From a virus: a DNA stretch of 64,000 nt. This document shows, piece after piece, positions 1-64,000 of the stretch. The stretch's first letter is position 1. The number at the start of each line of letters is the position of its first letter. A model generated the notes under the pieces. The model saw nothing but the letters and a program-made list of their open reading frames with translations. It ran no database searches and was not told where the DNA came from. The stretch is from IMG/VR virus record IMGVR_UViG_3300020172_000530, positions 12,690 through 76,689 of that record; one strand, given 5' to 3'. Position numbers and translations under genes: made by a program.

Positions 1-2592
1 GATCAAAACGGACTAGAAACAGAGTATTGGCAGAAAGTTCCGAGTCTAGAAGGTAATAATATTATCTATAACAGTCTTAAAAAATCTGTAAGAAATATTT
101 ACAGCGTTATTACCCGGGCAGGCGATAGAGCTAGTTTACTGTTCAGTGACGGTACATTTGGAAATATTCCACGGGGAACTTTCAGAGTCTATTATAGAAC
201 TAGCAATGGTATAAGCTATACAATTAATCCAAAAGATATAAGAAATATTAGTATATCTGTGCCTTATATTAGTAATAATGCTCAGGTGGAAACGCTGACA
301 GTAAATCTAAGTTTGCAATCTAGTATAGATAACAGTTCAGAATCAGAATCTAGTGATAGTATTAAATCTAGAGCCCCTGCTACGTATTACACTCAGAACA
401 GAATGATAACAGCTGAGGATTATAACATTAGTCCGTTAAGTGTTAACCAACAAGTTATTAAAATTAAAGCAGTTAATAGAAGTGCCAGCGGCATCAGCAG
501 ATATTTTGACCTAGTAGATCCAACAGGAAAATACAGTAAAACAAATTTATTTGCCGACGACGGTATCATGTATAAAGAAGAATTTACTGAAAGTTTTAAA
601 TTCAGTTATCAAAATAGAACGGATATTGAAGCTGTAATTTATAATCAAGTTATTGAAAATTTAAAATCTGTAGCATTACGAGATTTTTATTACAGTAATT
701 TCTTTACAGTTGTAACTGATTCATTATCTGTATCTTGGTATAGTAGAACAGTTGATACAAATCAGTGTACAGGCTATATTAGTGATGTAAGAAATCCAAG
801 CATATTTTACGATACAGATCCTGTACCGTACAAATTAGGGTCTTACACTAGTACACTGTTAAGATATCTGACACCAGGTGCGTTAGTTGAATTTACACCG
901 CCAAGCGGATATTATTTTGATAAAAGTAATGATAATCAGTTAGTGAGAGGCACAGCGAATGTCAAAGACGCTGTAACAAGATTATGGTGTAAAGTAATTA
1001 GCGTGGCTGGAGATGGCACTGCCGGAGGCGATGGAGTGTTTGCCGATGGATCAGGACCAATTGTGTTCAATGATATTATACCACAAAATTCTCTATTAAA
1101 TCAGATTATTCCAGCGTGGAGAACTACATTAGATACTAATACTATATCTACCATGATTGATTTAATCTTTGCTAATAAGCCTTTTGGATTAAGATATGAT
1201 ATACAAACCAAGTCATGGAAAATTGTTTTTGAAGTTAATCTCAATATTAATGACAGATTTAGTTTAGGTAAACAAGGAGACAACAGTAATCAACAGTTAG
1301 ATTCAAGTTGGTTATTACTATTCACCACTGATACTGAATTTTATACAGTAAAATCTAGATTGTTACGTTATGTGTTTGAAAGTGAAAAACAAGTACGATT
1401 TTATTTTGATGCTAGTGATAAAATTTACGACACACGAAATAATTCTACTGTAAAAGACAAGATTAAAATCTTAAACATTAATACTCAGCCAGACAGTATT
1501 ACACCATTTACTATTGATAGAGAATGGGAAATAACAGAAGAATTTAAAGGGTTAGACGGTTACGTGGATACTAAAAAAATTCAAGTTACCTTTAGTGATA
1601 CTGATGATGACGGAGTAGTGGATAATCCTATATTATTTGAAGAAGTGGTTGCCCCAACAATTTCACCAACTACTAAAAAGATTGTTTTAGAAAAATATGA
1701 AATTTCAGCAGGACAAGAGGATTATCGTTACATAGATAATAGTAATCAAACAGTTATCTTTGTATCATCTTTGAGCTTTTTGACAAATCTAGGAACTATA
1801 TCCGATGGGCAGTATGTTTACGCTGAAGATACAGATTCAGTTTATAAGTTTACATTAGCCAGTGCTACATTTGAACCTTCTATAGACTACAAAGTGTATG
1901 TTGGTCGACCTGATTTGAAATTTCAATATATTCATAACGCTGATTATGAGTCAAGAATTGATCCCGGCATTACAAACTTAATTGACATCTATGTATTAAC
2001 TAAACAGTACGATCAAAATTTTAGACAGTGGTTAAACAACTCTTTAGAGAATGAGCCGTACCCTCCTAGTCAAGATTCTTTGTTTAGTTTAATGAGTACA
2101 GATCTTAATAAAATTAAATCTATAAGCGATGAAATTATATATCATCCGGTAAAATATAAAGTTCTTTTCGGAGAGAAATCCACCCAGGATGTACAAGGAA
2201 CATTTAAGATAGTAAAAAATTCTGAATTAGTATTAAGTGACAACGATATCAAGTCAAGCACACTATCTGCGATAAATGAATTTTTTAGTATAGAAAATTG
2301 GGAATTTGGAGAAAGTTTTTATTTTACCGAGTTAGCCACTTATGTAATGAATAGATTAAGTCCTTATGTAGTGAATTTTGTTTTAGTACCAAAACAAACA
2401 GGATTAACTTTTGGAGCATTGTACGAAATTAAATGCGAAAAAGATCAAATCTTTGTTAACGGTGCTACCGTCAATGACATAGAAGTCATAACTGCGATTA
2501 CAGCGAGTAAATTAAGAGCAAGCGGAGCAATCGTAGCAAGTAATACAGCAACAGGACAACAGATTATAACTAGCGCAGGGATTGAAGACTAA
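1..2592 (+). CDS. Baseplate wedge subunit, T4 gp6-like (5'-partial)
   Basis: Frame 1 is open from base 1 (DQNGLETEYW...LFSDGTFGNIP...YRTSNG), so the GTG at 259 is internal. It contains ESSDSIKSRAPATYYTQNRMITAEDY, matching the gp6/baseplate-J 'ES..SIK..AP..Y..QNR.VT..DY' motif. Confidence 0.8.
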   Translation, partial: DQNGLETEYWQKVPSLEGNNIIYNSLKKSVRNIYSVITRAGDRASLLFSDGTFGNIPRGTFRVYYRTSNGISYTINPKDIRNISISVPYISNNAQVETLTVNLSLQSSIDNSSESESSDSIKSRAPATYYTQNRMITAEDYNISPLSVNQQVIKIKAVNRSASGISRYFDLVDPTGKYSKTNLFADDGIMYKEEFTESFKFSYQNRTDIEAVIYNQVIENLKSVALRDFYYSNFFTVVTDSLSVSWYSRTVDTNQCTGYISDVRNPSIFYDTDPVPYKLGSYTSTLLRYLTPGALVEFTPPSGYYFDKSNDNQLVRGTANVKDAVTRLWCKVISVAGDGTAGGDGVFADGSGPIVFNDIIPQNSLLNQIIPAWRTTLDTNTISTMIDLIFANKPFGLRYDIQTKSWKIVFEVNLNINDRFSLGKQGDNSNQQLDSSWLLLFTTDTEFYTVKSRLLRYVFESEKQVRFYFDASDKIYDTRNNSTVKDKIKILNINTQPDSITPFTIDREWEITEEFKGLDGYVDTKKIQVTFSDTDDDGVVDNPILFEEVVAPTISPTTKKIVLEKYEISAGQEDYRYIDNSNQTVIFVSSLSFLTNLGTISDGQYVYAEDTDSVYKFTLASATFEPSIDYKVYVGRPDLKFQYIHNADYESRIDPGITNLIDIYVLTKQYDQNFRQWLNNSLENEPYPPSQDSLFSLMSTDLNKIKSISDEIIYHPVKYKVLFGEKSTQDVQGTFKIVKNSELVLSDNDIKSSTLSAINEFFSIENWEFGESFYFTELATYVMNRLSPYVVNFVLVPKQTGLTFGALYEIKCEKDQIFVNGATVNDIEVITAITASKLRASGAIVASNTATGQQIITSAGIED

Positions 2593-5500
2593 TGGCAAAT
2601 AACGATCAAGAAGAATTTGGACTTCCAATAGACGGCAATGAACCAAGAAAAACTTCCAACTTACTACCAAGGACTTATAGAACTGATAGTAATAAAAAGT
2701 TTTTACAAGCAACATTGGATCAGCTTACCCAGCCCGGAAAAGTAAAAAAACTCAACGGGTATATTGGTCAGCAAAATGCCAAGTCAGCTAAATCAGACGA
2801 TATCTATATTGACGCAAGCGATCAGATAAGGCAGCAATATCAATTAGAGCCTGGTGCTGTTATACAAGATAAGTTTGAAAATGTAACCTTTTATAAAGAT
2901 TATATTGACTATATTAATCAAATTGATGTATTTGGCGGCGATACAAAAAATCACGAGCGTATTAACCGACAGGAATTTTACAGTTGGAATCCTCATATAG
3001 AGTGGGACAAGTTTGTAAACTTTCAAAATTATTATTGGTTAGCCTATGGGCCTGATGTAATTAAGGTGTTCGGCCAACAACTGGAAATAGAAAGTACGTA
3101 TACTGTAGATTTGGTTGACGAAGACGATAATTATGCTTTTTTATTCTCTCCAAATGGTCTTACAAGAAATCCTACCCTAAGACTTTACAGAGGTCAGACT
3201 TACAATTTTACAGTTAACAGTCCAGGAAATCCTTTTAGTTTTAAATTATCAAGAACAGCCGGTGACCTTGATAGATATCTTAAAGGAGTTTCCGCAGTCT
3301 CTGTAGAAAGCGGAACTATTACATTTAAAGTAAGAAAAGATGCTCCGGATCTGATATACTATGTAAATGAAAAAGATCCTACTGCTGGCGGTGTTATTCA
3401 AATTTTAGATATTGAAGAAAATACTTTCTTAGATCTAGAAAAAGATATCTTAGGAAAAAAAGATTATACATTAACATCGGGTGTAAAAATTTCCAATGGT
3501 ATGAAATTAAATTTCGAAGGAAATGTAAGCCCTGCTGAATACAAAGATGGTAATTGGTATGTAGATGGAGTAGGCTCGGCCATTACTCTGATTCCAGAAT
3601 CTGCCTTAGAAATTATAAGCACTTATACACAAGAATCTGAACTTTTATTTGATGATACACCTTTTGATAAGGATCCTTTTAGTGTAGCAAGTGCGTATCC
3701 TAGAGATAATGATTATATAGTCATGGCTAGAGGTTCTAAAGATAGAAACCCTTGGAGTAGATATAATCGATGGTTTCATGAAGATGTAATCAAAGTTTCA
3801 GCACAGGCTAATGGTAAAATACCAGATATTGATCAATCTTTGCGAGCCGTACGACCAATTATAGAATATGAAGCAAACATCAAATTATACAACTTCGGGC
3901 ACGAAGCTAAAAAAGATGTTGATTTGATTGACACATTCACAACTGATGTATTTTCTATTATCGAAGGAAGCACTGGCTATAACATAGATGGAGCAAATCT
4001 TGCTCCTAATATGCGGGTTTTATTTACAGCTGATCCGGACATATTAGTAAAAGACAAAATCTTTAAAGTAACATTTGTTGATATCATAGTCCCTCAACGA
4101 CAGATAGAATTTGTAGCAGACTCTACAGTAAATCCAAATACAGATGTTATTACATTTGAAACAGACCATTTTTTAAATACAGGAGTCCAAGTAACGTATC
4201 TGAATAATGGAAATAATGACATTAGTGGATTGAGTAACAGACAACAATATTATGTTTATGTTGTTAGTGCTACACAAATCAAGCTGTTTACTGATAGTAA
4301 ATTAACGAAGCAAGTAGACATACTAACCAGAGGAACTAGTACTCATAAGTTTGAGGTTTTTGTTGGAAAGAAAAGACAAATTAATCTAGTAGAAGAACCA
4401 GATACTATACCTATTCATTATGAAACTGTTATAATTAAAAGCGGAGATAAAAATAAAGGTTCGATGTTTTGGTATAATGGTGTTGATTGGAAATTAGCGC
4501 AGACCAAAACTACAGTGAATCAACCTATTTTATTCGATGTGTTTGATTCTAATAGTAATAGTTACAGCGATATAACAGTATACGAAGGGTCTACCTTTAT
4601 AGGAAATAAAATTTTTAGTTACAAGCAAGGTCCAGGCTTGCCAGATAAAATTTTAGGATTTCCACTCAGTTATAAAAACATCAATAATGTAGGCGATATT
4701 GTTTTCACCTTTGATCTTTTACAGGATACTTTCAATTATAAAACATCAACGTTTATTCAGAGCAAACGTACTGACATAGGATTTTTGAGAAAAATCTCTA
4801 ACTTAGATACTTGGAGTTATGAAAACGGATGGAAAAAATCTGAAATTAATAGTACTCAGCCTATTATAAGAATTTTCAAAGAATCTGGATTAGTAAATAA
4901 TTTTCCGGTTGATGTATATGATAACACCGATCAGTTATCTGATTTAGAGGTCAGAGTATATGTAAATGGAAAACGACTGAATAGAGAATTATACACTTTA
5001 GAAAGAGGTGTAGTTCGTTTCTCTATTGTATTAGATAATGATGTTACTGTTAATGATATCGTTACTTTAAAATGCTTTTCGCAACAAGCAAAAAATAGTA
5101 ACGGGTATTATGAAATTCCAATCTCTTTACAAAATAACCCTCTTAACAATAATCTTGAATCGTTTACTTTAGGCGAAGTAGTCGATCATGTAAATTCAAT
5201 AGTTGATAACATTTTGGATTTTAAAGGAATGTATCCAGGTCCTGGTAATCTAAGAGATTTAGGGAACCTTACTGCCTATGGAACAAGAATAGTTCAACAT
5301 AGTAGTCCGTTAAATTTACCGTTATATCATTTAACAAACACCGATACAAATATAGTAAAATCCATAATACAAGCACAAGAAGATTACGCTACTTTTAAAC
5401 GAACATTTTTAATTACGTCTGGAAACACAGGTGTAGACATGGATTCTAAAAGACATGTTGACTTGATTCTTGAAATGATGTTGAAAGACAGACCTAGCAC

Positions 5501-8500
5501 AACTTCGTATTATTTGTCTGACATGTTTGGATACGCTGGTTCTACTAGATTAGAATATTTGGTAGAAGACGGTAGATTTCAAAGAATATTTTCTATTTCT
5601 CGGTCTTTTAGTTTAGATACTTTAAGTAATCAAGCTGTGTATGTTTATAGAAATGGACAGCAGTTAATTGAAGGCATAGATTATATATTTGAAAACAATG
5701 ATGTTTTCTTCACCATCATAGGAGAACTTAATGATGATGATATTATTGAAGTCTACGAGTACGAGACAACAGACGGAAGTTTTTGTCCGCCTACGCCTAC
5801 AAAATTAGGATTATACCCTAAGTTTAAACCTAGTAAGTATATAGATGACACGTACTTAGAGCCCAGGGAAGTTATACAAGGACATGACGGTAGTATCACT
5901 TTTGCCTATGGTGATTATCGAGATGACTTATTGCTTGAACTTGAGTTAAGAATTTACAATAATATTAAACAAAAATATGATCCGTCAATATTTGATATTT
6001 GGAGTTTTATTCCTGGCTATAATAGAAAAACTAATTATACCAAAGAAGAATTCGAGCGTGCGTTAAGTCCGAGCTTCTTCCAATGGACAAGTAATATTAA
6101 TCAAGATTTTACAAAACAAACTTATTGGGACAGCACACAACCATTTACATTTAACTACAGAGATAATTATTATCCAGATGGTACAGATAGTCAAGCGTTT
6201 TGGAGAGGAATCTACTGCTGGTTATTTGATACTGATAGGCCTCACACTGATCCTTGGGAGTGTTTAGGATTCAGTGTTCAACCAACGTGGTGGCAAGAAG
6301 TATACGGTGCTGCTCCTTATACTAAAGACAATCAATTGTTATGGGAAGATTTGTCGCAAGGCATTATAAGAGAACCAGGAAAGCCGCCAAGATATCATGA
6401 AAAATTTGCTCGACCTTTATTAGCTAACAGCGCACCGGTTGACGAGTTAGGCAACTTAATCAGTCCTTTAAATTCAAATTATGTATCCGGCCCAATTAAA
6501 TCAACGCCAGAAGGTTTTTATTCTTTTGGAGACAGAAGTCCTGTTGAAACTGCTTGGCGTAGAAGCAGTTACTATCCGTTTGCTTTAATAAAAACAATTT
6601 TACTTTTATATCCTAATATTATGATGTCGGTTGGGTTTGATAGAAGTAGACAAGTTAAAAATAATACTAATCAGATTGTATATTCTCCATCTGGATTGAG
6701 AATCAGGTTGTCTGATATAGTTATACCTTCTACAGTTAATGATGCTACGAGAATTTTCTCTTCCGGGCTAGTAAATTATATTGTTGAATATGCCACATCC
6801 GATGTTACATTTAAAATAACTAATTACCAAGAAGATCTTCGATTACTTACAAATAAAATCTCTCATAAGCTAGGAGGATTTACAAGTAAAACTAAATTTA
6901 ACATACTGTTAGATAGTAAAAATCCTACAAGCTCTGGCGGAGTCTTTGTGCCAGATGATAATTTTAATATTTTCTTAAACACATCTAGTCCTGTTAAAAA
7001 GTTAGCATACAGTGGTGTAGTTGTTAGCAGATATTCTGATGGGTTTGAAGTTAGAGGTTATAATTTTGACGAACCATTTTTCACTTACTATTCTTATAGA
7101 CAAAATGAAAGAGTTATCAGAGTAGGGGGTATCTCAGAAAGTTATGTAACTTGGGATTCTAATAAAACCTATGTTGCTGGAAAAATAGTTCTAAATGGAA
7201 ATGTATATTTTAGAACTAAAATTACACACCAGTCAGGCGATGTGTTTGACGATACGTTATTTGCTAAACTTCCAGGACTGCCTATGACTGGCGGCGCAGA
7301 AGCAATTTTAAGAAAGAGCTGGGATACAAGTCAAGAATTATTTTTAGCTTACGGTACTAAACTGGCTACTATACAAGAAGTTATAGATTTTTTACAAGGA
7401 TATGGAACGTACTTACAAGAGCAAGGCTTTGTATTCGATCAATATAACCCAAAAATTAAGTCTGTTACAAATTGGGAAACTAGTATTAATGAATTTTTAT
7501 TTTGGACTACACAGAATTGGGGCGAAGGATCTGCTCTATCGTTAAGTCCTGCTGCGTCTAAGTTAGTGATAAAAAGCGACAGAGCAGTTGTTGATGATAT
7601 ACGAAATGCGTTTTATGGTTATAAAATATTTAAAGTAGATGGACAACTATTAGGACCAGAATTTGTAAGTACCTTTAGAGGCGACAACGAATTTTCAATA
7701 ATTCCTCAAAACACTGTTCATGGTATTTACGGAGGAATTTTTTATCTAGTTCAGAAAGAACATGTATTATTATTAGATAACACAACTTTATTCAATGATG
7801 TAATTTATGATCAAGAACCGGGTTATAGACAAGAGCGTATTAAAATTATTGGTTATATAACCACAAACTGGAATGGAGGACTGTCTATTCCAGGATTTAT
7901 ATTTGATCAAGCGTATATCAATGATTATCAATCGTGGACAGATTATAATTTAGGGGACATAGTAAAATATAAAGAATATTATTATAGTGCCTCAAAATTT
8001 GTTGTAGGTACCGAAACGTTTAATTCAGAAGATTGGGTATTATTACGTGAAAAACCTACACCTAAACTAATACCAAATTGGGATTACAAAGCTGAGCAGT
8101 TTACAGATTTTTATGACTTAGATACAGATAATTTTGATAGCGAACAACAAAGAATGGCTCAGCACCTTATTGGCTATCAAAATAGACAATACCTCGAGAA
8201 CATTATTAAAGACGATGTTAGTCAATATAAATTCTATCAAGGTATGATTATAGAAAAAGGAACTCAGAACGTTTTAAATAAATTATTTGACGTTCTTAGT
8301 GCTGATAATCAAGAAAGTTTAACCTTTAACGAAGAATGGGCTGTGCGTGTTGGAGAGTACGGCGCGAGCGGAGTTTATGAAGAAATAGAATTTAAATTAG
8401 ATGAATCTAAATTTAGAATTAATCCACAACCGATACAATTACTAACTCAAGCTCCTGATTCTAATATAGACTTAATTTATAGAATTACTTTAGGGGAAGT

Positions 8501-11500
8501 ACATGTTAGACCACTAGGATATAACAATAATCCGTGGCCTACTTTAGGAATGAAAAAAGCACTACGATCTCCAGGTTATGTAAGATATGAAGATGTAAAA
8601 ATTAATATTGACACTCTTGACGAAGTACTTGATACTCCTATTGACGAGTTTGAGGAAGGCGATTATGTTTGGACAGCATTTGAAAACAGAGATTGGAATG
8701 TATATAGATTTACTAAAAATATCTTTCGTATAGAAGATGTGGAATATAGTGATGGCACGCTTACGTTACAGTGCGAAACATTTCCTGATGTAACAGCAGG
8801 TAGTATTATAGGAATAACCCACTCTGAAAAAATTAAGGGATTCTATAAAGTTGAATCCGTTTCGGCTAGGAAAATAATAATTAAAACAGTTGTTAAAGAT
8901 TGGAATCCTCCATTCGCTGATAGTTCCGAGATTCTCACTTATAAATTTACATCTAGTAGATTAGATTCGATAGATAATGCCAATGCGCAATTACCACCTT
9001 ATATAAAAGATAAAGAATTATTATGGGCAGATATTGGTAGTAAGAATTTATCATATAACGGAGTTGTTCCTTACACTGTATATTCCAATGAAAAAATATT
9101 TTTAAGAAATACTTTAGAAAATACAGATCCAATGATTGATATAAAGTTTGGATCAAAAGTTTCATTGTGTAAAAACGGAAAATTTTTAGCTGTATCGACT
9201 GCTGCTAACGAAGTATACATTTATGAAAAATCACCAGCGACTGATGTATGGTACCAGCATCAATTAATTACACCTAATTTAAAATTAGCTAGTACAACTA
9301 ATTTAAATTTTGGTGACGAGATAGCATTCAGCGCAGATGGAAAATGGTTAGCTATAGCTGCTTCTACTGCGTCTAATATCAAATCAAATTGGAAAGGAGA
9401 TTTTTATAATTCTAATTCTTATGCGTTTGGAGATGTCGTACAGGTACGAAATACACACTTCAGTGCCAGACGTAGTGCGGTAGCTAATGATTTGTCCACT
9501 GTAGATAGATTCAGTCAAGACTGGGCGCCGACATATCTTGTGACTACAGAAGAATCAAAATCTGCTAGTTCTAATATTAATCAAGGATATGTAAATCTTT
9601 ATCTAAGAACATCAGGAGGAAACTATGGATTATTACACAGCTTTGTAAGCCCAACTCCGACTGCTGGGGAACTGTTCGGTTCTAAAATGACGTTTGCTCA
9701 AAACGGTAACGAGTATATTTTATCAGTTACTAGTTCGGGATATAACGAGAACCAAGGCCGTGTGTATATGTTTAGATACGCAGAGTTAGAAGAAGACAGT
9801 ACACAATCCGGATGGCACATGGATTATCGTAGATCTTATGTAGGAATTTTTAGCCCAGGTAAACAATATTATCCTGGCGATATAGTGTTTTATAATTATG
9901 AGCTGTATCAGTGTATAACAGAACAAGATCCTAATAGTTTCGAAGCAAATGCCAGCGGCTGGCAAATATTAGACGATACTAGTATATTAGGATATTTCCC
10001 ACAAGATGTTGCTACTAATGTAACTGATGTAACTCCGATTGTAATTACGAACATTGTTCCTAACACACCGGTTACTACAGGTTCTATAAAATTTAGAAGA
10101 GCTACTATTTCTTATGCTACACAAGCAAGTGCCCCGTTTACAGCAGGTCAATTTATAGAAATAAGAAATGCCAATCCAGAAGTATATAATGGTGACTGGC
10201 TCGTTTATAGCGCATCTGCTACGCAAACAGTTATAGTGTGTCCATTTCCAAGATTTTTACCTGCTCCTAATATAACAGTTGAAGATCCATTATACAAGTA
10301 TGTTGCCGGCGGCATATTAACTTTAGCTATAGTTTCACCAACACGAGAACAAAATGTAGAATCTGTATTACCTGGAGATTTATTCGGATATGATGTGTCT
10401 ATGAGCGGCGACGGTAGCAAACTAGTGATTAGTGCTCCTAACGCAGATCAAAATACATATAATAATTACAAAGGTAAATTTAGATCTACTGAGAAATACG
10501 ATGTCAATGATGTAGTATATTATACTGGTGGTGTTGATCCTGCAGGATACTATAGTTATAAGAAAATATTTGATAGTTCTATAGCAGGTACCTTTAATTC
10601 AGCAGATTGGAGATTACTGACTACTACACAGTTTAATAATACAGGCAAGATTTTTACTTACGAATACGACGGTGACGCATTTGTGTTAATTGATACATTG
10701 GGTGCTCAGAACTTAAATCTAACTTATGAACAACGATTTGGAGAAAGTTTATCTGTTAGTGATTCTGGAAGTCATTTAGCGGTAGGGTCTACACTTTATT
10801 CTGCTGACTTTTCATTACAAGGATCAGTAAAAGTATTCGAAGCCTATTCCGGGTCTTGGGCTCCTTATCAAACTTTAACTAGTACTGTTCCAGGAACAAA
10901 TCATAAATTTGGACACTTTGTGGAATTTATGAATGATTCTGAAACGTTAGTTGTTTATAATGTCAACGCAGATATTAAAAACGAAACTACATTTGATGAT
11001 TCTTTAACTAAATTTGATAATTCAACCTTACGAGTTATTGATTTACAAATATTATCTGGTAGAGTAGACATTTTTGACAAATATAATACAAATTACGTGT
11101 TCGGGGAAAGTCTAACTACAAATTCAACTAACGATTTTTCAGATGGTTATGGAAAGAGTATAGCTGTTGGTAGTAATAATATAGTAGTTTCTGCCGCTAA
11201 AGAACATAATCAAGGATACGAAGATGCTGGAATAGTATATTCTTACCGCAAGCCAGCTGGAAAAACAAGCTGGAGTGTCTTACATTACGAGCGTGCTAGA
11301 CCAAATGTACAACAAATTAAAAAAGCTTTCTTATATAATCGTCGAGAAAACATATTAATAAAATATCTTGATATAGTAGATCCAGTTCAAGGTAAGATAC
11401 CTGGACCAGCAGATCAAGAGATTAAATTTAAAACTTACTACGATCCAGCTACGTACACGGTTGGCAATGCCAGTGTAAATGTAGACGATGGCATGTCTTG

Positions 11501-14500
11501 GACTAATACGTATAATGGTATGCTATGGTGGGATTTAACCACTGCTAAATTTTTAGAGAATCAAGGAGGAGAGATTGTTTTCAGATCTACTACTTGGAAT
11601 ACTCTTTACGAAACAGCCAGCATAGATATTTACGAATGGATAGAAAGTAAACTACTACCTTCTGAAAGAGATAAAATTTCCGACACAGAAAAAGGATTAA
11701 TATCCGGCATAAGCGGAAAGTCCAAATATGGTGATAGTGTATATAGTATAAAACAAAAATATGATACTATAAGCAAGACATTCAATAAAACTTATTATTA
11801 TTGGGTCAAAAATTCTACAATTGTTCCAAATAAAGAAGGCAGATTAATGTCTGCTGATTTAGTGTCAAGATTAATTTCTGATCCAAGAAATTATGGATAT
11901 CCATGTTTAGTATTATTAGGACCTGACAGTTTCAGTTTAGTGAACGTCGATAGTTACTTAGAAGATAAAGATGTGGTATTAAGTGTTCAATACTGGACAG
12001 TGGAAAATAAAGAGAACAATGCTCACACCCAATGGAAAATAATCAGTGAACATCCTAATACTGTTATCCCTTACGAAATAGAACAAAAATGGTTAGACAG
12101 TTTATTAGGCAGAGACAAGAACGGACGCACAGTTCCTGATTTAAAACTTCCAGTAAAACAACGATTTGGTATCGAAAATCGTCCAAGACAAAGTATGTTT
12201 GTTAATAGAATCGAAGCACTCAAGCAATTTATTGAACGTGTTAACGCTATTCTTAAACCAACTTTAATTGTTGACGAGTTTGACTTAACACCATTAACTA
12301 AGCTAGAAGAACCTCCTAGCGCAGTAAGTGGAGCATGGGATATAATAATCGACACTGACGAAGAATTTAGATTCGTAGGTACTAGTAATTTAGAGCAAAT
12401 TAAATTATTGCCTGTTATTGAAGATGGTAAAATCGTAGATATAGAAGTCGCCCAGAGAGGAAAAGGATATGTTAATCCTCCAACTTCTGTTATTACAGGT
12501 AAAGGCAAGAACGCAGAGATTCAAATTTATCTAAATGATACAGGCGGTGTAGAATCAGTTAGTATATTAAATCAAGGCTTCGGCTATAAATCAGATACTA
12601 TTATTACTGTAAGACCTTTCAGTGTACTTGTTCAAAGCGATAGCGATAGTTACGATAAATGGAGTATCTATCATTTTAACAGAACAAATAGAAGCTGGAC
12701 AAAAAATAGATCACAAAGTTATGATGTAACGAAATTTTGGAATTACGCAGATTGGTATCTGTCAGGATATGATCAATTTACTAAATTTAATTACATAGTT
12801 GAAAATACTTACGAATTAGCTTTCTTAGAATCTAATATTGGTAATATAGTAAAAGTCAAGAATGTGGGCACTGGTGGATGGATATTGTTCGAGAAATATA
12901 ACGACGTAATAACCACAGATTATACACAAAATTATAAAGTGATAGGAAGACAAAACGGAACAATACAATTTTTGGATCTTTTATATAATTTTAAAGGCCG
13001 CGCACAAGGGTTTGACGCACTGTTATATGACGCAGCACAGTATGATGCTGTTCCAAGTGCCGAATTAAGTATAATCTTAGATACTATAAAAACAAAATTA
13101 TTAGTAGATAATTTGAGAGTAGAATATCTCAAGTTATTTTTCTCTAACGTAAGATATGCGTTATCTGAGCAGCCATTTTTAGATTGGGTTATGAAAACCA
13201 GTTTTGTTAAAGCTACTCATAATGCTGGAGAATTACAACAGAAAACAAATTATAATAGTGATAATCTACAAGACTTTGAAAGTTATGTAAATGAAGTAAA
13301 ACCTTATAGAACTAAAGTAAGAGAATATATTAGCGGATATACTCGATTAGATAATGCTGCTCTTTCTGTAACAGATTTTGATTTACCTCCTATTATAGAT
13401 GAGGATTATAAAATAAATCCGCTAACTGTAATGTTAAATGAAAATTATGCTATAAGTTCTTCATACAGTCAGTTATTAGATTATCCGTGGAAACATTGGT
13501 ATGATAATGCTTCCTATTCTGTTGAAACTTTAGAATTAGTCGATGGAGGCAAAGGGTACATAGATCCTCCAGTAATAAACATTGTAGACGATTACGGAAT
13601 AGTGACTTCGACTAATACCTTACAATCTAATTTTGATGGTCCAAACAGCTTCTGGAATCTGGGTGAAGGTACTATGAAAGTAGTGGCTACAGGATTACCT
13701 TGCCATAGTTATGGTATTCAAGATGCTGAAAACATAGCAACTGATCAAGATTATAGCCAAATACTACCGCTAAGAGGAGGCACTTATGCTGCCGGAATCC
13801 ACGCAAGTATTCCTCAAGGCATAATTGGTTACTGGCTTAATGGTGTAGCAGTATTCAATCCTAGTGCAGGCGACACAGTACCTGAAGGCTTTGAATCTGT
13901 AATGGATTATAATTTTAATGCTGCCTATGCCAGTGCTGAAGTTTTAGAATACAATTTTGGACATGACAGGGCTGGCGGACTTGTAACTGCTGACGGAGAA
14001 TATTCTTACAGAGACTTCAGTTTTAAAGATGCTTGGTTATCGGGCATAGGGAATGACCTAGCAGATGTTAATAAAATAGATACAATAGAAATACCTTACT
14101 TGAGAAGCGGGTTTGAGCACGCCGACGGCCATAGTAAGATTATTGGATTCGCATTAGATGGTTATCCTATATACGGACCAGATGGATATAGTACTGCCAC
14201 AGATCCTTCAAGCGGTATTGTAAGAATGACTTCTAGCTATGGATTACGAGTAGTTAGTTACAGGCCTCAAATACTACAAGATACATCAGTATATCCAATG
14301 GGTATATTCATTCAGGACTACGAATATATAGGTAATGGATCACTTGATAAACACAACGGAAGATATTGTATAACTCCTGACTATCCAAATGGAACCTATG
14401 CCTACTTTGTAACAACTACAAGCGCAGGCACTCCTGCTTATCCGTATGTAATAGGTCCTACATTCTTTGGAGATGCTGCTCCTCAAGACAGAAATGATGC

Positions 14501-17500
14501 TACTAACGGCAAAGGAACAGCACCAAGAACATACAATCTATATAACAGTAGTGCTATTCAAGCTACTGCAAAGGCTTATATTACTAATGGAAAAGTATCT
14601 AGAGTAGTGTTGACCACATCTGGGTCAGGATATCTTAAAGCACCTAGAGTAGTATTCGATGGCGGGCTAGATACGAATATAGAAAATTCTCCTGCTCAAG
14701 CAGTGGCCGTGTTAAAAAATAATGTAGTAAGGTCAAACAAGACTATTATTAAATTTGATAGAAACACAAGAAATTATTTTGTAACAGAATTAACGCAGGT
14801 TGAGAATTTTGTAGGAACAGGCAGTAGAAAGCAATACTCTTTAAGATTTAGTCCAATTTTAACTATAGGTCATACTTCAGTTAAAATCAACGGTAATGAA
14901 ATCCTAAGAGATGATTATGCTCTTTCCATCAAGAAATCTAATGTTAAAGGATTTACTACCTACTACGGAGTATTAACGTTAGAAACTGCTCCTGCTATAG
15001 GTGACGAAATTGAAATTACTTACGATAAGAATTTTGAACATCTAAATGCTGCTGACAGGATTAATTTTTATTACAATCCTCAAACAGGCCAACTAGGAAA
15101 AGATCTAGCTCAGCTAATGACAGGTATTGACTATGGAGGTGTTATTGTCAGCGGATTAGGACTTAGTATTGGCGGCGGCTGGGATAGCCAACCCTGGTTC
15201 AGTGAAGGATGGGACGGATATGATGTTGGGTTTACAGACTATATTGTGTCAGTTAGTGATAGCACTTATGTATTTGACTTGCCTTATGTACCTGCTGCAG
15301 GTGAGCAAATTAATGTATATGTCAATGGTGTAAGATTAGATGATGAGTATTTTGATAGCTATGACGGAGTCACTGTACAACCTAATGGAAGAACTACTGC
15401 TCCTGAAGGCCGAGCAATGCAGACTTGGGTAGGCGATGGAATTGATTTCACTATTGAATTACCAAATTTAACTAGTAATGTTCCTGTTGACATAAATGAC
15501 GGAGATAAAATAATTTTCCGTAAGAGTACTAGTGATGGAAGTATTAATCCGGATCCAAAGAGTTTTGATACACAACTGCAAGGCGGTAACTTAGGATATA
15601 CGACAGCCACAGGATTTGCTCCAGATGACGTAGTATTGGACGGCGGCGGTAGATTTGTTACTCCTGATACTAGTCATGCTCCTGAGGAAATTGTACCTGG
15701 GCATATCACTGATGCTCTAAATATTAAAGTTTTCTGCTTACCAAGTTCTGGGTCTTCTAAGATAATTTCTAAAAATTATATCTGCGATGGTATTACAACC
15801 CAGTTTAGTGTCGGACAATTTCCTAACAACACTGCAGGATTATTTGTTAATCTTGATAATCAAATTTTAAAACAAGATGTAGATTATACGCTGGATTGGC
15901 AAACAAAGATTGTTACCATGGTAACAGCGCCAGCAGATAAAAAAATTATTAATATAACCAGTTTTGGAACAGCTACTGAAAATCTTTTAGATTCTAATTT
16001 CTTTGTAGCAGACGGAAGCACTTCTGATTATATTACCAATGCGCCTTGGCCACAGTTAGCTTTAGATGAAGACTTTCAACAGAGCATAGACAGATTAGGT
16101 TCTATTGTACTGGTAAACAATCAGACTGTTGAATATGAATTATTTAGAACAGACGAATCTTATGAAACTACAGGGTTTGTTGGAATAAGATTTCCAGCTC
16201 CGCCTCAAGAAGACTCTATAATAAATTATATAATGACAGGCGATGCTAATAGCACTATATCATTAATTAATTCCCAAGCACTTAATATAGACGGATCGTC
16301 TGTTTCATATAGTTTAGGAACGGTACCTGAAGGATATTCCAACCCTTATGAAAATTATATTTTAGTTGTATCTGACGGTAATTTATTAAGACCGGCAGAG
16401 TCACTTTATTGGAAAATGTCCGATAATGAATATGTGTATGAAATTCCAAATTATAAGGTACTGCCATTTACTTTGGATCCAAGTACTATTAAGGTTTATA
16501 TTAATGGGGTACAATTATCATCCTTGGATTATACGTTAAACAATTCTAATTTAACTATTGAAGTTAGAGATTTTGTTTACGAAGATGGCGCTATCTTAAC
16601 ATTAACCCGTTTTGAAGACACTGATTATACTATAAGTGGTAATAATATAATTTTTGACATAGCACCTACAAGCAATGTAGATGTGGTTACTTTCTTTAAT
16701 CACTCAGTACAAAATATTGTTAGAAGTAGAGAATATTTTAATATAACTTCTGCGTTAGTTCCAGGAAGCACTTCTTATTACCAGTATCAGAGTATAAAAG
16801 GGGGTGCGTTAAAATTATTTAGACTAGTACAATCTGATGATTACATCTGGGTGGCTAAAAACAGGGAGTTGTTAGTTCACAGTGTAGATTATTATCTAGA
16901 TGACGATCACAGAACGATTAAATTTAAAGATACATTTACAGATTCTGATGTAATTGATGTTATTTTATTCGGAGATAAAAACGTTACAAACAGCTTTGGA
17001 TTTATGCAGTTCAAAGACATGCTGAATAGAACACATTATAAGAGAATAAGTAAAAACAAATCTACACGTTTAGCTAAAGATCTTAATCAGCGTGATTTGA
17101 CAATAGAAGTAGAAAATGGAGCTGTACTTAGTGACCCTAACAGAGCACTAAATCTACCAGGAATTGTAGAAATAAATGGAGAACGAATAGAATATCTAAC
17201 TAAAAATGTTAATGTTTTAGGACAATTACGCAGGGCAACATTAGGCACAGGTAGCCCAGCAATACATAGAGTTACATCTGTAGTATTAGATATCGGCCCA
17301 ACGGAAACGATTCCGTACAACGACGAATTCATAGTTGAATCCAGCATCGGAGATAGTAATACCAAGAATATTGGATTAAGTTATGCTCCTACTAAAGTTA
17401 ATACAGATTGGTATACTGAAACTATTCCTGCTAATTATGGACGTAGTGATGAACTCGAAGTGTTTGTTGGAGGGTACCGTTTAAAGAAAACTCCTTACAG

Positions 17501-18101
17501 CTTGTTTGATGAAACTAATCAATATCAGAATAGTCCAGAAGGAGACAATCAGTACGAAGCAGAATTTAGTGTTGATGGTACAGAACAAGTTAGGTTAACC
17601 AATGAGGTAGCTGAAAATGTTAAGATTACGGTGATAAAGAAAATAGGCAGAGTTTGGGAAGATCCTGCTCCTCCTGCTATAGTGTTTAGAAATATCCCAG
17701 TAGGTAGTGGTGGCGCAGTATTCGATGCAAATAAAAATGGATTAACTTATACGTTAACTTTACGTAAAGGCGGTATAAACTACTCTGTAGGCGATGTATT
17801 AATTATATTAGGTTCTCGTTTAGGGGGAGCCACTCCTGAAAATGATATAGTGATTACAGTAACAGACGTTTCTGACGATAGTTCTGCTAGTATTTTAGGA
17901 TATACATATACCGGTATTGGAGCAAGTTCAGGATTTACCACAGTTAGTTTATTAGATTCTGATAATCCTGTGGCTAATTTCCTTAAAAATACTGAAGCAG
18001 TTTGGCCACAATACTTTGCTGATAAATATCAATATGTATTATTAACAGATACAGGCGAATCTATAACCGTAGACGGCGAAGAACCTCTGGAGCTTGATTA
18101 A
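2592..18101 (+). CDS. Giant (5169 aa) multidomain virion structural protein, baseplate/tail associated
   Basis: Coupled to the gp6-like gene (TAATG overlap). It has FG-GAP-like blades (FGxxxxxSxDGxxLxxxA), CBM5/12-like 'YxxGDxVxY' units, GxGY..P.V virion repeats, a YHYH-like domain and Ig-like 'VYVNG..L...DY' units. Confidence 0.75.
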   Translation: MANNDQEEFGLPIDGNEPRKTSNLLPRTYRTDSNKKFLQATLDQLTQPGKVKKLNGYIGQQNAKSAKSDDIYIDASDQIRQQYQLEPGAVIQDKFENVTFYKDYIDYINQIDVFGGDTKNHERINRQEFYSWNPHIEWDKFVNFQNYYWLAYGPDVIKVFGQQLEIESTYTVDLVDEDDNYAFLFSPNGLTRNPTLRLYRGQTYNFTVNSPGNPFSFKLSRTAGDLDRYLKGVSAVSVESGTITFKVRKDAPDLIYYVNEKDPTAGGVIQILDIEENTFLDLEKDILGKKDYTLTSGVKISNGMKLNFEGNVSPAEYKDGNWYVDGVGSAITLIPESALEIISTYTQESELLFDDTPFDKDPFSVASAYPRDNDYIVMARGSKDRNPWSRYNRWFHEDVIKVSAQANGKIPDIDQSLRAVRPIIEYEANIKLYNFGHEAKKDVDLIDTFTTDVFSIIEGSTGYNIDGANLAPNMRVLFTADPDILVKDKIFKVTFVDIIVPQRQIEFVADSTVNPNTDVITFETDHFLNTGVQVTYLNNGNNDISGLSNRQQYYVYVVSATQIKLFTDSKLTKQVDILTRGTSTHKFEVFVGKKRQINLVEEPDTIPIHYETVIIKSGDKNKGSMFWYNGVDWKLAQTKTTVNQPILFDVFDSNSNSYSDITVYEGSTFIGNKIFSYKQGPGLPDKILGFPLSYKNINNVGDIVFTFDLLQDTFNYKTSTFIQSKRTDIGFLRKISNLDTWSYENGWKKSEINSTQPIIRIFKESGLVNNFPVDVYDNTDQLSDLEVRVYVNGKRLNRELYTLERGVVRFSIVLDNDVTVNDIVTLKCFSQQAKNSNGYYEIPISLQNNPLNNNLESFTLGEVVDHVNSIVDNILDFKGMYPGPGNLRDLGNLTAYGTRIVQHSSPLNLPLYHLTNTDTNIVKSIIQAQEDYATFKRTFLITSGNTGVDMDSKRHVDLILEMMLKDRPSTTSYYLSDMFGYAGSTRLEYLVEDGRFQRIFSISRSFSLDTLSNQAVYVYRNGQQLIEGIDYIFENNDVFFTIIGELNDDDIIEVYEYETTDGSFCPPTPTKLGLYPKFKPSKYIDDTYLEPREVIQGHDGSITFAYGDYRDDLLLELELRIYNNIKQKYDPSIFDIWSFIPGYNRKTNYTKEEFERALSPSFFQWTSNINQDFTKQTYWDSTQPFTFNYRDNYYPDGTDSQAFWRGIYCWLFDTDRPHTDPWECLGFSVQPTWWQEVYGAAPYTKDNQLLWEDLSQGIIREPGKPPRYHEKFARPLLANSAPVDELGNLISPLNSNYVSGPIKSTPEGFYSFGDRSPVETAWRRSSYYPFALIKTILLLYPNIMMSVGFDRSRQVKNNTNQIVYSPSGLRIRLSDIVIPSTVNDATRIFSSGLVNYIVEYATSDVTFKITNYQEDLRLLTNKISHKLGGFTSKTKFNILLDSKNPTSSGGVFVPDDNFNIFLNTSSPVKKLAYSGVVVSRYSDGFEVRGYNFDEPFFTYYSYRQNERVIRVGGISESYVTWDSNKTYVAGKIVLNGNVYFRTKITHQSGDVFDDTLFAKLPGLPMTGGAEAILRKSWDTSQELFLAYGTKLATIQEVIDFLQGYGTYLQEQGFVFDQYNPKIKSVTNWETSINEFLFWTTQNWGEGSALSLSPAASKLVIKSDRAVVDDIRNAFYGYKIFKVDGQLLGPEFVSTFRGDNEFSIIPQNTVHGIYGGIFYLVQKEHVLLLDNTTLFNDVIYDQEPGYRQERIKIIGYITTNWNGGLSIPGFIFDQAYINDYQSWTDYNLGDIVKYKEYYYSASKFVVGTETFNSEDWVLLREKPTPKLIPNWDYKAEQFTDFYDLDTDNFDSEQQRMAQHLIGYQNRQYLENIIKDDVSQYKFYQGMIIEKGTQNVLNKLFDVLSADNQESLTFNEEWAVRVGEYGASGVYEEIEFKLDESKFRINPQPIQLLTQAPDSNIDLIYRITLGEVHVRPLGYNNNPWPTLGMKKALRSPGYVRYEDVKINIDTLDEVLDTPIDEFEEGDYVWTAFENRDWNVYRFTKNIFRIEDVEYSDGTLTLQCETFPDVTAGSIIGITHSEKIKGFYKVESVSARKIIIKTVVKDWNPPFADSSEILTYKFTSSRLDSIDNANAQLPPYIKDKELLWADIGSKNLSYNGVVPYTVYSNEKIFLRNTLENTDPMIDIKFGSKVSLCKNGKFLAVSTAANEVYIYEKSPATDVWYQHQLITPNLKLASTTNLNFGDEIAFSADGKWLAIAASTASNIKSNWKGDFYNSNSYAFGDVVQVRNTHFSARRSAVANDLSTVDRFSQDWAPTYLVTTEESKSASSNINQGYVNLYLRTSGGNYGLLHSFVSPTPTAGELFGSKMTFAQNGNEYILSVTSSGYNENQGRVYMFRYAELEEDSTQSGWHMDYRRSYVGIFSPGKQYYPGDIVFYNYELYQCITEQDPNSFEANASGWQILDDTSILGYFPQDVATNVTDVTPIVITNIVPNTPVTTGSIKFRRATISYATQASAPFTAGQFIEIRNANPEVYNGDWLVYSASATQTVIVCPFPRFLPAPNITVEDPLYKYVAGGILTLAIVSPTREQNVESVLPGDLFGYDVSMSGDGSKLVISAPNADQNTYNNYKGKFRSTEKYDVNDVVYYTGGVDPAGYYSYKKIFDSSIAGTFNSADWRLLTTTQFNNTGKIFTYEYDGDAFVLIDTLGAQNLNLTYEQRFGESLSVSDSGSHLAVGSTLYSADFSLQGSVKVFEAYSGSWAPYQTLTSTVPGTNHKFGHFVEFMNDSETLVVYNVNADIKNETTFDDSLTKFDNSTLRVIDLQILSGRVDIFDKYNTNYVFGESLTTNSTNDFSDGYGKSIAVGSNNIVVSAAKEHNQGYEDAGIVYSYRKPAGKTSWSVLHYERARPNVQQIKKAFLYNRRENILIKYLDIVDPVQGKIPGPADQEIKFKTYYDPATYTVGNASVNVDDGMSWTNTYNGMLWWDLTTAKFLENQGGEIVFRSTTWNTLYETASIDIYEWIESKLLPSERDKISDTEKGLISGISGKSKYGDSVYSIKQKYDTISKTFNKTYYYWVKNSTIVPNKEGRLMSADLVSRLISDPRNYGYPCLVLLGPDSFSLVNVDSYLEDKDVVLSVQYWTVENKENNAHTQWKIISEHPNTVIPYEIEQKWLDSLLGRDKNGRTVPDLKLPVKQRFGIENRPRQSMFVNRIEALKQFIERVNAILKPTLIVDEFDLTPLTKLEEPPSAVSGAWDIIIDTDEEFRFVGTSNLEQIKLLPVIEDGKIVDIEVAQRGKGYVNPPTSVITGKGKNAEIQIYLNDTGGVESVSILNQGFGYKSDTIITVRPFSVLVQSDSDSYDKWSIYHFNRTNRSWTKNRSQSYDVTKFWNYADWYLSGYDQFTKFNYIVENTYELAFLESNIGNIVKVKNVGTGGWILFEKYNDVITTDYTQNYKVIGRQNGTIQFLDLLYNFKGRAQGFDALLYDAAQYDAVPSAELSIILDTIKTKLLVDNLRVEYLKLFFSNVRYALSEQPFLDWVMKTSFVKATHNAGELQQKTNYNSDNLQDFESYVNEVKPYRTKVREYISGYTRLDNAALSVTDFDLPPIIDEDYKINPLTVMLNENYAISSSYSQLLDYPWKHWYDNASYSVETLELVDGGKGYIDPPVINIVDDYGIVTSTNTLQSNFDGPNSFWNLGEGTMKVVATGLPCHSYGIQDAENIATDQDYSQILPLRGGTYAAGIHASIPQGIIGYWLNGVAVFNPSAGDTVPEGFESVMDYNFNAAYASAEVLEYNFGHDRAGGLVTADGEYSYRDFSFKDAWLSGIGNDLADVNKIDTIEIPYLRSGFEHADGHSKIIGFALDGYPIYGPDGYSTATDPSSGIVRMTSSYGLRVVSYRPQILQDTSVYPMGIFIQDYEYIGNGSLDKHNGRYCITPDYPNGTYAYFVTTTSAGTPAYPYVIGPTFFGDAAPQDRNDATNGKGTAPRTYNLYNSSAIQATAKAYITNGKVSRVVLTTSGSGYLKAPRVVFDGGLDTNIENSPAQAVAVLKNNVVRSNKTIIKFDRNTRNYFVTELTQVENFVGTGSRKQYSLRFSPILTIGHTSVKINGNEILRDDYALSIKKSNVKGFTTYYGVLTLETAPAIGDEIEITYDKNFEHLNAADRINFYYNPQTGQLGKDLAQLMTGIDYGGVIVSGLGLSIGGGWDSQPWFSEGWDGYDVGFTDYIVSVSDSTYVFDLPYVPAAGEQINVYVNGVRLDDEYFDSYDGVTVQPNGRTTAPEGRAMQTWVGDGIDFTIELPNLTSNVPVDINDGDKIIFRKSTSDGSINPDPKSFDTQLQGGNLGYTTATGFAPDDVVLDGGGRFVTPDTSHAPEEIVPGHITDALNIKVFCLPSSGSSKIISKNYICDGITTQFSVGQFPNNTAGLFVNLDNQILKQDVDYTLDWQTKIVTMVTAPADKKIINITSFGTATENLLDSNFFVADGSTSDYITNAPWPQLALDEDFQQSIDRLGSIVLVNNQTVEYELFRTDESYETTGFVGIRFPAPPQEDSIINYIMTGDANSTISLINSQALNIDGSSVSYSLGTVPEGYSNPYENYILVVSDGNLLRPAESLYWKMSDNEYVYEIPNYKVLPFTLDPSTIKVYINGVQLSSLDYTLNNSNLTIEVRDFVYEDGAILTLTRFEDTDYTISGNNIIFDIAPTSNVDVVTFFNHSVQNIVRSREYFNITSALVPGSTSYYQYQSIKGGALKLFRLVQSDDYIWVAKNRELLVHSVDYYLDDDHRTIKFKDTFTDSDVIDVILFGDKNVTNSFGFMQFKDMLNRTHYKRISKNKSTRLAKDLNQRDLTIEVENGAVLSDPNRALNLPGIVEINGERIEYLTKNVNVLGQLRRATLGTGSPAIHRVTSVVLDIGPTETIPYNDEFIVESSIGDSNTKNIGLSYAPTKVNTDWYTETIPANYGRSDELEVFVGGYRLKKTPYSLFDETNQYQNSPEGDNQYEAEFSVDGTEQVRLTNEVAENVKITVIKKIGRVWEDPAPPAIVFRNIPVGSGGAVFDANKNGLTYTLTLRKGGINYSVGDVLIILGSRLGGATPENDIVITVTDVSDDSSASILGYTYTGIGASSGFTTVSLLDSDNPVANFLKNTEAVWPQYFADKYQYVLLTDTGESITVDGEEPLELD

Positions 18102-20930
18102 ATGGCAAAAATATCGGACTTAGTAAAAGTTATCAGTCCTACTGACGGGAACGTTTTACCAATTAGTGATGGGTTAACTACTAAGAAAATTAGTTTCTTA
18201 GATCTAAAAACATCTATTAATACAGTAGCTACGTCTACACAACTCGGTACAATCAAAATTGGAAACGGATTGTTAATTGACGATACCGGTAGAGTAAGTG
18301 TTCGTGATTATGACGAATTTAGTTTGCCTGCTGCAACAACCAGTCAATTAGGTGGTGTAATTATAGGCAGTGGTTTAACTGTAAATGAGTCAGGAGTACT
18401 TACTTCTGCGTATACTTTGCCCACGGCTACTCCTACAGTACTAGGTGGAATAAAAGTTGGCGAAGGTCTTACTATTTCAAACGGTATACTTTCTACAATT
18501 CCAATCAGTGTAGACGCATTTGATGATTCTGGAATAACAATTGGGAATCAAAGTGATTTCTTATTTTATATAGAAAATAGCAATACTCCTACAATTAAAG
18601 ATGAAGTCAATGGTGTAATCGTTTTAAGTGTTAGAGATACTAGTATGGCAGGCAATCTTGCTGATATCAGACTATTATCACGTAGTAAAACAACTGGCCT
18701 AGGAGACGACACTGCTCCTGCTCTAGTTCCAGATTTTAGCGGTCAACCTATGAATTTAGGAGCTCCAAGTTTAAAATGGAGTAAGATCTATGCTAATAAT
18801 TTTATAGGTAATGTTACCGGAACCGCAGAAAAAAGTACACAATCAGATACATTATTAGTTGGATCGAGTTATTTTCCTGCTAGTACAAGTGCTATTGCTA
18901 ACACAATTATGGTTAGAGATAGTATAGGTAATATTAATGCTAATAATTTTACTGGCAACGTAACAGGCAACGTAACAGGTAATGCCACTACTGCTACACA
19001 ATTACAAACATCAAGATTAATTAATGGCGAACCATTTAACGGTACTCAAGATATTACTATTTTATCGGCGAATCCATTTGCTTTAACTAGAGGAAGTTAC
19101 ATAACAGGCGGTTCAGCTACATATAACGGAAGTGCTGCTAGCACATGGAATATAAACGCTACTCCTACAGCAACAGCTAATACTGTTGTTGCTAGAGATA
19201 CTAATGGAGATTTCTTAGCCAGCACAATTACTGCCAGCAATTTTATCGGATCGGTGACTGGAAATGTAACTGGAAGCTTATTTGGATTAGCAGATAGGAC
19301 TAGTCGACTGGATGTTGCTAGAAAGATTAATGGTATAGATTTTGACGGAACGCAAGATATCCAATTGCCATCCAGCGCGGCAAAGGTAGATGAATTAGCA
19401 GGTAGCATTAAAATGTGGGGTAGTGCCACGCCACCGAGTAATTGGTTATTGTGTAATGGACAAAGTGTTAGTAAAAACACTTATCCTACATTATTTTCAA
19501 GAATTGGATATACATTTGGCGGAATTGGAGACTTTTTTAATCTTCCTAATTTAATTAATAGATTTCCAATAGGCGCCGGCGAGCTGTATACTGCTAATTC
19601 AACCGGGGGAAATAAAGATCAGATTGTTGTTGGTCACCAACATACTGCTACTGCTCAATCTATATTTACAGGCAATGTTCTACCAAATCATTCTCATCAG
19701 ATGTCGGGTAGTACAAATTCAGCAGGATCTCATGCGCACGCCGGCGTACTGCAAGTTGCTGCGAATCCAGATGGTAGACGAGTTACATCGAATCGAGCAA
19801 TTGGTCGTAATGCCGATGATGCTACAGGCGGAAATTTAGGAACAACTACGACCGTTGCAGGCTTGCACAGCCATACAATTGATGCTACCATCAATTCGGC
19901 CAGTTCTGGTGTACCTAGTGGAACCGTTAATACACTTGTAGCTATTTCAACAGTAGGTGCCAGCGGTACAAATGCTAACCTTCCTCCATATATTGGTGTA
20001 TATTATATTATTAAAGTCAGCGACGACGGATCGGGTGGTGGCACATTACAAGCTGGTACTGGCATTGATATTCAAACAAGTGGGTCTTATACTATAATAA
20101 CTGCTACTGGTGGCGGTGGTGGTGGCGCTTTTGTGCCTACATCCGGCGGCACAATGTCAGGATATTTGACGTTAAATGCTTCACCAACAAGCAGTCTTCA
20201 TGCTGCAACTAAATCTTATGTTGATTCTCAGGACAATATTGTACTTTCAACTGTTAATACTAAACTTCCATTAGCAGGTGGCGCATTAACTGGACCAGTG
20301 TATCTACATGCTAAACCAGCAGCAGCACTACAAGCAGCTACAAAAAATTACGTAGATGATCAAATATCTAGTATTATTTCAAATAGAGTATCGCAGATAA
20401 AAACTTTTGTTTGGGGTGCAGGTAAGAATAGATCTGACGAACAGTGGAACAGTTTAACAAATGAATTTTCTCAAGAAATACTTTCTACAACTCCGCAAGC
20501 TGTTGGAAGAAATGGCAAATATTTTCAAATTAGTATTAGACCAACATACTCTAACAGTAAAATTATGGTTGTGCTTGATTTAACAGTCAATGCTCCTTAC
20601 GTAAGCTGGTTTCAACTTAAAAGATCTATTAATGGCGGATCATTTGTAAACACAGTAGACACAACAGCTTATGGTGTTAGCGCAAATGGCGTTCAAGACT
20701 GTAATGTTGTGACATATCTTCAAGGATCTGTTTCTCCTGATTTTATGCAGCGGGTACATTTTACGTTTGCTGACCCTGATAATCTTAATACTGATGACAC
20801 ATACACATATCGATTGTATGCTTGTTCTAAATGGAGCAACACTGCTTATAGATTAATGTTTAACAACAGATATACTTATAACGATATGCCTAATTACAGT
20901 ACAATCTACGCTATGGAATATGGATCATAA
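18102..20930 (+). CDS. Tail fibre protein with phage tail-collar domain
   Basis: Collar motif AGSIKMWGSATPPSNWLLCNGQSVSKNTYPTLFSRIGYTFGG...FNLPNL. Also 3x AT..QLG.IKIG.GL repeats, GNVTGNVTGNA repeats, His-rich HxH segments and 2x GG.M/L.G...L.A.P...L.AATK.YVD. Confidence 0.8.
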   Translation: MAKISDLVKVISPTDGNVLPISDGLTTKKISFLDLKTSINTVATSTQLGTIKIGNGLLIDDTGRVSVRDYDEFSLPAATTSQLGGVIIGSGLTVNESGVLTSAYTLPTATPTVLGGIKVGEGLTISNGILSTIPISVDAFDDSGITIGNQSDFLFYIENSNTPTIKDEVNGVIVLSVRDTSMAGNLADIRLLSRSKTTGLGDDTAPALVPDFSGQPMNLGAPSLKWSKIYANNFIGNVTGTAEKSTQSDTLLVGSSYFPASTSAIANTIMVRDSIGNINANNFTGNVTGNVTGNATTATQLQTSRLINGEPFNGTQDITILSANPFALTRGSYITGGSATYNGSAASTWNINATPTATANTVVARDTNGDFLASTITASNFIGSVTGNVTGSLFGLADRTSRLDVARKINGIDFDGTQDIQLPSSAAKVDELAGSIKMWGSATPPSNWLLCNGQSVSKNTYPTLFSRIGYTFGGIGDFFNLPNLINRFPIGAGELYTANSTGGNKDQIVVGHQHTATAQSIFTGNVLPNHSHQMSGSTNSAGSHAHAGVLQVAANPDGRRVTSNRAIGRNADDATGGNLGTTTTVAGLHSHTIDATINSASSGVPSGTVNTLVAISTVGASGTNANLPPYIGVYYIIKVSDDGSGGGTLQAGTGIDIQTSGSYTIITATGGGGGGAFVPTSGGTMSGYLTLNASPTSSLHAATKSYVDSQDNIVLSTVNTKLPLAGGALTGPVYLHAKPAAALQAATKNYVDDQISSIISNRVSQIKTFVWGAGKNRSDEQWNSLTNEFSQEILSTTPQAVGRNGKYFQISIRPTYSNSKIMVVLDLTVNAPYVSWFQLKRSINGGSFVNTVDTTAYGVSANGVQDCNVVTYLQGSVSPDFMQRVHFTFADPDNLNTDDTYTYRLYACSKWSNTAYRLMFNNRYTYNDMPNYSTIYAMEYGS

Positions 20931-20940
20931 TAGGATAAAA

Positions 20941-21246
20941 ATGAACAAAACAAATATTTCAATTTCGGATGCAATTCTATCTTTGAGACCAAATGCTGAG
21001 TTTAGTATTTTTGGAAACTCGTATAATGACATAGAATGGTATTCAGAAAATATACCAAAACCCACAATTCAAGAAATCGATGCCGAACTTCAAAAATTAC
21101 AGGCAGAATATGATAGAAAGTCTTATCAAAGACAGCGAGTAGACGCATATCCTAGTATAGAAGAACAATTAGATTTAATGTTTCACGGTGGATATGATTC
21201 ATGGAAAGCAGCTATACAAGCAGTAAAAGATCAATATCCTAAGTAA
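20941..21246 (+). CDS. Small tail-fibre-associated protein (XkdW/fibre chaperone-like)
   Basis: DAILSLRPNAEF...PKPT..EI..E...L...Y...R..AYPSIEEQLD pattern typical of small proteins following fibre genes. The ATG at 20941, after AGGAT, is preferred over 20920. Confidence 0.55.
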   Translation: MNKTNISISDAILSLRPNAEFSIFGNSYNDIEWYSENIPKPTIQEIDAELQKLQAEYDRKSYQRQRVDAYPSIEEQLDLMFHGGYDSWKAAIQAVKDQYPK

Positions 21247-21295
21247 AATACGCACTTTATACTTTTAGGTAAATATTCAAATAAAGAGAAAACTT

Positions 21296-21907
21296 ATGCA
21301 AGGTAGAGATTTATCAGGAATACATATTGAGGGCCATATTAAAATTTATGACCCCGCCACTCAAGAAGTTTATATTAATAAACGTAATGCTATTCATTAT
21401 GAAAATATGAGTATAGCTCTTGCTGAATCGATCGCTAATTCCGGACAAGGATTTATTTACGAAATGGCATTCGGTAATGGAGGAACTACTGTTGATCCTA
21501 CTGGTATCATTACATATCTTACACCTAATAGTACCGGTACAAATGCTGCCTTATATAATCAAACATACACTAAAGTTGTAGATGATCGTAGTGTAAGCAA
21601 TGTTGACCCTATACGTAACAAGATAGAAACAAGACATGTGACAGGTGTAAATTATACAGATGTGTTTATAACCTGCTTATTAGATTATGGCGAGCCAAAC
21701 GGGCAAGAAGCATTTGATAATACTAGCGATAATAAAAGCGATTACGTATTCGATGAACTAGGCTTACGAAGCTACAGTACTACAGGAACCAGCAGATTAT
21801 TAACTCACGTGGTGTTTCATCCTGTACAAAAAAGTTTAAACAGATTAATTCAGATTGATTACACTGTAAGAATACAAAGTTTAACTGGTTTAAGTGAGGT
21901 TCAATAA
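21296..21907 (+). CDS. Conserved virion/baseplate-fibre attachment protein
   Basis: Lies among fibre genes. FDELGL...LLTHVVFHPVQKS.NR.IQIDYTVRI resembles tail-collar/fibre N-terminal domains. Confidence 0.5.
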   Translation: MQGRDLSGIHIEGHIKIYDPATQEVYINKRNAIHYENMSIALAESIANSGQGFIYEMAFGNGGTTVDPTGIITYLTPNSTGTNAALYNQTYTKVVDDRSVSNVDPIRNKIETRHVTGVNYTDVFITCLLDYGEPNGQEAFDNTSDNKSDYVFDELGLRSYSTTGTSRLLTHVVFHPVQKSLNRLIQIDYTVRIQSLTGLSEVQ

Positions 21908-24039
21908 TGGCATATCAAATTGATCATACAGATAAACCTAACAACGGTAGTATAACAGTAGAAGATCAAACGGTAAATGTTGAAAAAAGTATTGGATTTG
22001 TAGGAAAAAACTATACAGGTTACAGCAAAGTTATTGCTGAAGATTTCTTACACATACTAGAGAATTTCGCCAGTGCTACAGCGCCTAGCAATCCAGTTCA
22101 AGGACAGCTATGGTATGATTCCGAAGCTGATGTTATAGAAGAAAATAGACAACCGCAATTAAAAATTTATGATGGCACCAGTTGGGTACCAGCCGGGAAT
22201 GTTGTAAAAGCATCCAGTCCTCCTATCAGCGCAGTTAAAGGAGATTTATGGACAGATACTACTAATCAACAATTATATTTGTATTCGGGATCTAACTGGG
22301 TACTAGTTGGTCCACAATTTAGTGAAGGTACACTAACTGGCCCTACAATTGAAACTATTGTTGATACAGGCAATGCTACACATTTATTGATAAATTTTTA
22401 TGTTAGCAATCGAGTTATAGTAATATTCAGCAAGGATGAGTTTACTCCTAAGGCTGCTATTCCTGGATTTAGCATTGTTAAAAAAGGTATCAACATAAGT
22501 TCCATCGACGATGGCGGAAATATAACAACACTGAACAAATTATGGGGCACAGCAGAAAAAGCAGATGCTCTTGTTGTATCAGGAGAAACGATATCCTCTA
22601 GTAATTTTTTAAGATCCGATAAACCAAGCACATCTAATAATAGTCTGAGTATTCGAACAGATTTAGGACTAACGATAGGATCTGACTTAGCCACTAGTTT
22701 AACAATTGACAGTGCTGGTGCTACTGTTCTTTATAATAAAACTGAAGGCTCAAGCATCTTTATCCGAACTAATCAAGCAGGTACTGCTAAGGACGTATTA
22801 AGTATTACTGGAACTAACATTGGTATTAATAAAACTAATCCTACTGCTACATTAGATGTTTCAGGAAACATTCAGACTAATGACCAGATAATAGTAACAG
22901 GAACAACTAATGCTGTTGATTTGACAACAGGCAGTATTAAAACCGCCGGCGGCCTTAGTGTAGCAAAAAGTCTATACGTAGGATCTGGCGCTACAATTAC
23001 AGGTCAGACTAATACTAACAGCATAGTACCAATCGCAACCAATACATATAATTTAGGATCTACCGCTAGTAGATACAAGACTGTATATGGTAAAGAAATA
23101 TTTGCGGATACTTTTTTTGGTAGTTTTTCAGGGCAATTAGCAGGTAGCGTTTCAGGAACCTCTAGTAAATTAGCCAGTGCTACGAAATTTAAACTACAAG
23201 GTGACGTTAGTAGTAATGAAATTAATTTTAACGGTCAACAAACTAACGGCGAAGCATTCTTCAGCACTACTATAACGTCTGATCTTATTAATGCTAAAGC
23301 TGCTGTAGAAACTGCGACATCGAATACTCAGTTATTAATTAATATTCCTAGTGTTGGTTTAAGAAAAATAACTAAAACAAACTTTTTATCTAATGCTGGT
23401 GTTATGCCTGCTGGAGTCATTTTACCTTTCGCAGGTTCAACGCCACCGAACGGATTTTTATTATGTGATGGTAGTGAACAGTTAATTAGTGCTTACCCTG
23501 CGTTATTTTCAGTTATTGGAACAACTTATAACGGCTCTGCTCCTTTACAAGGCGCCTCTACATTTAGAGTACCTGATTTAAGAGGTCGATTCGCTCTTGG
23601 TGCTGATAATATGGATAACGGAACATTAGTTCCTACTTCATTAGGCACCTTTGTTAGTACAACATTAGATAAAAACGGTAATCCTGGTAGCACAGCTAAT
23701 AGAGTAACTGACGTTACAGCAGATAATATTGGATCAGGCAACGGTAACGAAGAAACTACACTTACAGTATCTCAACTACCAGATCACAAACATGATTTAA
23801 GAGGTACAACTTCAACAGGCGACAAAGGTAATCAGTATTATGCTATTAGAAATACTCCTGACTCGATTACAGATATTGATGCAGTTCCGCATACAACTAA
23901 TGGTCCTGATAGTTTAGCGAATGGCCAATATTTAACCAACAGTGGAGGAATCGCTAGTCCTACTATAGGACAACCTGTAAACAAGATGAATCCATACTTG
24001 ACTATCAATCACATTATTTTTACCGGCACTTACATTTAA
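21907..24039 (+). CDS. Tail fibre protein with C-terminal collar domain
   Basis: Shared N-terminal anchor (GKNYxGY...E.F..LENF...P.NP..GQLWYD) and collar motif PAGVILPFAGSTPPNGFLLCDG...YPALFSVIGTTY...FRVPDLRGRF. Confidence 0.8.
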   Translation: MAYQIDHTDKPNNGSITVEDQTVNVEKSIGFVGKNYTGYSKVIAEDFLHILENFASATAPSNPVQGQLWYDSEADVIEENRQPQLKIYDGTSWVPAGNVVKASSPPISAVKGDLWTDTTNQQLYLYSGSNWVLVGPQFSEGTLTGPTIETIVDTGNATHLLINFYVSNRVIVIFSKDEFTPKAAIPGFSIVKKGINISSIDDGGNITTLNKLWGTAEKADALVVSGETISSSNFLRSDKPSTSNNSLSIRTDLGLTIGSDLATSLTIDSAGATVLYNKTEGSSIFIRTNQAGTAKDVLSITGTNIGINKTNPTATLDVSGNIQTNDQIIVTGTTNAVDLTTGSIKTAGGLSVAKSLYVGSGATITGQTNTNSIVPIATNTYNLGSTASRYKTVYGKEIFADTFFGSFSGQLAGSVSGTSSKLASATKFKLQGDVSSNEINFNGQQTNGEAFFSTTITSDLINAKAAVETATSNTQLLINIPSVGLRKITKTNFLSNAGVMPAGVILPFAGSTPPNGFLLCDGSEQLISAYPALFSVIGTTYNGSAPLQGASTFRVPDLRGRFALGADNMDNGTLVPTSLGTFVSTTLDKNGNPGSTANRVTDVTADNIGSGNGNEETTLTVSQLPDHKHDLRGTTSTGDKGNQYYAIRNTPDSITDIDAVPHTTNGPDSLANGQYLTNSGGIASPTIGQPVNKMNPYLTINHIIFTGTYI

Positions 24040-24049
24040 GGATTACTCA

Positions 24050-25912
24050 ATGGCTTATCAAATTAATAAAACAGACGGTACATTGTTAACGGAGATAGTA
24101 GATAGTGCTATTGATCAAACCGCTACAGATTTAACTCTGATTGGAAAAAACGTTTCTGGTTACGGTGAGTATATTAATGAGAATTTTATTAAACTTCTGG
24201 AAAATTTCTCGTCCGAAAGTCCTCCTTCTAATCCGTTAAAAGGACAATTGTGGTATGATACTACAGAGAACAGATTAAAAGCGTATGATGGCGGTGGGTT
24301 CAGATTAGGCAGTGGTCCAATTGTATCAGGAGAAGCTCCTCTTAATCTAGTCCAAGGGGATTTATGGATAGATAGTGCGGAGAATCAGTTATATTTTTAT
24401 GATGGGACAGACTTACAATTAGCTGGTCCGATATATAAAGACAGTCAAGGAATTTCTGGTGAAACAGTAGAGACGATATTTGATACAAATAATATTTCAC
24501 GGACTATTGTAAAACAATGGGTAGGATCTACTTTATTAGGTATATGGAGTAAGGAAGTCCTACAATTTTTTCCTAAAAATTCAATTCCTGGGTTTAGTGG
24601 TGCTATCGGGCCTGGATTTAATGCCAGTACGTTAAACGGATTAAAATTTAATGTAACTGCTACACGAGCAAACAATTTAATTGATGATGTTGGTAATGTT
24701 ATTAGTCCGAATTTTTTCATGAGGACTAACCAGTCTACTGGTACAACCGGAACAGTACAGATTACTAATACGTTGCCTTTAATTTTAGGACCCTTTAGTA
24801 ATAATGAAATACTGGTAGATCAAAATAATTTCCAGATAAAATCAAACATTACTAATCAGAACTTTAGAATTTCTGTTAAAAATAGTATCACTACCGCCGA
24901 TGCGATTACTATAAATGCTGCTTCCAACAATATTGGAATATATCAATCTACTCCTGCTTATACATTAGATGTTGGAGGCAGTGTAAGAATTACTGGAAAT
25001 CTGTTAGTTGAAGGAGCCACTACTTCTATAGATAGTGTGAACCTTACTATACAAGACCATATAATAGAGTTGGCAGCAGCTACTGACAGTACTTCTTCTG
25101 ACAGCTATGCTGATCAAGGCGGTATCGTACTTAAAGGCACCACAGATCACAGTATTATATGGAATAAAGCACCAGCTAGTGCCTGGAGAAGTAGTGAAAA
25201 TTGGGATCTAGACTCTGGTAGGGAGTATCGAATAAATGGTGTAAAAGTAATCGATGGTACCTCTTTAGGATCGTCAATTACTTCTGCCCCCGGTATTACT
25301 TCCTTGAGTGGGTTAACAACACTCACAGTTGACGACATTACTCTAAATGGAAATACTATAAGCACACTGCCTAGTTCAGTTCAAGATTTAGTGTTAAGTC
25401 CAGACGGTTCAGCTAATGTAAGTGTAGCAAACTCTAGAATTGTCAATGTAAGCGCACCTACAGATCCTACAGATGCTGTTAATTTAGTTACACTAGAATC
25501 TGTAGTCAGTACAAAGCCTCTTGCTTTAAGCATGGACTGCACTGGGTTATCTGATCCTGGCATCGCTTTGGTGTTAGATGAAATAGCACCATATCCTGAT
25601 TTTGGAGAAGGCACTATAGCCAGAGTTCATTGTACATATCAAGTAATTACATATCCTTCGGCATCATTCTCATCTACTACTGGGCCATTAAATACATCCG
25701 GAGATTTTGTAAAATATTATATCTCGGTAGATAATAGTGCTAATATTGGAGCGAAACCAAATGAGCCAGTGTTACAAGATTTTGACATAGCAAATAGTAT
25801 AGATTTAGGTAGTGCAACAGTTCAAGTAACAAGAATAACTAAAGAATTTCAGATATCAAGCGGAGTATGGGTGTGGACTGCTGATTTAAGCGGCCCAGTA
25901 ACAACACCATAA
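24050..25912 (+). CDS. Tail fibre/spike paralogue
   Basis: Same N-terminal anchor as its neighbours, plus beta-rich Ser/Thr repeats (IGI....P...LDV.G). Confidence 0.7.
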   Translation: MAYQINKTDGTLLTEIVDSAIDQTATDLTLIGKNVSGYGEYINENFIKLLENFSSESPPSNPLKGQLWYDTTENRLKAYDGGGFRLGSGPIVSGEAPLNLVQGDLWIDSAENQLYFYDGTDLQLAGPIYKDSQGISGETVETIFDTNNISRTIVKQWVGSTLLGIWSKEVLQFFPKNSIPGFSGAIGPGFNASTLNGLKFNVTATRANNLIDDVGNVISPNFFMRTNQSTGTTGTVQITNTLPLILGPFSNNEILVDQNNFQIKSNITNQNFRISVKNSITTADAITINAASNNIGIYQSTPAYTLDVGGSVRITGNLLVEGATTSIDSVNLTIQDHIIELAAATDSTSSDSYADQGGIVLKGTTDHSIIWNKAPASAWRSSENWDLDSGREYRINGVKVIDGTSLGSSITSAPGITSLSGLTTLTVDDITLNGNTISTLPSSVQDLVLSPDGSANVSVANSRIVNVSAPTDPTDAVNLVTLESVVSTKPLALSMDCTGLSDPGIALVLDEIAPYPDFGEGTIARVHCTYQVITYPSASFSSTTGPLNTSGDFVKYYISVDNSANIGAKPNEPVLQDFDIANSIDLGSATVQVTRITKEFQISSGVWVWTADLSGPVTTP

Positions 25913-25945
25913 ACAAATAAATATATAGAGTTAAGGGGTAATTAG

Positions 25946-27430
25946 ATGCCATATAGCATTGACAGATTTAATGGTACAACATTGACAGTAATAGAAGATG
26001 GTACCATTGATACTACATTAGATATTAAATTAATTGGCAAAAATTATGCCGGTTACGGAGAAGTGCAGAATGAAAACTTTTTGCACATGTTGGAAAGTTT
26101 TTCAGGAACAAGTCCACCGCCTAGACCAATAAGTGGTCAAATATGGTTTGATAGTGGTACTAAAAAGTTGAAATTTTACGATGCTGTACGCTGGCGAACA
26201 ACAGGCGGAGCAGAAGTATCAACGTTTGCTCCTTCCGGATTAACAACAGGCGACTTCTGGTGGGATTCTGCCAATGATCAATTATACGCTAACAAGAATG
26301 GAACTGAATTTATTTTAATTGGCCCACAAGGCGTAGCAGGTTTTGCATTCACTGGAATGAAGTCTAGGGGTCTTAAAGATCTTGGCAATGTTAGTCACGG
26401 TGTGATTGAAGGTATAGCAGACGGTGATGTAGTATGTATTATAAATTCTGACCCAGAATTTACCCTTGATCCTGCTTTTGATTCACATCAGGTTGAATTA
26501 ACCGCTCTAGGTTTTGGAAAAATTAAAACTGGTATCACTATGGCTAATACTGGTGATTCAGGTATCACTTCATCTGCTCACAGATTCTGGGGTACAGCTA
26601 GTAATGCCTTAAAATTAAATGGCGAATCGGCTGCAAATTATGTAAAGGCAGACACTGCTCAATTTACAGCAGTAGCAAAATTTGCGGATCCTGGATTAAA
26701 TGTAGGAGCGAGTGACGACCTAAGTATTTTAATCGACGTGGACGGTGTTACACCAATTATTAAAAATAATTTATCTAATACAATTAAATTTCAAACTCAA
26801 AGTGCTGGTATCAAAACTCCATTGACTTTAGTTGGTAATGATATATTGCCCGGAGCCAATGTTGTATCGAATATTGGTAGTGACATATTAAAATATAATA
26901 CAGTATTTGCTTTGACTTTTAACGGTACTGCTACACAATCTAGTACTTTAGATGTCGGTGGAACTTTTAGAGCAGCATCAACAGCAGCTAGTCCTAACAC
27001 TATAGCTGCAAGAGATTCATCAGGTAATCTAACTGCTATATTATTTCAAGGAACAGCTACATCTGCTTATTTTGCTGACTTAGCAGAAAAATATCTAGCA
27101 GACACGCAATATGATGTAGGAACAGTAGTATGTATTGGCGGATCGCACGAAGTTACCGCAGCCACATACGGTAATAGAGCTATCGGTATTGTGTCAGGTA
27201 AGCCAGGATTTATAATGAATTCGCATCTTGAGGGCGGAACACTAGTGGCATTAAAAGGTCGTGTGCCTGTGAAAGTACAAGGCACAGTTAAGAAAGGCGA
27301 TAAATTAGTTCCAGCACAAAATATGTTTGGATCTGCATCAAGTGCTAATGACTCTGATACAGATTACTTTGCTATAGCTCTTCAAGATCATCAGTCTGGT
27401 GCGGGTGTTATTGAATGTTTAGTCCTGTAA
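25946..27430 (+). CDS. Tail fibre/spike with C-terminal intramolecular-chaperone-like domain
   Basis: Same anchor. C-terminus ADLAEKY...GTVVCIGG..EVT...AIGIVS.KPG..MN...VALKGRVPVKV.G.V.KGD.LV resembles peptidase G2/IMC autocleavage domains. Confidence 0.65.
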   Translation: MPYSIDRFNGTTLTVIEDGTIDTTLDIKLIGKNYAGYGEVQNENFLHMLESFSGTSPPPRPISGQIWFDSGTKKLKFYDAVRWRTTGGAEVSTFAPSGLTTGDFWWDSANDQLYANKNGTEFILIGPQGVAGFAFTGMKSRGLKDLGNVSHGVIEGIADGDVVCIINSDPEFTLDPAFDSHQVELTALGFGKIKTGITMANTGDSGITSSAHRFWGTASNALKLNGESAANYVKADTAQFTAVAKFADPGLNVGASDDLSILIDVDGVTPIIKNNLSNTIKFQTQSAGIKTPLTLVGNDILPGANVVSNIGSDILKYNTVFALTFNGTATQSSTLDVGGTFRAASTAASPNTIAARDSSGNLTAILFQGTATSAYFADLAEKYLADTQYDVGTVVCIGGSHEVTAATYGNRAIGIVSGKPGFIMNSHLEGGTLVALKGRVPVKVQGTVKKGDKLVPAQNMFGSASSANDSDTDYFAIALQDHQSGAGVIECLVL

Positions 27431-27440
27431 CGGAAATACT

Positions 27441-28358
27441 ATGTCAACCAATATAACCGCATCCACGTACAACAATCTAAGAGACAGACTTAACCTAGTT
27501 TTGGGTGTAGGTTCTACTGGTTATGGACAGAATTTAGCAAGTACAGTAGTACAATCTGGTCAAACTTTTACAAATGCTATGTGGAACAACTTACGGTCAG
27601 ACATGCTGAAAGCTAGACAGCATCAAACTGGTGTTGACGAAAGCAGCAATCTTACTACAGTAACTACTTCAACACAGATTACTTCGTCTCTTATTGCTCA
27701 ATATGATAATTTTGTAACTTTAATAACAACCAATCAGCGTGTTTGCGCATCTAATCAAGCAACAGTCGAAACAATGTCTGCGGCGGTAAGATCCTTAGCA
27801 TGGAATGGAGTAATAGCACATAGTTTAACATTAAGTTTTACAGACACACTAAGGGCTAGATATTTTTTTAATGCTGGAGGCCAAATAAGATTTACTGCGT
27901 CTAGAACTGGAGCAGCAGCAACTACTAAAGATACCGATTGGACTAATGTATTAAGTAGTATGGGTACTATCAGAATGGATCATAATTCAACAGCATTCTT
28001 AGCTGGAGGAAGTGGTTCAGGTAGTGCTAGGGGATTTTATAATTTAACTGTTGCTTCGCAACAGATATATAGCAAAGGCTCAAGCGTTTATGCGTATACT
28101 GAAAATGATTACAATATCGCAGCAGGTGTGAATAATTCTACAACTCCTTCTAATATTATTTTAAGAATTGAATTTAGAGATGACGACACAGGCAATCAAC
28201 CTCAGCCTCCTCCAGGACCTCCTCCGTTCGGCCCAAAAGTTGACGAAACAGTTACAGGAACATTCACTAGTACAGTGTTTATTTTTAGACCTTCTGGATC
28301 AAACGTGTCTGTAGTAGCTCCGACAGTTCAGGGTGTTGGTACAAATACTATAGTTTAA
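27441..28358 (+). CDS. Ser/Thr-rich virion protein, paralogue 1, with Pro-rich loop
   Basis: Shares ARYFFNxGGxIR, AATxKDTxW and FRPSGxNVSV with the next gene. Loop QPQPPPGPPPFGP. Confidence 0.6.
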   Translation: MSTNITASTYNNLRDRLNLVLGVGSTGYGQNLASTVVQSGQTFTNAMWNNLRSDMLKARQHQTGVDESSNLTTVTTSTQITSSLIAQYDNFVTLITTNQRVCASNQATVETMSAAVRSLAWNGVIAHSLTLSFTDTLRARYFFNAGGQIRFTASRTGAAATTKDTDWTNVLSSMGTIRMDHNSTAFLAGGSGSGSARGFYNLTVASQQIYSKGSSVYAYTENDYNIAAGVNNSTTPSNIILRIEFRDDDTGNQPQPPPGPPPFGPKVDETVTGTFTSTVFIFRPSGSNVSVVAPTVQGVGTNTIV

Positions 28359-28367
28359 GGATATGCT

Positions 28368-29345
28368 ATGACAATAGCTGTTGGCAGCAAAATCCAGGCA
28401 AGTGATTACAATCTCATTTATGATAAAATTAATGCGGTAATGGGAACTAATTCTGATGGCTATGGACAAGCTCTATCTAGCTCAACACAAGCGACCAACG
28501 GTGATATCTCAGTAGCCATATGGAATAGTTTAAGAAATGATTTAATAAAAGCAAGATATCATCAAACAGGAGTAGATCCATCTGGTAGTCTTAATATTAT
28601 TTCATCAGCAGATAAAATTACTTATACAGTGTGGAATCAAGCAAATGTATTTGCTGATACAGTAACAACAAACAAACGAGTTGTAGCAGCCAATCAAGGA
28701 AGTTCAGAATCTTTAACATCAGTAACTAGAAGTACTGCCTGGTCAGTAAGTTTAACTCATACAGTTACTATTGAGTTTACAACAAATACCAACGCAAGAT
28801 ATTTCTTTAATTCGGGTGGTGATATCAGAATACGAGCTTATCGATCTGGCACAGCCGCTACTTCTAAAGATACTGAATGGAGTACCATGTTAGGTAATAA
28901 TTCTACCTTAAACGGGCAAGGCACTATATATATGAATTATACATTAACAGATACTGTAGCAGGGAGTTATGATACATCACCATCTGATCAAAGAGGAACT
29001 GGTAGTGCTATTGGATTTTATGATTTAACTACAACAAATCAGCAAATTTATATAAAAAATGCGCCTTCTGGCGCATACTCAGAAAATTATTATCAAATAC
29101 AAGCTAGGGTAAATGTATCACCAAATCCAACTCAAGTTATAATTACAGTTAATTTTGTTGACGCAGATACCGGCGGCCCGGCACTTCCACCTGGTCCTGG
29201 ATCAAGCCCAGGACAACCACCGGGGCCTGTAGTAGACGAAACAGTTACCGGAGATACAGGTAGTGTGATAACCATGTTTAGACCCTCTGGTGCTAATGTA
29301 TCAGTTACAGGCCCGACCGCTTCTGGTTCTCTGACAGGCTCATAA
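28368..29345 (+). CDS. Ser/Thr-rich virion protein, paralogue 2, with Pro-rich loop
   Basis: Tandem paralogue of the previous gene. Loop GGPALPPGPGSSPGQPPGP. Confidence 0.6.
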   Translation: MTIAVGSKIQASDYNLIYDKINAVMGTNSDGYGQALSSSTQATNGDISVAIWNSLRNDLIKARYHQTGVDPSGSLNIISSADKITYTVWNQANVFADTVTTNKRVVAANQGSSESLTSVTRSTAWSVSLTHTVTIEFTTNTNARYFFNSGGDIRIRAYRSGTAATSKDTEWSTMLGNNSTLNGQGTIYMNYTLTDTVAGSYDTSPSDQRGTGSAIGFYDLTTTNQQIYIKNAPSGAYSENYYQIQARVNVSPNPTQVIITVNFVDADTGGPALPPGPGSSPGQPPGPVVDETVTGDTGSVITMFRPSGANVSVTGPTASGSLTGS

Positions 29346-29369
29346 TCTAGCTCACTGTCCAAAAAAAAG

Positions 29370-29398
29370 CATAATTATAGTATACTATTGTAATTATG
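29370..29398 (+). promoter_or_regulatory. Imperfect palindrome and putative late-type promoter (ATAATTA) upstream of the modification operon
   Basis: CATAATTA-TAGTATACTA-TTG-TAATTATG, followed by a GGAG RBS and GTG at 29407. Confidence 0.45.
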
Positions 29399-29406
29399 GA
29401 GTTTTT

Positions 29407-29757
29407 GTGGATCAAAATATTGAAAAAGCATTTGAAGTAAGTAATCTAATGGTCACAGTGGCCAATCAAAAACGTGCTCTAAAAGAAGAATACGAGCAAT
29501 CTCTTCTCTACTTTGAATATGGTGGTATTTTCAAGGCAGATAACAACACTATAACTTATATAAAAACTATAAAAGATTTGACTAAGGAAAAAAGGATAGT
29601 AATAGTTGATACTAATCTGACGCCAGTGCTTGTATTAGATATTGACAAATTTTTAGAATCCTTGCTAGACAGACATTTCCAAGCAAACAATTCTTATTTT
29701 GCCAAGTTTGATCTACTTAAGAAAAGTAGAAATATTAAAAATATACTAGATCTATGA
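29407..29757 (+). CDS. Hypothetical protein
   Basis: 116-aa ORF with GGAG RBS and ATGA overlap with the next gene. Confidence 0.6.
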   Translation: MDQNIEKAFEVSNLMVTVANQKRALKEEYEQSLLYFEYGGIFKADNNTITYIKTIKDLTKEKRIVIVDTNLTPVLVLDIDKFLESLLDRHFQANNSYFAKFDLLKKSRNIKNILDL

Positions 29758-30590
29758 GCAAGGGAATATTATTATTTGCTTTGAATTCAGAAATGAATTA
29801 TGTTAAGTTAGCGGTAAGACTAACCGAACGTATTAAGTATTATCTTGATTTACCTGTGACTATCGTAACTAATAGTGATGAATATCTACTCAAGAATTTT
29901 ACTTCAAGTTCTGAATTATTTGATCGTGTTATTAAGAAAGACGATGATACTACTCAAACGAAGAAATTTAGCGACGGTTATGGAGTTTCAGAAAGGTATG
30001 TATGGAAAAACTCTAATAGAGCAAGTGCTTTTGACATAAGCCCGTATGATCAGACGTTAGTGATGGATGTTGATTATGTAATTAATTCTAATTTTTTACT
30101 TAATGTGTTCGATCAAAATAAAGATTTTTTATGTTTTAAAGATTCTTATGATTTGGCAGGATGGAGAAATACAGCAGAGTTTGAATATATTAATCAGTAT
30201 TCCATACCTTTTTATTGGGCAACTGTGTTCTATTTTACAAAGACTAAACTAAACGAGTTGTTTTTTAGATTGGTAGAGTATATTAGAGATAATTGGGAGT
30301 ATTACAGATTACTTTATCAAATTAATGACAAGAAATACAGAAATGATTATGCCTTCAGTATAGCAATTCATATTTTAAATGGAACCGACTGTAATCTATT
30401 TTCTGATACGATTCCTGGAAAGATGTATTATACATTAGATAAAGATATTCTTGTGAAAATAAAGAATAACTCGATGTCTTTTTTAGTTGAAAAAGAAAGA
30501 ATGTTAGGAGAATTTACCGGAATCAAAATTAATGATTTAGATGTACATGTTATGAATAAGTTTAGTTTGTTAAGGGCATACGATGAGTAA
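29754..30590 (+). CDS. GT-A fold glycosyltransferase-like protein
   Basis: KGILLFA...Y...A and SPYDQTLVMDVDY (DxD motif). Confidence 0.6.
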   Translation: MSKGILLFALNSEMNYVKLAVRLTERIKYYLDLPVTIVTNSDEYLLKNFTSSSELFDRVIKKDDDTTQTKKFSDGYGVSERYVWKNSNRASAFDISPYDQTLVMDVDYVINSNFLLNVFDQNKDFLCFKDSYDLAGWRNTAEFEYINQYSIPFYWATVFYFTKTKLNELFFRLVEYIRDNWEYYRLLYQINDKKYRNDYAFSIAIHILNGTDCNLFSDTIPGKMYYTLDKDILVKIKNNSMSFLVEKERMLGEFTGIKINDLDVHVMNKFSLLRAYDE

Positions 30591-31416
30591 TAGAGGACAT
30601 TTATTTTTTGCTCAGAATTCTGGAGTAGATTATGTAACACAAGCATATATCGCTGCTTTAATGATTAAAAAATTTAACAAATATAATAAAACCTGTCTAG
30701 TTACTAATGATACAGTACCGATGAAATATTTGAAAGCATTTGATAAGATAGAAACTATTCCATGGTCAGATGATGCTGCTCAAAGTGACTGGAAAATAGA
30801 AAATCGTTGGAAACTAATACATGTCAGTCCTTTTGATGAAACATTAGTATACGATACTGACATGTTATTATTGTCTTCAAATGATCATTGGTGGGATTAT
30901 TTAAAGAGCCAAAGTGTTTCACTTACAAGCAAAGTTGTAAATTATAAAAATAATATTATTCAAGATACAGTTTACAGAAAAACTTTTATTGATAATACCT
31001 TACCTAATGTATATTTTGGTCTTCATTTCTTTAAGAAAAATAGAAGAGCTTATGAATTTTATAAATGGTTGGAAATTATTGTTAAAAATTGGAGATTGTT
31101 TTATAATGAACACACTCTGAATAATACACAAAAATTTTGTAGTATGGATGTCACGGCTGCTATAGCAACAAAAATAATGAATGCTGAAGAAGAATTTTCC
31201 ACAGCTAACCCGTTGACATTCGTACATATGAAATCAGCAATACAAGGATGGTACCCAGCTCCTGCTACATGGCAGTCTGCTGTAAGTGTACACTTAAATC
31301 ACAAATTAGAACTTAGAATTAATAATTTCCTTCAGCAAGGTGTATTTCATTATACAGAAGATAATTTTTTAACAGAAAACATTTTTAACACAGTAGAGGC
31401 AAGTTGTGGGATTTAA
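30583..31416 (+). CDS. GT-A fold glycosyltransferase-like protein (paralogue of previous)
   Basis: RGHLFFAQN...Y...A, SPFDETLVYDTDML (DxD) and FVHMK. Confidence 0.6.
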   Translation: MSNRGHLFFAQNSGVDYVTQAYIAALMIKKFNKYNKTCLVTNDTVPMKYLKAFDKIETIPWSDDAAQSDWKIENRWKLIHVSPFDETLVYDTDMLLLSSNDHWWDYLKSQSVSLTSKVVNYKNNIIQDTVYRKTFIDNTLPNVYFGLHFFKKNRRAYEFYKWLEIIVKNWRLFYNEHTLNNTQKFCSMDVTAAIATKIMNAEEEFSTANPLTFVHMKSAIQGWYPAPATWQSAVSVHLNHKLELRINNFLQQGVFHYTEDNFLTENIFNTVEASCGI

Positions 31417-31909
31417 ATTTTTTGTATATCATGATGAAGAAGGAAACATAACATCTATTACCAATGAAAAAAGATCTACTGGAGAGTATATTGAAGCAGA
31501 AGAGTCTGAGATATCAGATTTTCTAAATGGTGTAAAAGATTTTACCAAATTTAAAATTAATAGTTTATCATCTGGGTCAAAACAGATCAAATTAACACAC
31601 GATTCCTCTGCTCTTGTATACAAGGACTTTTATATTGTTAGTAATAGTATCGAAAATGAACAAGTTATTATTACTCATAATAACAAAACTAAATCCTGGA
31701 ATATAAAATTAAATGACGATGCACAACTGTTAAACTTTAGTTTTTACGTATGTAGAAAGGATAATTTAAATTTTTTAATTAGAGAAGTAACAGTGCCTCC
31801 TAAAAAAACTTTTTCGATACCGTTCTCTTATGTAGTCGAACAACAATCAGACGAACTAATTGTATTAGCAAAAAGAGTTCATGAATCTTATGGAATAAAT
31901 TATGTATAA
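31406..31909 (+). CDS. Hypothetical protein
   Basis: 167-aa ORF overlapping both neighbours in the operon. Confidence 0.55.
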   Translation: MGFKFFVYHDEEGNITSITNEKRSTGEYIEAEESEISDFLNGVKDFTKFKINSLSSGSKQIKLTHDSSALVYKDFYIVSNSIENEQVIITHNNKTKSWNIKLNDDAQLLNFSFYVCRKDNLNFLIREVTVPPKKTFSIPFSYVVEQQSDELIVLAKRVHESYGINYV

Positions 31910-32810
31910 AGTCAAAGTAGCAGATTGTGATGTGGTATATTTAAGTTATGATGAACCTAACGCAGAACAAAATTACTCTGATTTATTGACTAAAATACCT
32001 TGGGCTAAACGTGTACACGGAGTCGAGGGCAGTGATAGTGCCCATAAGGCCTGTGCTAGATTAGCAGATACAGAACGAGTCGTTATCATCGATGGTGATA
32101 ATATAGTTAGACCTGATTTAATTAACCAAGAAGTAGAGTTTTATAACGATGCCAATACTAATTGTGTGATTAGTTGGGGAGCAAGAAATATCATTAATGG
32201 TCTAGTTTATGGCAATGGCGGTGTAAAATGTTGGCCAACAGATTTGATACTTGATATGCGAACACATGAAAATGCCGAAGATACTAATACTAAGACACAA
32301 GTAGATTTTTGTTGGGATATAAATTATATCCAAATGGATACATGTATGAGCGACGTATACAATAACGGTAGTCCACAACAAGCATGGAGAGCAGGGTTTC
32401 GAGAAGGAGTGAAAATGAGTTTATTAGAAGGATCTAAACCTGTTAATGATAGACCATTTGATAGACAAATACATTGGAAAAATTTACATAGATTGTTGAT
32501 CTGGATGACAGCAGGTTCTGAAATCACAAACGGACTATACGCTATATTAGGAGCAAGACAAGGGTGTTACAAAACAAATTGTACAGATTGGGATTTCACT
32601 AATGTTAGAGATTTTAAGTATCTGAATAATCTGTATGAGGAAATTGTATCTGAAGTAAACTTAGATAAAGACATAACACGTTTAGGAATTGAAATTACAT
32701 CTCGATTAAAGATTCCTTGCCCTGCCCCATTTACTTCGGATCAGAGTATATTTTTTAAAACAGTGTATACGAATCCTCCTCGTATGAAAAATAAATCGGT
32801 TGTATCCTAA
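31902..32810 (+). CDS. GT2-like glycosyltransferase
   Basis: LSYDEPNAEQNY...P.AKRV.GV.G...AH.A.A...IIDGD, YGNGGVK and AWRAGFRE. Confidence 0.6.
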   Translation: MYKVKVADCDVVYLSYDEPNAEQNYSDLLTKIPWAKRVHGVEGSDSAHKACARLADTERVVIIDGDNIVRPDLINQEVEFYNDANTNCVISWGARNIINGLVYGNGGVKCWPTDLILDMRTHENAEDTNTKTQVDFCWDINYIQMDTCMSDVYNNGSPQQAWRAGFREGVKMSLLEGSKPVNDRPFDRQIHWKNLHRLLIWMTAGSEITNGLYAILGARQGCYKTNCTDWDFTNVRDFKYLNNLYEEIVSEVNLDKDITRLGIEITSRLKIPCPAPFTSDQSIFFKTVYTNPPRMKNKSVVS

Positions 32811-33496
32811 TGTACGATATCGCATTTATAAGCTACAAAGAACCCAATGCTGATAAAAATTGGGAGAATTTAACTAGTAGATTTCCTTGGGCAAAACGTA
32901 TTAGTCGTGTACGAGGAATACATATGGCGCACATCGCTGCCGCCAGCAAATGTTTTACAAACATGTTTTGGGTAGTAGATGGTGATGCTGAAGTTTTAGA
33001 AAGTTTTGATTTTAGTTTTACTACGAAAGAAACTAATTTCGTACATGTGTGGCGTAGTCGTAATCCTGTTAATGATTTAGAATACGGATATGGAGGTGTA
33101 AAATTACTTCCAAGATTAGCTACACTTAATATGGATACTACTAAGCCTGATATGACTACTAGTATTAGTCAACACTTCAGGCCAATGCCCGAAGTTAGTA
33201 ATATTACTGCTTTTAATACAGATCCTTTCAGTGCGTGGAGAAGTGCCTTTAGAGAATGTTGTAAATTATCAAGTAAAGTGATTGATAGACAGAAAACAGA
33301 CGAGACAGACCATCGATTGTTATCGTGGAAAATTAAAGGATTAGATAGACCATATGGTGAATATGCGATTCAAGGTGCCAAGGAAGGCGAAGAGTATGGT
33401 AAATTTTACAGCGGAAATTTAGAAGCACTGTCTAAGATTAATGATTTTGGCTGGCTGAAAGAACGATTCGAAAGGAATTCTAATGGAAGAAATTGA
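32810..33496 (+). CDS. GT2-like glycosyltransferase (paralogue of previous)
   Basis: ISYKEPNAD.N...P.AKRI..V.G...AH.AAA...VVDGD, YGYGGVK and AWRSAFRE. Confidence 0.6.
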   Translation: MYDIAFISYKEPNADKNWENLTSRFPWAKRISRVRGIHMAHIAAASKCFTNMFWVVDGDAEVLESFDFSFTTKETNFVHVWRSRNPVNDLEYGYGGVKLLPRLATLNMDTTKPDMTTSISQHFRPMPEVSNITAFNTDPFSAWRSAFRECCKLSSKVIDRQKTDETDHRLLSWKIKGLDRPYGEYAIQGAKEGEEYGKFYSGNLEALSKINDFGWLKERFERNSNGRN

Positions 33497-34334
33497 TAAG
33501 AGTGCGATATCTTGGTTACATGGATTACAAGAATTTTTTAAATTTCAAAACGATGAAATTTCCAGCAATTATGTAGATTTTATTTTAAAACTACTGTATG
33601 CTAATAATCCCGCTATCACAATAACAGAAGAAGCTGATATCGTAGAATTTATTGGTACATTAAGAAAGTTTGCTGACAATAATATTTTTAACGCTTTTCA
33701 CAAATATTATAGAGAAGAGCACAATCCTAAGCATTTACAAGATGCGTTCAGTAGAGGGCAAGTTCAGAGTAAAATTTGGTTAGCACACGAATTACAAAAG
33801 ATTCGAACAGAGCACAAGAATGTTTTAATTTTAGCAGGGTGGTATGGACAATTGCTTCAGTATTTTAAAGAAATAAAATTTGATAAAGTAAGAATAGTAG
33901 ACATGGATAAGGAAGCTTGTTTAATTAGCGACGATATTTTCAACTTACATTTAATTGAAAATTATAGAGTTAAGGCCATATGTGCTGATATAAACAATAT
34001 TATCATTCGTAAATCTGGATATATGCTTAATGTTGAAAACTTTAAGAATCTAGAAGCAAAGATTTTTAGTGAAAACTTTATGCCGGATCTTATTGTTAAT
34101 ACATCTGCTGAACATATGAGCGAGAAATGGTTCAATGATATACGTTTTAAGGATTTTGAAACTAAACCTCTTGTAGTAATCCAAAGTAATAATTTATTCG
34201 ATGTAGAAGAGCATATTAATTGTGTTCACAGTATCGATCATATGAAAAAAAATTATCCTATGAGTGAAATTTTCTATGAAGGAGAATTACAGCTAAAAGG
34301 GTACAAACGCATAATGCTTATTGGATTACCATGA
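33483..34334 (+). CDS. Class I SAM-dependent methyltransferase-like protein
   Basis: NVLILAGWYG (motif I-like), IVDMD (acidic end of strand 2) and DLIVNTSAEHM. Confidence 0.55.
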   Translation: MEEIDKSAISWLHGLQEFFKFQNDEISSNYVDFILKLLYANNPAITITEEADIVEFIGTLRKFADNNIFNAFHKYYREEHNPKHLQDAFSRGQVQSKIWLAHELQKIRTEHKNVLILAGWYGQLLQYFKEIKFDKVRIVDMDKEACLISDDIFNLHLIENYRVKAICADINNIIIRKSGYMLNVENFKNLEAKIFSENFMPDLIVNTSAEHMSEKWFNDIRFKDFETKPLVVIQSNNLFDVEEHINCVHSIDHMKKNYPMSEIFYEGELQLKGYKRIMLIGLP

Positions 34335-34558
34335 TAGATTTAGATCAGTTAGATCTTAGAACTTTACAAAAGGAATGTGCCCGTGCTGTTGCTACTATGG
34401 AAGCAACTAATAATAACATTTATAAGTTTAATAAACAAGCACACCATAATAGTCAAAACTGGTATAAAGCAGTGATTAAATGGTATATTGAACAGCATGG
34501 AGATTTACCAAGCCGTGTTGGACCAGGAGTAGCTGTTAAATTTGTAATGGATTATTAA
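34331..34558 (+). CDS. Hypothetical protein (75 aa)
   Basis: ATGA overlap with the methyltransferase gene. Confidence 0.55.
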   Translation: MIDLDQLDLRTLQKECARAVATMEATNNNIYKFNKQAHHNSQNWYKAVIKWYIEQHGDLPSRVGPGVAVKFVMDY

Positions 34559-34647
34559 TGGAAGAAGTTGACTTATCTACTATCGCTCATAGAGAACTAG
34601 AAGGGTATATGATATCAAAGAAAATTGGCATGCGACAATATGTATAG
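34558..34647 (+). CDS. Small ORF, 29 aa (MEEVDLSTIAHRELEGYMISKKIGMRQYV)
   Basis: Below the ORF-track cutoff. It starts in a TAATG overlap with the previous stop and ends overlapping the rSAM start at 34640. Confidence 0.35.
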   Translation: MEEVDLSTIAHRELEGYMISKKIGMRQYV

Positions 34648-35812
34648 ATATAACGAAATACAAACAGTTCATTTAGAAATGACAGATAATTGTAATGCTG
34701 CCTGTCCTATGTGTGCAAGAAATATAAATGGTGGCGAAGATAATCCACAGTTGCCAAAAACTGAACTAAGCCTGGATCATTGTAAAACTATATTTGAGCC
34801 CAAGTTTATCGCACAATTAAAACGCATGTATATGTGTGGTAACTATGGAGATCCTATTGCTGCTCAAGATACACTAGAAGTATTTGATTATTTTAGACAA
34901 CATAATACTAAAATGAATCTTAGTATGTACACTAATGGCAGTGCTAAAAAGACTGATTGGTGGAAACAATTAGCTCAGGTATTAGGAAAAAACAGTTATG
35001 TAGTGTTCAGTATAGATGGGTTAGAAGACACTAATCATTTATATAGACAAAATACTGTATGGTCTAAGATAATGGAAAATGCTCAAGCATTTATTGATGC
35101 AGGTGGCAACGCCCGCTGGGATTATATTGTGTTCGCCCATAATGAACATCAAGTAGATCAAGCAGATGCTCTCAGTAAAAAAATGGGTTTTACAAAATTT
35201 CAGTATAAAAAGAGTGCAAGATTTTTTAGTAATGTTAGTGGTACTACGAAAGAGATACATCAAGCAACTAATCGTAAGGGTGTGGCTACTACTTTGTTAC
35301 AGTCTCCTACAGATCCTAAGTATAGAAATAGTACTTTACAGGAGTTAAGTAAAATTGCTAGTGATAATGTTACCGAAGTGAAATTTTTGCCTAGTACTGC
35401 TAAAGACGCTGAATTACTACTAGGTAAACAGGTGTTTAGTTTCGATTTTAATAAAAAGAAAGAAATGGAAAAATATTGGGATTCGGTAGAAATTAAATGC
35501 AAAGTAGCAGAAGAAAAGTCAGTTTATATTAGCGCAGAAGGCATAGTTCAACCTTGTTGTTGGACAGCAGGTCAAATGTATGTGTGGTATTGGGAACCGT
35601 TAGGCGGCCAAATTTGGAAAGCAATTAATGAAGTGGGTAAAGATAATTTAAACGCCAAATATCACAGATTAGAAGATATAATTGACGGACGTTATTTTAC
35701 TGAAGTTGTTCCAGAAAGTTGGAAAAAATCAAGTTGTGCTGATGGGAAATTAGCTGTCTGTGCTAAAACCTGCGGTGCTAAATATGATGCCTTTAGTGCC
35801 CAGTTCAAATGA
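34640..35812 (+). CDS. Radical SAM protein 1 with C-terminal twitch/SPASM-like Cys cluster
   Basis: CNAACPMC, CGNYGDP, FSIDG and C-terminal C...PCC...C...CxxxC. The ATG at 34640 is preferred over the TTG at 34625. Confidence 0.85.
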   Translation: MYRYNEIQTVHLEMTDNCNAACPMCARNINGGEDNPQLPKTELSLDHCKTIFEPKFIAQLKRMYMCGNYGDPIAAQDTLEVFDYFRQHNTKMNLSMYTNGSAKKTDWWKQLAQVLGKNSYVVFSIDGLEDTNHLYRQNTVWSKIMENAQAFIDAGGNARWDYIVFAHNEHQVDQADALSKKMGFTKFQYKKSARFFSNVSGTTKEIHQATNRKGVATTLLQSPTDPKYRNSTLQELSKIASDNVTEVKFLPSTAKDAELLLGKQVFSFDFNKKKEMEKYWDSVEIKCKVAEEKSVYISAEGIVQPCCWTAGQMYVWYWEPLGGQIWKAINEVGKDNLNAKYHRLEDIIDGRYFTEVVPESWKKSSCADGKLAVCAKTCGAKYDAFSAQFK

Positions 35813-36885
35813 ATATAGATAATATTAAAAAAGTAGAATTAGAAATTACCAGTAATTGTAATGCTGCTTGTCCTGGTTGCGCACGAACACAAAATTCTGA
35901 TATCTTAGAAATACATAGTTTTGGATTAGAAGACCTAGTACGGATGTTCCCTACTCCAAGACATATACAAGGTAAAGAATTTAAATTCTGCGGTGTATTA
36001 GGCGATCCTATTGCTAATAAAGAATGTTATGATATGATAGAATATCTAGTTAGTAATAATGGGTATTGTCAAATTAGCACTAATGGTGGATTAAATTCAA
36101 CAATCTGGTGGAGTAAACTAGGAGAGCTAAGTAAGAAAACTAATTTAGTCGATGTTAATTTCTGTGTTGATGGACATAAGGAAACTAACCATATCTATCG
36201 AGTTAATACACTGTTCAGTGTTATAGAAAAGAATATGGCAGCTTATTCCCAGGCACAAGGACAAGCTACGTGGATTTACATAGTATTTGATCATAACGAG
36301 CACGAATTAACAACAGCACAGCATCATGCTGAACAATTAGGTTTCAAATTTGCCACAAGAACAGGTATGAGAAATAGTTATCATAACTGGGTAGCAGAAA
36401 TTAGAAATAAAGATAAAACCAAAGAACAAGTGGTAATTACTACAACAGGTAGTAAAGAACATAGTAAGAAAAATTTAGTAAAAGATCTAGATAAGTTTAT
36501 TTCAACGTATAATAAAGGAATGTTTATGCTTCCTATAGTTGATAAAAAGCAAGAAATACTGAATTCAATTACTTGTAAGTTAGTTCACGAAGGCGAAATC
36601 TTTATTGCTAGTAATCAAACCATGTGGCCCTGTTGTTTTTTATGGGATAGCATGTTTAAAAATAAAGAAAGTATTGTAGAAAAATTAAATGAATACAGCG
36701 AAGGATGGAACAGTTTACGCAATTACACTATTGATGAAGTGTTAGCTCATCCGTGGTTTGATCATATACTCGCTGAAAGTTGGAATCCCGCTCACGCTAA
36801 ACATTTTATAAGATGTATTAGAACTTGCGCATATAACAAAGCATATCAAAATGAAATCAATTATGTCAATAAAGAAACTACCTAG
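35809..36885 (+). CDS. Radical SAM protein 2 (paralogue of 1)
   Basis: CNAACPGC, CGVLGDP, FCVDG and C-terminal C...PCC...CxxxC. Confidence 0.85.
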   Translation: MNIDNIKKVELEITSNCNAACPGCARTQNSDILEIHSFGLEDLVRMFPTPRHIQGKEFKFCGVLGDPIANKECYDMIEYLVSNNGYCQISTNGGLNSTIWWSKLGELSKKTNLVDVNFCVDGHKETNHIYRVNTLFSVIEKNMAAYSQAQGQATWIYIVFDHNEHELTTAQHHAEQLGFKFATRTGMRNSYHNWVAEIRNKDKTKEQVVITTTGSKEHSKKNLVKDLDKFISTYNKGMFMLPIVDKKQEILNSITCKLVHEGEIFIASNQTMWPCCFLWDSMFKNKESIVEKLNEYSEGWNSLRNYTIDEVLAHPWFDHILAESWNPAHAKHFIRCIRTCAYNKAYQNEINYVNKETT

Positions 36886-38269
36886 CAAAACATTTTGTAT
36901 TTTACCTTGGGTACATTTAAGCACACGGCCAGACGGCAGTATGCGAGTATGTTGTACAGCCAATGCTAGTAGCGTAGGTCCTACTAACGATAAACAGCAT
37001 GGAGGGATGGTAGGAGTATTAAAAACAGATGAAGGAAAGCCCAGTAATCTGAATGTCAGTGATTTCTTAAGTAGTTGGAATAGCGATTACATGCGTAATG
37101 TTCGTAAACAGATGCTGAATGGTGAGCAGCCTCCAAGTTGTACTAAGTGCTACAAAGAAGAAGCCGCAGGGCACAATAGTAAACGGATGTGGGAAACTGC
37201 TTATTGGGCTGATCGTGTTGATCTGGACAAGCTAATTGCTGACACTGCTGAAGATGGATCTGTACCACCCCAATTAAATTATATTGATTTGCGGTTTGGA
37301 ACTAAATGCCAACTCGCTTGTGTTATGTGTAGTCCTCATGATAGTTCAGGATGGATTAAAGATTGGCAAGCAATATATCCTCAGATACAAAATAGCAGCT
37401 TAAAGGAAACATCTCAATGGTCAAATAAAGGCAGCACTAATGGCAGTAGTTATAATTGGCACAAAAATAATCCTGTGTTTTGGAAACAGTTCAATGAACA
37501 AATTCCTAATATGCAACAGTTATACTTTGCCGGTGGAGAGAGCTTAATTATCGAAGAGCATTACGAAATATTGGAGGAAGCAATAAGGCAAGGACATGCT
37601 AAGAATTTAGAATTGCGTTATAATAGTAATGGAGTAGAATGGCGTGATGATCTGTTTGAATTGTGGAAAGAATTTAAATTAGTGCGTTTTCACTATAGTG
37701 TGGACAGTATTGAAGAAATGAACAGCTATATTCGTTACCCAAGCGAATGGGAAAGAACACATGAAGTATTTCATATATTAGATAAAGCAACACCACCGAA
37801 TACAGAAATTACTGTTGCTTGTGCCGTTCAGGCGTTAAACGTATATTATTTGCCAGACTTTTTAAAATGGAAGCTTAATCAAAATTTTAAAAAAGTAAAC
37901 ATGTGGCCACTAGGCGCAGGGGGAATTAACTATCACTTTGTGTATCATCCTCCGCACCTAAATGTTAAAGTTCTTCCAAAATGGTTCAAAGAAAAATGTA
38001 GACAAAAATATGAAGAATTTTATCCATGGTGGGAAGCTAATTGGCAGAAAGGTATTCCTGCTTCTAAAACAGATCAAGTAACTTATGATATGTGGCGTGA
38101 TGCTAGTTACGGTATTAATAGATTAGAAGGTATGCTACAATTTATGGAAAGCGAAGATTGGAGCATACGATTGCCCGAACTAAAAGAATATATTCAGTTG
38201 ATTGATAATCAAAGGGGATTAAACTTTGCTGAAACATTTCCTGAAATGAAGGATATTTTCGATGAGTAA
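36863..38269 (+). CDS. Radical SAM protein 3 with N-terminal twitch-like domain
   Basis: FCILPW...VCC...CTKC, then CQLACVMC, FAGGE and YIRYPS.W. Confidence 0.85.
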   Translation: MSIKKLPSKTFCILPWVHLSTRPDGSMRVCCTANASSVGPTNDKQHGGMVGVLKTDEGKPSNLNVSDFLSSWNSDYMRNVRKQMLNGEQPPSCTKCYKEEAAGHNSKRMWETAYWADRVDLDKLIADTAEDGSVPPQLNYIDLRFGTKCQLACVMCSPHDSSGWIKDWQAIYPQIQNSSLKETSQWSNKGSTNGSSYNWHKNNPVFWKQFNEQIPNMQQLYFAGGESLIIEEHYEILEEAIRQGHAKNLELRYNSNGVEWRDDLFELWKEFKLVRFHYSVDSIEEMNSYIRYPSEWERTHEVFHILDKATPPNTEITVACAVQALNVYYLPDFLKWKLNQNFKKVNMWPLGAGGINYHFVYHPPHLNVKVLPKWFKEKCRQKYEEFYPWWEANWQKGIPASKTDQVTYDMWRDASYGINRLEGMLQFMESEDWSIRLPELKEYIQLIDNQRGLNFAETFPEMKDIFDE

Positions 38270-39599
38270 AAAAATAGCCTGTTGGTACACATTAGGTGGA
38301 CTAAATTATAAAAATGGATTTGCTACTTCTTGTCCGCAGCAAAGCGATAAACTCCATATTATGGAAGGCACTCAGATAATTAAACCTTCTGAAATTATCA
38401 ATTCAGAAGGATTCAGGAAACATCGATTAGATATGATGTCCGGTAAATGGAGTCCTGGGTGCCACTTATGTAAAAATGTAGAAGAAGCTAAAGCAGGTAA
38501 TAGTATGCGTATGGACTACCCAGTAGACGAAACTAATTACGATGATTTAACTGGTGCGATAGATTTTAACGGACTTACTCATGTAGAGTTTAGATTTAGT
38601 AACGCCTGTAATATGGCATGCCTGCACTGTAGTGAAGTGTTTAGTAGCGGCTGGATGGCAAAACTCAAACACTATGAACCTGACAAAGATGATTGGAATC
38701 ACAGACTTATACAATTGACCAAAACTATGCATCGTGCCGGATTTAACGACACGTTAAGCATAGATATGAGTCTCGAAGACATGTATAAGATTGTAGACGA
38801 TTTGAACACGAATTTTCTTAATCTACAAAAAATCGACTTTACTGGTGGCGAAGTATTATATCAGAAACAGTTTATACCTTGTCTAAAAGCATTAGCTAAA
38901 CATCCACATGCTGAAAACATACACATTAGTTTCCATACTAATTTTAATGCTAAATTTGATCCAGAAGAGTTATCAAAAGCACTTGAACCTTTTCGATATG
39001 TGACTATCATGATGAGCATTGATTCTGGAACTAACATTTATAGTTATTTTAGAACAGGTGATTGGAACGTGTTAACAGACAACATTAGAAGATTTAAAAT
39101 AGCAAACACGAGTAAAAACGTTGATCTTAATGTTGTCTGTACAACCAGTGTTTATCAAATGATGGATATTGAAAATGTATTTGAAAGTTTTTTAAATTTA
39201 GATATAGACTGGATTGATAGTTCTATTGTTTATACTCCAGATTATCTAAATCCTGCTATTTTAATGTTTGATTATAAAGATTATGTTATTCAGGATATTA
39301 AAAATACATACAGTATGATTGATAGAGTGAAACAAGAACGTATGGATAATTTTGAAGAAAGTCAAAAAATGCGTACTTGGCGTAAAGGTAAGGAGATATT
39401 TCAAGATATAGAAAGTGCTTATAGAGCATTAAAAGGCATTGAGGACTATGTGATAAATCATAAACCGCAATATAAACACTGGGAAGCCTTTATGGTATAT
39501 GTTAGAAAAACAGATGAAATATGGCAACAAGATTTTAATACTCATTTTGAAAATTACAAATTTTTAGATTATAAAGTTCTAAGAAAGGAGATGTTATGA
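38262..39599 (+). CDS. Radical SAM protein 4 with N-terminal Cys cluster
   Basis: ACW...SC...CHLC, then CNMACLHC and FTGGE. Confidence 0.85.
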   Translation: MSKKIACWYTLGGLNYKNGFATSCPQQSDKLHIMEGTQIIKPSEIINSEGFRKHRLDMMSGKWSPGCHLCKNVEEAKAGNSMRMDYPVDETNYDDLTGAIDFNGLTHVEFRFSNACNMACLHCSEVFSSGWMAKLKHYEPDKDDWNHRLIQLTKTMHRAGFNDTLSIDMSLEDMYKIVDDLNTNFLNLQKIDFTGGEVLYQKQFIPCLKALAKHPHAENIHISFHTNFNAKFDPEELSKALEPFRYVTIMMSIDSGTNIYSYFRTGDWNVLTDNIRRFKIANTSKNVDLNVVCTTSVYQMMDIENVFESFLNLDIDWIDSSIVYTPDYLNPAILMFDYKDYVIQDIKNTYSMIDRVKQERMDNFEESQKMRTWRKGKEIFQDIESAYRALKGIEDYVINHKPQYKHWEAFMVYVRKTDEIWQQDFNTHFENYKFLDYKVLRKEML

Positions 39600-40453
39600 A
39601 ATTTAGAGATAACAACGCAATTTATGAACAGTTAGATACTAACAGTGGAATAGAACTATTTAGATTTAACGGGTTGGACATTCCATTCAATCCAACTTGG
39701 AGAAAGATAGGTATCAATCTTAGTGGGGGTGCTGATAGTAGTTGCCTACTAACATTATTATGTAATATTATTACAAGGAATAAATTACGTTGTGTAATAC
39801 ATGTGATTAGTCATGTTCGTTGTTATAACACTAGACCTTGGCAAGGACCAATCGCGCTTGATGTCTTTGAAAAATTTGTTAAAGATTATTATCCTAGTAT
39901 TCATTTTATAAGACACACTAATTTTATACCACCAGAATTAGAATGGGGAGCCATTGGTCCTATAACACATGATGAAGACGGTCGCCCTAGAAGTGGTGAT
40001 CAAATCTGTGTCGGAAGTTTTAACAACTATATTATACATAAAGAAAAATTAGACGTAGTTTATAATGCTACTAGTGCCAATCCTCAAGGAAGTAATTGGG
40101 TCGGAGGAATGGCTAATAGGGAAAAGCCTGCTAGTGAAGGCGTTCTTAAAGATTTAGTAATGAGCAAAGAAGGACACACAATTTGTCATCCTTTTAGATT
40201 CGTAGATAAGTCTTATATTTTGGCTCAGTATCATTTATTTGACAAACTTGATCTTTATAATATGACACGCAGTTGTGAAGGCGATATTAACGATCCAAAA
40301 ATTAAAGAAATAGTACCGACGCTGCAAGCCTATGATTCAGTTGACCATACGGTAGATACTTTACCTAAGTGTGGGCATTGCTGGTGGTGTAAAGAAAGAG
40401 ATTGGGCGGAAAGTGTAGTCGATCAAGTAGTGGAAGAATTAAGAAATGCTTGA
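39596..40453 (+). CDS. QueC-like PP-loop ATPase (adenylating enzyme with Zn-site Cys motif)
   Basis: INLSGGADSS PP-loop and C-terminal TRSCEG...CGHCWWCKER. Confidence 0.7.
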   Translation: MKFRDNNAIYEQLDTNSGIELFRFNGLDIPFNPTWRKIGINLSGGADSSCLLTLLCNIITRNKLRCVIHVISHVRCYNTRPWQGPIALDVFEKFVKDYYPSIHFIRHTNFIPPELEWGAIGPITHDEDGRPRSGDQICVGSFNNYIIHKEKLDVVYNATSANPQGSNWVGGMANREKPASEGVLKDLVMSKEGHTICHPFRFVDKSYILAQYHLFDKLDLYNMTRSCEGDINDPKIKEIVPTLQAYDSVDHTVDTLPKCGHCWWCKERDWAESVVDQVVEELRNA

Positions 40454-41747
40454 TACATTCTGTCCTATTCCTTGGATATTTCAAGCAGTAAGAGCCAACG
40501 GAGATATCCGTGTTTGTTGTCAGGCTAACGTGACTAAGAATCAAGGAGTAATCAGAAAGCTAGATGGTTCAGCTTATAATGCTGGGCAAGATACATTAGA
40601 AGATAGCAGAAACGCAGAGATGATGAAAGCAATTCGTCTTAACATGCTGAACGGTGTGTGGAGTGAAGAATGCGGCCGTTGTAAAAAAGAAGAGGAAACT
40701 GGGTTAGTGAGTCGTAGGACTTATGAAAATCAACAATGGAAATTTACTATAGATGAAGCACGAGCTAAGACAGCAGAAGATGGTAGTATAGCAGATGTTC
40801 CTATCATTTATTATGATTTAAGATTTGGTAATTTTTGTAATTTAAAATGTCGTATGTGTGGCCCAACAGATAGTAGTGCTTGGTACGATGATTGGATTAA
40901 ACTCACAGGCAGCAACAAATTTAAAGACACATCAGGAGAAGTATCTATACTAGAAAATTCTAAAGGATACTATGCCACAGAGTTTGATTGGCCTAACTAT
41001 GAACCATTTTGGCAGCAACTGGAGTCAAACGCACATAACATTCAGCATGTATATTTTGCTGGCGGTGAACCTATGCTTATAGAACGTCACTACGATTTTT
41101 TGGAAAGATGTATTGAACAAAATGTTGCTAAAAATATAATTATTGAGTATAATACTAATATGAGTACCTTACCCGCTCGAGTGACTAACTTATGGAAAAG
41201 TTTTAAACAAGTTCGAGTTGGCGCGAGTGTAGACGGAATGGATAAGATGCAGGAATATCAACGTTATCCTGCTAAATGGCAAAAGACTTTAGATAATTTG
41301 CGCAAAGTCGATGAACTACCTGATAATATTATTGCTTGGTTAGCCTTTACTGTTACTGCTTACAATATTAATCATATGATTGATTTTATGAAATGGAAGT
41401 TACAATTAAGTGGATTTAAAAAAATTAATAGTACAAATAGAAGACCAATAATCACACATCATGTCGCTCATCATCCTAAACATTTAAATGTCAGAGTGTT
41501 GCCCGACGAATATAAAAAAGAGCTTACTGAAAAATTTTATGAATTTTTAGAATGGGTTAAAAATAACCACCCAAGTGTTATTATACAAGCTACAGATATA
41601 GTAAATGGTGTAGTGAATTATATGAATAGCGAAAGTTATTACAAAGAATATTGGAACGAGTTTTTAAGTTATACTAAAAAATTAGATGATATTAGACAAG
41701 AAAGTATAGCTGATGTAGAACCAAAGTTTAAGGAATACATAAAGTGA
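40446..41747 (+). CDS. Radical SAM protein 5 with N-terminal twitch-like domain
   Basis: FCPIPW...VCC...CGRC, then CNLKCRMC and FAGGEP. Confidence 0.88.
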   Translation: MLDTFCPIPWIFQAVRANGDIRVCCQANVTKNQGVIRKLDGSAYNAGQDTLEDSRNAEMMKAIRLNMLNGVWSEECGRCKKEEETGLVSRRTYENQQWKFTIDEARAKTAEDGSIADVPIIYYDLRFGNFCNLKCRMCGPTDSSAWYDDWIKLTGSNKFKDTSGEVSILENSKGYYATEFDWPNYEPFWQQLESNAHNIQHVYFAGGEPMLIERHYDFLERCIEQNVAKNIIIEYNTNMSTLPARVTNLWKSFKQVRVGASVDGMDKMQEYQRYPAKWQKTLDNLRKVDELPDNIIAWLAFTVTAYNINHMIDFMKWKLQLSGFKKINSTNRRPIITHHVAHHPKHLNVRVLPDEYKKELTEKFYEFLEWVKNNHPSVIIQATDIVNGVVNYMNSESYYKEYWNEFLSYTKKLDDIRQESIADVEPKFKEYIK

Positions 41748-42952
41748 GTTTTGATACAGTAGATTTGTTAGACGGCAATGTATTCCAAGTTACCTGGGAT
41801 TTAGGACGTAGATGTAACTATGATTGTAGTTATTGTCCTAGTCACAGACATGATAATTTTAGTCCCCATGCTAGTTTGGAAACATTAAAAGCAAATGTAG
41901 ATTTTTTGTACAAGTATATTGATTTGTATATGAATCATAGACACTTCAAAGAAACTAGTATTAGTTTTACTGGCGGAGAGCCTACTGTTAATCCTAATTT
42001 CATCCCATTCATAAAATACCTAAAAGAACAATATCAAGAAAAATACCAAAGTAAGTGGAGAGCGGGATTTGCTTTGACAAGTAACGGTGCGATGAGTTCC
42101 AAAATGGCTGACTCTGTTATGGAGCATATGGATCATATTACTATCAGTTATCATACTGAAGCAGATAATAAACTGAAAAAACAAGTAGTTGATCGTATCG
42201 AACAGTTTAGCAAGTATGGATCAGAACGAAATTGTACTATAAGCATCAATGTGATGTTTCACGCAGGATATTTTGAAGAGTGTCAAGATCTTTGTGCTTA
42301 TTTTGATGCCAACGGTATTAAATATGTTCCCCGTGTTATAGGCGAAGAGCCCGACAGTCGTAGTAATTTTGCTCATCAATATTCGGAGCATCAACTAATA
42401 TGGATGAAGGATTACTGGAAGAATAACACAGATAAGATTAATAATCCTAGTGTGGAAGAAGTACGACAAAATACAGATTTTGGAATCAGTGCTGCTACAG
42501 AAGATAGTTCAACACCACAGAAACAATTAGGATTAACAATTGGACGTCCTTGTTGTGGTAGTCGTACTATGTGTTTAAGTAATCAAAGTGAAAGTCGTAA
42601 GAGTAAGTTTGTAGATCTAAGAGAATTTAAAGGATGGCACTGTAGCGTTAACTGGTTCTTTATGCATATTGAACAACAAACAGACAGTGTATTTCATCAT
42701 CAAACTTGCCAAGCACAGTTCGGACAAACACGAGGCCCTATTGGTAAGTTAAGCGAAAGCGATAAGATTTTAGAAAATTTAGAACGTAATTTACGTGAAC
42801 AAACTATGCCTACAATCATTTGTCCTAAACATACATGTGGATGCGGCCTATGTGCTCCTAAGAGTAAATTTGAGGAAAAGTATAAAACTGTGTTGTTTAA
42901 TCATGTTGACAAAACTGTTTTTAAAAATACATTGCTAAATGAAAAACAGTAA
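41744..42952 (+). CDS. Radical SAM protein 6 with C-terminal Cys cluster
   Basis: VTWDLGRRCNYDCSYC, FTGGEPT and C-terminal FKGWHC...C...C...CGCGLC. Confidence 0.88.
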   Translation: MSFDTVDLLDGNVFQVTWDLGRRCNYDCSYCPSHRHDNFSPHASLETLKANVDFLYKYIDLYMNHRHFKETSISFTGGEPTVNPNFIPFIKYLKEQYQEKYQSKWRAGFALTSNGAMSSKMADSVMEHMDHITISYHTEADNKLKKQVVDRIEQFSKYGSERNCTISINVMFHAGYFEECQDLCAYFDANGIKYVPRVIGEEPDSRSNFAHQYSEHQLIWMKDYWKNNTDKINNPSVEEVRQNTDFGISAATEDSSTPQKQLGLTIGRPCCGSRTMCLSNQSESRKSKFVDLREFKGWHCSVNWFFMHIEQQTDSVFHHQTCQAQFGQTRGPIGKLSESDKILENLERNLREQTMPTIICPKHTCGCGLCAPKSKFEEKYKTVLFNHVDKTVFKNTLLNEKQ

Positions 42953-44171
42953 CACATATTGTCTTCAACCCTTTAGGGAAATAACTATAAAAGATTTCAC
43001 CGGCGACAAGCTAAAAACATTCTGGCCTTGTTGTATGATGGCTAATCAAATTACGGAAAATCGAGACACCAATGTTTTAGAAATTAAAAATGCTAATGAG
43101 CTAACTCCGCAAGAAATGTATGATCATCCGAGGATGGTATTATTAAGAAACAATTTGCTGAATGGTATTAAAGATTCTGCTTGTGAAGTTTGCTGGCACC
43201 AAGAAGAAAGAGGTCTCAAATCGTTTAGGCAATTTAATAATGAAAATTCAAGCGTTCACTCCGACGACGGATTGTCTAGCATTGATATAACTGCTTCTAA
43301 TATATGTAATCTAAGATGTCGAATGTGTACTCCTACGAGTAGCCATCAATTAATGATAGATCATCAATTCTTCGAACAGAATCAGTTATTGGATAAAGTT
43401 AAATCTGTTACTAAGAGATGGGGTATTTTAAATAAAGCATATAAGACAACGGAATCTGTTCAATGGAAATGGATGCTAGAAAATACCGATAAAATTAAAT
43501 TGCTAAAGGCCAGCGGCGGCGAGCCATTTTACGACAATAAGATTGTTAAACTTCTTGAAAAATATATAGAAACAGATAACGCAAAAAATACTATATTAAG
43601 TTTTCACACTAATGCTACACTATTTGACGATAACATGATCAATATATTAAATCAATTTAAAATGAATGACCATGTGTTTAGTGTAGACGGTGTTGGAAAA
43701 ACTTATGAATACATAAGGTATCCTGCTACGTTTGATCAACTTGAAAACAGTGTAATTAAATATTTGAAAAATGTTCGAAATTATAAAACTCCGATACAAT
43801 TTACAGTAATTGTTTCTGCTCAAAATTTATTAATTTTAAATCAATATATAGAATGGACACGATCACTTCCAGCTATCACATCGCCTCATTTTTCAGAAAT
43901 ATATGATCTTAATCGTGGGATTGCTATAAAGCATTTACCTAAAAAACTTTTACTTCAAGCTAAAACAAATTTAGAAAAATACACATTGAATTTAAACAAT
44001 CATTCTGATTTTGAGGTAGAAAGTTTAATAAAGTCGATTGATAATGCAATTGCTGAAAATGCTGAAAATAAACAATTAGTCAAGGAGGAATGTCAATTGT
44101 TCGACTTATCTAGAAATCAATCTTACAGAAGTTATCTTCATCCTGATTTAGTAAATTGGCTAGACTCATGA
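42939..44171 (+). CDS. Radical SAM protein 7 with N-terminal twitch-like domain
   Basis: YCLQPF...PCC...CEVC, then CNLRCRMC, SGGEPF and YIRYPA.F. Confidence 0.88.
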   Translation: MKNSNTYCLQPFREITIKDFTGDKLKTFWPCCMMANQITENRDTNVLEIKNANELTPQEMYDHPRMVLLRNNLLNGIKDSACEVCWHQEERGLKSFRQFNNENSSVHSDDGLSSIDITASNICNLRCRMCTPTSSHQLMIDHQFFEQNQLLDKVKSVTKRWGILNKAYKTTESVQWKWMLENTDKIKLLKASGGEPFYDNKIVKLLEKYIETDNAKNTILSFHTNATLFDDNMINILNQFKMNDHVFSVDGVGKTYEYIRYPATFDQLENSVIKYLKNVRNYKTPIQFTVIVSAQNLLILNQYIEWTRSLPAITSPHFSEIYDLNRGIAIKHLPKKLLLQAKTNLEKYTLNLNNHSDFEVESLIKSIDNAIAENAENKQLVKEECQLFDLSRNQSYRSYLHPDLVNWLDS

Positions 44172-44737
44172 AAGTATTAATTACCGGAAATAAAAATTTT
44201 GGGATTGCTAAAGAGCTATTCCAGTTGTATCCAGATGCTACCTTTGTAAGCAAGACTGCAGGAGTTGATTTGACTACACAAACAGGACACACTCACTGCG
44301 CTGAATTATGTCTAGAACATGATATCTTTATTAATTGTGCTGCTTTATGGAAATTTAATCAAACAGTTCTTTTAGAAACAGTTTATAAGGCCTGTATTAA
44401 TGTTAATCATGATATACATATCATAAATGTAGGAAGCACTACAGACAGAGTCAAAAATGGAAAATCATGGTTATATAATGCTGAGAAAAAAGCATTAAGA
44501 GATTATTCCAACACTTTAGGAATAGCAGGTGTATGGGACAAAGGACCGAAAGTCAGTTATATAAGTTTTGGAACATTAAGTAATAATCAGGACAAGCATC
44601 CTGACAGACGAACGATGGATATAAATTTAGCAGCACAGTATATCAAATGGATCATAGATCAGCCTAAAGAAATCAACATCAACGAACTTAGTGTAGATCC
44701 TTTACAGAATGAAAGGTGGTATAAAAATGAGTCTTGA
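44168..44737 (+). CDS. Short-chain dehydrogenase/reductase (SDR)
   Basis: KVLITGNKNFGIA Rossmann motif, DIFINCA, IINVGS and YNAEK (YxxxK). ATGA overlap at 44168. Confidence 0.75.
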   Translation: MKVLITGNKNFGIAKELFQLYPDATFVSKTAGVDLTTQTGHTHCAELCLEHDIFINCAALWKFNQTVLLETVYKACINVNHDIHIINVGSTTDRVKNGKSWLYNAEKKALRDYSNTLGIAGVWDKGPKVSYISFGTLSNNQDKHPDRRTMDINLAAQYIKWIIDQPKEININELSVDPLQNERWYKNES

Positions 44738-45845
44738 AAATGTAATCTGTCCTTTACCATGGCATCATATCGCTATAAGACCTAACGGTAGAGTATATCC
44801 GTGTTGTTATTTTAGACATGAAGATACTCCCGAAGAGTTTAATCTATCTCATACAGATGTGTTTAATCATCCATTCTTATTAGATGTCAGAGAACAAATT
44901 AAAAATGGTAATCCTGTATCTGGATGTAAACAATGTTATCAGAATGAAAAAACTTCTGGAAGAAGTATGAGATTAGAGTCCTTAGAAAACTCAAAAGAAA
45001 TTACAGGAAAACCTTTTACTATTCCAGATCAGCCAACTCTAATTTATATTGATTTAGCACTAAGTAACGTATGTAACAATAGATGTAGAATGTGTGGTCC
45101 TGAGCTTAGTACTAATTGGTATCCGGATGCCAAGGCTTTAGGAATACCAATAAACAAAGGTATTATAGAAAATAAAGATCCAGTGGAAAAGATAGATCTT
45201 TCTCGATTACAATATTTAAAATTAATAGGCGGTGAGCCTATGTTAGAACAAGAAAAATTTATCAAAATTCTTGAACGTTGTGATTTACCACAGTTGTCAA
45301 TATTTCTTGCTACTAATGTTACTACAAGGCCTAATGATGATCTAATGAAATTATTTAGACGTTGTAAACAAGTAAAAATTGCCTGTAGTATTGATGCTTA
45401 CGGAAAATTAAATGACTTCCTACGTAAAGGCAGTGTATGGGAAGAGATAGATAACAATTTAAGATGGTATTCTAACAATTTTGAAGTTGTGATGATTCAC
45501 TCTGTTATCAGTATCTACAATATAAATCAAATAGAGCTATTGTTAAAATATGTTAAAGACGAATATCCAAATGTTCATTTTCAATTTGTAATGGTAGATG
45601 GTCCTGATTGGATGCGTCCTTCTAATCTACCAGTTGAAATTAAAGATAAAATAATGAAACGAATTAACAAATTAGATTATGAAGAAATAATAGAGCTGAG
45701 AGGGTTAGTATATGATCATATTGCCATGCAAGGAAATTTTGCCAAGTTTAAAGAAATGGACGATAAATTAAACCAATTAAGAAATGAACATTGGAAAGAT
45801 TCTAATCCAGAACTGTACGAAATGTTAAAAAAATATTATGAGTGA
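44727..45845 (+). CDS. Radical SAM protein 8 with N-terminal twitch-like domain
   Basis: ICPLPW...PCC...CKQC, then CNNRCRMC and IGGEP. Confidence 0.88.
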   Translation: MSLENVICPLPWHHIAIRPNGRVYPCCYFRHEDTPEEFNLSHTDVFNHPFLLDVREQIKNGNPVSGCKQCYQNEKTSGRSMRLESLENSKEITGKPFTIPDQPTLIYIDLALSNVCNNRCRMCGPELSTNWYPDAKALGIPINKGIIENKDPVEKIDLSRLQYLKLIGGEPMLEQEKFIKILERCDLPQLSIFLATNVTTRPNDDLMKLFRRCKQVKIACSIDAYGKLNDFLRKGSVWEEIDNNLRWYSNNFEVVMIHSVISIYNINQIELLLKYVKDEYPNVHFQFVMVDGPDWMRPSNLPVEIKDKIMKRINKLDYEEIIELRGLVYDHIAMQGNFAKFKEMDDKLNQLRNEHWKDSNPELYEMLKKYYE

Positions 45846-47010
45846 TCTAAAGAAAAGCAGCTATGATTTTACCAAAGTTCCTTACGACGATATCGTTCGT
45901 GTTGGACAGCGTACCATGCTGTACAAAGACATGTTCACTGTAAGTTGGTTGCTTGGCAGGTATTGTAATTATCGCTGTAGTTACTGTTGGCCATACGCTC
46001 GTAGTGATAGTAAGGACCATAGACCTACAGAACTATGTCTGAAAACTATCGACGAAATAAAACGTCAAGCAAGAGAACGGAATTTTAATAGTTTTCATTT
46101 TAGCCTAAGTGGAGGCGAACCTACTTTTCATCCTGGATATATAGATATTTTATCTCATCTCAATAGTGACGTAGAGAATACTAATTACACTAGCGTTCAT
46201 ATGACTAGTAATATGAGTAGATCTGTAGAATGGTTTGAAACTAAGTATTGTCCGGCAGTGAACAAATTCCATAGAGCTAGTATAACAGCCAGTCTACACA
46301 CAGAACATGTAAACACTAAAGAAAAAATGCAGGACTTTGCAGACAAACTTATGCTTTGTCAAAAGTATGATGTACAGGTAACTATCAATATGGTTATGGT
46401 ACCAGAATGGTTTGATAAGGATTATGATAATGCATTATTTTTTCATGAACAAGGTATCAATGTTACATTAAAACCACAGAGCGATCCTACAGCTAGTTTT
46501 GTTGTTGACGGGTATACTTCTGAAATGTTAGAAAAATTACACAATGGTATGCCACAAAGAGCGTTTACAGAAAGTAAAGCACAGTTATACAATCTTGTAA
46601 AAAGACCAGAACCAAAATTTTACAAAACACCAGATCCAATTTATAAAGAAGAAAATTCTACAGTCCCGCAACATTTTCAAGTTGAATTTGTAGACAAGAA
46701 TAAAAAAGTATGGTATATGGATCAAGCAGAACGATTTAATGCTTTTAATTTTAATAAATTCCAAGGTTGGGAATGTTCAAGCGGGTATCGTAGTATCATT
46801 ATACGCGAGCCGGATGGTAGTATAAAACGTAGTTATAGTTGTTATGATGTTCCTTTAGGTAATATCGAAACAGGATTTCAACTGTTCGATGGACCAAAAA
46901 CTTGTATTAGTCCAAGTTGTGTAAGCAGTGCCGATAGTAAGATTCCTAAACGTGCTCCTGGTACAGATCTGCCCTTGTGGCCAGGTGATAACACTTTTAA
47001 ATCAGATTAG
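45838..47010 (+). CDS. Radical SAM protein 9 (paralogue of 6)
   Basis: VSWLLGRYCNYRCSYC, LSGGEPT and C-terminal FQGWEC..G...C...C...C..SAD. Confidence 0.88.
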   Translation: MSDLKKSSYDFTKVPYDDIVRVGQRTMLYKDMFTVSWLLGRYCNYRCSYCWPYARSDSKDHRPTELCLKTIDEIKRQARERNFNSFHFSLSGGEPTFHPGYIDILSHLNSDVENTNYTSVHMTSNMSRSVEWFETKYCPAVNKFHRASITASLHTEHVNTKEKMQDFADKLMLCQKYDVQVTINMVMVPEWFDKDYDNALFFHEQGINVTLKPQSDPTASFVVDGYTSEMLEKLHNGMPQRAFTESKAQLYNLVKRPEPKFYKTPDPIYKEENSTVPQHFQVEFVDKNKKVWYMDQAERFNAFNFNKFQGWECSSGYRSIIIREPDGSIKRSYSCYDVPLGNIETGFQLFDGPKTCISPSCVSSADSKIPKRAPGTDLPLWPGDNTFKSD

Positions 47011-48363
47011 TCCCCTATAACCTCCACGTATTGATTTTATCCACCATTCTCCTACGTTTATTGTAGCGTACCGATCATAATTAAACATTATTGTTTCTTT
47101 CCAGCTTTCGTTTAAATTGTTCTTTGCTTTAATATCTAGACTATCTATCCATTTCATTTTTTCAATAACTTGATCTAATTCTATATGCAGGATAGGATGA
47201 GGATTAAAATCTAAATGTTCGTAAGTCTTAAATCCAAAGTATTTGATCATTCTACTAAGATGCTGGCCGCCGAAAGTTAAAAATGGTAATCCTTCTACGA
47301 TAGGTTTTGCGGTTTTTTCTGTCAGCATGGAGGAAGTAAATCCGTCTTCAGTGTAACCAAACCCTATTGGAAAATCAAAAGTCTCTAGTACTACATTATA
47401 CATGATATCTTCTACTTGGTTTCTTGAAACTATTTCACCGACCCACGGCTTTCTGGAACCAGTTTCGTCTATTGGATCAATAATTTTAATATCGTCTAGA
47501 ATATTTTCTAACTCAGGAGTAACCCATTTGAGTTGATCTGGTATTTCTTTTGCATATTCTAAAAATAAATTTTTTAGTGGTTTAAGAAGACTGTATTTTC
47601 CCTTTCCTTCGACCAGATTTTCTTTGTGCACTCTCATAAAAAATAGCATTCTGTTCAATCGTTCTGTGTAAGAATATGCTACCCACTGCGTTGTATTTTC
47701 TGTTATTTTTTTCTTTTTTATAGAATCAAATAGCATGTCTCTATTACTAATAATATCTTTTGAAATTTTAGGCTTGTAGTAAAAGAAAGGTAATGGAAAC
47801 CATACATTAGTAAGATAAGGAGACGTGATAAAATAATTTTGACTTTCTGGAACAGGTCTATATATAGGATGCACAACAATTATAGGATGCCGGTCTAGAC
47901 CATGAAAAAACTGATCGCATTCAGTAAGATCATTGCCTTTTTGCATAATTTTACTGTGATAGCCTGTGCTCATAAAGTCGTGCGGGTTAGTAATTTCCAT
48001 TGAGCTATCGATGATAATTGGAATGTTGTGTTTTTTAATAAACTTAATAATTTCGTAGTCAATTCCTAATAAGTTTAAAAAATGAAATGTTTGAAATGCG
48101 TGCATAACATTAATAAAATAATAGACTTCATAGTCTTTGGATATCTCAGTATGCCCTACTTCTTTAATAAAATCTTTAGCTGAAACGAATTCTATAGTTT
48201 TGTACAAGTCACTTCTAAGAGTATCAACAATTTCGTCAAAATTTGGCACCCCAATAAATTCTCTTCTATTAACATCCATGGCAGATTTATAAAGTTTTTC
48301 TAGAAGTGTAATTGGTCTGCCATCACTGGCGATTTCTTCTACAAGTAAAATTATTTTTTTCAT
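47002..48363 (-). CDS. Hypothetical protein, possibly glycosyltransferase-related
   Basis: C-terminal NVVLET...LTEKTAKPI...PF...GG...GFKTY, reminiscent of the TEK motif region of GT10-like proteins. Confidence 0.45.
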   Translation of the reverse strand: MKKIILLVEEIASDGRPITLLEKLYKSAMDVNRREFIGVPNFDEIVDTLRSDLYKTIEFVSAKDFIKEVGHTEISKDYEVYYFINVMHAFQTFHFLNLLGIDYEIIKFIKKHNIPIIIDSSMEITNPHDFMSTGYHSKIMQKGNDLTECDQFFHGLDRHPIIVVHPIYRPVPESQNYFITSPYLTNVWFPLPFFYYKPKISKDIISNRDMLFDSIKKKKITENTTQWVAYSYTERLNRMLFFMRVHKENLVEGKGKYSLLKPLKNLFLEYAKEIPDQLKWVTPELENILDDIKIIDPIDETGSRKPWVGEIVSRNQVEDIMYNVVLETFDFPIGFGYTEDGFTSSMLTEKTAKPIVEGLPFLTFGGQHLSRMIKYFGFKTYEHLDFNPHPILHIELDQVIEKMKWIDSLDIKAKNNLNESWKETIMFNYDRYATINVGEWWIKSIRGGYRGLI

Positions 48364-49007
48364 CGTATGTATGGAGCAAACACTGATTGTTTGCTTAGAT
48401 CTTTGTATGTAAGATTGCTGCCTGTATCTGGATTGTATTCGCTTATATTTTCCATCAATAATAACCCTTTAGCTGCTTCTTCTGGAGTCATATACATATG
48501 ATACCCAATACAAGAATAATCATCAGAATCGTGTGGAATATCTTTGTGTCTACCGTCGTAGATCATAGGCCTACACCACTCTACAAAAGCAGCATCGTTA
48601 GTAAGTATAACACCCCCTTTTCCTATCTTTAACGTTTTTCTATGATGAAAACTTACACAAAAATACGAATTGTCAATATACATTCCTTGACAAAATCTAG
48701 TAGCAGCATCAATGATACTTGTGAAGCCAATTTTATACCAGCCCGACCACTCTTTATCTATAAATCGAATATAATTTCCAGCATGAATGGCTTGCATAAC
48801 AGGGCTTGAATAAGTGTGTTTGGGGAATTCTAAAACTTGACCTTTGATGTCAAGATATTTAAGACAAAGAAATATACCGTTGCTACAGCTATCTACGCAT
48901 ACAGCATAACGACTTCCTGCGTATTCTGCTAGACGTTGTTCGAATAGTGTAACAGCGTCCCAAGGATCATTTATCTGGTATCCTTTATTTGTGAGCTCGG
49001 TTATCAT
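48360..49007 (-). CDS. DegT/DnrJ/EryC1/StrS-family PLP aminotransferase (short form)
   Basis: FEQRLAEYAGSRYAVCVDSCSNG, IIDAA and SFHHRKTLKIGKGGVILTND (PLP lysine). Confidence 0.8.
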   Translation of the reverse strand: MITELTNKGYQINDPWDAVTLFEQRLAEYAGSRYAVCVDSCSNGIFLCLKYLDIKGQVLEFPKHTYSSPVMQAIHAGNYIRFIDKEWSGWYKIGFTSIIDAATRFCQGMYIDNSYFCVSFHHRKTLKIGKGGVILTNDAAFVEWCRPMIYDGRHKDIPHDSDDYSCIGYHMYMTPEEAAKGLLLMENISEYNPDTGSNLTYKDLSKQSVFAPYIR

Positions 49008-49719
49008 AAGCGATATCGTTATCGTGCCAGTACAAGCTTCTATGTGGCGGATCGTCTTCTAAATATTGACTATTACTCACATAGTAAAATAATCTAAGTG
49101 TGTTTCTACTTACTCTATCCGGACATTGGATTGGTGTCGGATAACCATGGAATCCTGTTTTATGATACTGCCAAATTACACAACGATTGAATTTTGTAAA
49201 AACGCTTTGTACTAGATTTTTATTTGTATCGTCGTAAAATTCAATATGTCCACCAAACTCCTCTTGCCATTCTTCAGTGAGATATACAATTAGTGTCAAC
49301 TTTCTATGTAGTTTAAGTTCGTCATTCCAGTTAAAATCTGTATGAACTTTTAAACTATCACCGTTAAAGCTTCGACTATATCCTGCTCCAGTTAGATGAG
49401 GATCGGGTAACAGACCTTGTATGCCAGTAATTTTTTCTAACCACTTTAATCCTGTAGTGCTGTGTAATTGATTAACTATGTTAACTGCTTCTGGACTATA
49501 ATCCAAATTCTTACATTCCTTCATATAGCTACCACGACGTGTGAATTCAGTCCAGTGTTCAGTAGGTACACTCTCACATTCTGCTTGTAGTTTTTTTGCT
49601 GTTGATATAGGTAAAAAATCATCCAACACAAGTATTGGATGAGGTTGAGTTTTTACAAATGTTGAATGAAGTTCTTGAAAATTCGAAAACTTATTTTTTA
49701 TATATTGTATATCATACAT
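48985..49719 (-). CDS. 2OG-Fe(II) oxygenase (prolyl-hydroxylase-like fold)
   Basis: PHPILVLDDFL, LKVHTDFN (HxD), W.EEFGG.IE, FNR.VI...FHG (distal His) and R.TL..FYY. Confidence 0.85.
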   Translation of the reverse strand: MYDIQYIKNKFSNFQELHSTFVKTQPHPILVLDDFLPISTAKKLQAECESVPTEHWTEFTRRGSYMKECKNLDYSPEAVNIVNQLHSTTGLKWLEKITGIQGLLPDPHLTGAGYSRSFNGDSLKVHTDFNWNDELKLHRKLTLIVYLTEEWQEEFGGHIEFYDDTNKNLVQSVFTKFNRCVIWQYHKTGFHGYPTPIQCPDRVSRNTLRLFYYVSNSQYLEDDPPHRSLYWHDNDIAYDNRAHK

Positions 49720-50384
49720 CAGTTATTTATAGTGCTAATCATAGGAAATACATTGGATATAACTTCTGCACATGCCTTTGCCACTTCCTGATGTTCTTTT
49801 TGGGTACCATTAGCACTACGTAGCTCAATAAAATGTACCCAACTTCGCAGTGTACCATTCATATACAATCGACTCACTGTATTACCTTCTGGTAAGATAG
49901 CACGAGCTTGTTCCTTGGCAATACCTTTAGCAATTGCTTCAGCATAAGTTTCTTTTACATATTGAATAAGGAATTGCTGTTTAGCGTTCCACCAAGATTG
50001 TAATTCAACATCCTCAGTTTCTATACTATTTTGTCTATTCTTGGTGTCTTGTAATCTTGCTTCTCGAAGAACAAAGTCAAGATCTTTAGTTGGGTCTGCA
50101 TATCGTTGCGAGAACTCTTGGAATGAAAAGCTACGGTGCCGTAAAATCTGTCTGGCAATATCTCTTGTGGTTTCAATTTCGATACAGGCAGAGACCATTT
50201 CGAGTGGCGACCAGTGCTGATGTTTGATGAGGTATCGTATAAGTTTTTCGCTTGTCTCAGTGTTAAGCTGGTTGCTTGGATTGCTAACACGGGCGCAATA
50301 TGCGATAAGTTCTTGTGCGTCGCCGATACCCAGTTGTTCGAATTCTCTAGTTGGTTGACTGTAGGATAAAAGTTTGACATTCAT
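49719..50384 (-). CDS. thyX: Flavin-dependent thymidylate synthase
   Basis: ThyX signature RQILRHRSFSFQEFSQRY, plus HWSPLE and EQARAILP. Confidence 0.95.
   Translation of the reverse strand: MNVKLLSYSQPTREFEQLGIGDAQELIAYCARVSNPSNQLNTETSEKLIRYLIKHQHWSPLEMVSACIEIETTRDIARQILRHRSFSFQEFSQRYADPTKDLDFVLREARLQDTKNRQNSIETEDVELQSWWNAKQQFLIQYVKETYAEAIAKGIAKEQARAILPEGNTVSRLYMNGTLRSWVHFIELRSANGTQKEHQEVAKACAEVISNVFPMISTINN
49724..49731 (-). promoter_or_regulatory. T4-type late promoter TATAAATA
   Basis: Exact TATAAATA on the minus strand, inside the thyX 3' end and 4 nt before the oxygenase ATG. Confidence 0.5.
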
Positions 50385-50693
50385 TTATTTAAGCTTTCTT
50401 TTCTTTAAAAATTTGTTTGTGTGTTTAATAATATCTTTTTTAATTCTCTCTGTGTCTAATTTAAAGTCTACATTATCGATATCACTTTCGTAAGTGGATA
50501 ACATATCTTTGAGGCTTGGCTCAAATATTTCCCAGTCTTTTCCTGCTAAGTTGACTTCCCAAATTTTTCCGTTTTTAAACTTGACCGTAACCGAATCTAA
50601 ATATCGTAAAGGCACGACATTTAGATTAATTTCTCCAAAAACTTCTGGCCAATGTTCGATTACGTCGTTAGGAAATTTCTTTCCTTGTGTCAC
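50385..50693 (-). CDS. Hypothetical protein
   Basis: 102-aa ORF in a tightly packed operon. Confidence 0.6.
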   Translation of the reverse strand: MTQGKKFPNDVIEHWPEVFGEINLNVVPLRYLDSVTVKFKNGKIWEVNLAGKDWEIFEPSLKDMLSTYESDIDNVDFKLDTERIKKDIIKHTNKFLKKRKLK

Positions 50694-51304
50694 GTAATCG
50701 ATACAACCTTTTTCTTTGTAGGAACTAACTCTTCAGCCATTCTTCTTAGTTGAGCAGCCTCTTTACTCAATCTGTCAGCATCGCTTCTGTACTTTTTAGC
50801 TAAGTCTTCATCATTTAGTGGACTTTGATCTACAAGCGGTTCTGTGCTCTGTGTTTTAGGACTAATGTCTTTAGCAGTAGCCACTTCTTTTACTTCTGTA
50901 GCAGGATTAGGCACATCAGGTTGAAGGGCTAAATCTTGCACGCTGATGCCTCGTTGTTCTGCAATTATCTGATTTAACTCAGATAATAAGATATTTACAG
51001 AAGAATTTGGAGTCATTTCTACAGCACTAGTAGGAAGCTTAGTGAATAGCTGTTTAGCATGTAACGATGGTAGCATAGTACTACCGTCTGAAAATACAGC
51101 TCTTGCTAGTACTTCACTGAGTTCGGAGTTTGATTGTGCAGCATTTGATTCTACGAGATTTATCAAAGAATCATGATAACTGTCAGTTAGTGATTCAGTC
51201 ATTATTACTAAGCAACTAAATGCGTCTCCAGGAAGTGTTCTAAAAACAACAATACACTTCCTACCGTTATCTTTAATTCTACCTATATGTTTGATATCAG
51301 CCAT
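50690..51304 (-). CDS. Hypothetical protein
   Basis: 204-aa ORF with AGGAG RBS. Confidence 0.65.
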   Translation of the reverse strand: MADIKHIGRIKDNGRKCIVVFRTLPGDAFSCLVIMTESLTDSYHDSLINLVESNAAQSNSELSEVLARAVFSDGSTMLPSLHAKQLFTKLPTSAVEMTPNSSVNILLSELNQIIAEQRGISVQDLALQPDVPNPATEVKEVATAKDISPKTQSTEPLVDQSPLNDEDLAKKYRSDADRLSKEAAQLRRMAEELVPTKKKVVSIT

Positions 51305-51305
51305 A

Positions 51306-51560
51306 TTAGGCTCCTTTAGGTTGCTGTTTAGCCACAGAATCTAAAAAGTTTGTTAATTTGTTATACGTTTGCCCTATTACAAGCATTTCAGCAGGTTTGA
51401 ATGCTCCTCTTGAACTAGCAACATCTATAATCATCTTCATAGCATTTAAATCGCTAATGTTGAGTTCTGCTGCTTCTTGTTGAGCTACTGCTTCTGCTGG
51501 TGGAACAGGTGGAACAGGTGGAACTTGATTTTCTGCTGGATTTTTATTTTCGTCTGACAT
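51306..51560 (-). CDS. Hypothetical protein with VPP repeat
   Basis: 84-aa ORF with AAGGAG RBS. Confidence 0.65.
   Translation of the reverse strand: MSDENKNPAENQVPPVPPVPPAEAVAQQEAAELNISDLNAMKMIIDVASSRGAFKPAEMLVIGQTYNKLTNFLDSVAKQQPKGA
51499..51525. repeat. 9-nt tandem repeat (GGTGGAACA)x3, last copy imperfect
   Basis: Seen directly; encodes VPPVPPVPP on the minus strand. Confidence 0.8.
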
Positions 51561-51577
51561 ACTTACTCCTTAGTAAA

Positions 51578-51598
51578 AAGTATACGTTTATAATTATC
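51578..51598 (-). promoter_or_regulatory. Intergenic motif GATAATTATAAACGTATACTT (copy 1)
   Basis: 18/21 identical to 55027-55047, and just upstream of an RBS. Confidence 0.5.
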
Positions 51599-51599
51599 T

Positions 51600-51878
51600 T
51601 TATTTTAGATAAGGACAGGCAATTTTGAAGAAGCTAACTTCTTTTTCTTGCTCGAATCCAATCTTAAGAATATAGGTTATTGTGTTTTCTACTAGGTCAA
51701 TAGACTGCCCTGTATAGTATCTTCCATTCAAATTGTTATAGATCCATCTATCTATATTTTTGTAAAGTATCGGGCTATATTTAGGAATAATTATGTAATG
51801 AAAATGATGTGCTGGAAATTTACATTTTCTAAGATCCAGCACATTTAATGGATTTACTTTACCGTTTTTAAGAGCCAT
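51600..51878 (-). CDS. Hypothetical protein
   Basis: 92-aa ORF coupled to the VWA gene by a TAATG overlap. Confidence 0.6.
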   Translation of the reverse strand: MALKNGKVNPLNVLDLRKCKFPAHHFHYIIIPKYSPILYKNIDRWIYNNLNGRYYTGQSIDLVENTITYILKIGFEQEKEVSFFKIACPYLK

Positions 51879-53050
51879 TACTTCTTGAACTCATAGTACG
51901 CATGAGAACCAAATGGAGGAACAATAGAATCATCGCCGTGAATAATGAATACTGTATCACAATAATCCGGATCTCCCCATGAACTCCACGGATATCCGTC
52001 TGTAAACATGATAAACTTTTTAGGGTTAATATCGTGTTCTTTCATGTATTCCCAGTTAATATCAAAATCGGTACCGCCGCCGCCTTTGGGTTTGTATGTA
52101 TCGAACTCATCCATATTGTAACCGTTAAAATCAGCTTCGTTGTACACACGAGTATCAAAACACCAAAGTTTAATATTAAAGTCTTTGTACTCTTGCATAA
52201 TACCTTTGATCTCGCTTAAAAAGTCTTTAGCTTGATCATCTCCGATAGAACCGGACATATCGATACTTACGCAGATATCAATAGTTTCATCGAACTGAGT
52301 ACCAGGAAGAATAGCACTCATATGCCATGCTTTACGACTTGGCCGCATAAATGTATAATCGTTCTTGATAGTACTTTGAATTTGTTGACGAAGTATATCA
52401 CGCCAATTCATTTTAGGCTCAGTTAGATCTTTGATCATACGCTGGATCATTCCAGGAGTATTACCTGCTCCAGCTGCTTGTGCAGCTTGAATAGTGGCTT
52501 CTTTGATCTCGTCACGAATCTTTTTTAACTCTTCTTTAGAATAAGAAGGTCGATTACCGTTGCCATCTTTTTCCCAATCGATGTGCTCGTCGAGCATTTG
52601 GCCAAGAGCAGCTAACGATTCTTGATCATACTTTTCAAAAATTTCGTCGTAGATTTGTTCAGTGCCTTTACCATAGTGCTGAGGATCGTGAAAGATTTTA
52701 ATCTCTGGAGGTACTTCGCCAATATGATCACGCACTAATTGACCATTAACACTATAATCAGCAGCAGCATTCCAAATAAAACGATCACGTCCTTCTACAC
52801 GCGACATATGATCGAATACATTATGTAAAATTTCGTGTGCGACAACAAACTCGACCTGTTTGTTAGTTAACTTATCAAAAAAGTCTCGATTATAGTAAAG
52901 ACTACGTCCGTCTGTAGCAGCAGTAGGGCACCAATCACTACCGTCTACAATCTTAAGACGAGTTGCCATATTACCAAAGAATGGATGACGTAGCAAGAGT
53001 CCTACTCGTGCTACGACAATTTTATCAATTACAGGATCTAGATAACTCAT
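51878..53050 (-). CDS. HExxH metallopeptidase-like plus VWA domain protein (DUF2201-type)
   Basis: TAATDG, AHEILH, WN.A.D..VN, MIDAS-like IDMSGSI, GGGGTDF and FTDGY. Confidence 0.85.
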   Translation of the reverse strand: MSYLDPVIDKIVVARVGLLLRHPFFGNMATRLKIVDGSDWCPTAATDGRSLYYNRDFFDKLTNKQVEFVVAHEILHNVFDHMSRVEGRDRFIWNAAADYSVNGQLVRDHIGEVPPEIKIFHDPQHYGKGTEQIYDEIFEKYDQESLAALGQMLDEHIDWEKDGNGNRPSYSKEELKKIRDEIKEATIQAAQAAGAGNTPGMIQRMIKDLTEPKMNWRDILRQQIQSTIKNDYTFMRPSRKAWHMSAILPGTQFDETIDICVSIDMSGSIGDDQAKDFLSEIKGIMQEYKDFNIKLWCFDTRVYNEADFNGYNMDEFDTYKPKGGGGTDFDINWEYMKEHDINPKKFIMFTDGYPWSSWGDPDYCDTVFIIHGDDSIVPPFGSHAYYEFKK

Positions 53051-53080
53051 TGTTTACTCCGTTATTAACTGTACTTATAT

Positions 53081-53109
53081 AGTATAACAGGGTCCGCAGA
53101 CCCTGTCAA
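53081..53109 (-). promoter_or_regulatory. sigma70-type promoter TTGACA-17-TATACT
   Basis: Minus strand reads TTGACA gggtctgcggaccctgt TATACT, upstream of the GGAG RBS and ATG at 53050. Confidence 0.8.
53087..53106. terminator. GC-rich hairpin ACAGGGTC-N4-GACCCTGT (possible terminator or operator)
   Basis: Perfect 8-bp stem just downstream of the AAA ATPase stop. The U-tract is weak. Confidence 0.45.
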
Positions 53110-53120
53110 TCGAATTATAA

Positions 53121-54224
53121 TCAATTTCGATCTGTAGCAGCCGCAATATATTTGCCATATTTTGCGTGGAATTGATCGAAGCATTCAATTTCGTCCGGAT
53201 CCAACGGCAACTGATATTGAGTAAGTGCTAACTTAGTACCCATAACAACTAGTTCAGTTTCGAAGTTATTCATAATAAAATTGAAGAAATGATTGACTTT
53301 TTTATTCCAGTTCTTCTCATTTTTATCGCATGAATCTTTGAGTTCGTAGCAAAGACTAACAGTTAAGGAATACATTGCTGAAATTTCTTTAGATTCCATT
53401 TTAGTAACTTTGCCTGACAGGATATCTTCAGGTTTCGGCATCTTGCTGGCAATTTTGCGATGTGCCATAAACTTAACAGCAAGTCCTTCACCGACAGCAC
53501 CTGAAATAAGATCAGTCAATGTACCTTCATCCTCGTCGTCGTCGAACAACAGTTCAGAAACAAATGCCCATGAACGAGGCGTAGCAAACGCACGGCTACC
53601 ACTCTTAGGATCAAAATCATACAGATCTTTCTTACTAAAAGAAAGGAAACCTAATACATCTTTGTGCATACGATTATCAGTAGCCCAATTGAAATAATCA
53701 TCCCAATCTACACGCATTTCTAAGTGTACAAAACGGTTAGCCAACGGAGCAGGCATACGATAGGTAACACCTTTGTCGCTTTCACGATTACCTGCCGCAA
53801 CAATCAGTACGTTGTCTGGCAAATAGTAAGTACCAACACGACGATTAAGCACTAACTGATATGCTGCTGCCTGTACAGCAGGCGCTGCTGAGTTCATTTC
53901 GTCCATAAACAAAATGATTTTTTTATGCTTTTTTGCCATCTCAGCATCAGGTAATTCAATTGGCGGTGCCCATGACATTTTACCATTGTCACTATCAAAA
54001 TATGGAATACCTTTGATATCAGTGGGTTCCCACAAACTCAATCGGATATCAATAACGAGTGCTTCGAGATCTTCACCCATCTGCTTAATAATATCTGACT
54101 TACCAATGCCTGGAGGACCCCAAATAAAGATAGGACGTCCAATACCTTTATTAGCTCTGAATGCTCGTTGTACAGCTTTTTTAGCAGCCTTGGGACCAAC
54201 TTGTCGACTAATTATTTCACTCAT
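53121..54224 (-). CDS. MoxR-type/AAA_5 AAA+ ATPase
   Basis: Walker A GPPGIGKS, Walker B LFMDE, AAGNR, PLANRF and TPRSW. Confidence 0.9.
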   Translation of the reverse strand: MSEIISRQVGPKAAKKAVQRAFRANKGIGRPIFIWGPPGIGKSDIIKQMGEDLEALVIDIRLSLWEPTDIKGIPYFDSDNGKMSWAPPIELPDAEMAKKHKKIILFMDEMNSAAPAVQAAAYQLVLNRRVGTYYLPDNVLIVAAGNRESDKGVTYRMPAPLANRFVHLEMRVDWDDYFNWATDNRMHKDVLGFLSFSKKDLYDFDPKSGSRAFATPRSWAFVSELLFDDDEDEGTLTDLISGAVGEGLAVKFMAHRKIASKMPKPEDILSGKVTKMESKEISAMYSLTVSLCYELKDSCDKNEKNWNKKVNHFFNFIMNNFETELVVMGTKLALTQYQLPLDPDEIECFDQFHAKYGKYIAAATDRN

Positions 54225-54289
54225 GATTGCCTTTCGTTGTTAAAAAGTTAAAAGTATTTTTTGCTTGTTCTGTGTCTTGCAATGTGTTA

Positions 54290-54318
54290 ATTATACTGCG
54301 AAAGACAAGTGATGTCAA
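54290..54318 (-). promoter_or_regulatory. Consensus sigma70 promoter TTGACA-17-TATAAT
   Basis: Minus strand reads TTGACA tcacttgtctttcgcag TATAAT, upstream of the ATPase gene. Confidence 0.85.
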
Positions 54319-54331
54319 AGACTTTTTAGCG

Positions 54332-54733
54332 TTATTCGCTAGTTTGGTTATCTGATAATCGTTTGTTCATAGCCTTAACTAATCCATAACGACGAATGTC
54401 ATCGGAAAACATGTAAAGTTCAAAACTTTTTCTTTCTGAAAAAACAGTTATTGCTGAATTAGTAAGAAAATATGGACAATCCATGTGTCGATCAAAAAAG
54501 ATGATTACTTGCGGACTTAGATCAATAGGGTCTGTAAACGGAATAGTGTAGCCTTTAAGCTCTAATGCTTCAGTAAGGAATTCCATTCCTTCATCACTTA
54601 GGCGTAATCCACCTTCTGCTTTTGATCTGTGGCTTTGCCACCATTTGTATAGATGTAATTTTACATTAGCAGAATCTACACTATACTCTGCCTGTGTTAA
54701 AAATATTTTTGTGTATGTCTCTTTAGAAATCAT
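54332..54733 (-). CDS. Hypothetical protein
   Basis: 133-aa ORF. Confidence 0.6.
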   Translation of the reverse strand: MISKETYTKIFLTQAEYSVDSANVKLHLYKWWQSHRSKAEGGLRLSDEGMEFLTEALELKGYTIPFTDPIDLSPQVIIFFDRHMDCPYFLTNSAITVFSERKSFELYMFSDDIRRYGLVKAMNKRLSDNQTSE

Positions 54734-55016
54734 TTGGTACTAGCGCACCTGTTGTAAGTTTATACACGGCAAAGTCAACAGAGTTAAACATCTGATTTAA
54801 TTTTTTAGCAAGATTATGTGCGTGTCCAGGATTGCTGAAACTTACTTTTTTATATTTTGGTCCAGGGTAACTAGTCAAACTGTTTGAACTTTTTAAATTA
54901 AAGGGTTCGCCTTTATAAAAAACAGCCCAAATAGCTTCAGCTTCTAGTATTTGCTCGCTTTTATAATTCTTCTTATTAATGTACTCTAGCAGCACTTTTG
55001 GTTTTGGCCTACTCAT
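54723..55016 (-). CDS. Hypothetical protein (MSRPKPKVLLE...)
   Basis: The ATG at 55016, preceded by GGAG, is preferred over the TTG at 55028. Confidence 0.65.
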   Translation of the reverse strand: MSRPKPKVLLEYINKKNYKSEQILEAEAIWAVFYKGEPFNLKSSNSLTSYPGPKYKKVSFSNPGHAHNLAKKLNQMFNSVDFAVYKLTTGALVPNDF

Positions 55017-55026
55017 ATACGTCTCC

Positions 55027-55047
55027 AAATATACGTATATATTTATC
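55027..55047 (-). promoter_or_regulatory. Intergenic motif GATAAATATATACGTATATTT (copy 2; late-promoter-like ATAAATA)
   Basis: Contains ATAAATA and the palindrome ATATACGTATAT; 18/21 match to 51578-51598. Confidence 0.5.
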
Positions 55048-55052
55048 TGGTT

Positions 55053-55289
55053 TTATTTAAACCCGCCGCCGTCCATCTGAATATTGACAGTTTCTCCAGT
55101 ATTTTGTAATACTCTTTGTAAGATAGCGTCATAATTTTCTAATAATTTAGCATTAACATCAGCTAAACAGTACATTAACAGTTTAGCTGATTTAATATCA
55201 ATTTTGATTTCTTTTTGTTGACTCAAATCAGCGGCTTTAACTTGTTGAATAAAGTTTTGTATAGGTTGTGTATTAATTGGATTTTGCAT
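55053..55289 (-). CDS. Hypothetical protein
   Basis: 78-aa ORF. Confidence 0.55.
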   Translation of the reverse strand: MQNPINTQPIQNFIQQVKAADLSQQKEIKIDIKSAKLLMYCLADVNAKLLENYDAILQRVLQNTGETVNIQMDGGGFK

Positions 55290-55749
55290 TTGAGAGAGCC
55301 TGTTTCATTTCTAGTTCTGTCTTAAATGGACCTTTATGTTCATATCTTTCAATGGTGATAAGTTTAGGACAGAAACTTTTCACCCACCCTTTATCGAACT
55401 TAATAGTATAGTAACCTGCACAGTACAAGCTCTTACTAGCACCGCTTTTAGTAAACAAAGGTAATCTTTTCTGAACATTGAAAATTGGATTGAAAGGATA
55501 ACAGCTGGTAGGAAATCCATATACTTCTCTTACTTCAGTGTGACTAACTTGTGTTTTAATAGTTGTTTCGAAAAAGTCCTTACCGAATAATTTGGTTAAG
55601 TCATCTTTTCGATTAAAGTATTTTTCTCCACCTTTGGCACTCAACATGAATTTGTTGTTCTCTTTTTTATGAAGAGTTCCAATTTTTTCACCATTTTCTT
55701 CGACGATCCAAAATTTACCATCTACAATTGGTTTAGCTTTAATGTTCAT
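55273..55749 (-). CDS. Hypothetical protein
   Basis: 158-aa ORF overlapping both neighbours. Confidence 0.6.
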   Translation of the reverse strand: MNIKAKPIVDGKFWIVEENGEKIGTLHKKENNKFMLSAKGGEKYFNRKDDLTKLFGKDFFETTIKTQVSHTEVREVYGFPTSCYPFNPIFNVQKRLPLFTKSGASKSLYCAGYYTIKFDKGWVKSFCPKLITIERYEHKGPFKTELEMKQALSNAKSN

Positions 55750-56731
55750 TTATATATCTCGCTTGAAAAGGTTCTGCGTAACTTTGGATACTATCCATAA
55801 TTTTTTTCATATCGTACAGTTGACAGAATTTCATTAGCCTAATACCAACTTGACTAACATTTTTAGGTTCTTGTGTTTGTGTACGTATTGTTTCTTTGAT
55901 AAGTTCTTTAATATTGTCTGGCTGACAAGTTAAATCAATTAATTGACGATTACGTTCATAATCGTCTAACACTCTGTGTTCTTTTTTTTCATGGTCTACC
56001 CATTTTTGCAACATGAGATTATTCCACGCATATCCTTTTTTATTTTTGTCTTCAAATGCTTCTTGAAGACCTACTTTATTTTTAGTACCTTTAGTACGAA
56101 CTCCAGGATATGCACTAAAGACATTGTCGCTAGTATCACCACGCATACATTTCTCAAATAGTATCCATTCTGGATTAGGAGCAGGCGCTTCTTCTTTAGT
56201 TTTCTTATCTATGATTCGTTTACCTTTTTTATCAAAGATACCTTTATGTGTAGTAGTAGTTTCAGCTACACCATTATATTGACTTACATTAGCAGAAATT
56301 AATTGATGAAAATCACTGTCAGTGCTAATAATAATATGATTATCGTTGGGATGTGTCTGAATAAATCCTGCTATAAGATCGTCTGCTTCTAATTGTGAAT
56401 TTTGTAGAACAGTGCAATTAGTCTTTTCTGTAACAAAGTTTTTAAATTCGTCAAAGGTTTCCCAGAACAGTTTATCTTCTTCCTGTTCCTTAACTGTCAT
56501 TGCCGCACGAGTTTCTGCTCGATTGGCTTTGTAAGGCTTGTAGTAGTCTTTACGCCATGAGCGACCTTCGAGACAGAACACTACATGGCTTCCGTTAAAG
56601 TCTTGCCATGCTTTTTTAATACTGTTAAATGTAATATGAAGAGCCATGCCGAGTTTAATATCTGCGTCACCTCTTATTACATGTCGTGCTCTAAAGAATG
56701 TATTAGCAGTATCTACTAAAATATAGTTCAT
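55739..56731 (-). CDS. rnh: T4 RNase H-like 5'-3' exonuclease (PIN/FEN fold)
   Basis: ILVD..N, SWRK..Y..YKANR, LEADDLIA, ISTDSDFHQL and GDTSDNV. Confidence 0.88.
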   Translation of the reverse strand: MNYILVDTANTFFRARHVIRGDADIKLGMALHITFNSIKKAWQDFNGSHVVFCLEGRSWRKDYYKPYKANRAETRAAMTVKEQEEDKLFWETFDEFKNFVTEKTNCTVLQNSQLEADDLIAGFIQTHPNDNHIIISTDSDFHQLISANVSQYNGVAETTTTHKGIFDKKGKRIIDKKTKEEAPAPNPEWILFEKCMRGDTSDNVFSAYPGVRTKGTKNKVGLQEAFEDKNKKGYAWNNLMLQKWVDHEKKEHRVLDDYERNRQLIDLTCQPDNIKELIKETIRTQTQEPKNVSQVGIRLMKFCQLYDMKKIMDSIQSYAEPFQARYINEH

Positions 56732-57177
56732 GAAATTTCGGAACGGCCTTTCTCAATAGGAATGACGTTAATATAACCAGAACCGCGTGTAACATCTTGA
56801 CCTTCCTCTGCCAAAATGTTACGTGCCAAATCACGGAACCAACGATCTACAATTTCTTCTTCTGGATCACCATCAAAACCATATCCAGCTTCTTTTAATT
56901 GTACTACAAAATATTCGTTCCAGTCAAGTTCAAAAAAGCCATTTCTTATATTATCTGGATTTACTTTAGTGTCTAATACTGTGACCCACGGTTCTTTCAT
57001 CTCAGTAGCACGTTCTTTAGGACTTAATTTGATTAATCGTTCTTGCTCTTGAGCATTTGCTGCTTCTTCTTGCGCTCGTACAGTTTCAGCAACAGCTTTG
57101 TCTCTTGCTGCTTGTAGTATTTCTTTTTCTTCTTCTAGTTTATCAAAACCTAGTAATTTTTTTATAATTTTTTTCAT
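56728..57177 (-). CDS. Hypothetical protein
   Basis: ATG at 57177 in a TGATG overlap with the queE stop; N-terminal coiled coil. Confidence 0.6.
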   Translation of the reverse strand: MKKIIKKLLGFDKLEEEKEILQAARDKAVAETVRAQEEAANAQEQERLIKLSPKERATEMKEPWVTVLDTKVNPDNIRNGFFELDWNEYFVVQLKEAGYGFDGDPEEEIVDRWFRDLARNILAEEGQDVTRGSGYINVIPIEKGRSEIS

Positions 57178-58025
57178 CAAGTTCCCCAAGCATTTTTAAA
57201 TAATGGTACTTGTAACCTGTCGCTGTACCGTAAGCCATGTTTCATTGCTAATAGTGCTACATTTTGATTATTCATAGCATACACATTTTCTACGCCGCCT
57301 AGTGGCATAAAATACACATGACCTTCAAACCCTTCTTTTTCGTATAATTCTACAACTTCTAATGCTTCGTTAACATCGTCTTCTGTTGCTACTACAAATT
57401 TAAGATATGTATGACCTAATTTTTGATATTCGCATATAATGTCCGGACGAATAGCATCTTCTCTAGATTCTCCGCTAACGCTAAGTTTAGGACTTACACT
57501 AAATGTAAGATTATGATAACCATGTTTATGACTCCATTTCTCAAGATACTTTTGAAAGTCTTTGCTTATGGTTTGAGTACCGTTAGTCTCAAATGTAATA
57601 TCTTTTAATTTTTTAAGTTTTTCATGACTTAACAAGTCGGGGTAGGCACGTTGCCAGCCTAGTAACGGTTCTCCGCCTGTGATTACTAAATGAATATCTC
57701 TCCATTTGTGATCAGGCAATACCTCTATCATTCTATCTACTATGGCATCTACAGTTAACATAGGACTTAGATCTTTAAATCTTGGATCCCACGAAGCATA
57801 ACTATCGCAGCCTGTACTTACAATAGGTAGTTCCTCGTACTTATTATACATATTAATAACTTCAGCAACGTCGTCATTAGCTGTACTACGTTCGCCACGT
57901 GGCATACCAAATCCAGAGCAGGTAAAATTACAACCAAATGTACGTAAGAAAATAGAAGGTACACCCATGAAGCGTCCTTCTCCTTGTATACTATAAAACA
58001 GTTCTGCTATTTTTATTTTACTCAT
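57177..58025 (-). CDS. queE: 7-carboxy-7-deazaguanine synthase QueE (radical SAM)
   Basis: ELFYSIQGEG...G.PSIFLR.FGCN..C...GCDS, VITGGEPLL, FETNGT, SVSPKL and LKFVV. Confidence 0.88.
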   Translation of the reverse strand: MSKIKIAELFYSIQGEGRFMGVPSIFLRTFGCNFTCSGFGMPRGERSTANDDVAEVINMYNKYEELPIVSTGCDSYASWDPRFKDLSPMLTVDAIVDRMIEVLPDHKWRDIHLVITGGEPLLGWQRAYPDLLSHEKLKKLKDITFETNGTQTISKDFQKYLEKWSHKHGYHNLTFSVSPKLSVSGESREDAIRPDIICEYQKLGHTYLKFVVATEDDVNEALEVVELYEKEGFEGHVYFMPLGGVENVYAMNNQNVALLAMKHGLRYSDRLQVPLFKNAWGT

Positions 58026-58327
58026 TGTTTTAATACCTCTAATGTAGCTATTTTAGCTATTTTTTCTCCAAAGTCCTCTTCCTTGCCAATAACATATATC
58101 TGGTTAAGACTACGGTCACTATTACGATCATGATATCTAAATTCTACTACTTTACCACCAACAGCATTGTACACAGTGAAATTTAAAATAGCGTCACTAT
58201 TTAATTGACGAGTTTCGTAGGAACTACTAGAAACAACTTTGCCCAAGCCGTCTGCTCTATCCATTTCAATTTCCCAAGATTCTCTAGACCACTGTCTGAG
58301 TTTTTTCTTAATCCATTTTTTAATCAT
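58022..58327 (-). CDS. Hypothetical protein
   Basis: 101-aa ORF with ATGA overlap. Confidence 0.6.
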   Translation of the reverse strand: MIKKWIKKKLRQWSRESWEIEMDRADGLGKVVSSSSYETRQLNSDAILNFTVYNAVGGKVVEFRYHDRNSDRSLNQIYVIGKEEDFGEKIAKIATLEVLKQ

Positions 58328-58541
58328 CTTTCATTCCTGATATAAATTCGCTAACGCGACGTTCTGCTTCTTCCTTATCTACAGCCATTAATGTTACAGT
58401 CAATACATTGTTTTTGTCAAGTTTAATATCGTATGGCATTTTGCCGTTAAGTACAAAGTCTTCAGACATTGTTCTTACTACTTTGTATTCTTTTAGATTT
58501 TTCATCCTAAATATTACATCGTCAACAGGTTTGTTCATCAA
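58320..58541 (-). CDS. Hypothetical protein
   Basis: 73-aa ORF with GGAG RBS. Confidence 0.6.
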   Translation of the reverse strand: MMNKPVDDVIFRMKNLKEYKVVRTMSEDFVLNGKMPYDIKLDKNNVLTVTLMAVDKEEAERRVSEFISGMKDD

Positions 58542-58547
58542 TTTCTC

Positions 58548-59453
58548 CTAATTAGCATCGGGGTCGTGGGCAATACCACGCCATTGTTTGATTTTTACTT
58601 CTTGTGCTTCAGGTGTATCTTCTGCCCAGACACTAATCCATCGTGTGCCAGTCCACTTTGCTGTAGTCGAAATAGAATTTGGCCACTCATTCTTTTTGCC
58701 TGTGTCGATTTCATAGATGCCTTCGCGTATTGGATTAACTTTCTTTGAAAACCAATCAGTCATTTCGTAAGTACAGTCGTCGGAATTACGATACCGTTCC
58801 CACTTGCCGTCTTTCAATGATCCTGCTACATAGAATCCAAACTCTGAACTCTTGCCAGTAGTATCGCCGCCCCAGTTATCAATCGACTCGCCGTCATAAT
58901 CTACACCAAAAACAACCTCACTGCCGTCTACGTCTTCAATTTTGAAAGTTAATTTATTAATATCAAATGGAGCGGTGAGTTCAATGTCACCTTCGAAGAA
59001 TGTACCTTTTTCGTTACTGTTACCAATGAATACTATAGTGCCAGCAGGTTTGTCGTCAATAAAGGTTTCGTCTGTATAATCAAACTCTGGACAGTCTTCG
59101 TCTTGAAAATCTTCAAGACTACTTTGAATTACTTCGTCACCGTTTTCGTCTTCAATTCGTACAGTGCCGCTATCTCGTACAACACCATTAGTATGTGCCA
59201 TATCATCACATTCGTACCATGATCCAGGAAGGAATGGCCACATGTCTTCGGGGATATTGTGTTCTTCAGCATAGTCACTGTCCCAAGCAAAGTCACTGAC
59301 ATCTAATCTACGACTTTTAAAGTAATCATAAATTTTACGATCTACTGTGCCCATGACAGATTCGCCACCGTAGCCCCAAAGACTAATCTTATAAGTGCAT
59401 GGAGTGAATTTAAGTATTTCTATTAAATGATCTTTTTCTTTTTTAGTGGCCAT
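58548..59453 (-). CDS. Acidic hypothetical protein
   Basis: 301 aa, Asp/Glu-rich, with a Trp-rich C-terminal module (DWF...P.REG.YE...W.G..W...WRG). Confidence 0.65.
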   Translation of the reverse strand: MATKKEKDHLIEILKFTPCTYKISLWGYGGESVMGTVDRKIYDYFKSRRLDVSDFAWDSDYAEEHNIPEDMWPFLPGSWYECDDMAHTNGVVRDSGTVRIEDENGDEVIQSSLEDFQDEDCPEFDYTDETFIDDKPAGTIVFIGNSNEKGTFFEGDIELTAPFDINKLTFKIEDVDGSEVVFGVDYDGESIDNWGGDTTGKSSEFGFYVAGSLKDGKWERYRNSDDCTYEMTDWFSKKVNPIREGIYEIDTGKKNEWPNSISTTAKWTGTRWISVWAEDTPEAQEVKIKQWRGIAHDPDAN

Positions 59454-59462
59454 AAGTAATTT

Positions 59463-60230
59463 TTACCTCGGAGCAAAATCTTGTTGTAGTTTGATGTTGT
59501 CAAAAAACTCTTTTTTAGTTCCTTGATCCTCTTTGAAAGCACCTTTTAATACCGTAGTCTGCGTTAGACTACTATGTGCCATGATGCCTCTGTTTTCACA
59601 GCAGCCATGTACCGCCTGTATATAAACACCTACATCAGTAGCATCAGTTGCCTTCATAATTTCTCTAGCAATGTCATTGGCTAATTCCTCTTGTAGTGTT
59701 CCTCTACGGGCACACCATTGTGCTATACGGGTGTACTTAGATAAACCAATGAGCTTATTAGCAGCAATGATACCAATATAGGCAACTCCGCTAACAGGCT
59801 GATGATGATGACTACACATACTACGCAACTCACTGCGAACAACAAGCATGCCTTCATATCTATCTTGCGAATCGTTAGGAAATGCTGTACAGTCTGGACT
59901 TGGTTCATATCTTCCTGCCATTATTTCGTTAAAATACATTTTAGCAAGACGACGTGCTGTACCCTTGCTATTAGGATCGGTTTCTCGATCAATCAGCAGA
60001 GCATCAAGTACGCCTTCAAACGCTACAGTAGCTTCTTCAATAAGATAGTTTTTATCAAACTCGTCGTGGACATATTCGCTGATATTGTCGCCAGCCCAAA
60101 ATCTTTTACCGTCACGTTTCATCCTAGCACGAATAGCAGACGACAACGATGACTTTTTGTGGCCACCGTCACTGGCCATAGCATCTAAGCCAGTTTCGTC
60201 ATTGCTTTCATATATTTTATTATATACCAT
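59463..60230 (-). CDS. folE: GTP cyclohydrolase I
   Basis: T.RRLAKMY, SMCSHHHQP, IGLSKY.RI, LQEEL, HGCCENRG and EFF. Confidence 0.93.
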   Translation of the reverse strand: MVYNKIYESNDETGLDAMASDGGHKKSSLSSAIRARMKRDGKRFWAGDNISEYVHDEFDKNYLIEEATVAFEGVLDALLIDRETDPNSKGTARRLAKMYFNEIMAGRYEPSPDCTAFPNDSQDRYEGMLVVRSELRSMCSHHHQPVSGVAYIGIIAANKLIGLSKYTRIAQWCARRGTLQEELANDIAREIMKATDATDVGVYIQAVHGCCENRGIMAHSSLTQTTVLKGAFKEDQGTKKEFFDNIKLQQDFAPR

Positions 60231-60248
60231 AAGTTTTCCTTTGTTGCT

Positions 60249-60277
60249 ATTATATTATATTATTTAGGTTTAGTCAA
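60249..60277 (-). promoter_or_regulatory. sigma70-type promoter TTGACT-17-TATAAT for folE
   Basis: Minus strand reads TTGACT aaacctaaataatataa TATAAT, followed by an AGGA RBS. Confidence 0.7.
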
Positions 60278-61054
60278 CCGCAATAGAGTATTTTTCTTTA
60301 CTGCGGCACTTAATGTATTTAGGTTTATGCCACGGTCTTCGGCATATTTTAATAGTGCTTCTGTGTCTTTAGGGAAACAAGCACCACCGAATCCATACTG
60401 TCCGTCTGGTCCCGGAACTTGTGTATGACTATCGCCTATACGTCGATCCATCTTTATTAGATAGGCAAGATATTTCCAATCATAATTGTGAGTTTGAGCA
60501 AGTTGCTCTAGCTCATTCATAAAAACAATTTTAGTAGCAAGGAAACTATTAACGGCATATTTTACAAATGCTGCTTGACCTATATCACAGTATTCTATTT
60601 TTGTAATACTAGGTTGTATTTCTTTTAAAATGCGTACTGCTTCACGTTGATATGCTGCTACAGATCCTCCTACTATGACCCATCCTGTTGAACCAAAGTC
60701 TGCTATACTGGATTCTGCTCTTAAAAATTCAGGAACATAAATTAGATTAGGTAATTTATGACCCCAATATTCATAAAAGTTCGGCGGAGCAGTTACTTTA
60801 CTAATAATTGTTCCTGTATATCCTTTTAATTTATTGAATACATCTTCTATGATACTAACATCGCAGTAACCATCTATTCCTTGAGGACTTGGGACGCATA
60901 CAAAAATATTAGTACACGATTTAATATCATCATATGTATTTTTAAAACCTTTAGCAGGATCTAAAATAACAGACTGGAATGGTGGTATTAAATTTTGTGT
61001 TATGGCTTCACCAACGAATCCGTGACCGATTATACCAATTTTTTCGTAGTTCAT
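60260..61054 (-). CDS. UDP-glucose/GDP-mannose dehydrogenase family, lacking the C-terminal domain
   Basis: IGIIGHGFVG, FVCVPSP, PEFLR, KYAVNSFLATKI.F.NE and GFGGACFPKD (catalytic Cys). Confidence 0.85.
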   Translation of the reverse strand: MNYEKIGIIGHGFVGEAITQNLIPPFQSVILDPAKGFKNTYDDIKSCTNIFVCVPSPQGIDGYCDVSIIEDVFNKLKGYTGTIISKVTAPPNFYEYWGHKLPNLIYVPEFLRAESSIADFGSTGWVIVGGSVAAYQREAVRILKEIQPSITKIEYCDIGQAAFVKYAVNSFLATKIVFMNELEQLAQTHNYDWKYLAYLIKMDRRIGDSHTQVPGPDGQYGFGGACFPKDTEALLKYAEDRGINLNTLSAAVKKNTLLRLTKPK

Positions 61055-61293
61055 TTAACTATATACTCACTCAATAGTATTTCACACAAGACACAGTCTT
61101 TCTCGGATTTAAATCGAAATAACATACAATACATGGATGTAGAATATGTATATCTTTCTCCTGGTAAACCAAATACTTCTATTACCATGGCACATATTTC
61201 ATTCCATGGCATGTTAGTTTGATTCCATTCTACCCAGACGTTATGTCGATCGTTTGTAGTTTCCTCTTTCGGGTATGACGTGTCGTACTCCAC
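61051..61293 (-). CDS. Hypothetical protein
   Basis: 80-aa ORF; start uncertain; its stop overlaps the next ATG. Confidence 0.5.
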   Translation of the reverse strand: MEYDTSYPKEETTNDRHNVWVEWNQTNMPWNEICAMVIEVFGLPGERYTYSTSMYCMLFRFKSEKDCVLCEILLSEYIVK

Positions 61294-61618
61294 CTCTTGG
61301 ATCCTCCATATCTCCTGTGCGTCGGGGTATCATATGTACATGTGGGTACATTACTGTTTGACCCGCTGCTTCTCCAACATTTTGGCCGATGTTAAAAGCA
61401 TCCCACCTTTTAGTTTCAACACCTTCGTGTCCAAATTTATAGGCTGCTTTGTAGCACTCCCAGAGATGGTCCCAGTTTTCTTCGGTAGGCACAAATAACA
61501 AATGCCCTGGGGTAACTGCGTAAGCGTCTCTGAAGACCCAGAAGTCTTTAGTTCTGTATTCAATTTCTGACCAAGGTGCTCTTTTTTCATTTAAGGCCTT
61601 TTCTAAAGTAGTAATCAT
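61241..61618 (-). CDS. HIT family nucleotide hydrolase
   Basis: D.Y.VTPGHLLFVP and N.G.AAGQTV..PHVHMIPR; ATG at 61618 in an ATGA overlap. Confidence 0.9.
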   Translation of the reverse strand: MITTLEKALNEKRAPWSEIEYRTKDFWVFRDAYAVTPGHLLFVPTEENWDHLWECYKAAYKFGHEGVETKRWDAFNIGQNVGEAAGQTVMYPHVHMIPRRTGDMEDPRGGVRHVIPERGNYKRST

Positions 61619-62187
61619 TTCCAAAATTCTTCCCAAGGAAAAACAATCCAGCAATCTTCTTCGGCTTTGTTTACTTCGTAATATGAATAATCGGTAGTTT
61701 CTTTACTAGATAGATTGTCTACAATAACAGCAAATTTTACATTATTGTGCCATACATCGTTCCAGCCTTGGCTATTAGGCAAACATCCAGCAGGCCAATC
61801 GTTTTTAATCCATGCAAGTGTAGCACCTGTGTCGTTAATGTCGTCTACAATAAGAATATTTTTTCTTACGAACAGATCAAATGGGTCACGTGGTACAGAC
61901 ACTCCGCTTGTTTCAGAATGAGCAGGATCTTGATCTTCTTCTTTAACATAACCGAATGCATGTTCAGCCATCCATAGATTGCTTTCACATTCGCCACTAT
62001 CTCTTAAACTTACTTTAAGAGTCTCACAAGGCACTTCTAAAAATTGACTTAACATTACTGCAGGGATTAGACCGCCTCTGGTAAGTCCTACAATATAATC
62101 TGGCCGCCAATTATCTTTCTGTAACTGACGAGCAATGTCAATTACGGCTCCGTGTATGTCTTTCCATTGATAGTAAATCTTTTTCAT
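61615..62187 (-). CDS. Type I phosphoribosyltransferase (Gpt-like)
   Basis: IVGLTRGGLIPA, PRPP loop ILIVDDINDTGATL and WIVFPWE. Confidence 0.88.
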   Translation of the reverse strand: MKKIYYQWKDIHGAVIDIARQLQKDNWRPDYIVGLTRGGLIPAVMLSQFLEVPCETLKVSLRDSGECESNLWMAEHAFGYVKEEDQDPAHSETSGVSVPRDPFDLFVRKNILIVDDINDTGATLAWIKNDWPAGCLPNSQGWNDVWHNNVKFAVIVDNLSSKETTDYSYYEVNKAEEDCWIVFPWEEFWK

Positions 62188-62387
62188 ACTGTTAAGTTTT
62201 CTTGAAAATGTTTAATTTCGTCTAAGGTAAGCATGAATTGATAAGTGCTAGTATTTAATAACTCACCTTTGTCGTTGTATTCTTCGTTGACAATTTCTAC
62301 ATTTTTTAAATGTTCTGGACGTTGACAATCACTGATTGTAACGTATCTTTTAAAACAACTAGAGTTTCTGAGATAAAATTTTTTCAT
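62184..62387 (-). CDS. Hypothetical protein
   Basis: ATG at 62387 in an ATGA overlap. Confidence 0.5.
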   Translation of the reverse strand: MKKFYLRNSSCFKRYVTISDCQRPEHLKNVEIVNEEYNDKGELLNTSTYQFMLTLDEIKHFQENLTV

Positions 62388-62752
62388 TTTGATTCCTTTA
62401 AAGTTTCCCAAGTTTTGTATTCTGATAACGCTTTGTTGTATTCGTTGTAAAGTTTCTTAAGCTTTGAATACTTCTCCTCCATTATAACATCTCTTGTAGG
62501 AATGTTCAACATAGTTTCTATTCGTTTCAATCTTTCGTGTAGGTCTTCACCATTCCATTCTATTCTACCGGTAATTTTCACACTAGGATCTTCGCTATTT
62601 GGAATTTCCAAAACAGCTTTACCTTTGGCGTTATTGAATTGAGTAGTTGTACTTGTACTTGTAGTAAACGAACCTGTTCCACCGCTTCCACCGTTGCCAG
62701 TAGACACATATATTTGACCAGTAGTTGTGGCAGGTATTGTAAAAGTTGTCAT
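62384..62752 (-). CDS. Hypothetical protein with Thr/Gly-rich N-terminus and helical C-terminus
   Basis: ATG at 62752 lies just after the upstream stop; the longer track ORF overlaps a neighbour. Confidence 0.55.
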   Translation of the reverse strand: MTTFTIPATTTGQIYVSTGNGGSGGTGSFTTSTSTTTQFNNAKGKAVLEIPNSEDPSVKITGRIEWNGEDLHERLKRIETMLNIPTRDVIMEEKYSKLKKLYNEYNKALSEYKTWETLKESK

Positions 62753-62753
62753 A

Positions 62754-63152
62754 CTACTTGTGACCTTTACGTTCTCTTTCTTTTCCGTCGTAATCTTCTT
62801 TGACCATTTTATAAACTTCCTTAAACTTACGATATGCGATTTCCAATCCAGGGTAATCTTTACACATTTTTTGAACACGGTCGTAGTCGGGAAATCTGCC
62901 ATCAAAATCTTCCTTAACCCAATAATTATTGGAACCAGTAAAACTTCCTATATCAATTGTTTCTATATTTCCAATAGTGATACTTCCTGATCCATAAGGT
63001 GTTCCAGTAAGAGTAATTATATCCGCACTAGTCAATGCTGGAATACTAGTAGGAGTTAAATTAGCCCATGTATCACTACTTAAAGTAAATGTTTCAAGCT
63101 CTAATTTATCTAATGGTATTGTAAAGTTTTGTTCCTGCGAAGAATTGTTCAC
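62754..63152 (-). CDS. Hypothetical protein with Thr/Ser-rich N-terminus and helical C-terminus
   Basis: C-terminal MCKDYPGLEIAYRKFKEVY module. Confidence 0.55.
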   Translation of the reverse strand: MNNSSQEQNFTIPLDKLELETFTLSSDTWANLTPTSIPALTSADIITLTGTPYGSGSITIGNIETIDIGSFTGSNNYWVKEDFDGRFPDYDRVQKMCKDYPGLEIAYRKFKEVYKMVKEDYDGKERERKGHK

Positions 63153-64000
63153 GTAGTGCCTCCGTTTGTTTATGCAACATAGGAAGCCTTGTTTGGTAAT
63201 TATCCATGTGCTGCATGATAGTCATACATAATTCTTTTCTATGGGCAATATATAAATCCCAATTTTCTGTCCACTCGCTAGGATATTTGAAAGTGTCAAA
63301 GTACATTTCTGTGTAACTAAGTCTATCAGGTACCACGGGAATTGCTCCTAATATAGCACCTTCATAGCAACTAATACCTAATGTTTCTTGTAAGTTGGCA
63401 CTAAACACAAGTTTAGCCTCGCCTAACAAATTATGATATTCGTTTTTAGTTAATTGCTGATCCTGACAAACAACAAATTCATATTGTGGCAATTGCTCTT
63501 TTAAATCTCTAAAGATGTTAACTTGTTTTTCTGGAGCAATACGATGAGGGAATAAGATAAGATCACGTTTAGTCATGCCTTTATATGGAGTTAATACATC
63601 ATCCATATATTCCATGGGCCAGCCGGTTCTTACAATACTAGGAATTTTTCCATTTACAGCATCTTCTACGTCTTCGTCAAGCCAAGGGTTTTCTGTTAGA
63701 CCATCGTTCAACAAATTACGCACAACCATTTCAATATGAAAGCCTGTGGCAAAATAATTATAATTAAAACATCCGAAGAAACTTTTCTCCGCATGGCGTA
63801 CCCAACCCGCATTACCAATTAATCTACCTAAAAAATCTTGAGGATCATAACTGCCGGCATGCCACAAGCCGTGTGTAGTTACTGGAATTCCCAGTAACTC
63901 ACTCATATATTTAAGATTGATGATACCAGGGTGCCAAGCATCAGTAAATATAAAATGATCACCTGCATGAACGGCTCCGTCGCAAAAAAGCCGACCCATC
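63106..64000 (-). CDS. GT-B (GT4-like) glycosyltransferase (5'-partial)
   Basis: ILFPHRIAPEKQ and QETLGISCYEG (Ex7E) ...PDRLSY.E. It runs to the window edge, so the Met at 63999 is probably internal. Confidence 0.75.
   Translation of the reverse strand, partial: MGRLFCDGAVHAGDHFIFTDAWHPGIINLKYMSELLGIPVTTHGLWHAGSYDPQDFLGRLIGNAGWVRHAEKSFFGCFNYNYFATGFHIEMVVRNLLNDGLTENPWLDEDVEDAVNGKIPSIVRTGWPMEYMDDVLTPYKGMTKRDLILFPHRIAPEKQVNIFRDLKEQLPQYEFVVCQDQQLTKNEYHNLLGEAKLVFSANLQETLGISCYEGAILGAIPVVPDRLSYTEMYFDTFKYPSEWTENWDLYIAHRKELCMTIMQHMDNYQTRLPMLHKQTEALREQFFAGTKLYNTIR

Follow-up and report, generated by a model that had tools for sequence, protein, structure and literature searches.

A conserved island of radical SAM and glycosyltransferase-like genes behind the tail-fibre genes of an uncultured giant phage: a possible glycan-tailoring pathway

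The window analysed, a 64,000-nucleotide stretch from an uncultured giant phage (IMG/VR record IMGVR_UViG_3300020172_000530), contains an island of about 20 soluble enzymes directly behind tail-fibre genes. The genes upstream encode tail, fibre and baseplate proteins (PHROGs), while the downstream side adjoins ThyX and the replication module. The last two genes before the island, B and C (27441–29345, plus strand), encode paralogous fibre-module proteins of 305 and 325 residues that follow PHROG tail-fibre genes and have no family matches of their own in PHROGs or the other family searches. The last fibre-like gene stops at 29345, and 61 nt later begins a single plus-strand run of genes (29407–47010) in which, according to the ORF calls and junction table, each junction overlaps or abuts (gaps ≤0). 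The initial observation of a multi-enzyme radical SAM chain behind tail genes, described in the original prediction as an unbroken run of overlapping genes, is thus confirmed. The chain comprises nine intact CxxxCxxC radical SAM genes of three architectures, four GT-A-type transferase genes, a predicted class I methyltransferase fold, a PP-loop ATPase and a short SDR; a 2OG oxygenase (Z), a short DegT form (Y) and a protein of unknown family (X) are encoded on the opposing strand and converge on it. Every protein of the island is predicted to be soluble, and none to be a membrane protein.

The CxxxCxxC motif is present in all nine proteins for which it had been reported. Seven of them reach the gathering score of the radical SAM superfamily (Pfam PF04055, 29.5), and the other two, M (29.4) and N (23.2), both match with E ≤ 1e-4, so that motif and profile together place all nine in the superfamily. 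Five of the nine score 201–419 bits against NF033640 (N_Twi_rSAM, twitch domain-containing radical SAM protein; whole-protein cut-off 170 bits) and are members of this family: O and P (36851–39599; 418.9 and 201.3 bits), R (40446–41747; 392 bits), T (42939–44171; 222.6 bits) and V (44709–45845; 257.7 bits). Their N-terminal twitch domain is marked by the invariant residues Cys16, Cys34, Cys97 and Cys100, which precede Cys153, Cys157 and Cys160 of the CxxxCxxC motif. M, N, S and W score far below the cut-off and therefore lie outside the family. M and N (34625–36885; starts at 34625 and 35809, with the true start of M probably the ATG at 34640) carry a Cys-rich C-terminal region that partially resembles SPASM/twitch domains (Pfam, NCBIfam) and are 28% identical; cysteines are invariant in alignment A7. 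S (41744–42952; PF04055 42.7 bits), which has a Cys-rich C-terminal tail, and W (45838–47010; PF04055 51.2 bits) make up a further type, also at 28% identity; W is the final gene of the chain and the best conserved in the island, with a median identity of 82% among phages. The sole match related to known radical SAM sugar-tailoring enzymes is that of R to the BlsE model TIGR04466 (NCBIfam), at E 8e-4 and with a score far under the cut-off of that model. A literature search on NF033640 found no characterized member and no paper on the N-terminal twitch domain; the family is only catalogued, and its name alone fails to explain phage arrays of 4–10 radical SAM genes.

Four DxD glycosyltransferase-like genes had been proposed, and these form two paralogous pairs. 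E and F (29754–31416; 278 and 277 residues; hhalign 98.6%) are putative GT8-like nucleotide-diphospho-sugar transferases according to the names of their Atlas feature neighbours, some of which carry PF03407 or PF01501, and the DxD motif is invariant in both alignments; Pfam, NCBIfam and PDB profile searches returned no matches for either. In H and I (31902–33496; 302 and 228 residues) Asp64 and Asp66 are invariant (alignment A2). The AlphaFold model of H (pLDDT 90.6) superimposes on GT-A enzymes with an r.m.s.d. of ∼3.3 Å over ∼140 aligned residues (VIA Z 9–10.3), and both proteins are predicted to have a GT-A fold with the DxD motif. The DxD part of the proposal therefore stands for both pairs, and the fold for H, but none of the four proteins reaches the Pfam cut-offs (GT2 scores for the H/I type are only 16.5 bits versus a cut-off of 23.3, leaving these proteins as GT2-like), which counts against a role in sugar transfer. 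GT-A folds are found in nucleotidyltransferases too.

Two further assignments of the original prediction, a methyltransferase and an SDR, are supported. J (33483–34334; 283 residues) is predicted to adopt a class I SAM-dependent methyltransferase fold: its model (pLDDT 88) matches methyltransferases in Foldseek (E ∼1e-6, probability 1.00 to many of them, e.g. NRMT2, TehB and BioC), with Gly119/Trp120 and Asp142 invariant. U (44156–44737; 193 residues), which is kept in most relatives, conserves a GNKNxGLA loop together with Ser94, Tyr107 and Lys111 and matches SDR structures in a PDB profile search (E from 2e-7 to 1e-3), suggesting that it belongs to the SDR superfamily even though it is shorter than classical SDRs. 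The gene described as QueC-like fared differently. Q (39596–40453; 285 residues) has the invariant SGGxDS motif of PP-loop ATP pyrophosphatases and, towards its C terminus, a cluster of cysteines of which Cys227, Cys262 and Cys265 are invariant. It stays under the Pfam cut-offs, matches TilS, asparagine synthetase and NAD synthetase weakly (ATP_bind_3, 16.3 versus 27 bits; TilS N-terminal domain, 20.4 versus 93.6 bits) and gives no match that passes the cut-off for QueC (7-cyano-7-deazaguanine synthase). Two smaller genes known only in phage versions, D (29407–29757; 116 residues) and G (31406–31909; 167 residues), gave no match in Pfam, PHROG or NCBIfam; orthologs of D occur in 25 viral loci and in Ralstonia phage RsoM2USA (RsoM2USA_354), and G is weakly conserved (14 loci). 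A 29-residue ORF, L (34558–34647), is a doubtful gene that occurs only in the window and in one relative (L001); in relatives without it, the preceding gene, K, directly abuts M.

The genes that meet the chain head-on had been taken for an oxygenase, an aminotransferase and a glycosyltransferase-like gene. The first holds: Z (48985–49719, minus strand; 244 residues) matches the 2OG-Fe(II) oxygenase family PF13640 at 54.1 bits. Y (48360–49007, minus strand; 215 residues) matches the DegT family PF01041 (68 bits, cut-off 19.8) and retains the SFHxRK PLP-lysine motif in alignment with PDB entry 9bgp. However, it is short: a full DegT/DnrJ/EryC1 fold-type I PLP domain has ∼360 residues with a Schiff-base lysine, and Y lacks ∼80 internal residues (profile positions ∼95–178) and the C-terminal domain. 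Two Bdellovibrio clusters encode homologs of equal length (38–44% identity) behind genes for a UDP-sugar dehydrogenase and an epimerase, which argues that the short form is not the product of plain decay. For X (47002–48363, minus strand; 453 residues) a glycosyltransferase-like nature is a weak lead; one of its structural neighbours (TM 0.58) carries a fused epimerase/dehydratase domain, its Atlas neighbours are viral hypothetical clusters and its orthologs occur only in L001 and L002. No ortholog of Z was found among the fetched loci. Since the three genes are confined to the two closest relatives of the window or are missing from relatives, they are placed outside the conserved pathway as accessories.

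At least 22 related IMG/VR contigs, each with 4–10 radical SAM genes, show the order of fibre genes, island and ThyX at the same site, and in 22 or more relatives the genes ahead of D are B/C-like. By its baseplate the phage clade is Rak2/Atu_ph07/XacN1-like. Intact orthologs of island genes keep a matching order in 49 viral contigs, which places the island far beyond chance. A shorter counterpart is found in the culturable phage RsoM2USA (MG752970.1), where ORF347–355, all annotated as hypothetical, comprise a fibre-like gene (ORF355, B/C-like), D, E, F, G, H, an N_Twi radical SAM gene, I and J. The corresponding proteins are 22–47% identical (33–39% for E/F versus RsoM2USA_353/352), but this locus has one radical SAM gene instead of nine and lacks K, M, W, Q and U. 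ORF356, ORF359 and ORF361, near the RsoM2USA island, are virion proteins according to mass spectrometry (PMC8504454). The synteny check thus upholds the prediction of a real, conserved tailoring island linked to tail-fibre genes in relatives. A complete relative (G126; 399,796 bp) carries six epimerase/dehydratase-family genes outside the island, indicating that the clade handles nucleotide sugars.

A core consisting of the methyltransferase J, the GT-A proteins H/I and the radical SAM enzymes M, O and W is also present in Bdellovibrionota chromosomes. The three radical SAM enzymes are ∼45–65% identical to their bacterial orthologs (M, 43–48%; O, 58–63%; W, 54–66%), H/I are 39–45% identical and J is 26–37% identical. 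In the cultured Bdellovibrio sp. HCB2-146 the core genes are interspersed with genes for two members of the UDP-glucose/GDP-mannose dehydrogenase family, an NAD epimerase/dehydratase, a short DegT protein, a 7-TM protein and five GT2 enzymes; the dehydrogenase–epimerase–DegT module occupies an equivalent position in a second locus (L102), and other bacterial core clusters contain GT2 genes and a carbamoyltransferase. Sampled Bdellovibrionota genomes have up to 11 N_Twi copies over the cut-off, a number for which the family name does not account either. More distant NF033640 members lie beside a ∼2,300-residue PKS in Poseidonocella and Limisphaerales, in the latter together with a GT28/EryCIII-type glycosyltransferase, and, judged by gene sizes, likewise in Sphingomonas; these surroundings suggest the tailoring of small molecules and not of peptides. 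As the bacterial core is mixed with nucleotide-sugar and GT2 genes, sugar tailoring is favoured over peptide or DNA modification, in line with the sugar chemistry read from the enzyme set in the original prediction. The four soluble GT-A-type transferases with an invariant DxD motif argue for the same chemistry.

SPASM/twitch radical SAM enzymes are familiar chiefly as peptide-maturation enzymes, and peptides are common substrates of SPASM-type enzymes (also among the NCBIfam neighbours). The island enzymes might accordingly act on protein, with the radical SAM enzymes crosslinking, epimerizing or otherwise modifying either K, as a RiPP- or cofactor-like precursor, or the fibres, and with the transferases then glycosylating the product. 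K (34331–34558; 75 residues) is a phage-only protein that is conserved over its full length (18 invariant columns in alignment A4), its HMM finds 41 viral loci and its stop codon overlaps the start of the radical SAM gene M in most relatives, indicating translational coupling; fold searches with H also bring up ThuS and SunS, the S-glycosyltransferases of glycocins. However, many other GT-A enzymes match H equally well. K has no Cys residue and is evenly conserved, with no leader/core pattern, and it is missing from RsoM2USA and from all Bdellovibrionota clusters that contain M, O and W. Family searches of the island found no RRE/PqqD, protease or exporter/transporter. The peptide branch of the original prediction is weakened by the bacterial clusters, in which the same radical SAM core stands among nucleotide-sugar and GT2 genes and no small peptide gene was found; modification of a peptide or protein by the radical SAM enzymes is regarded as improbable. 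The island does not qualify as a RiPP cluster, K being the sole candidate peptide.

It is less probable still, and indeed very unlikely, that the transferases, methyltransferase, PP-loop enzyme and radical SAM enzymes decorate phage DNA or tRNA as a protection against host nucleases. ThyX and the replication module adjoin the island, DNA is often the target of phage glycosyltransferases, and tRNA and 7-deazaguanine pathways typically combine PP-loop with radical SAM enzymes. Against this, the complete relative contains neither a ThyA-family hydroxymethylase (PF00303) nor TGT/DpdA (PF01702), the NCBIfam equivalogs for FolE, QueD and QueE found no match, the model of J matches small-molecule and protein methyltransferases and not DNA methyltransferases, and the bacterial homologs are surrounded by GT2, UDP-sugar dehydrogenase and 7-TM genes. 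Two entry routes were considered, a ThyA-family hydroxymethylase for hmC/hmU glycosylation and DpdA/TGT with preQ0 genes for a 7-deazaguanine pathway; the window has only ThyX, and as judged by these entry enzymes neither pathway is recognized.

A glycan-building and glycan-editing pathway in the cytoplasm, with its product attached to an acceptor on the virion or its fibres, is therefore the preferred explanation, and for chemistry and acceptor taken jointly it is considered somewhat more probable than even. In such a pathway E/F and H/I would draw on nucleotide sugars to put together a short glycan chain, which J would methylate. Each of the nine radical SAM enzymes would take a hydrogen from a sugar carbon, the outcome being an oxygen-independent oxidation, dehydration, epimerization, deoxygenation or C-alkylation; U would reduce keto intermediates and Q would amidate a carboxylate or acetamido group. 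Y and Z may contribute extra edits in this phage, and turnover of the radical SAM cassette (4–10 genes per relative) would diversify the product. The acceptor, which is the weakest link of the proposal, would most likely be one of the fibre proteins whose genes lie immediately upstream, B and C being the candidates. The site between fibre genes and ThyX, fixed in 22 or more relatives, and its counterpart in RsoM2USA speak for this explanation, as do the predicted solubility of every island protein and the epimerase/dehydratase-family genes of the complete relative; the absence from the phage island of a nucleotidyltransferase, flippase, polymerase and initiating transferase counts against it. 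The product is linked to the virion by gene position alone.

The same sugar chemistry could instead be directed at the host during infection, either to remodel an envelope glycan, as an LPS/CPS precursor on the inner leaflet, or to make a soluble glycoside, and could serve to block superinfection or re-adsorption at release, as in the proposal for pelagimyophage GT8 genes. O-chain modification has been argued for GT8 genes and radical SAM cassettes near pelagimyophage tail fibres (PMC7029224), and the 7-TM protein and many GT2 genes of the bacterial clusters are typical for envelope glycans. Perfect sigma-70-type promoters precede the island in some relatives (L003/L047 and L005), which fits early expression and means that co-expression with the late fibre genes is not required. 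However, membrane proteins, flippases, polymerases and lipid-carrier transferases are all missing from the phage island, whose site behind the fibre genes has been kept over the deep divergence between the IMG/VR clade and RsoM2USA. A host target is accordingly judged unlikely, if less so than protein modification.

BtrN, DesII and BlsE, sugar-tailoring enzymes of antibiotic pathways, join an auxiliary-cluster (twitch) domain to the radical SAM core and are encoded alongside aminotransferase, SDR and glycosyltransferase genes. In these pathways, however, the twitch domain is C-terminal and there are one or two radical SAM enzymes, whereas the island has nine and the twitch domain of its NF033640 members is N-terminal. 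The virion glycosylation of chlorovirus PBCV-1, whose A64R is among the fold matches of H, resembles the island in its soluble viral GT-A enzymes and methyltransferases encoded beside structural genes, and mycobacteriophage virion glycosylation is a comparable virus-encoded system; neither is known to include radical SAM, PP-loop or SDR enzymes. Published parallels among phages are the host-recognition clusters of marine T4-like pelagimyophages, in which radical SAM cassettes accompany GT8 genes (PMC7029224), and a T4-like environmental genome with 12 radical SAM genes (PMC5332604). They share with the island a variable block near giant structural or tail-fibre genes, glycosyltransferases and the gain and loss of radical SAM cassettes, but the pelagimyophages of PMC7029224 belong to a different clade, and the conserved core, its bacterial counterpart and the three radical SAM architectures are not described in either paper. 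As both merely note the cassettes, the statement that there is no characterized phage pathway with such an enzyme set is upheld.

An AU-rich stem-loop or palindrome (29370–29398, plus strand) lies 8 nt ahead of the Shine–Dalgarno sequence of the first island gene. It occurs once in the window, with a folding energy of −9.9 kcal/mol (z −4.0), and a stem is present at the equivalent position in eight of nine relatives, with differing stem sequences.

The island lies between a fibre/baseplate module and a minus-strand module on the ThyX side, in a window that covers 64 kb of an IMG/VR viral contig 76.7 kb long (CheckV completeness about 22%). Within the first 29 kb lie the gene for a baseplate wedge protein, with Atu_ph07, Phosso, SCTP-2 and PA5oct-type jumbo phages as the nearest isolate relatives (about 30% identity), and, directly 3′ of the wedge gene, a single plus-strand ORF of 5169 aa (window 2592–18101) that is followed by several tail-fibre or collar-fibre proteins (PHROG). 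In Ralstonia phage RsoM2USA the counterpart position of this large ORF is occupied by ORF361 (2541 aa), which mass spectrometry confirms as part of the virion (PMC8504454). Past 49.7 kb, the minus strand encodes ThyX, a MoxR-type ATPase, a VWA/metallopeptidase pair and an RNase H-like exonuclease. The unbroken chain of genes anticipated directly after the tail genes is borne out by the ORF calls and a junction table: the first gene begins 61 nt past the stop of the final fibre-module gene, and from 29407 to 47010 all genes overlap or abut their successor. No membrane segments are predicted in the island proteins.

The enzyme content agrees largely with the original prediction. All nine radical SAM proteins contain the CxxxCxxC motif and match PF04055, and they fall into three architectures, comprising M and N, in which the radical SAM core leads and a Cys-rich region is C-terminal, O, P, R, T and V, in which an N-terminal domain with four conserved cysteines precedes the core, and S and W. 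The five proteins of the second group clear the cut-off of NF033640, the N_Twi_rSAM family with a twitch domain ahead of the core (201–419 bits versus 170). Since no characterised member of this family was found, the presence of five of the nine enzymes within it raises the prospect of new oxygen-independent carbohydrate chemistry. Searches of PDB profiles with M and the N_Twi profile returned only generic matches to the radical SAM core (NifB, MoaA, SkfB and viperin). A tenth radical-SAM-like ORF (282 aa; window 57177–58025, minus strand) scores just below the PF04055 cut-off at 28.2 bits and belongs to the replication/nucleotide module outside the island.

The four glycosyltransferase-like genes form two paralogous pairs, E/F (hhalign 98.6%) and H/I, each with an invariant DxD motif. 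H is modelled as a GT-A fold (pLDDT 90.6), and the ESM Atlas neighbours of E and F are of the GT8/nucleotide-diphospho-sugar-transferase type. PDB profile searches with H/I, J and F gave no match, and the two dUTPase matches that were all a search with E produced (E-values 0.7–1.0) were judged to be noise. J has a class I methyltransferase fold, and the short SDR U carries a Ser-Tyr-Lys triad. The proposed QueC-like enzyme, Q, retains an invariant PP-loop SGGxDS motif and a cysteine cluster but fails to qualify as QueC. The prediction for the three genes that meet the island head-on was likewise correct in part: Z is a 2OG-Fe(II) oxygenase and Y is of the DegT-aminotransferase type in a short form (215 aa) that retains the PLP lysine motif, but X, thought to be glycosyltransferase-like, belongs to no family. 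Conservation of this short form in bacteria led to the rejection of decay as an explanation for Y.

When IMG/VR was scanned with O, 49 loci were recovered, 44 of which contain an O ortholog (72–91% identity). Gene-by-gene comparison of these relatives reveals a fixed order consisting of the fibre genes A and B/C, then D, E, F, G, H, I, J, K and M, followed by a variable radical SAM run that always includes O, by U and W, and finally by ThyX on the opposite strand. Between J and W there are 4–10 radical SAM genes per relative (median 6), compared with nine in the window. Linkage to the tail genes, which the original prediction had set as a test, was positive: at least 22 loci have B/C-like genes immediately ahead of D. 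In at least 17, the gene after W is ThyX. The head-on trio is accessory, given that X and Y occur in the two closest relatives only and Z in none, and all three were ruled out as core members because they are missing from nearly all relatives. A 29-aa ORF (L) between K and M (window 34558–34647, plus strand) is seen elsewhere only in the closest relative and is probably not a conserved gene, as the stop of K overlaps the start of M in other relatives. Searches of isolate phages by whole-island megablast or by tblastn with W gave no match. A small version of the island (ORF354–347) is present in the culturable phage RsoM2USA (343.8 kb), where fibre-like ORF355 is followed, in the order of the window, by D, E, F, G, H, one N_Twi radical SAM gene, I and J; the neighbouring ORF356, 359 and 361 encode virion proteins identified by mass spectrometry (PMC8504454).

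A bacterial scan with O, using one genome per species, identified orthologs (58–63% identity) in many Bdellovibrionota, including on closed chromosomes. These loci also carry M (43–48%), W (54–66%), J and H or I, together with extra radical SAM, U-like and PP-loop genes that vary between loci; D, E, F, G and K are absent from them. Genes above the NF033640 cut-off number 6–14 each in five Bdellovibrionota genomes, and at least one is present in 26 of 121 sampled Bdellovibrionota genomes versus none of 14 controls. The cluster of about 37 kb in the cultured Bdellovibrio sp. HCB2-146 (at about 1.858–1.895 Mb) contains O (59%), W (56%), M (46%), J, U, Y (38%) and more radical SAM genes, interleaved with two genes of the UDP-glucose/GDP-mannose-dehydrogenase family, an NAD epimerase/dehydratase gene, five GT2 genes and genes for a fatty-acid hydroxylase and for a 7-TM protein. 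A dehydrogenase, epimerase and short DegT module follows an R-type radical SAM gene both there and in a MAG locus (L102), while other bacterial clusters include GT2 genes, QueC-like genes, a carbamoyltransferase and a B12-radical SAM gene. In Poseidonocella, in Limisphaerales and, judging by gene sizes, in Sphingomonas, distant NF033640 members have a PKS of about 2,300 aa as their neighbour. The giant ORFs following these members are located at L103:13221–20174, which is of the KS-AT-KR PKS type with an NMO domain, and at L106:12989–19726 and L114:12703–19734; in the Limisphaerales locus (L106) a GT28/EryCIII-type glycosyltransferase is also adjacent. Together, the three loci resemble a cluster of glycolipid or polyketide type that is so far uncharacterised, and the bacterial context of the core and of the distant NF033640 members is one of small molecules and sugars, not peptides.

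A sugar is thus the substrate class best supported by the enzyme set and the bacterial gene context. A complete 399,796-bp relative contains six epimerase/dehydratase-family genes, indicating that this clade handles nucleotide sugars, and it contains neither a ThyA-family hydroxymethylase nor TGT/DpdA, which weakens the case for DNA modification. Tailoring of a peptide, for which K (75 aa) is the candidate, was weighed below that of a sugar: K has 18 invariant positions and its overlap with M is kept in most relatives, but it is missing from the bacterial core loci and from RsoM2USA, displays no leader/core pattern and is accompanied by no RRE, protease or exporter. Complex prediction for K and M gave a score of 0.00, which counts neither for nor against binding. 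The island is real and conserved, and it is best read, with moderate confidence, as a radical-SAM-rich pathway that tailors a glycan with the virion or its fibres as acceptor. The absence of export machinery from the island fits a cytoplasmic acceptor.

A quick maximum-likelihood tree was built for O and rooted on the paralog R, which sits on a long branch. All phage sequences form one clade in it (SH-aLRT 96) beside Bacteriovoracaceae, a topology consistent with a single transfer between that lineage and phages in either direction. Low-GC MAG contigs labelled Flavobacteriaceae, Neisseriaceae, Planctomycetota, Rickettsiales, Gammaproteobacteria, Verrucomicrobiales, Chloroflexota and Acidimicrobiaceae (L050–L052, L071, L072 and L076–L078) also fall within the phage clade, and three of them (L051, L071 and L072) have the phage-only gene K and the phage gene order. 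These contigs probably derive from jumbo phages and were mis-binned into bacterial MAGs.

It is conceivable, if quite improbable, that the radical SAM arrays form an iterative 'glycan editing' system for receptor-binding fibres, one that two kinds of predator of bacteria, phages and Bdellovibrio, have in common. The tail fibres of phages and, in Bdellovibrio, the phage-like MAT fibres would then carry a sugar coat, the variable set of N-terminal-twitch enzymes would rewrite the carbon skeleton of its sugars, gain and loss of cassettes would diversify new enzymatic chemistry in an arms race, and phages would have gained their copy in a single acquisition from a Bacteriovoracaceae-like lineage. 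The position of the phage islands against fibre genes and the single phage clade of O beside Bacteriovoracaceae agree with this scheme, as do a fibre-like giant ORF flanking the array in one fetched locus (L082) and a 1965-aa fibre protein with a C-terminal Peptidase_S74 chaperone domain, a hallmark of phage-like MAT fibres (PMC10769870), that adjoins the HCB2-146 radical SAM/glycosyltransferase cluster (L129:5081–10978; G005:C1:1897080–1902977, minus strand). However, the arrays of two other bacterial genomes (G002 and G004) have no S74 gene in their vicinity, and as only one of the four S74 genes in HCB2-146 is so placed, S74 genes were rejected as general neighbours of bacterial arrays. The adjacency in HCB2-146 echoes that of fibre genes and islands in phages and is taken as a lead only.

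Phage-encoded glycosylation and, in antibiotic pathways, the tailoring of sugars by radical SAM enzymes are both known, and the island is best read as a variant of virus-encoded glycosylation not known before; we know of no earlier phage island devoting 12 kb to nine radical SAM enzymes. A T4-like environmental genome with 12 radical SAM genes (PMC5332604) and a pelagimyophage tail-fibre 'host recognition cluster' with GT8 genes and radical SAM cassettes (PMC7029224) have been described, function being addressed in neither report. Should the product decorate fibres or the host surface, it would give predatory bacteria and jumbo phages that are widespread in aquatic habitats a new, fast-diversifying layer of host recognition or exclusion. 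The system is experimentally tractable through the one-radical-SAM version in RsoM2USA and the much larger version in HCB2-146.

An AU-rich stem-loop (window 29370–29398; −9.9 kcal/mol, z −4) precedes the Shine-Dalgarno sequence of the first island gene, D, by 8 nt. Single folds place a stem of differing sequence at the same position in eight of nine relatives, and RNAalifold over the upstream regions found no consensus because the stems differ in both sequence and register. This putative element may be an operator or serve in mRNA processing or stability. A perfect TTGACA-17-TATAAT site overlaps the stem-loop position before the island in two relatives (L003 and L047), with a similar site in a third (L005); no convincing promoter precedes the island in the window itself. 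Sigma-70 promoter-like and terminator-like sites between 25000 and 44900 are no commoner than in shuffles, so that the timing of expression is unreadable from the window. The sites in the three relatives suggest that the island may be expressed independently and early, which would fit the same sugar chemistry acting on a host target such as the envelope, a reading held with low confidence. Gene position favours the fibres. An inverted-repeat census of the window yielded nothing informative. A further perfect TTGACA-17-TATAAT site (window 54290–54318, minus strand) lies upstream of the MoxR-type ATPase gene, indicating that at least some minus-strand genes of the phage are read from promoters of the host type.

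Follow-up and report, generated by a model that had tools for sequence, protein, structure and literature searches.

The T4 alpha- and beta-glucosyltransferases are GT-B enzymes which glucosylate hmC in DNA, and in the toyocamycin and tubercidin pathways a PRTase (ToyH/TubE) acts on preQ0 or 7-carboxy-7-deazaguanine (CDG). For Cellulophaga phage phiST, a DpdL/DpdA3 system for 7-deazaguanine (dDG) was described that comprises FolE, QueD and QueE without QueC (Cui, Hutinet et al., NAR 2023, PMC10516641). DpdL is a paralog of QueD, and the phiST protein was proposed to be a CDG decarboxylase giving 7-deazaguanine; dDG was not reconstituted from DpdL plus DpdA in E. coli in this 2023 study (PMC10516641). 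The bases of phiST and CP220, dDG and dADG, are both sugar-free (PMC10516641). For the DNA of phage PA5oct, an uncharacterised modified G that appears to be motif-dependent was reported in a 2025 preprint, in which only QueE and PTPS were identified and the base was not determined (PMC12191111).

Gene content and conservation of the block

We analysed a window of 64,000 nucleotides from a viral contig of 76.7 kb. This contig is a fragment of about 22% completeness, and its end falls within a GT-B gene, inside the cluster described here. The genes for FolE, a QueE-like protein, a Gpt-type PRTase, a HIT protein, a short UGDH-like protein and the GT-B glycosyltransferase are co-oriented on the minus strand at 57177-63999, and every gene named in the initial annotation was recovered in place on this strand. 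The features are as follows:

57177..58025, minus strand: QueE-like radical SAM protein (7-carboxy-7-deazaguanine synthase type), 282 aa; phrog_2076, 8e-55
58022..58541, minus strand: two small conserved ORFs (101 aa, 73 aa) between FolE and QueE; families in 33 and 50 related loci
58548..59453, minus strand: 301-aa ORF, zero family matches; homologs in 6/80 loci
59463..60230, minus strand: FolE (GTP cyclohydrolase I), 255 aa; PF01227, 5e-39; phrog_2197, 2e-44
60260..61054, minus strand: short UGDH-like NAD-dependent dehydrogenase, 264 aa; PF00984, 1e-21; PF03721, 2e-7
61051..61293, minus strand: small conserved ORF, 80 aa; family in 47/80 loci
61241..61654, minus strand: HIT-family nucleotide hydrolase/transferase (Fhit / Ap4A-phosphorylase-like); PF01230, 9e-9
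61615..62187, minus strand: Gpt/HGXPRT-type 6-oxopurine PRTase, 190 aa; PF00156, 3e-15
62184..63152, minus strand: three small/low-complexity ORFs (75, 173, 132 aa) between PRTase and GT-B
63106..63999, minus strand: GT-B (GT4-like) glycosyltransferase, N-terminus cut by the contig end

The block was compared to 80 related loci overall, including a subset of 25 long loci that extend 7 kb or more beyond QueE on the upstream side. Since FolE and the PRTase were both kept in all 25 long loci, GT-B in 24 and HIT in 18, the gene arrangement is non-random. In a large T4-like phage, it probably makes up the downstream half of a DNA-modification island for 7-deazaguanine, which is of the DpdL type and without QueC. 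The surroundings of the island comprise replication genes such as RNase H. The same contig also holds a separate 20-kb cluster of glycosyltransferase and radical SAM genes.

Among the small ORFs, those of 101 aa and 73 aa showed zero Pfam or PHROG matches, and the 80-aa family always sits between HIT/PRTase and QueE or FolE. The ORFs of 75, 173 and 132 aa, which gave zero Pfam matches, are kept in a sub-clade (11-13 of the 25 loci), and the 173-aa family also matches PA5oct gp165 (8e-8). The homologs of the 301-aa ORF are placed elsewhere, after RNase H, and this ORF probably does not belong to the module.

The QueE-like gene is the most conserved member and was found in 80/80 related loci. 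The protein showed weak matches to the NCBIfam QueE models, all below the model cut-offs; its QGEG and GGEP motifs and three Cys residues are invariant among 61 orthologs, and its identity to QueE from Synechococcus phage BUCT-ZZ01 is 45%. FolE carries an N-terminal extension of about 70 aa and keeps the Zn ligands, with C139, H141, H142, H208 and C210 conserved (the FolE of phiST matches at 2e-40). A Pfam search for QueC, PTPS/QueD and TGT gave zero matches across the whole 76.7 kb contig (for QueC, no PF06508 match at E<=1), so the absence of queD and dpdA/tgt noted earlier for the window holds for the contig as well. The relatives G003, G004 and G005 possess QueD, which lies elsewhere in the genome or beside QueE; it adjoins QueE in the loci L011-L014, L018, L079 and L081. 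A true QueC was not found in the 94%-complete relative G003, which showed only partial matches of 60 residues inside ORFs of 371 and 402 aa; these larger ORFs are unrelated, and their distance to the cluster is some 90 kb or more. Since QueC is absent, no preQ0 is made. The search for flanking queD, queC and dpdA genes, which had been suggested before, yielded none on the contig, and QueD together with a DpdA-like protein in the relatives.

Genes of relatives beyond the contig end

DpdL is absent from this contig, which stops one to two genes short of the DpdL position. The gene order in relatives is TGT-like (U514), U177, DpdL, U79, GT-B, ..., PRTase, HIT, ..., FolE/QueE. DpdL lies directly upstream of GT-B in 22 of the 25 long loci and was detected in 12 of 18 genomes searched, i.e. 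in the majority of relatives with a contig long enough to include this site. Like the DpdL of phiST, these homologs match phrog_17812 (7.5e-33; 1e-29 to 1e-39 across 11 related genomes), and DpdL and QueD are both PTPS-fold proteins.

A few kb beyond GT-B, the relatives encode a protein of 510-570 aa (U514), which is undetected by Pfam and contains the TGT motifs GDSGG[YF]Q, LDVP, VLQG, GWAMGG, HFLGT and FDCASP. Sequence methods did not link this family to TGT; by sequence, it is neither DpdA3 or DpdA4 nor a Pfam TGT, and the DpdA3 profile phrog_20335 gave no match. The predicted model has a pLDDT of 67, which corresponds to moderate confidence, with 70-90 in the core; in a Foldseek comparison of this model with the PDB, the 50 best matches were all TGT, ArcTGT or QTRT1 (E ~5e-7). 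U514 thus has a predicted TGT fold and can be regarded as a DpdA-like candidate for base exchange. To our knowledge, no activity has been demonstrated for any enzyme of the DpdA3 or the U514 type. All lineages with the module encode a protein of the TGT fold or with the DSGG motif.

Since the contig ends inside the cluster and the relatives carry TGT-fold and DpdL genes further on, the missing DpdA is probably an artefact of the contig end. Based on relatives whose GT-B is 72-77% identical, we infer that this phage possesses DpdL, the TGT-like gene and QueD. This touches the initial annotation in two ways: its reading of a deazaguanine DNA hypermodification locus with unusual partners is supported, while the argument for a DpdA-independent nucleotide route, drawn from the missing dpdA/tgt and queD, fails because the contig of about 22% completeness is cut within the cluster and the relatives have TGT-fold, DpdL and QueD genes. 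This also weakens the case for a route that is purely pre-replicative. The second idea of the initial annotation, a glycosylation of the modified base, agrees with all findings.

The module as found in relatives resembles that of phiST in having FolE, QueD and QueE without QueC, a DpdL homolog, a TGT-fold protein invisible to Pfam and a homologous Gpt-type PRTase (CGPG_00045), which lies elsewhere in the phiST genome. On the other hand, the transglycosylase of this clade belongs to another, much larger family than DpdA3, GT-B and sugar-donor enzymes are found here and not in phiST, HIT occurs here only, and a MazG-like gene is located within the cluster of phiST and not within that of this clade.

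The same module was found in the cultured phages PA5oct, Phosso, ACP17 and BUCT-ZZ01, and it adjoins the DNA polymerase in Phosso and ACP17. Wroclawvirus PA5oct has the same families at gp162-gp168, namely QueE (gp162), PRTase (gp163), a small ORF (gp165), DpdL (gp166), GT-B (gp167) and the TGT-like protein (gp168, 1.4e-155), with QueD far off (gp230). It differs in host and phage family, in the epimerase-like gp164 in place of the UGDH-like gene, and in having no HIT. The DNA of PA5oct behaves as G-modified (PMC12191111), which gives indirect evidence for a 7-deazaguanine nucleoside in virion DNA of phages with this module.

The GT-B glycosyltransferase and the sugar enzymes

The GT-B of the window gave zero Pfam matches. 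Its orthologs comprise 351-373 aa (about 365), and the copy in the window is devoid of about 68 N-terminal residues owing to the contig end. The AF2 model of a full-length ortholog (pLDDT 84, pTM 0.82) showed 218 Foldseek matches in the PDB at E<=0.001, headed by the GT4 enzymes glycogen synthase, BshA, MshA and PimA. In this model, the protein is predicted to consist of two Rossmann-like domains with a GT4-type C-terminal donor-binding domain. The best viral match was the ACP17 glycosyltransferase (E 3e-26, TM 0.84-0.90). As in T4, a GT-B fold enzyme of a T4-like phage is located within a DNA base-modification module, and the 'DNA alpha-GT' of cyanophage S-TIM5 is a weak structural match (rank 29). 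Contrary to the T4 enzymes, its nearest structural matches are GT4 enzymes whose substrates are small molecules or glycans, and the block is without a hydroxymethyl-pyrimidine pathway. A purine analogue or its precursor would serve as acceptor.

GT-B adjoins DpdL in five lineages of differing gene order (this clade, BUCT-ZZ01, ACP17, PA5oct and Phosso); in ACP17 and PA5oct, it also borders immediately on the TGT-like gene or overlaps it. The phages with a GT-B comprise G003, Phosso, PA5oct, ACP17 and BUCT-ZZ01, and each GT-B lineage also has sugar enzymes. Since GT-B lies beside DpdL in five lineages, yet is absent from phiST and CP220, the two searched phages with known sugar-free bases, a glycosylated deazaguanine is plausible as the final base.

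The sugar itself is less clear. The UGDH-like protein covers the model positions 67-294 of 413, i.e. the N-terminal and central domains, and keeps the Rossmann motif GxGxxG and the catalytic Cys motif GGxCFPKD. No PF03720 match was found, so that it deviates from the three-domain architecture of UDP-glucose 6-dehydrogenases by the missing C-terminal UDP-binding domain. The orthologs are all 265 aa long (n=9), and there are virus-specific clusters of short UGDH-like proteins of 259-293 aa, one of them fused to a cytidylyltransferase-like domain. Since the UDP-binding domain is missing and the gene occurs in the closest relatives only (9/80 loci), a uronic acid as the specific sugar donor, as proposed initially, is doubtful. 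The HIT gene, whose true start is probably at 61618, encodes a protein with profile matches in the PDB to NitFhit (3e-12), Ap4A phosphorylase (4e-10) and HIT proteins. H51, H105 and H107 as well as the stretch P-H105-V-H107-x-I-P-R-R, which fits the HIT motif H-x-H-x-[H] with its nucleophilic His, are invariant, and the first His of the histidine triad is replaced. Among the lineages compared, HIT is confined to this clade.

The restricted occurrence of the UGDH-like and HIT genes could also be explained by GT-B, UGDH-like and HIT being unrelated passengers that accompany a plain dDG system and modify, e.g., virion proteins or sugars of the host surface. Large phages often have sugar genes, as the separate cluster on this contig illustrates, and 7-deazaguanine is without an evident sugar acceptor group. 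Nonetheless, GT-B neighbours DpdL in five lineages whose gene orders differ otherwise, is in contact with the TGT-like gene in two of them, occurs in 24 of 25 long loci, and is missing from exactly those two searched phages with known sugar-free bases, and we consider this explanation rather unlikely. For the glycosylation of the deazaguanine, an acceptor on DNA is putative; as 7-deazaguanine offers no obvious O-glycosylation site, GT-B might have a non-DNA target.

The PRTase and a possible nucleotide-level route

The PRTase profile matched 1vdm end to end in the PDB (9e-14), followed by GpT-2, HGPRT and XGPRT. An alignment of 21 orthologs showed the type I motifs to be invariant or nearly so, comprising the R37-G38-G39 pyrophosphate loop, the acidic PRPP motif V114-D115-D116-I-N-D119-T-G121 (VDDINDTG) and the aromatic hood residue W180. 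In 6-oxopurine PRTases, the Asp of the DTG contacts the purine N7, and this residue is retained. Homologs were found in phiST, BUCT-ZZ01 and PA5oct (gp163). Four lineages show a linkage of the PRTase to the module; it adjoins QueE in BUCT-ZZ01 and PA5oct. Its linkage in these two phages and in 25/25 long loci is tighter than mere salvage needs.

Such constancy would fit a route in which the PRTase joins CDG or 7-deazaguanine to PRPP, kinases and ribonucleotide reductase lead to a deaza-dGTP, and the polymerase incorporates it, with the TGT-like protein being secondary or serving another target. Within the clade, PRTase and FolE are equally constant, the cultured phages that possess it are all deazaguanine phages, and phiST, with its homolog, replaces 100% of G; the 2023 phiST paper makes no mention of a PRTase (PMC10516641). 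Furthermore, a route via modified dGTP was left open by a 2019 paper. As in toyocamycin and tubercidin synthesis, the PRTase is genetically coupled to FolE, QueD and QueE (25/25 long loci), and in one sub-lineage (L071) a gene of the IMPDH/GMP-reductase family (4.8e-71) lies between FolE and PRTase, recalling ToyE/TubD. Unlike in these pathways, to which the block is likened by gene context, the block showed neither an adenylosuccinate synthetase or adenylosuccinate lyase nor a phosphatase, a TGT-fold enzyme is present in the lineages of the module, and related phages make a DNA base and not a free nucleoside. The presence of the TGT-fold gene in every module-bearing lineage also speaks against the pre-replicative route, as do ACP17 and Phosso, which carry the rest of the module without any PRTase, and the seemingly motif-dependent modification of PA5oct, which a replaced dNTP pool would not give. 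In addition, the cluster is without a linked enzyme that would clear dGTP (genes of the MazG type are far away), and the Asp serving N7 is kept. Altogether, this route is unlikely. Since the PRTase is absent from ACP17 and Phosso and keeps the DTG Asp, it looks more like a recurrent accessory enzyme acting on guanine, and guanine recycling is the preferred, yet unproven, reading of its role.

Proposed pathway and its meaning

That the genes boost a non-DNA pathway, either by a queuosine precursor for host tRNA or by a pterin glycoside formed via FolE, the PTPS-like protein and a pterin glycosyltransferase, is highly improbable: a 2019 paper lists boosting of tRNA-Q for phages with preQ0 genes and no DpdA, 5zes, the UDP-glucose:tetrahydrobiopterin glucosyltransferase of Synechococcus, is among the matches of the GT-B model (rank 13), and the PTPS fold is common to DpdL and QueD, but preQ0 is not made without QueC, the most conserved protein (QueE-like) is not needed for making pterins, many other GT4 enzymes match as well as 5zes does, the island lies among replication genes or, in Phosso and ACP17, beside the DNA polymerase, the DNA of PA5oct is reported to be modified at G, and phiST, with an equal set of FolE, QueD, QueE and DpdL, has dDG in its DNA (PMC10516641).

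The gene identities, their conserved order, the distribution among phages and the TGT fold of the upstream protein in relatives are established. For the QueC-less, DpdL-type island, we infer the substrates, the sugar step and the role of the PRTase as follows. GTP would be converted to CDG by FolE, the QueE-like protein and a QueD whose gene lies in another part of the genome, and CDG would be processed by the DpdL homolog encoded just past the contig end. The off-contig divergent TGT-fold (DpdA-like) enzyme would then swap guanine in replicated DNA for the deazaguanine base. GT-B, which is locked beside the genes for DpdL and the DpdA-like protein in several unrelated phage lineages, probably transfers a sugar onto the base or onto a precursor of it. 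The donor would come from lineage-variable enzymes; in this phage, the short UGDH-like dehydrogenase would supply it, perhaps together with HIT. Guanine set free by the exchange is most likely returned by the Gpt-type PRTase via GMP to GTP for FolE.

Judged from gene content and distribution, we propose that the module is a widespread system of giant phages swapping guanine in phage DNA for a 7-deazaguanine. If the base indeed carries a sugar, it would be an undescribed kind of final 7-deazaguanine DNA base.

The predicted modification block and its conserved surroundings

From position 57177 to the end of the window, every sizeable open reading frame lies on the minus strand, and the frames are densely packed. 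Family searches and, in the case of the glycosyltransferase, a structure model bore out the genes named in the initial annotation:

Genes of the block
57177-58025, minus strand: QueE-like radical SAM protein (phrog_2076, 8e-55; NCBIfam QueE models matched only below their cut-offs)
59463-60230, minus strand: FolE (PF01227, 5e-39)
60260-61054, minus strand: UGDH-like protein (family search)
61241-61654, minus strand: HIT protein (family search)
61615-62187, minus strand: phosphoribosyltransferase, PRTase (family search)
63106-63999, minus strand: GT-B open reading frame (no Pfam match; AlphaFold model of an ortholog)

The catalytic motifs are kept in the five enzymes recognised by family search (QueE-like, FolE, UGDH-like, HIT and PRTase). 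The UGDH-like protein comprises the NAD-binding and central domains including the catalytic Cys, and the UDP-binding domain is missing. Full-length GT-B orthologs measure about 365 aa; the window copy is cut off by the end of the contig and lacks about 68 residues of the N terminus. The 301-aa open reading frame at 58548-59453 is not conserved as a member of the block. A megablast against cultured phages with the block as query yielded no match.

Of the neighbouring genes, those for ThyX, RNase H and the ATPase pair are likewise encoded on the minus strand. A ThyX flavin-dependent thymidylate synthase (49719-50384, PF02511, 2.5e-45) and a T4-type RNase H/5'-3' exonuclease (55739-56731) flank the region, and an open reading frame assigned to a 'virion structural protein' PHROG (56728-57189, phrog_13349, 2e-15) is linked with QueE in 80/80 related loci. 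At 51878-54224, a MoxR/AAA ATPase (367 aa) precedes a DUF2201 metallopeptidase-like protein with a VWA domain (390 aa), the two forming a CobS/CobT-like pair; such pairs are common among large T4-like phages.

The contig is single and linear with a length of 76,689 bp, of which the window takes up bases 12690-76689, and has a completeness of about 22% (CheckV). A circular arrangement was rejected, since no terminal repeat was found and the reading frames at the two ends do not fit together; hence the cluster does not carry on into the opening 12.7 kb. In this part, a SegE-type GIY-YIG homing endonuclease (L001:1240-1680, L001 being the contig itself; PF19835, 3e-34) adjoins Rad50/Mre11-like genes of the gp46/gp47 type (L001:1925-4740). 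Across the whole contig, QueC, PTPS/QueD and TGT showed no Pfam match, which confirms the previously noted absence of QueD and dpdA/tgt.

At least 591 relatives of the QueE-like protein were found in IMG/VR, some of them on contigs of 200-345 kb, and the synteny proved conserved when the window proteins were mapped onto 80 related loci. All open reading frames of the neighbourhoods were clustered into families (U-numbers), and these were counted over those 25 loci that extend 7 kb or more upstream of QueE.

Occurrence of families in the long loci
FolE: 25/25
PRTase: 25/25
GT-B: 24/25
DpdL-like: 22/25
U177 (unknown, about 177 aa): 21/25
HIT: 18/25
U514 (about 514 aa): 17/25

The order in the relatives is U514, U177, DpdL-like, U79 and GT-B, followed by the genes of the window. 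Since the contig stops inside the GT-B gene, the other members of the island would fall beyond position 64000.

Two further families of the related loci are both absent from the window. U139 (7/25 long loci) is a small HhH-GPD DNA-glycosylase-like open reading frame, located two genes upstream of the PRTase (L064:7461-7880, PF00730, 4.7e-8). The adjoining U156 (156 aa, 17/25 loci) is cupin-like, with an HDHPW motif seen by eye only. Neither U177 nor U156 matched any PDB sequence.

A predicted transglycosylase in a probable DpdL-type system

The search for DpdA in the clade by sequence, using Pfam TGT, DUF6610 (DpdA4), phrog_20335 (DpdA3), phrog_19058 and the DpdA3 of Cellulophaga phage phiST as single query, returned nothing. 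A DpdA-free route was first read from these empty searches and was dropped once motifs and a predicted fold of the TGT type had emerged for the 514-aa family. Since even the DpdA3 of phiST itself escapes Pfam TGT, this model is not valid as a negative test.

The U514 alignment contains GDSGG[YF]Q, LDVP, VLQG, GWAMGG, HFLGT and FDCASP, which we take to be TGT signature motifs. For the AlphaFold model (pLDDT 67 overall, 70-90 in the barrel core), the best 50 PDB matches were all bacterial TGT, archaeosine TGT or QTRT1 (E of about 5e-7, probability 1.00). The U514 profile showed nothing significant against PDB sequences, and the same holds true for hhalign comparisons with phiST DpdA3 and with hyp416 of Synechococcus phage BUCT-ZZ01. 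Based on the model, the island has a new, predicted transglycosylase subfamily. The seeming absence of dpdA can be explained by the end of the contig and by a family too divergent for Pfam. Altogether, the initial assignment of the block to deazaguanine modification of DNA, with partners of an unusual kind, stands, while the argument from the missing dpdA for a DpdA-independent route falls: the base-exchange enzyme, represented in the relatives by the TGT-like U514, would lie off-contig and is invisible to Pfam.

The small protein upstream of GT-B in the relatives is a homolog of phiST DpdL (phmmer 1e-13; phrog_17812, 7.5e-33) and was found in 12 of the 18 genomes searched. DpdL, a QueD paralog, was proposed to decarboxylate 7-carboxy-7-deazaguanine (CDG) to 7-deazaguanine in phiST, where the 7-deazaguanine deoxynucleoside (dDG) replaces 100% of G (PMC10516641). 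In the relatives, QueD lies about 60 kb off (G003, a genome of 94% completeness) or beside QueE (L018, L081 and others). QueC is effectively absent. Its Pfam model gave nothing on the contig at E<=1, and QueC matches in G003 were rejected as 60-residue fragments within larger, distant open reading frames. Searches for MazG and dimeric dUTPase revealed MazG-like genes at a distance from the cluster only. The island most likely represents a new version of the DpdL-type dDG system, equipped with the predicted transglycosylase subfamily, a GT-B that is conserved and a purine PRTase that recurs across lineages.

The module was also found in cultured phages:

Cultured phages with the module
Pseudomonas jumbo phage PA5oct: gp168 TGT-like (1.4e-155), gp167 GT-B, gp166 DpdL, gp163 PRTase, gp162 QueE
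Sinorhizobium phage Phosso: DpdL, GT-B, FolE, QueE; distant locus with a U514-type gene
Acidovorax phage ACP17: QueD, FolE, U177-like gp122, gp123, GT-B, DpdL, QueE
Synechococcus phage BUCT-ZZ01: QueE, PRTase, QueD, FolE, second GT, hyp416, DpdL, GT-B

ACP17 gp123 and BUCT-ZZ01 hyp416 are mutual homologs (1e-69) sharing a DSGGLQ motif, and hence likely represent a second DpdA-like family. The DNA of PA5oct, for which an uncharacterised modified G was reported, is attacked by nucleases sensing hypermodified G; the authors pointed out just QueE and a PTPS (PMC12191111).

Possible roles of the PRTase and the HIT protein

Over its whole length, the PRTase can be aligned with 1vdm, a purine PRTase of Pyrococcus; it also matched GpT, HGPRT and XGPRT. 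Its RGG loop, VDDINDTG motif and hood Trp are invariant. In 6-oxopurine PRTases, the Asp of the DTG motif touches the purine N7, so that its retention would speak slightly for guanine, rather than a 7-deaza compound, as the substrate. Of the genomes tested, G003, BUCT-ZZ01, phiST and PA5oct have the PRTase, and it was not found in ACP17, Phosso and CP220; this patchy distribution points to a recurrent accessory gene and not to an obligatory step. In the preferred reading, the PRTase would recycle the guanine expelled during base exchange via GMP to GTP, on which FolE acts.

A TubE/ToyH-like reaction of the PRTase on CDG or 7-deazaguanine has some support as well. The linkage of the PRTase is very tight, and in one sub-lineage the cluster includes an IMPDH/GMP-reductase family gene between FolE and PRTase (L071:6183-7202, PF00478, 4.8e-71), reminiscent of ToyE/TubD in deazapurine nucleoside pathways. 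Furthermore, dDG synthesis failed to reconstitute without a PRTase (PMC10516641).

The HIT protein belongs to the Fhit/Ap4A-phosphorylase branch and was found in the window's clade only; nucleotide handling and nucleotidyl transfer in the making of a sugar donor are candidate roles.

The glycosyltransferase and a possible sugar on the base

The AlphaFold model of a GT-B ortholog (pLDDT 84) showed a clear GT-B fold with GT4 enzymes closest, and its best viral structural match was the ACP17 protein (E 3e-26, TM 0.84-0.90). GT-B adjoins DpdL in five lineages of otherwise differing gene order, abuts the TGT-like gene in ACP17 and PA5oct, and is accompanied in each lineage by its own sugar-related partner:

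Sugar-related partners of GT-B
Window lineage: short UGDH-like protein
PA5oct: epimerase-like gp164
L081 (related locus): NDP-sugar epimerase/dehydratase
BUCT-ZZ01 (L089): second GT, L089:10918-12261, 447 aa, group-1 glycosyltransferase-like, directly upstream of the DpdA-like hyp416
L009 (related locus): GFO/IDH/MocA and ADH-like oxidoreductases

The short UGDH-like proteins form virus-specific clusters, one of them fused to a cytidylyltransferase-like domain. These lineage-specific partners fit a glycosylated product whose sugar differs by lineage, and given its second GT, BUCT-ZZ01 may add more than one sugar.

To our knowledge, all known 7-deazaguanine DNA bases (dPreQ0, dPreQ1, dADG, dG+, dDG, dCDG, mdPreQ1 and fdPreQ1) are sugar-free. 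As 7-deazaguanine carries no hydroxyl group, a sugar would need a nitrogen, a ring carbon or a precursor as its site. GT-B was not found in phiST or CP220, the two searched phages with known deazaguanine bases, which are sugar-free (PMC10516641). In the literature searched, we came across neither a glycosylated deazaguanine nor any other glycosylated purine analogue in DNA.

Taken together, we tentatively consider it possible that the phages with the module, including PA5oct, ACP17, BUCT-ZZ01 and Phosso, carry a sugar-bearing 7-deazaguanine in their DNA, with GT-B adding the sugar, the donor genes of each lineage setting its identity, and the PRTase serving a guanine-to-GTP loop or a second, nucleotide-level entry of the base.

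Neither a glycosyltransferase nor a PRTase is mentioned in the 2023 paper, and both could plausibly be among the 'unknown enzymes' to whose lack its failed dDG reconstitution may be due (PMC10516641). Since the U514 family has at least 7,968 metagenome members, all of them unannotated, guanine modification in large environmental phages may far exceed what annotation suggests. If GT-B acts on the base, this would be a new class of DNA hypermodification, bearing on restriction evasion, on defence by sensing of modified DNA (END nucleases) and on the sequencing of such phages.
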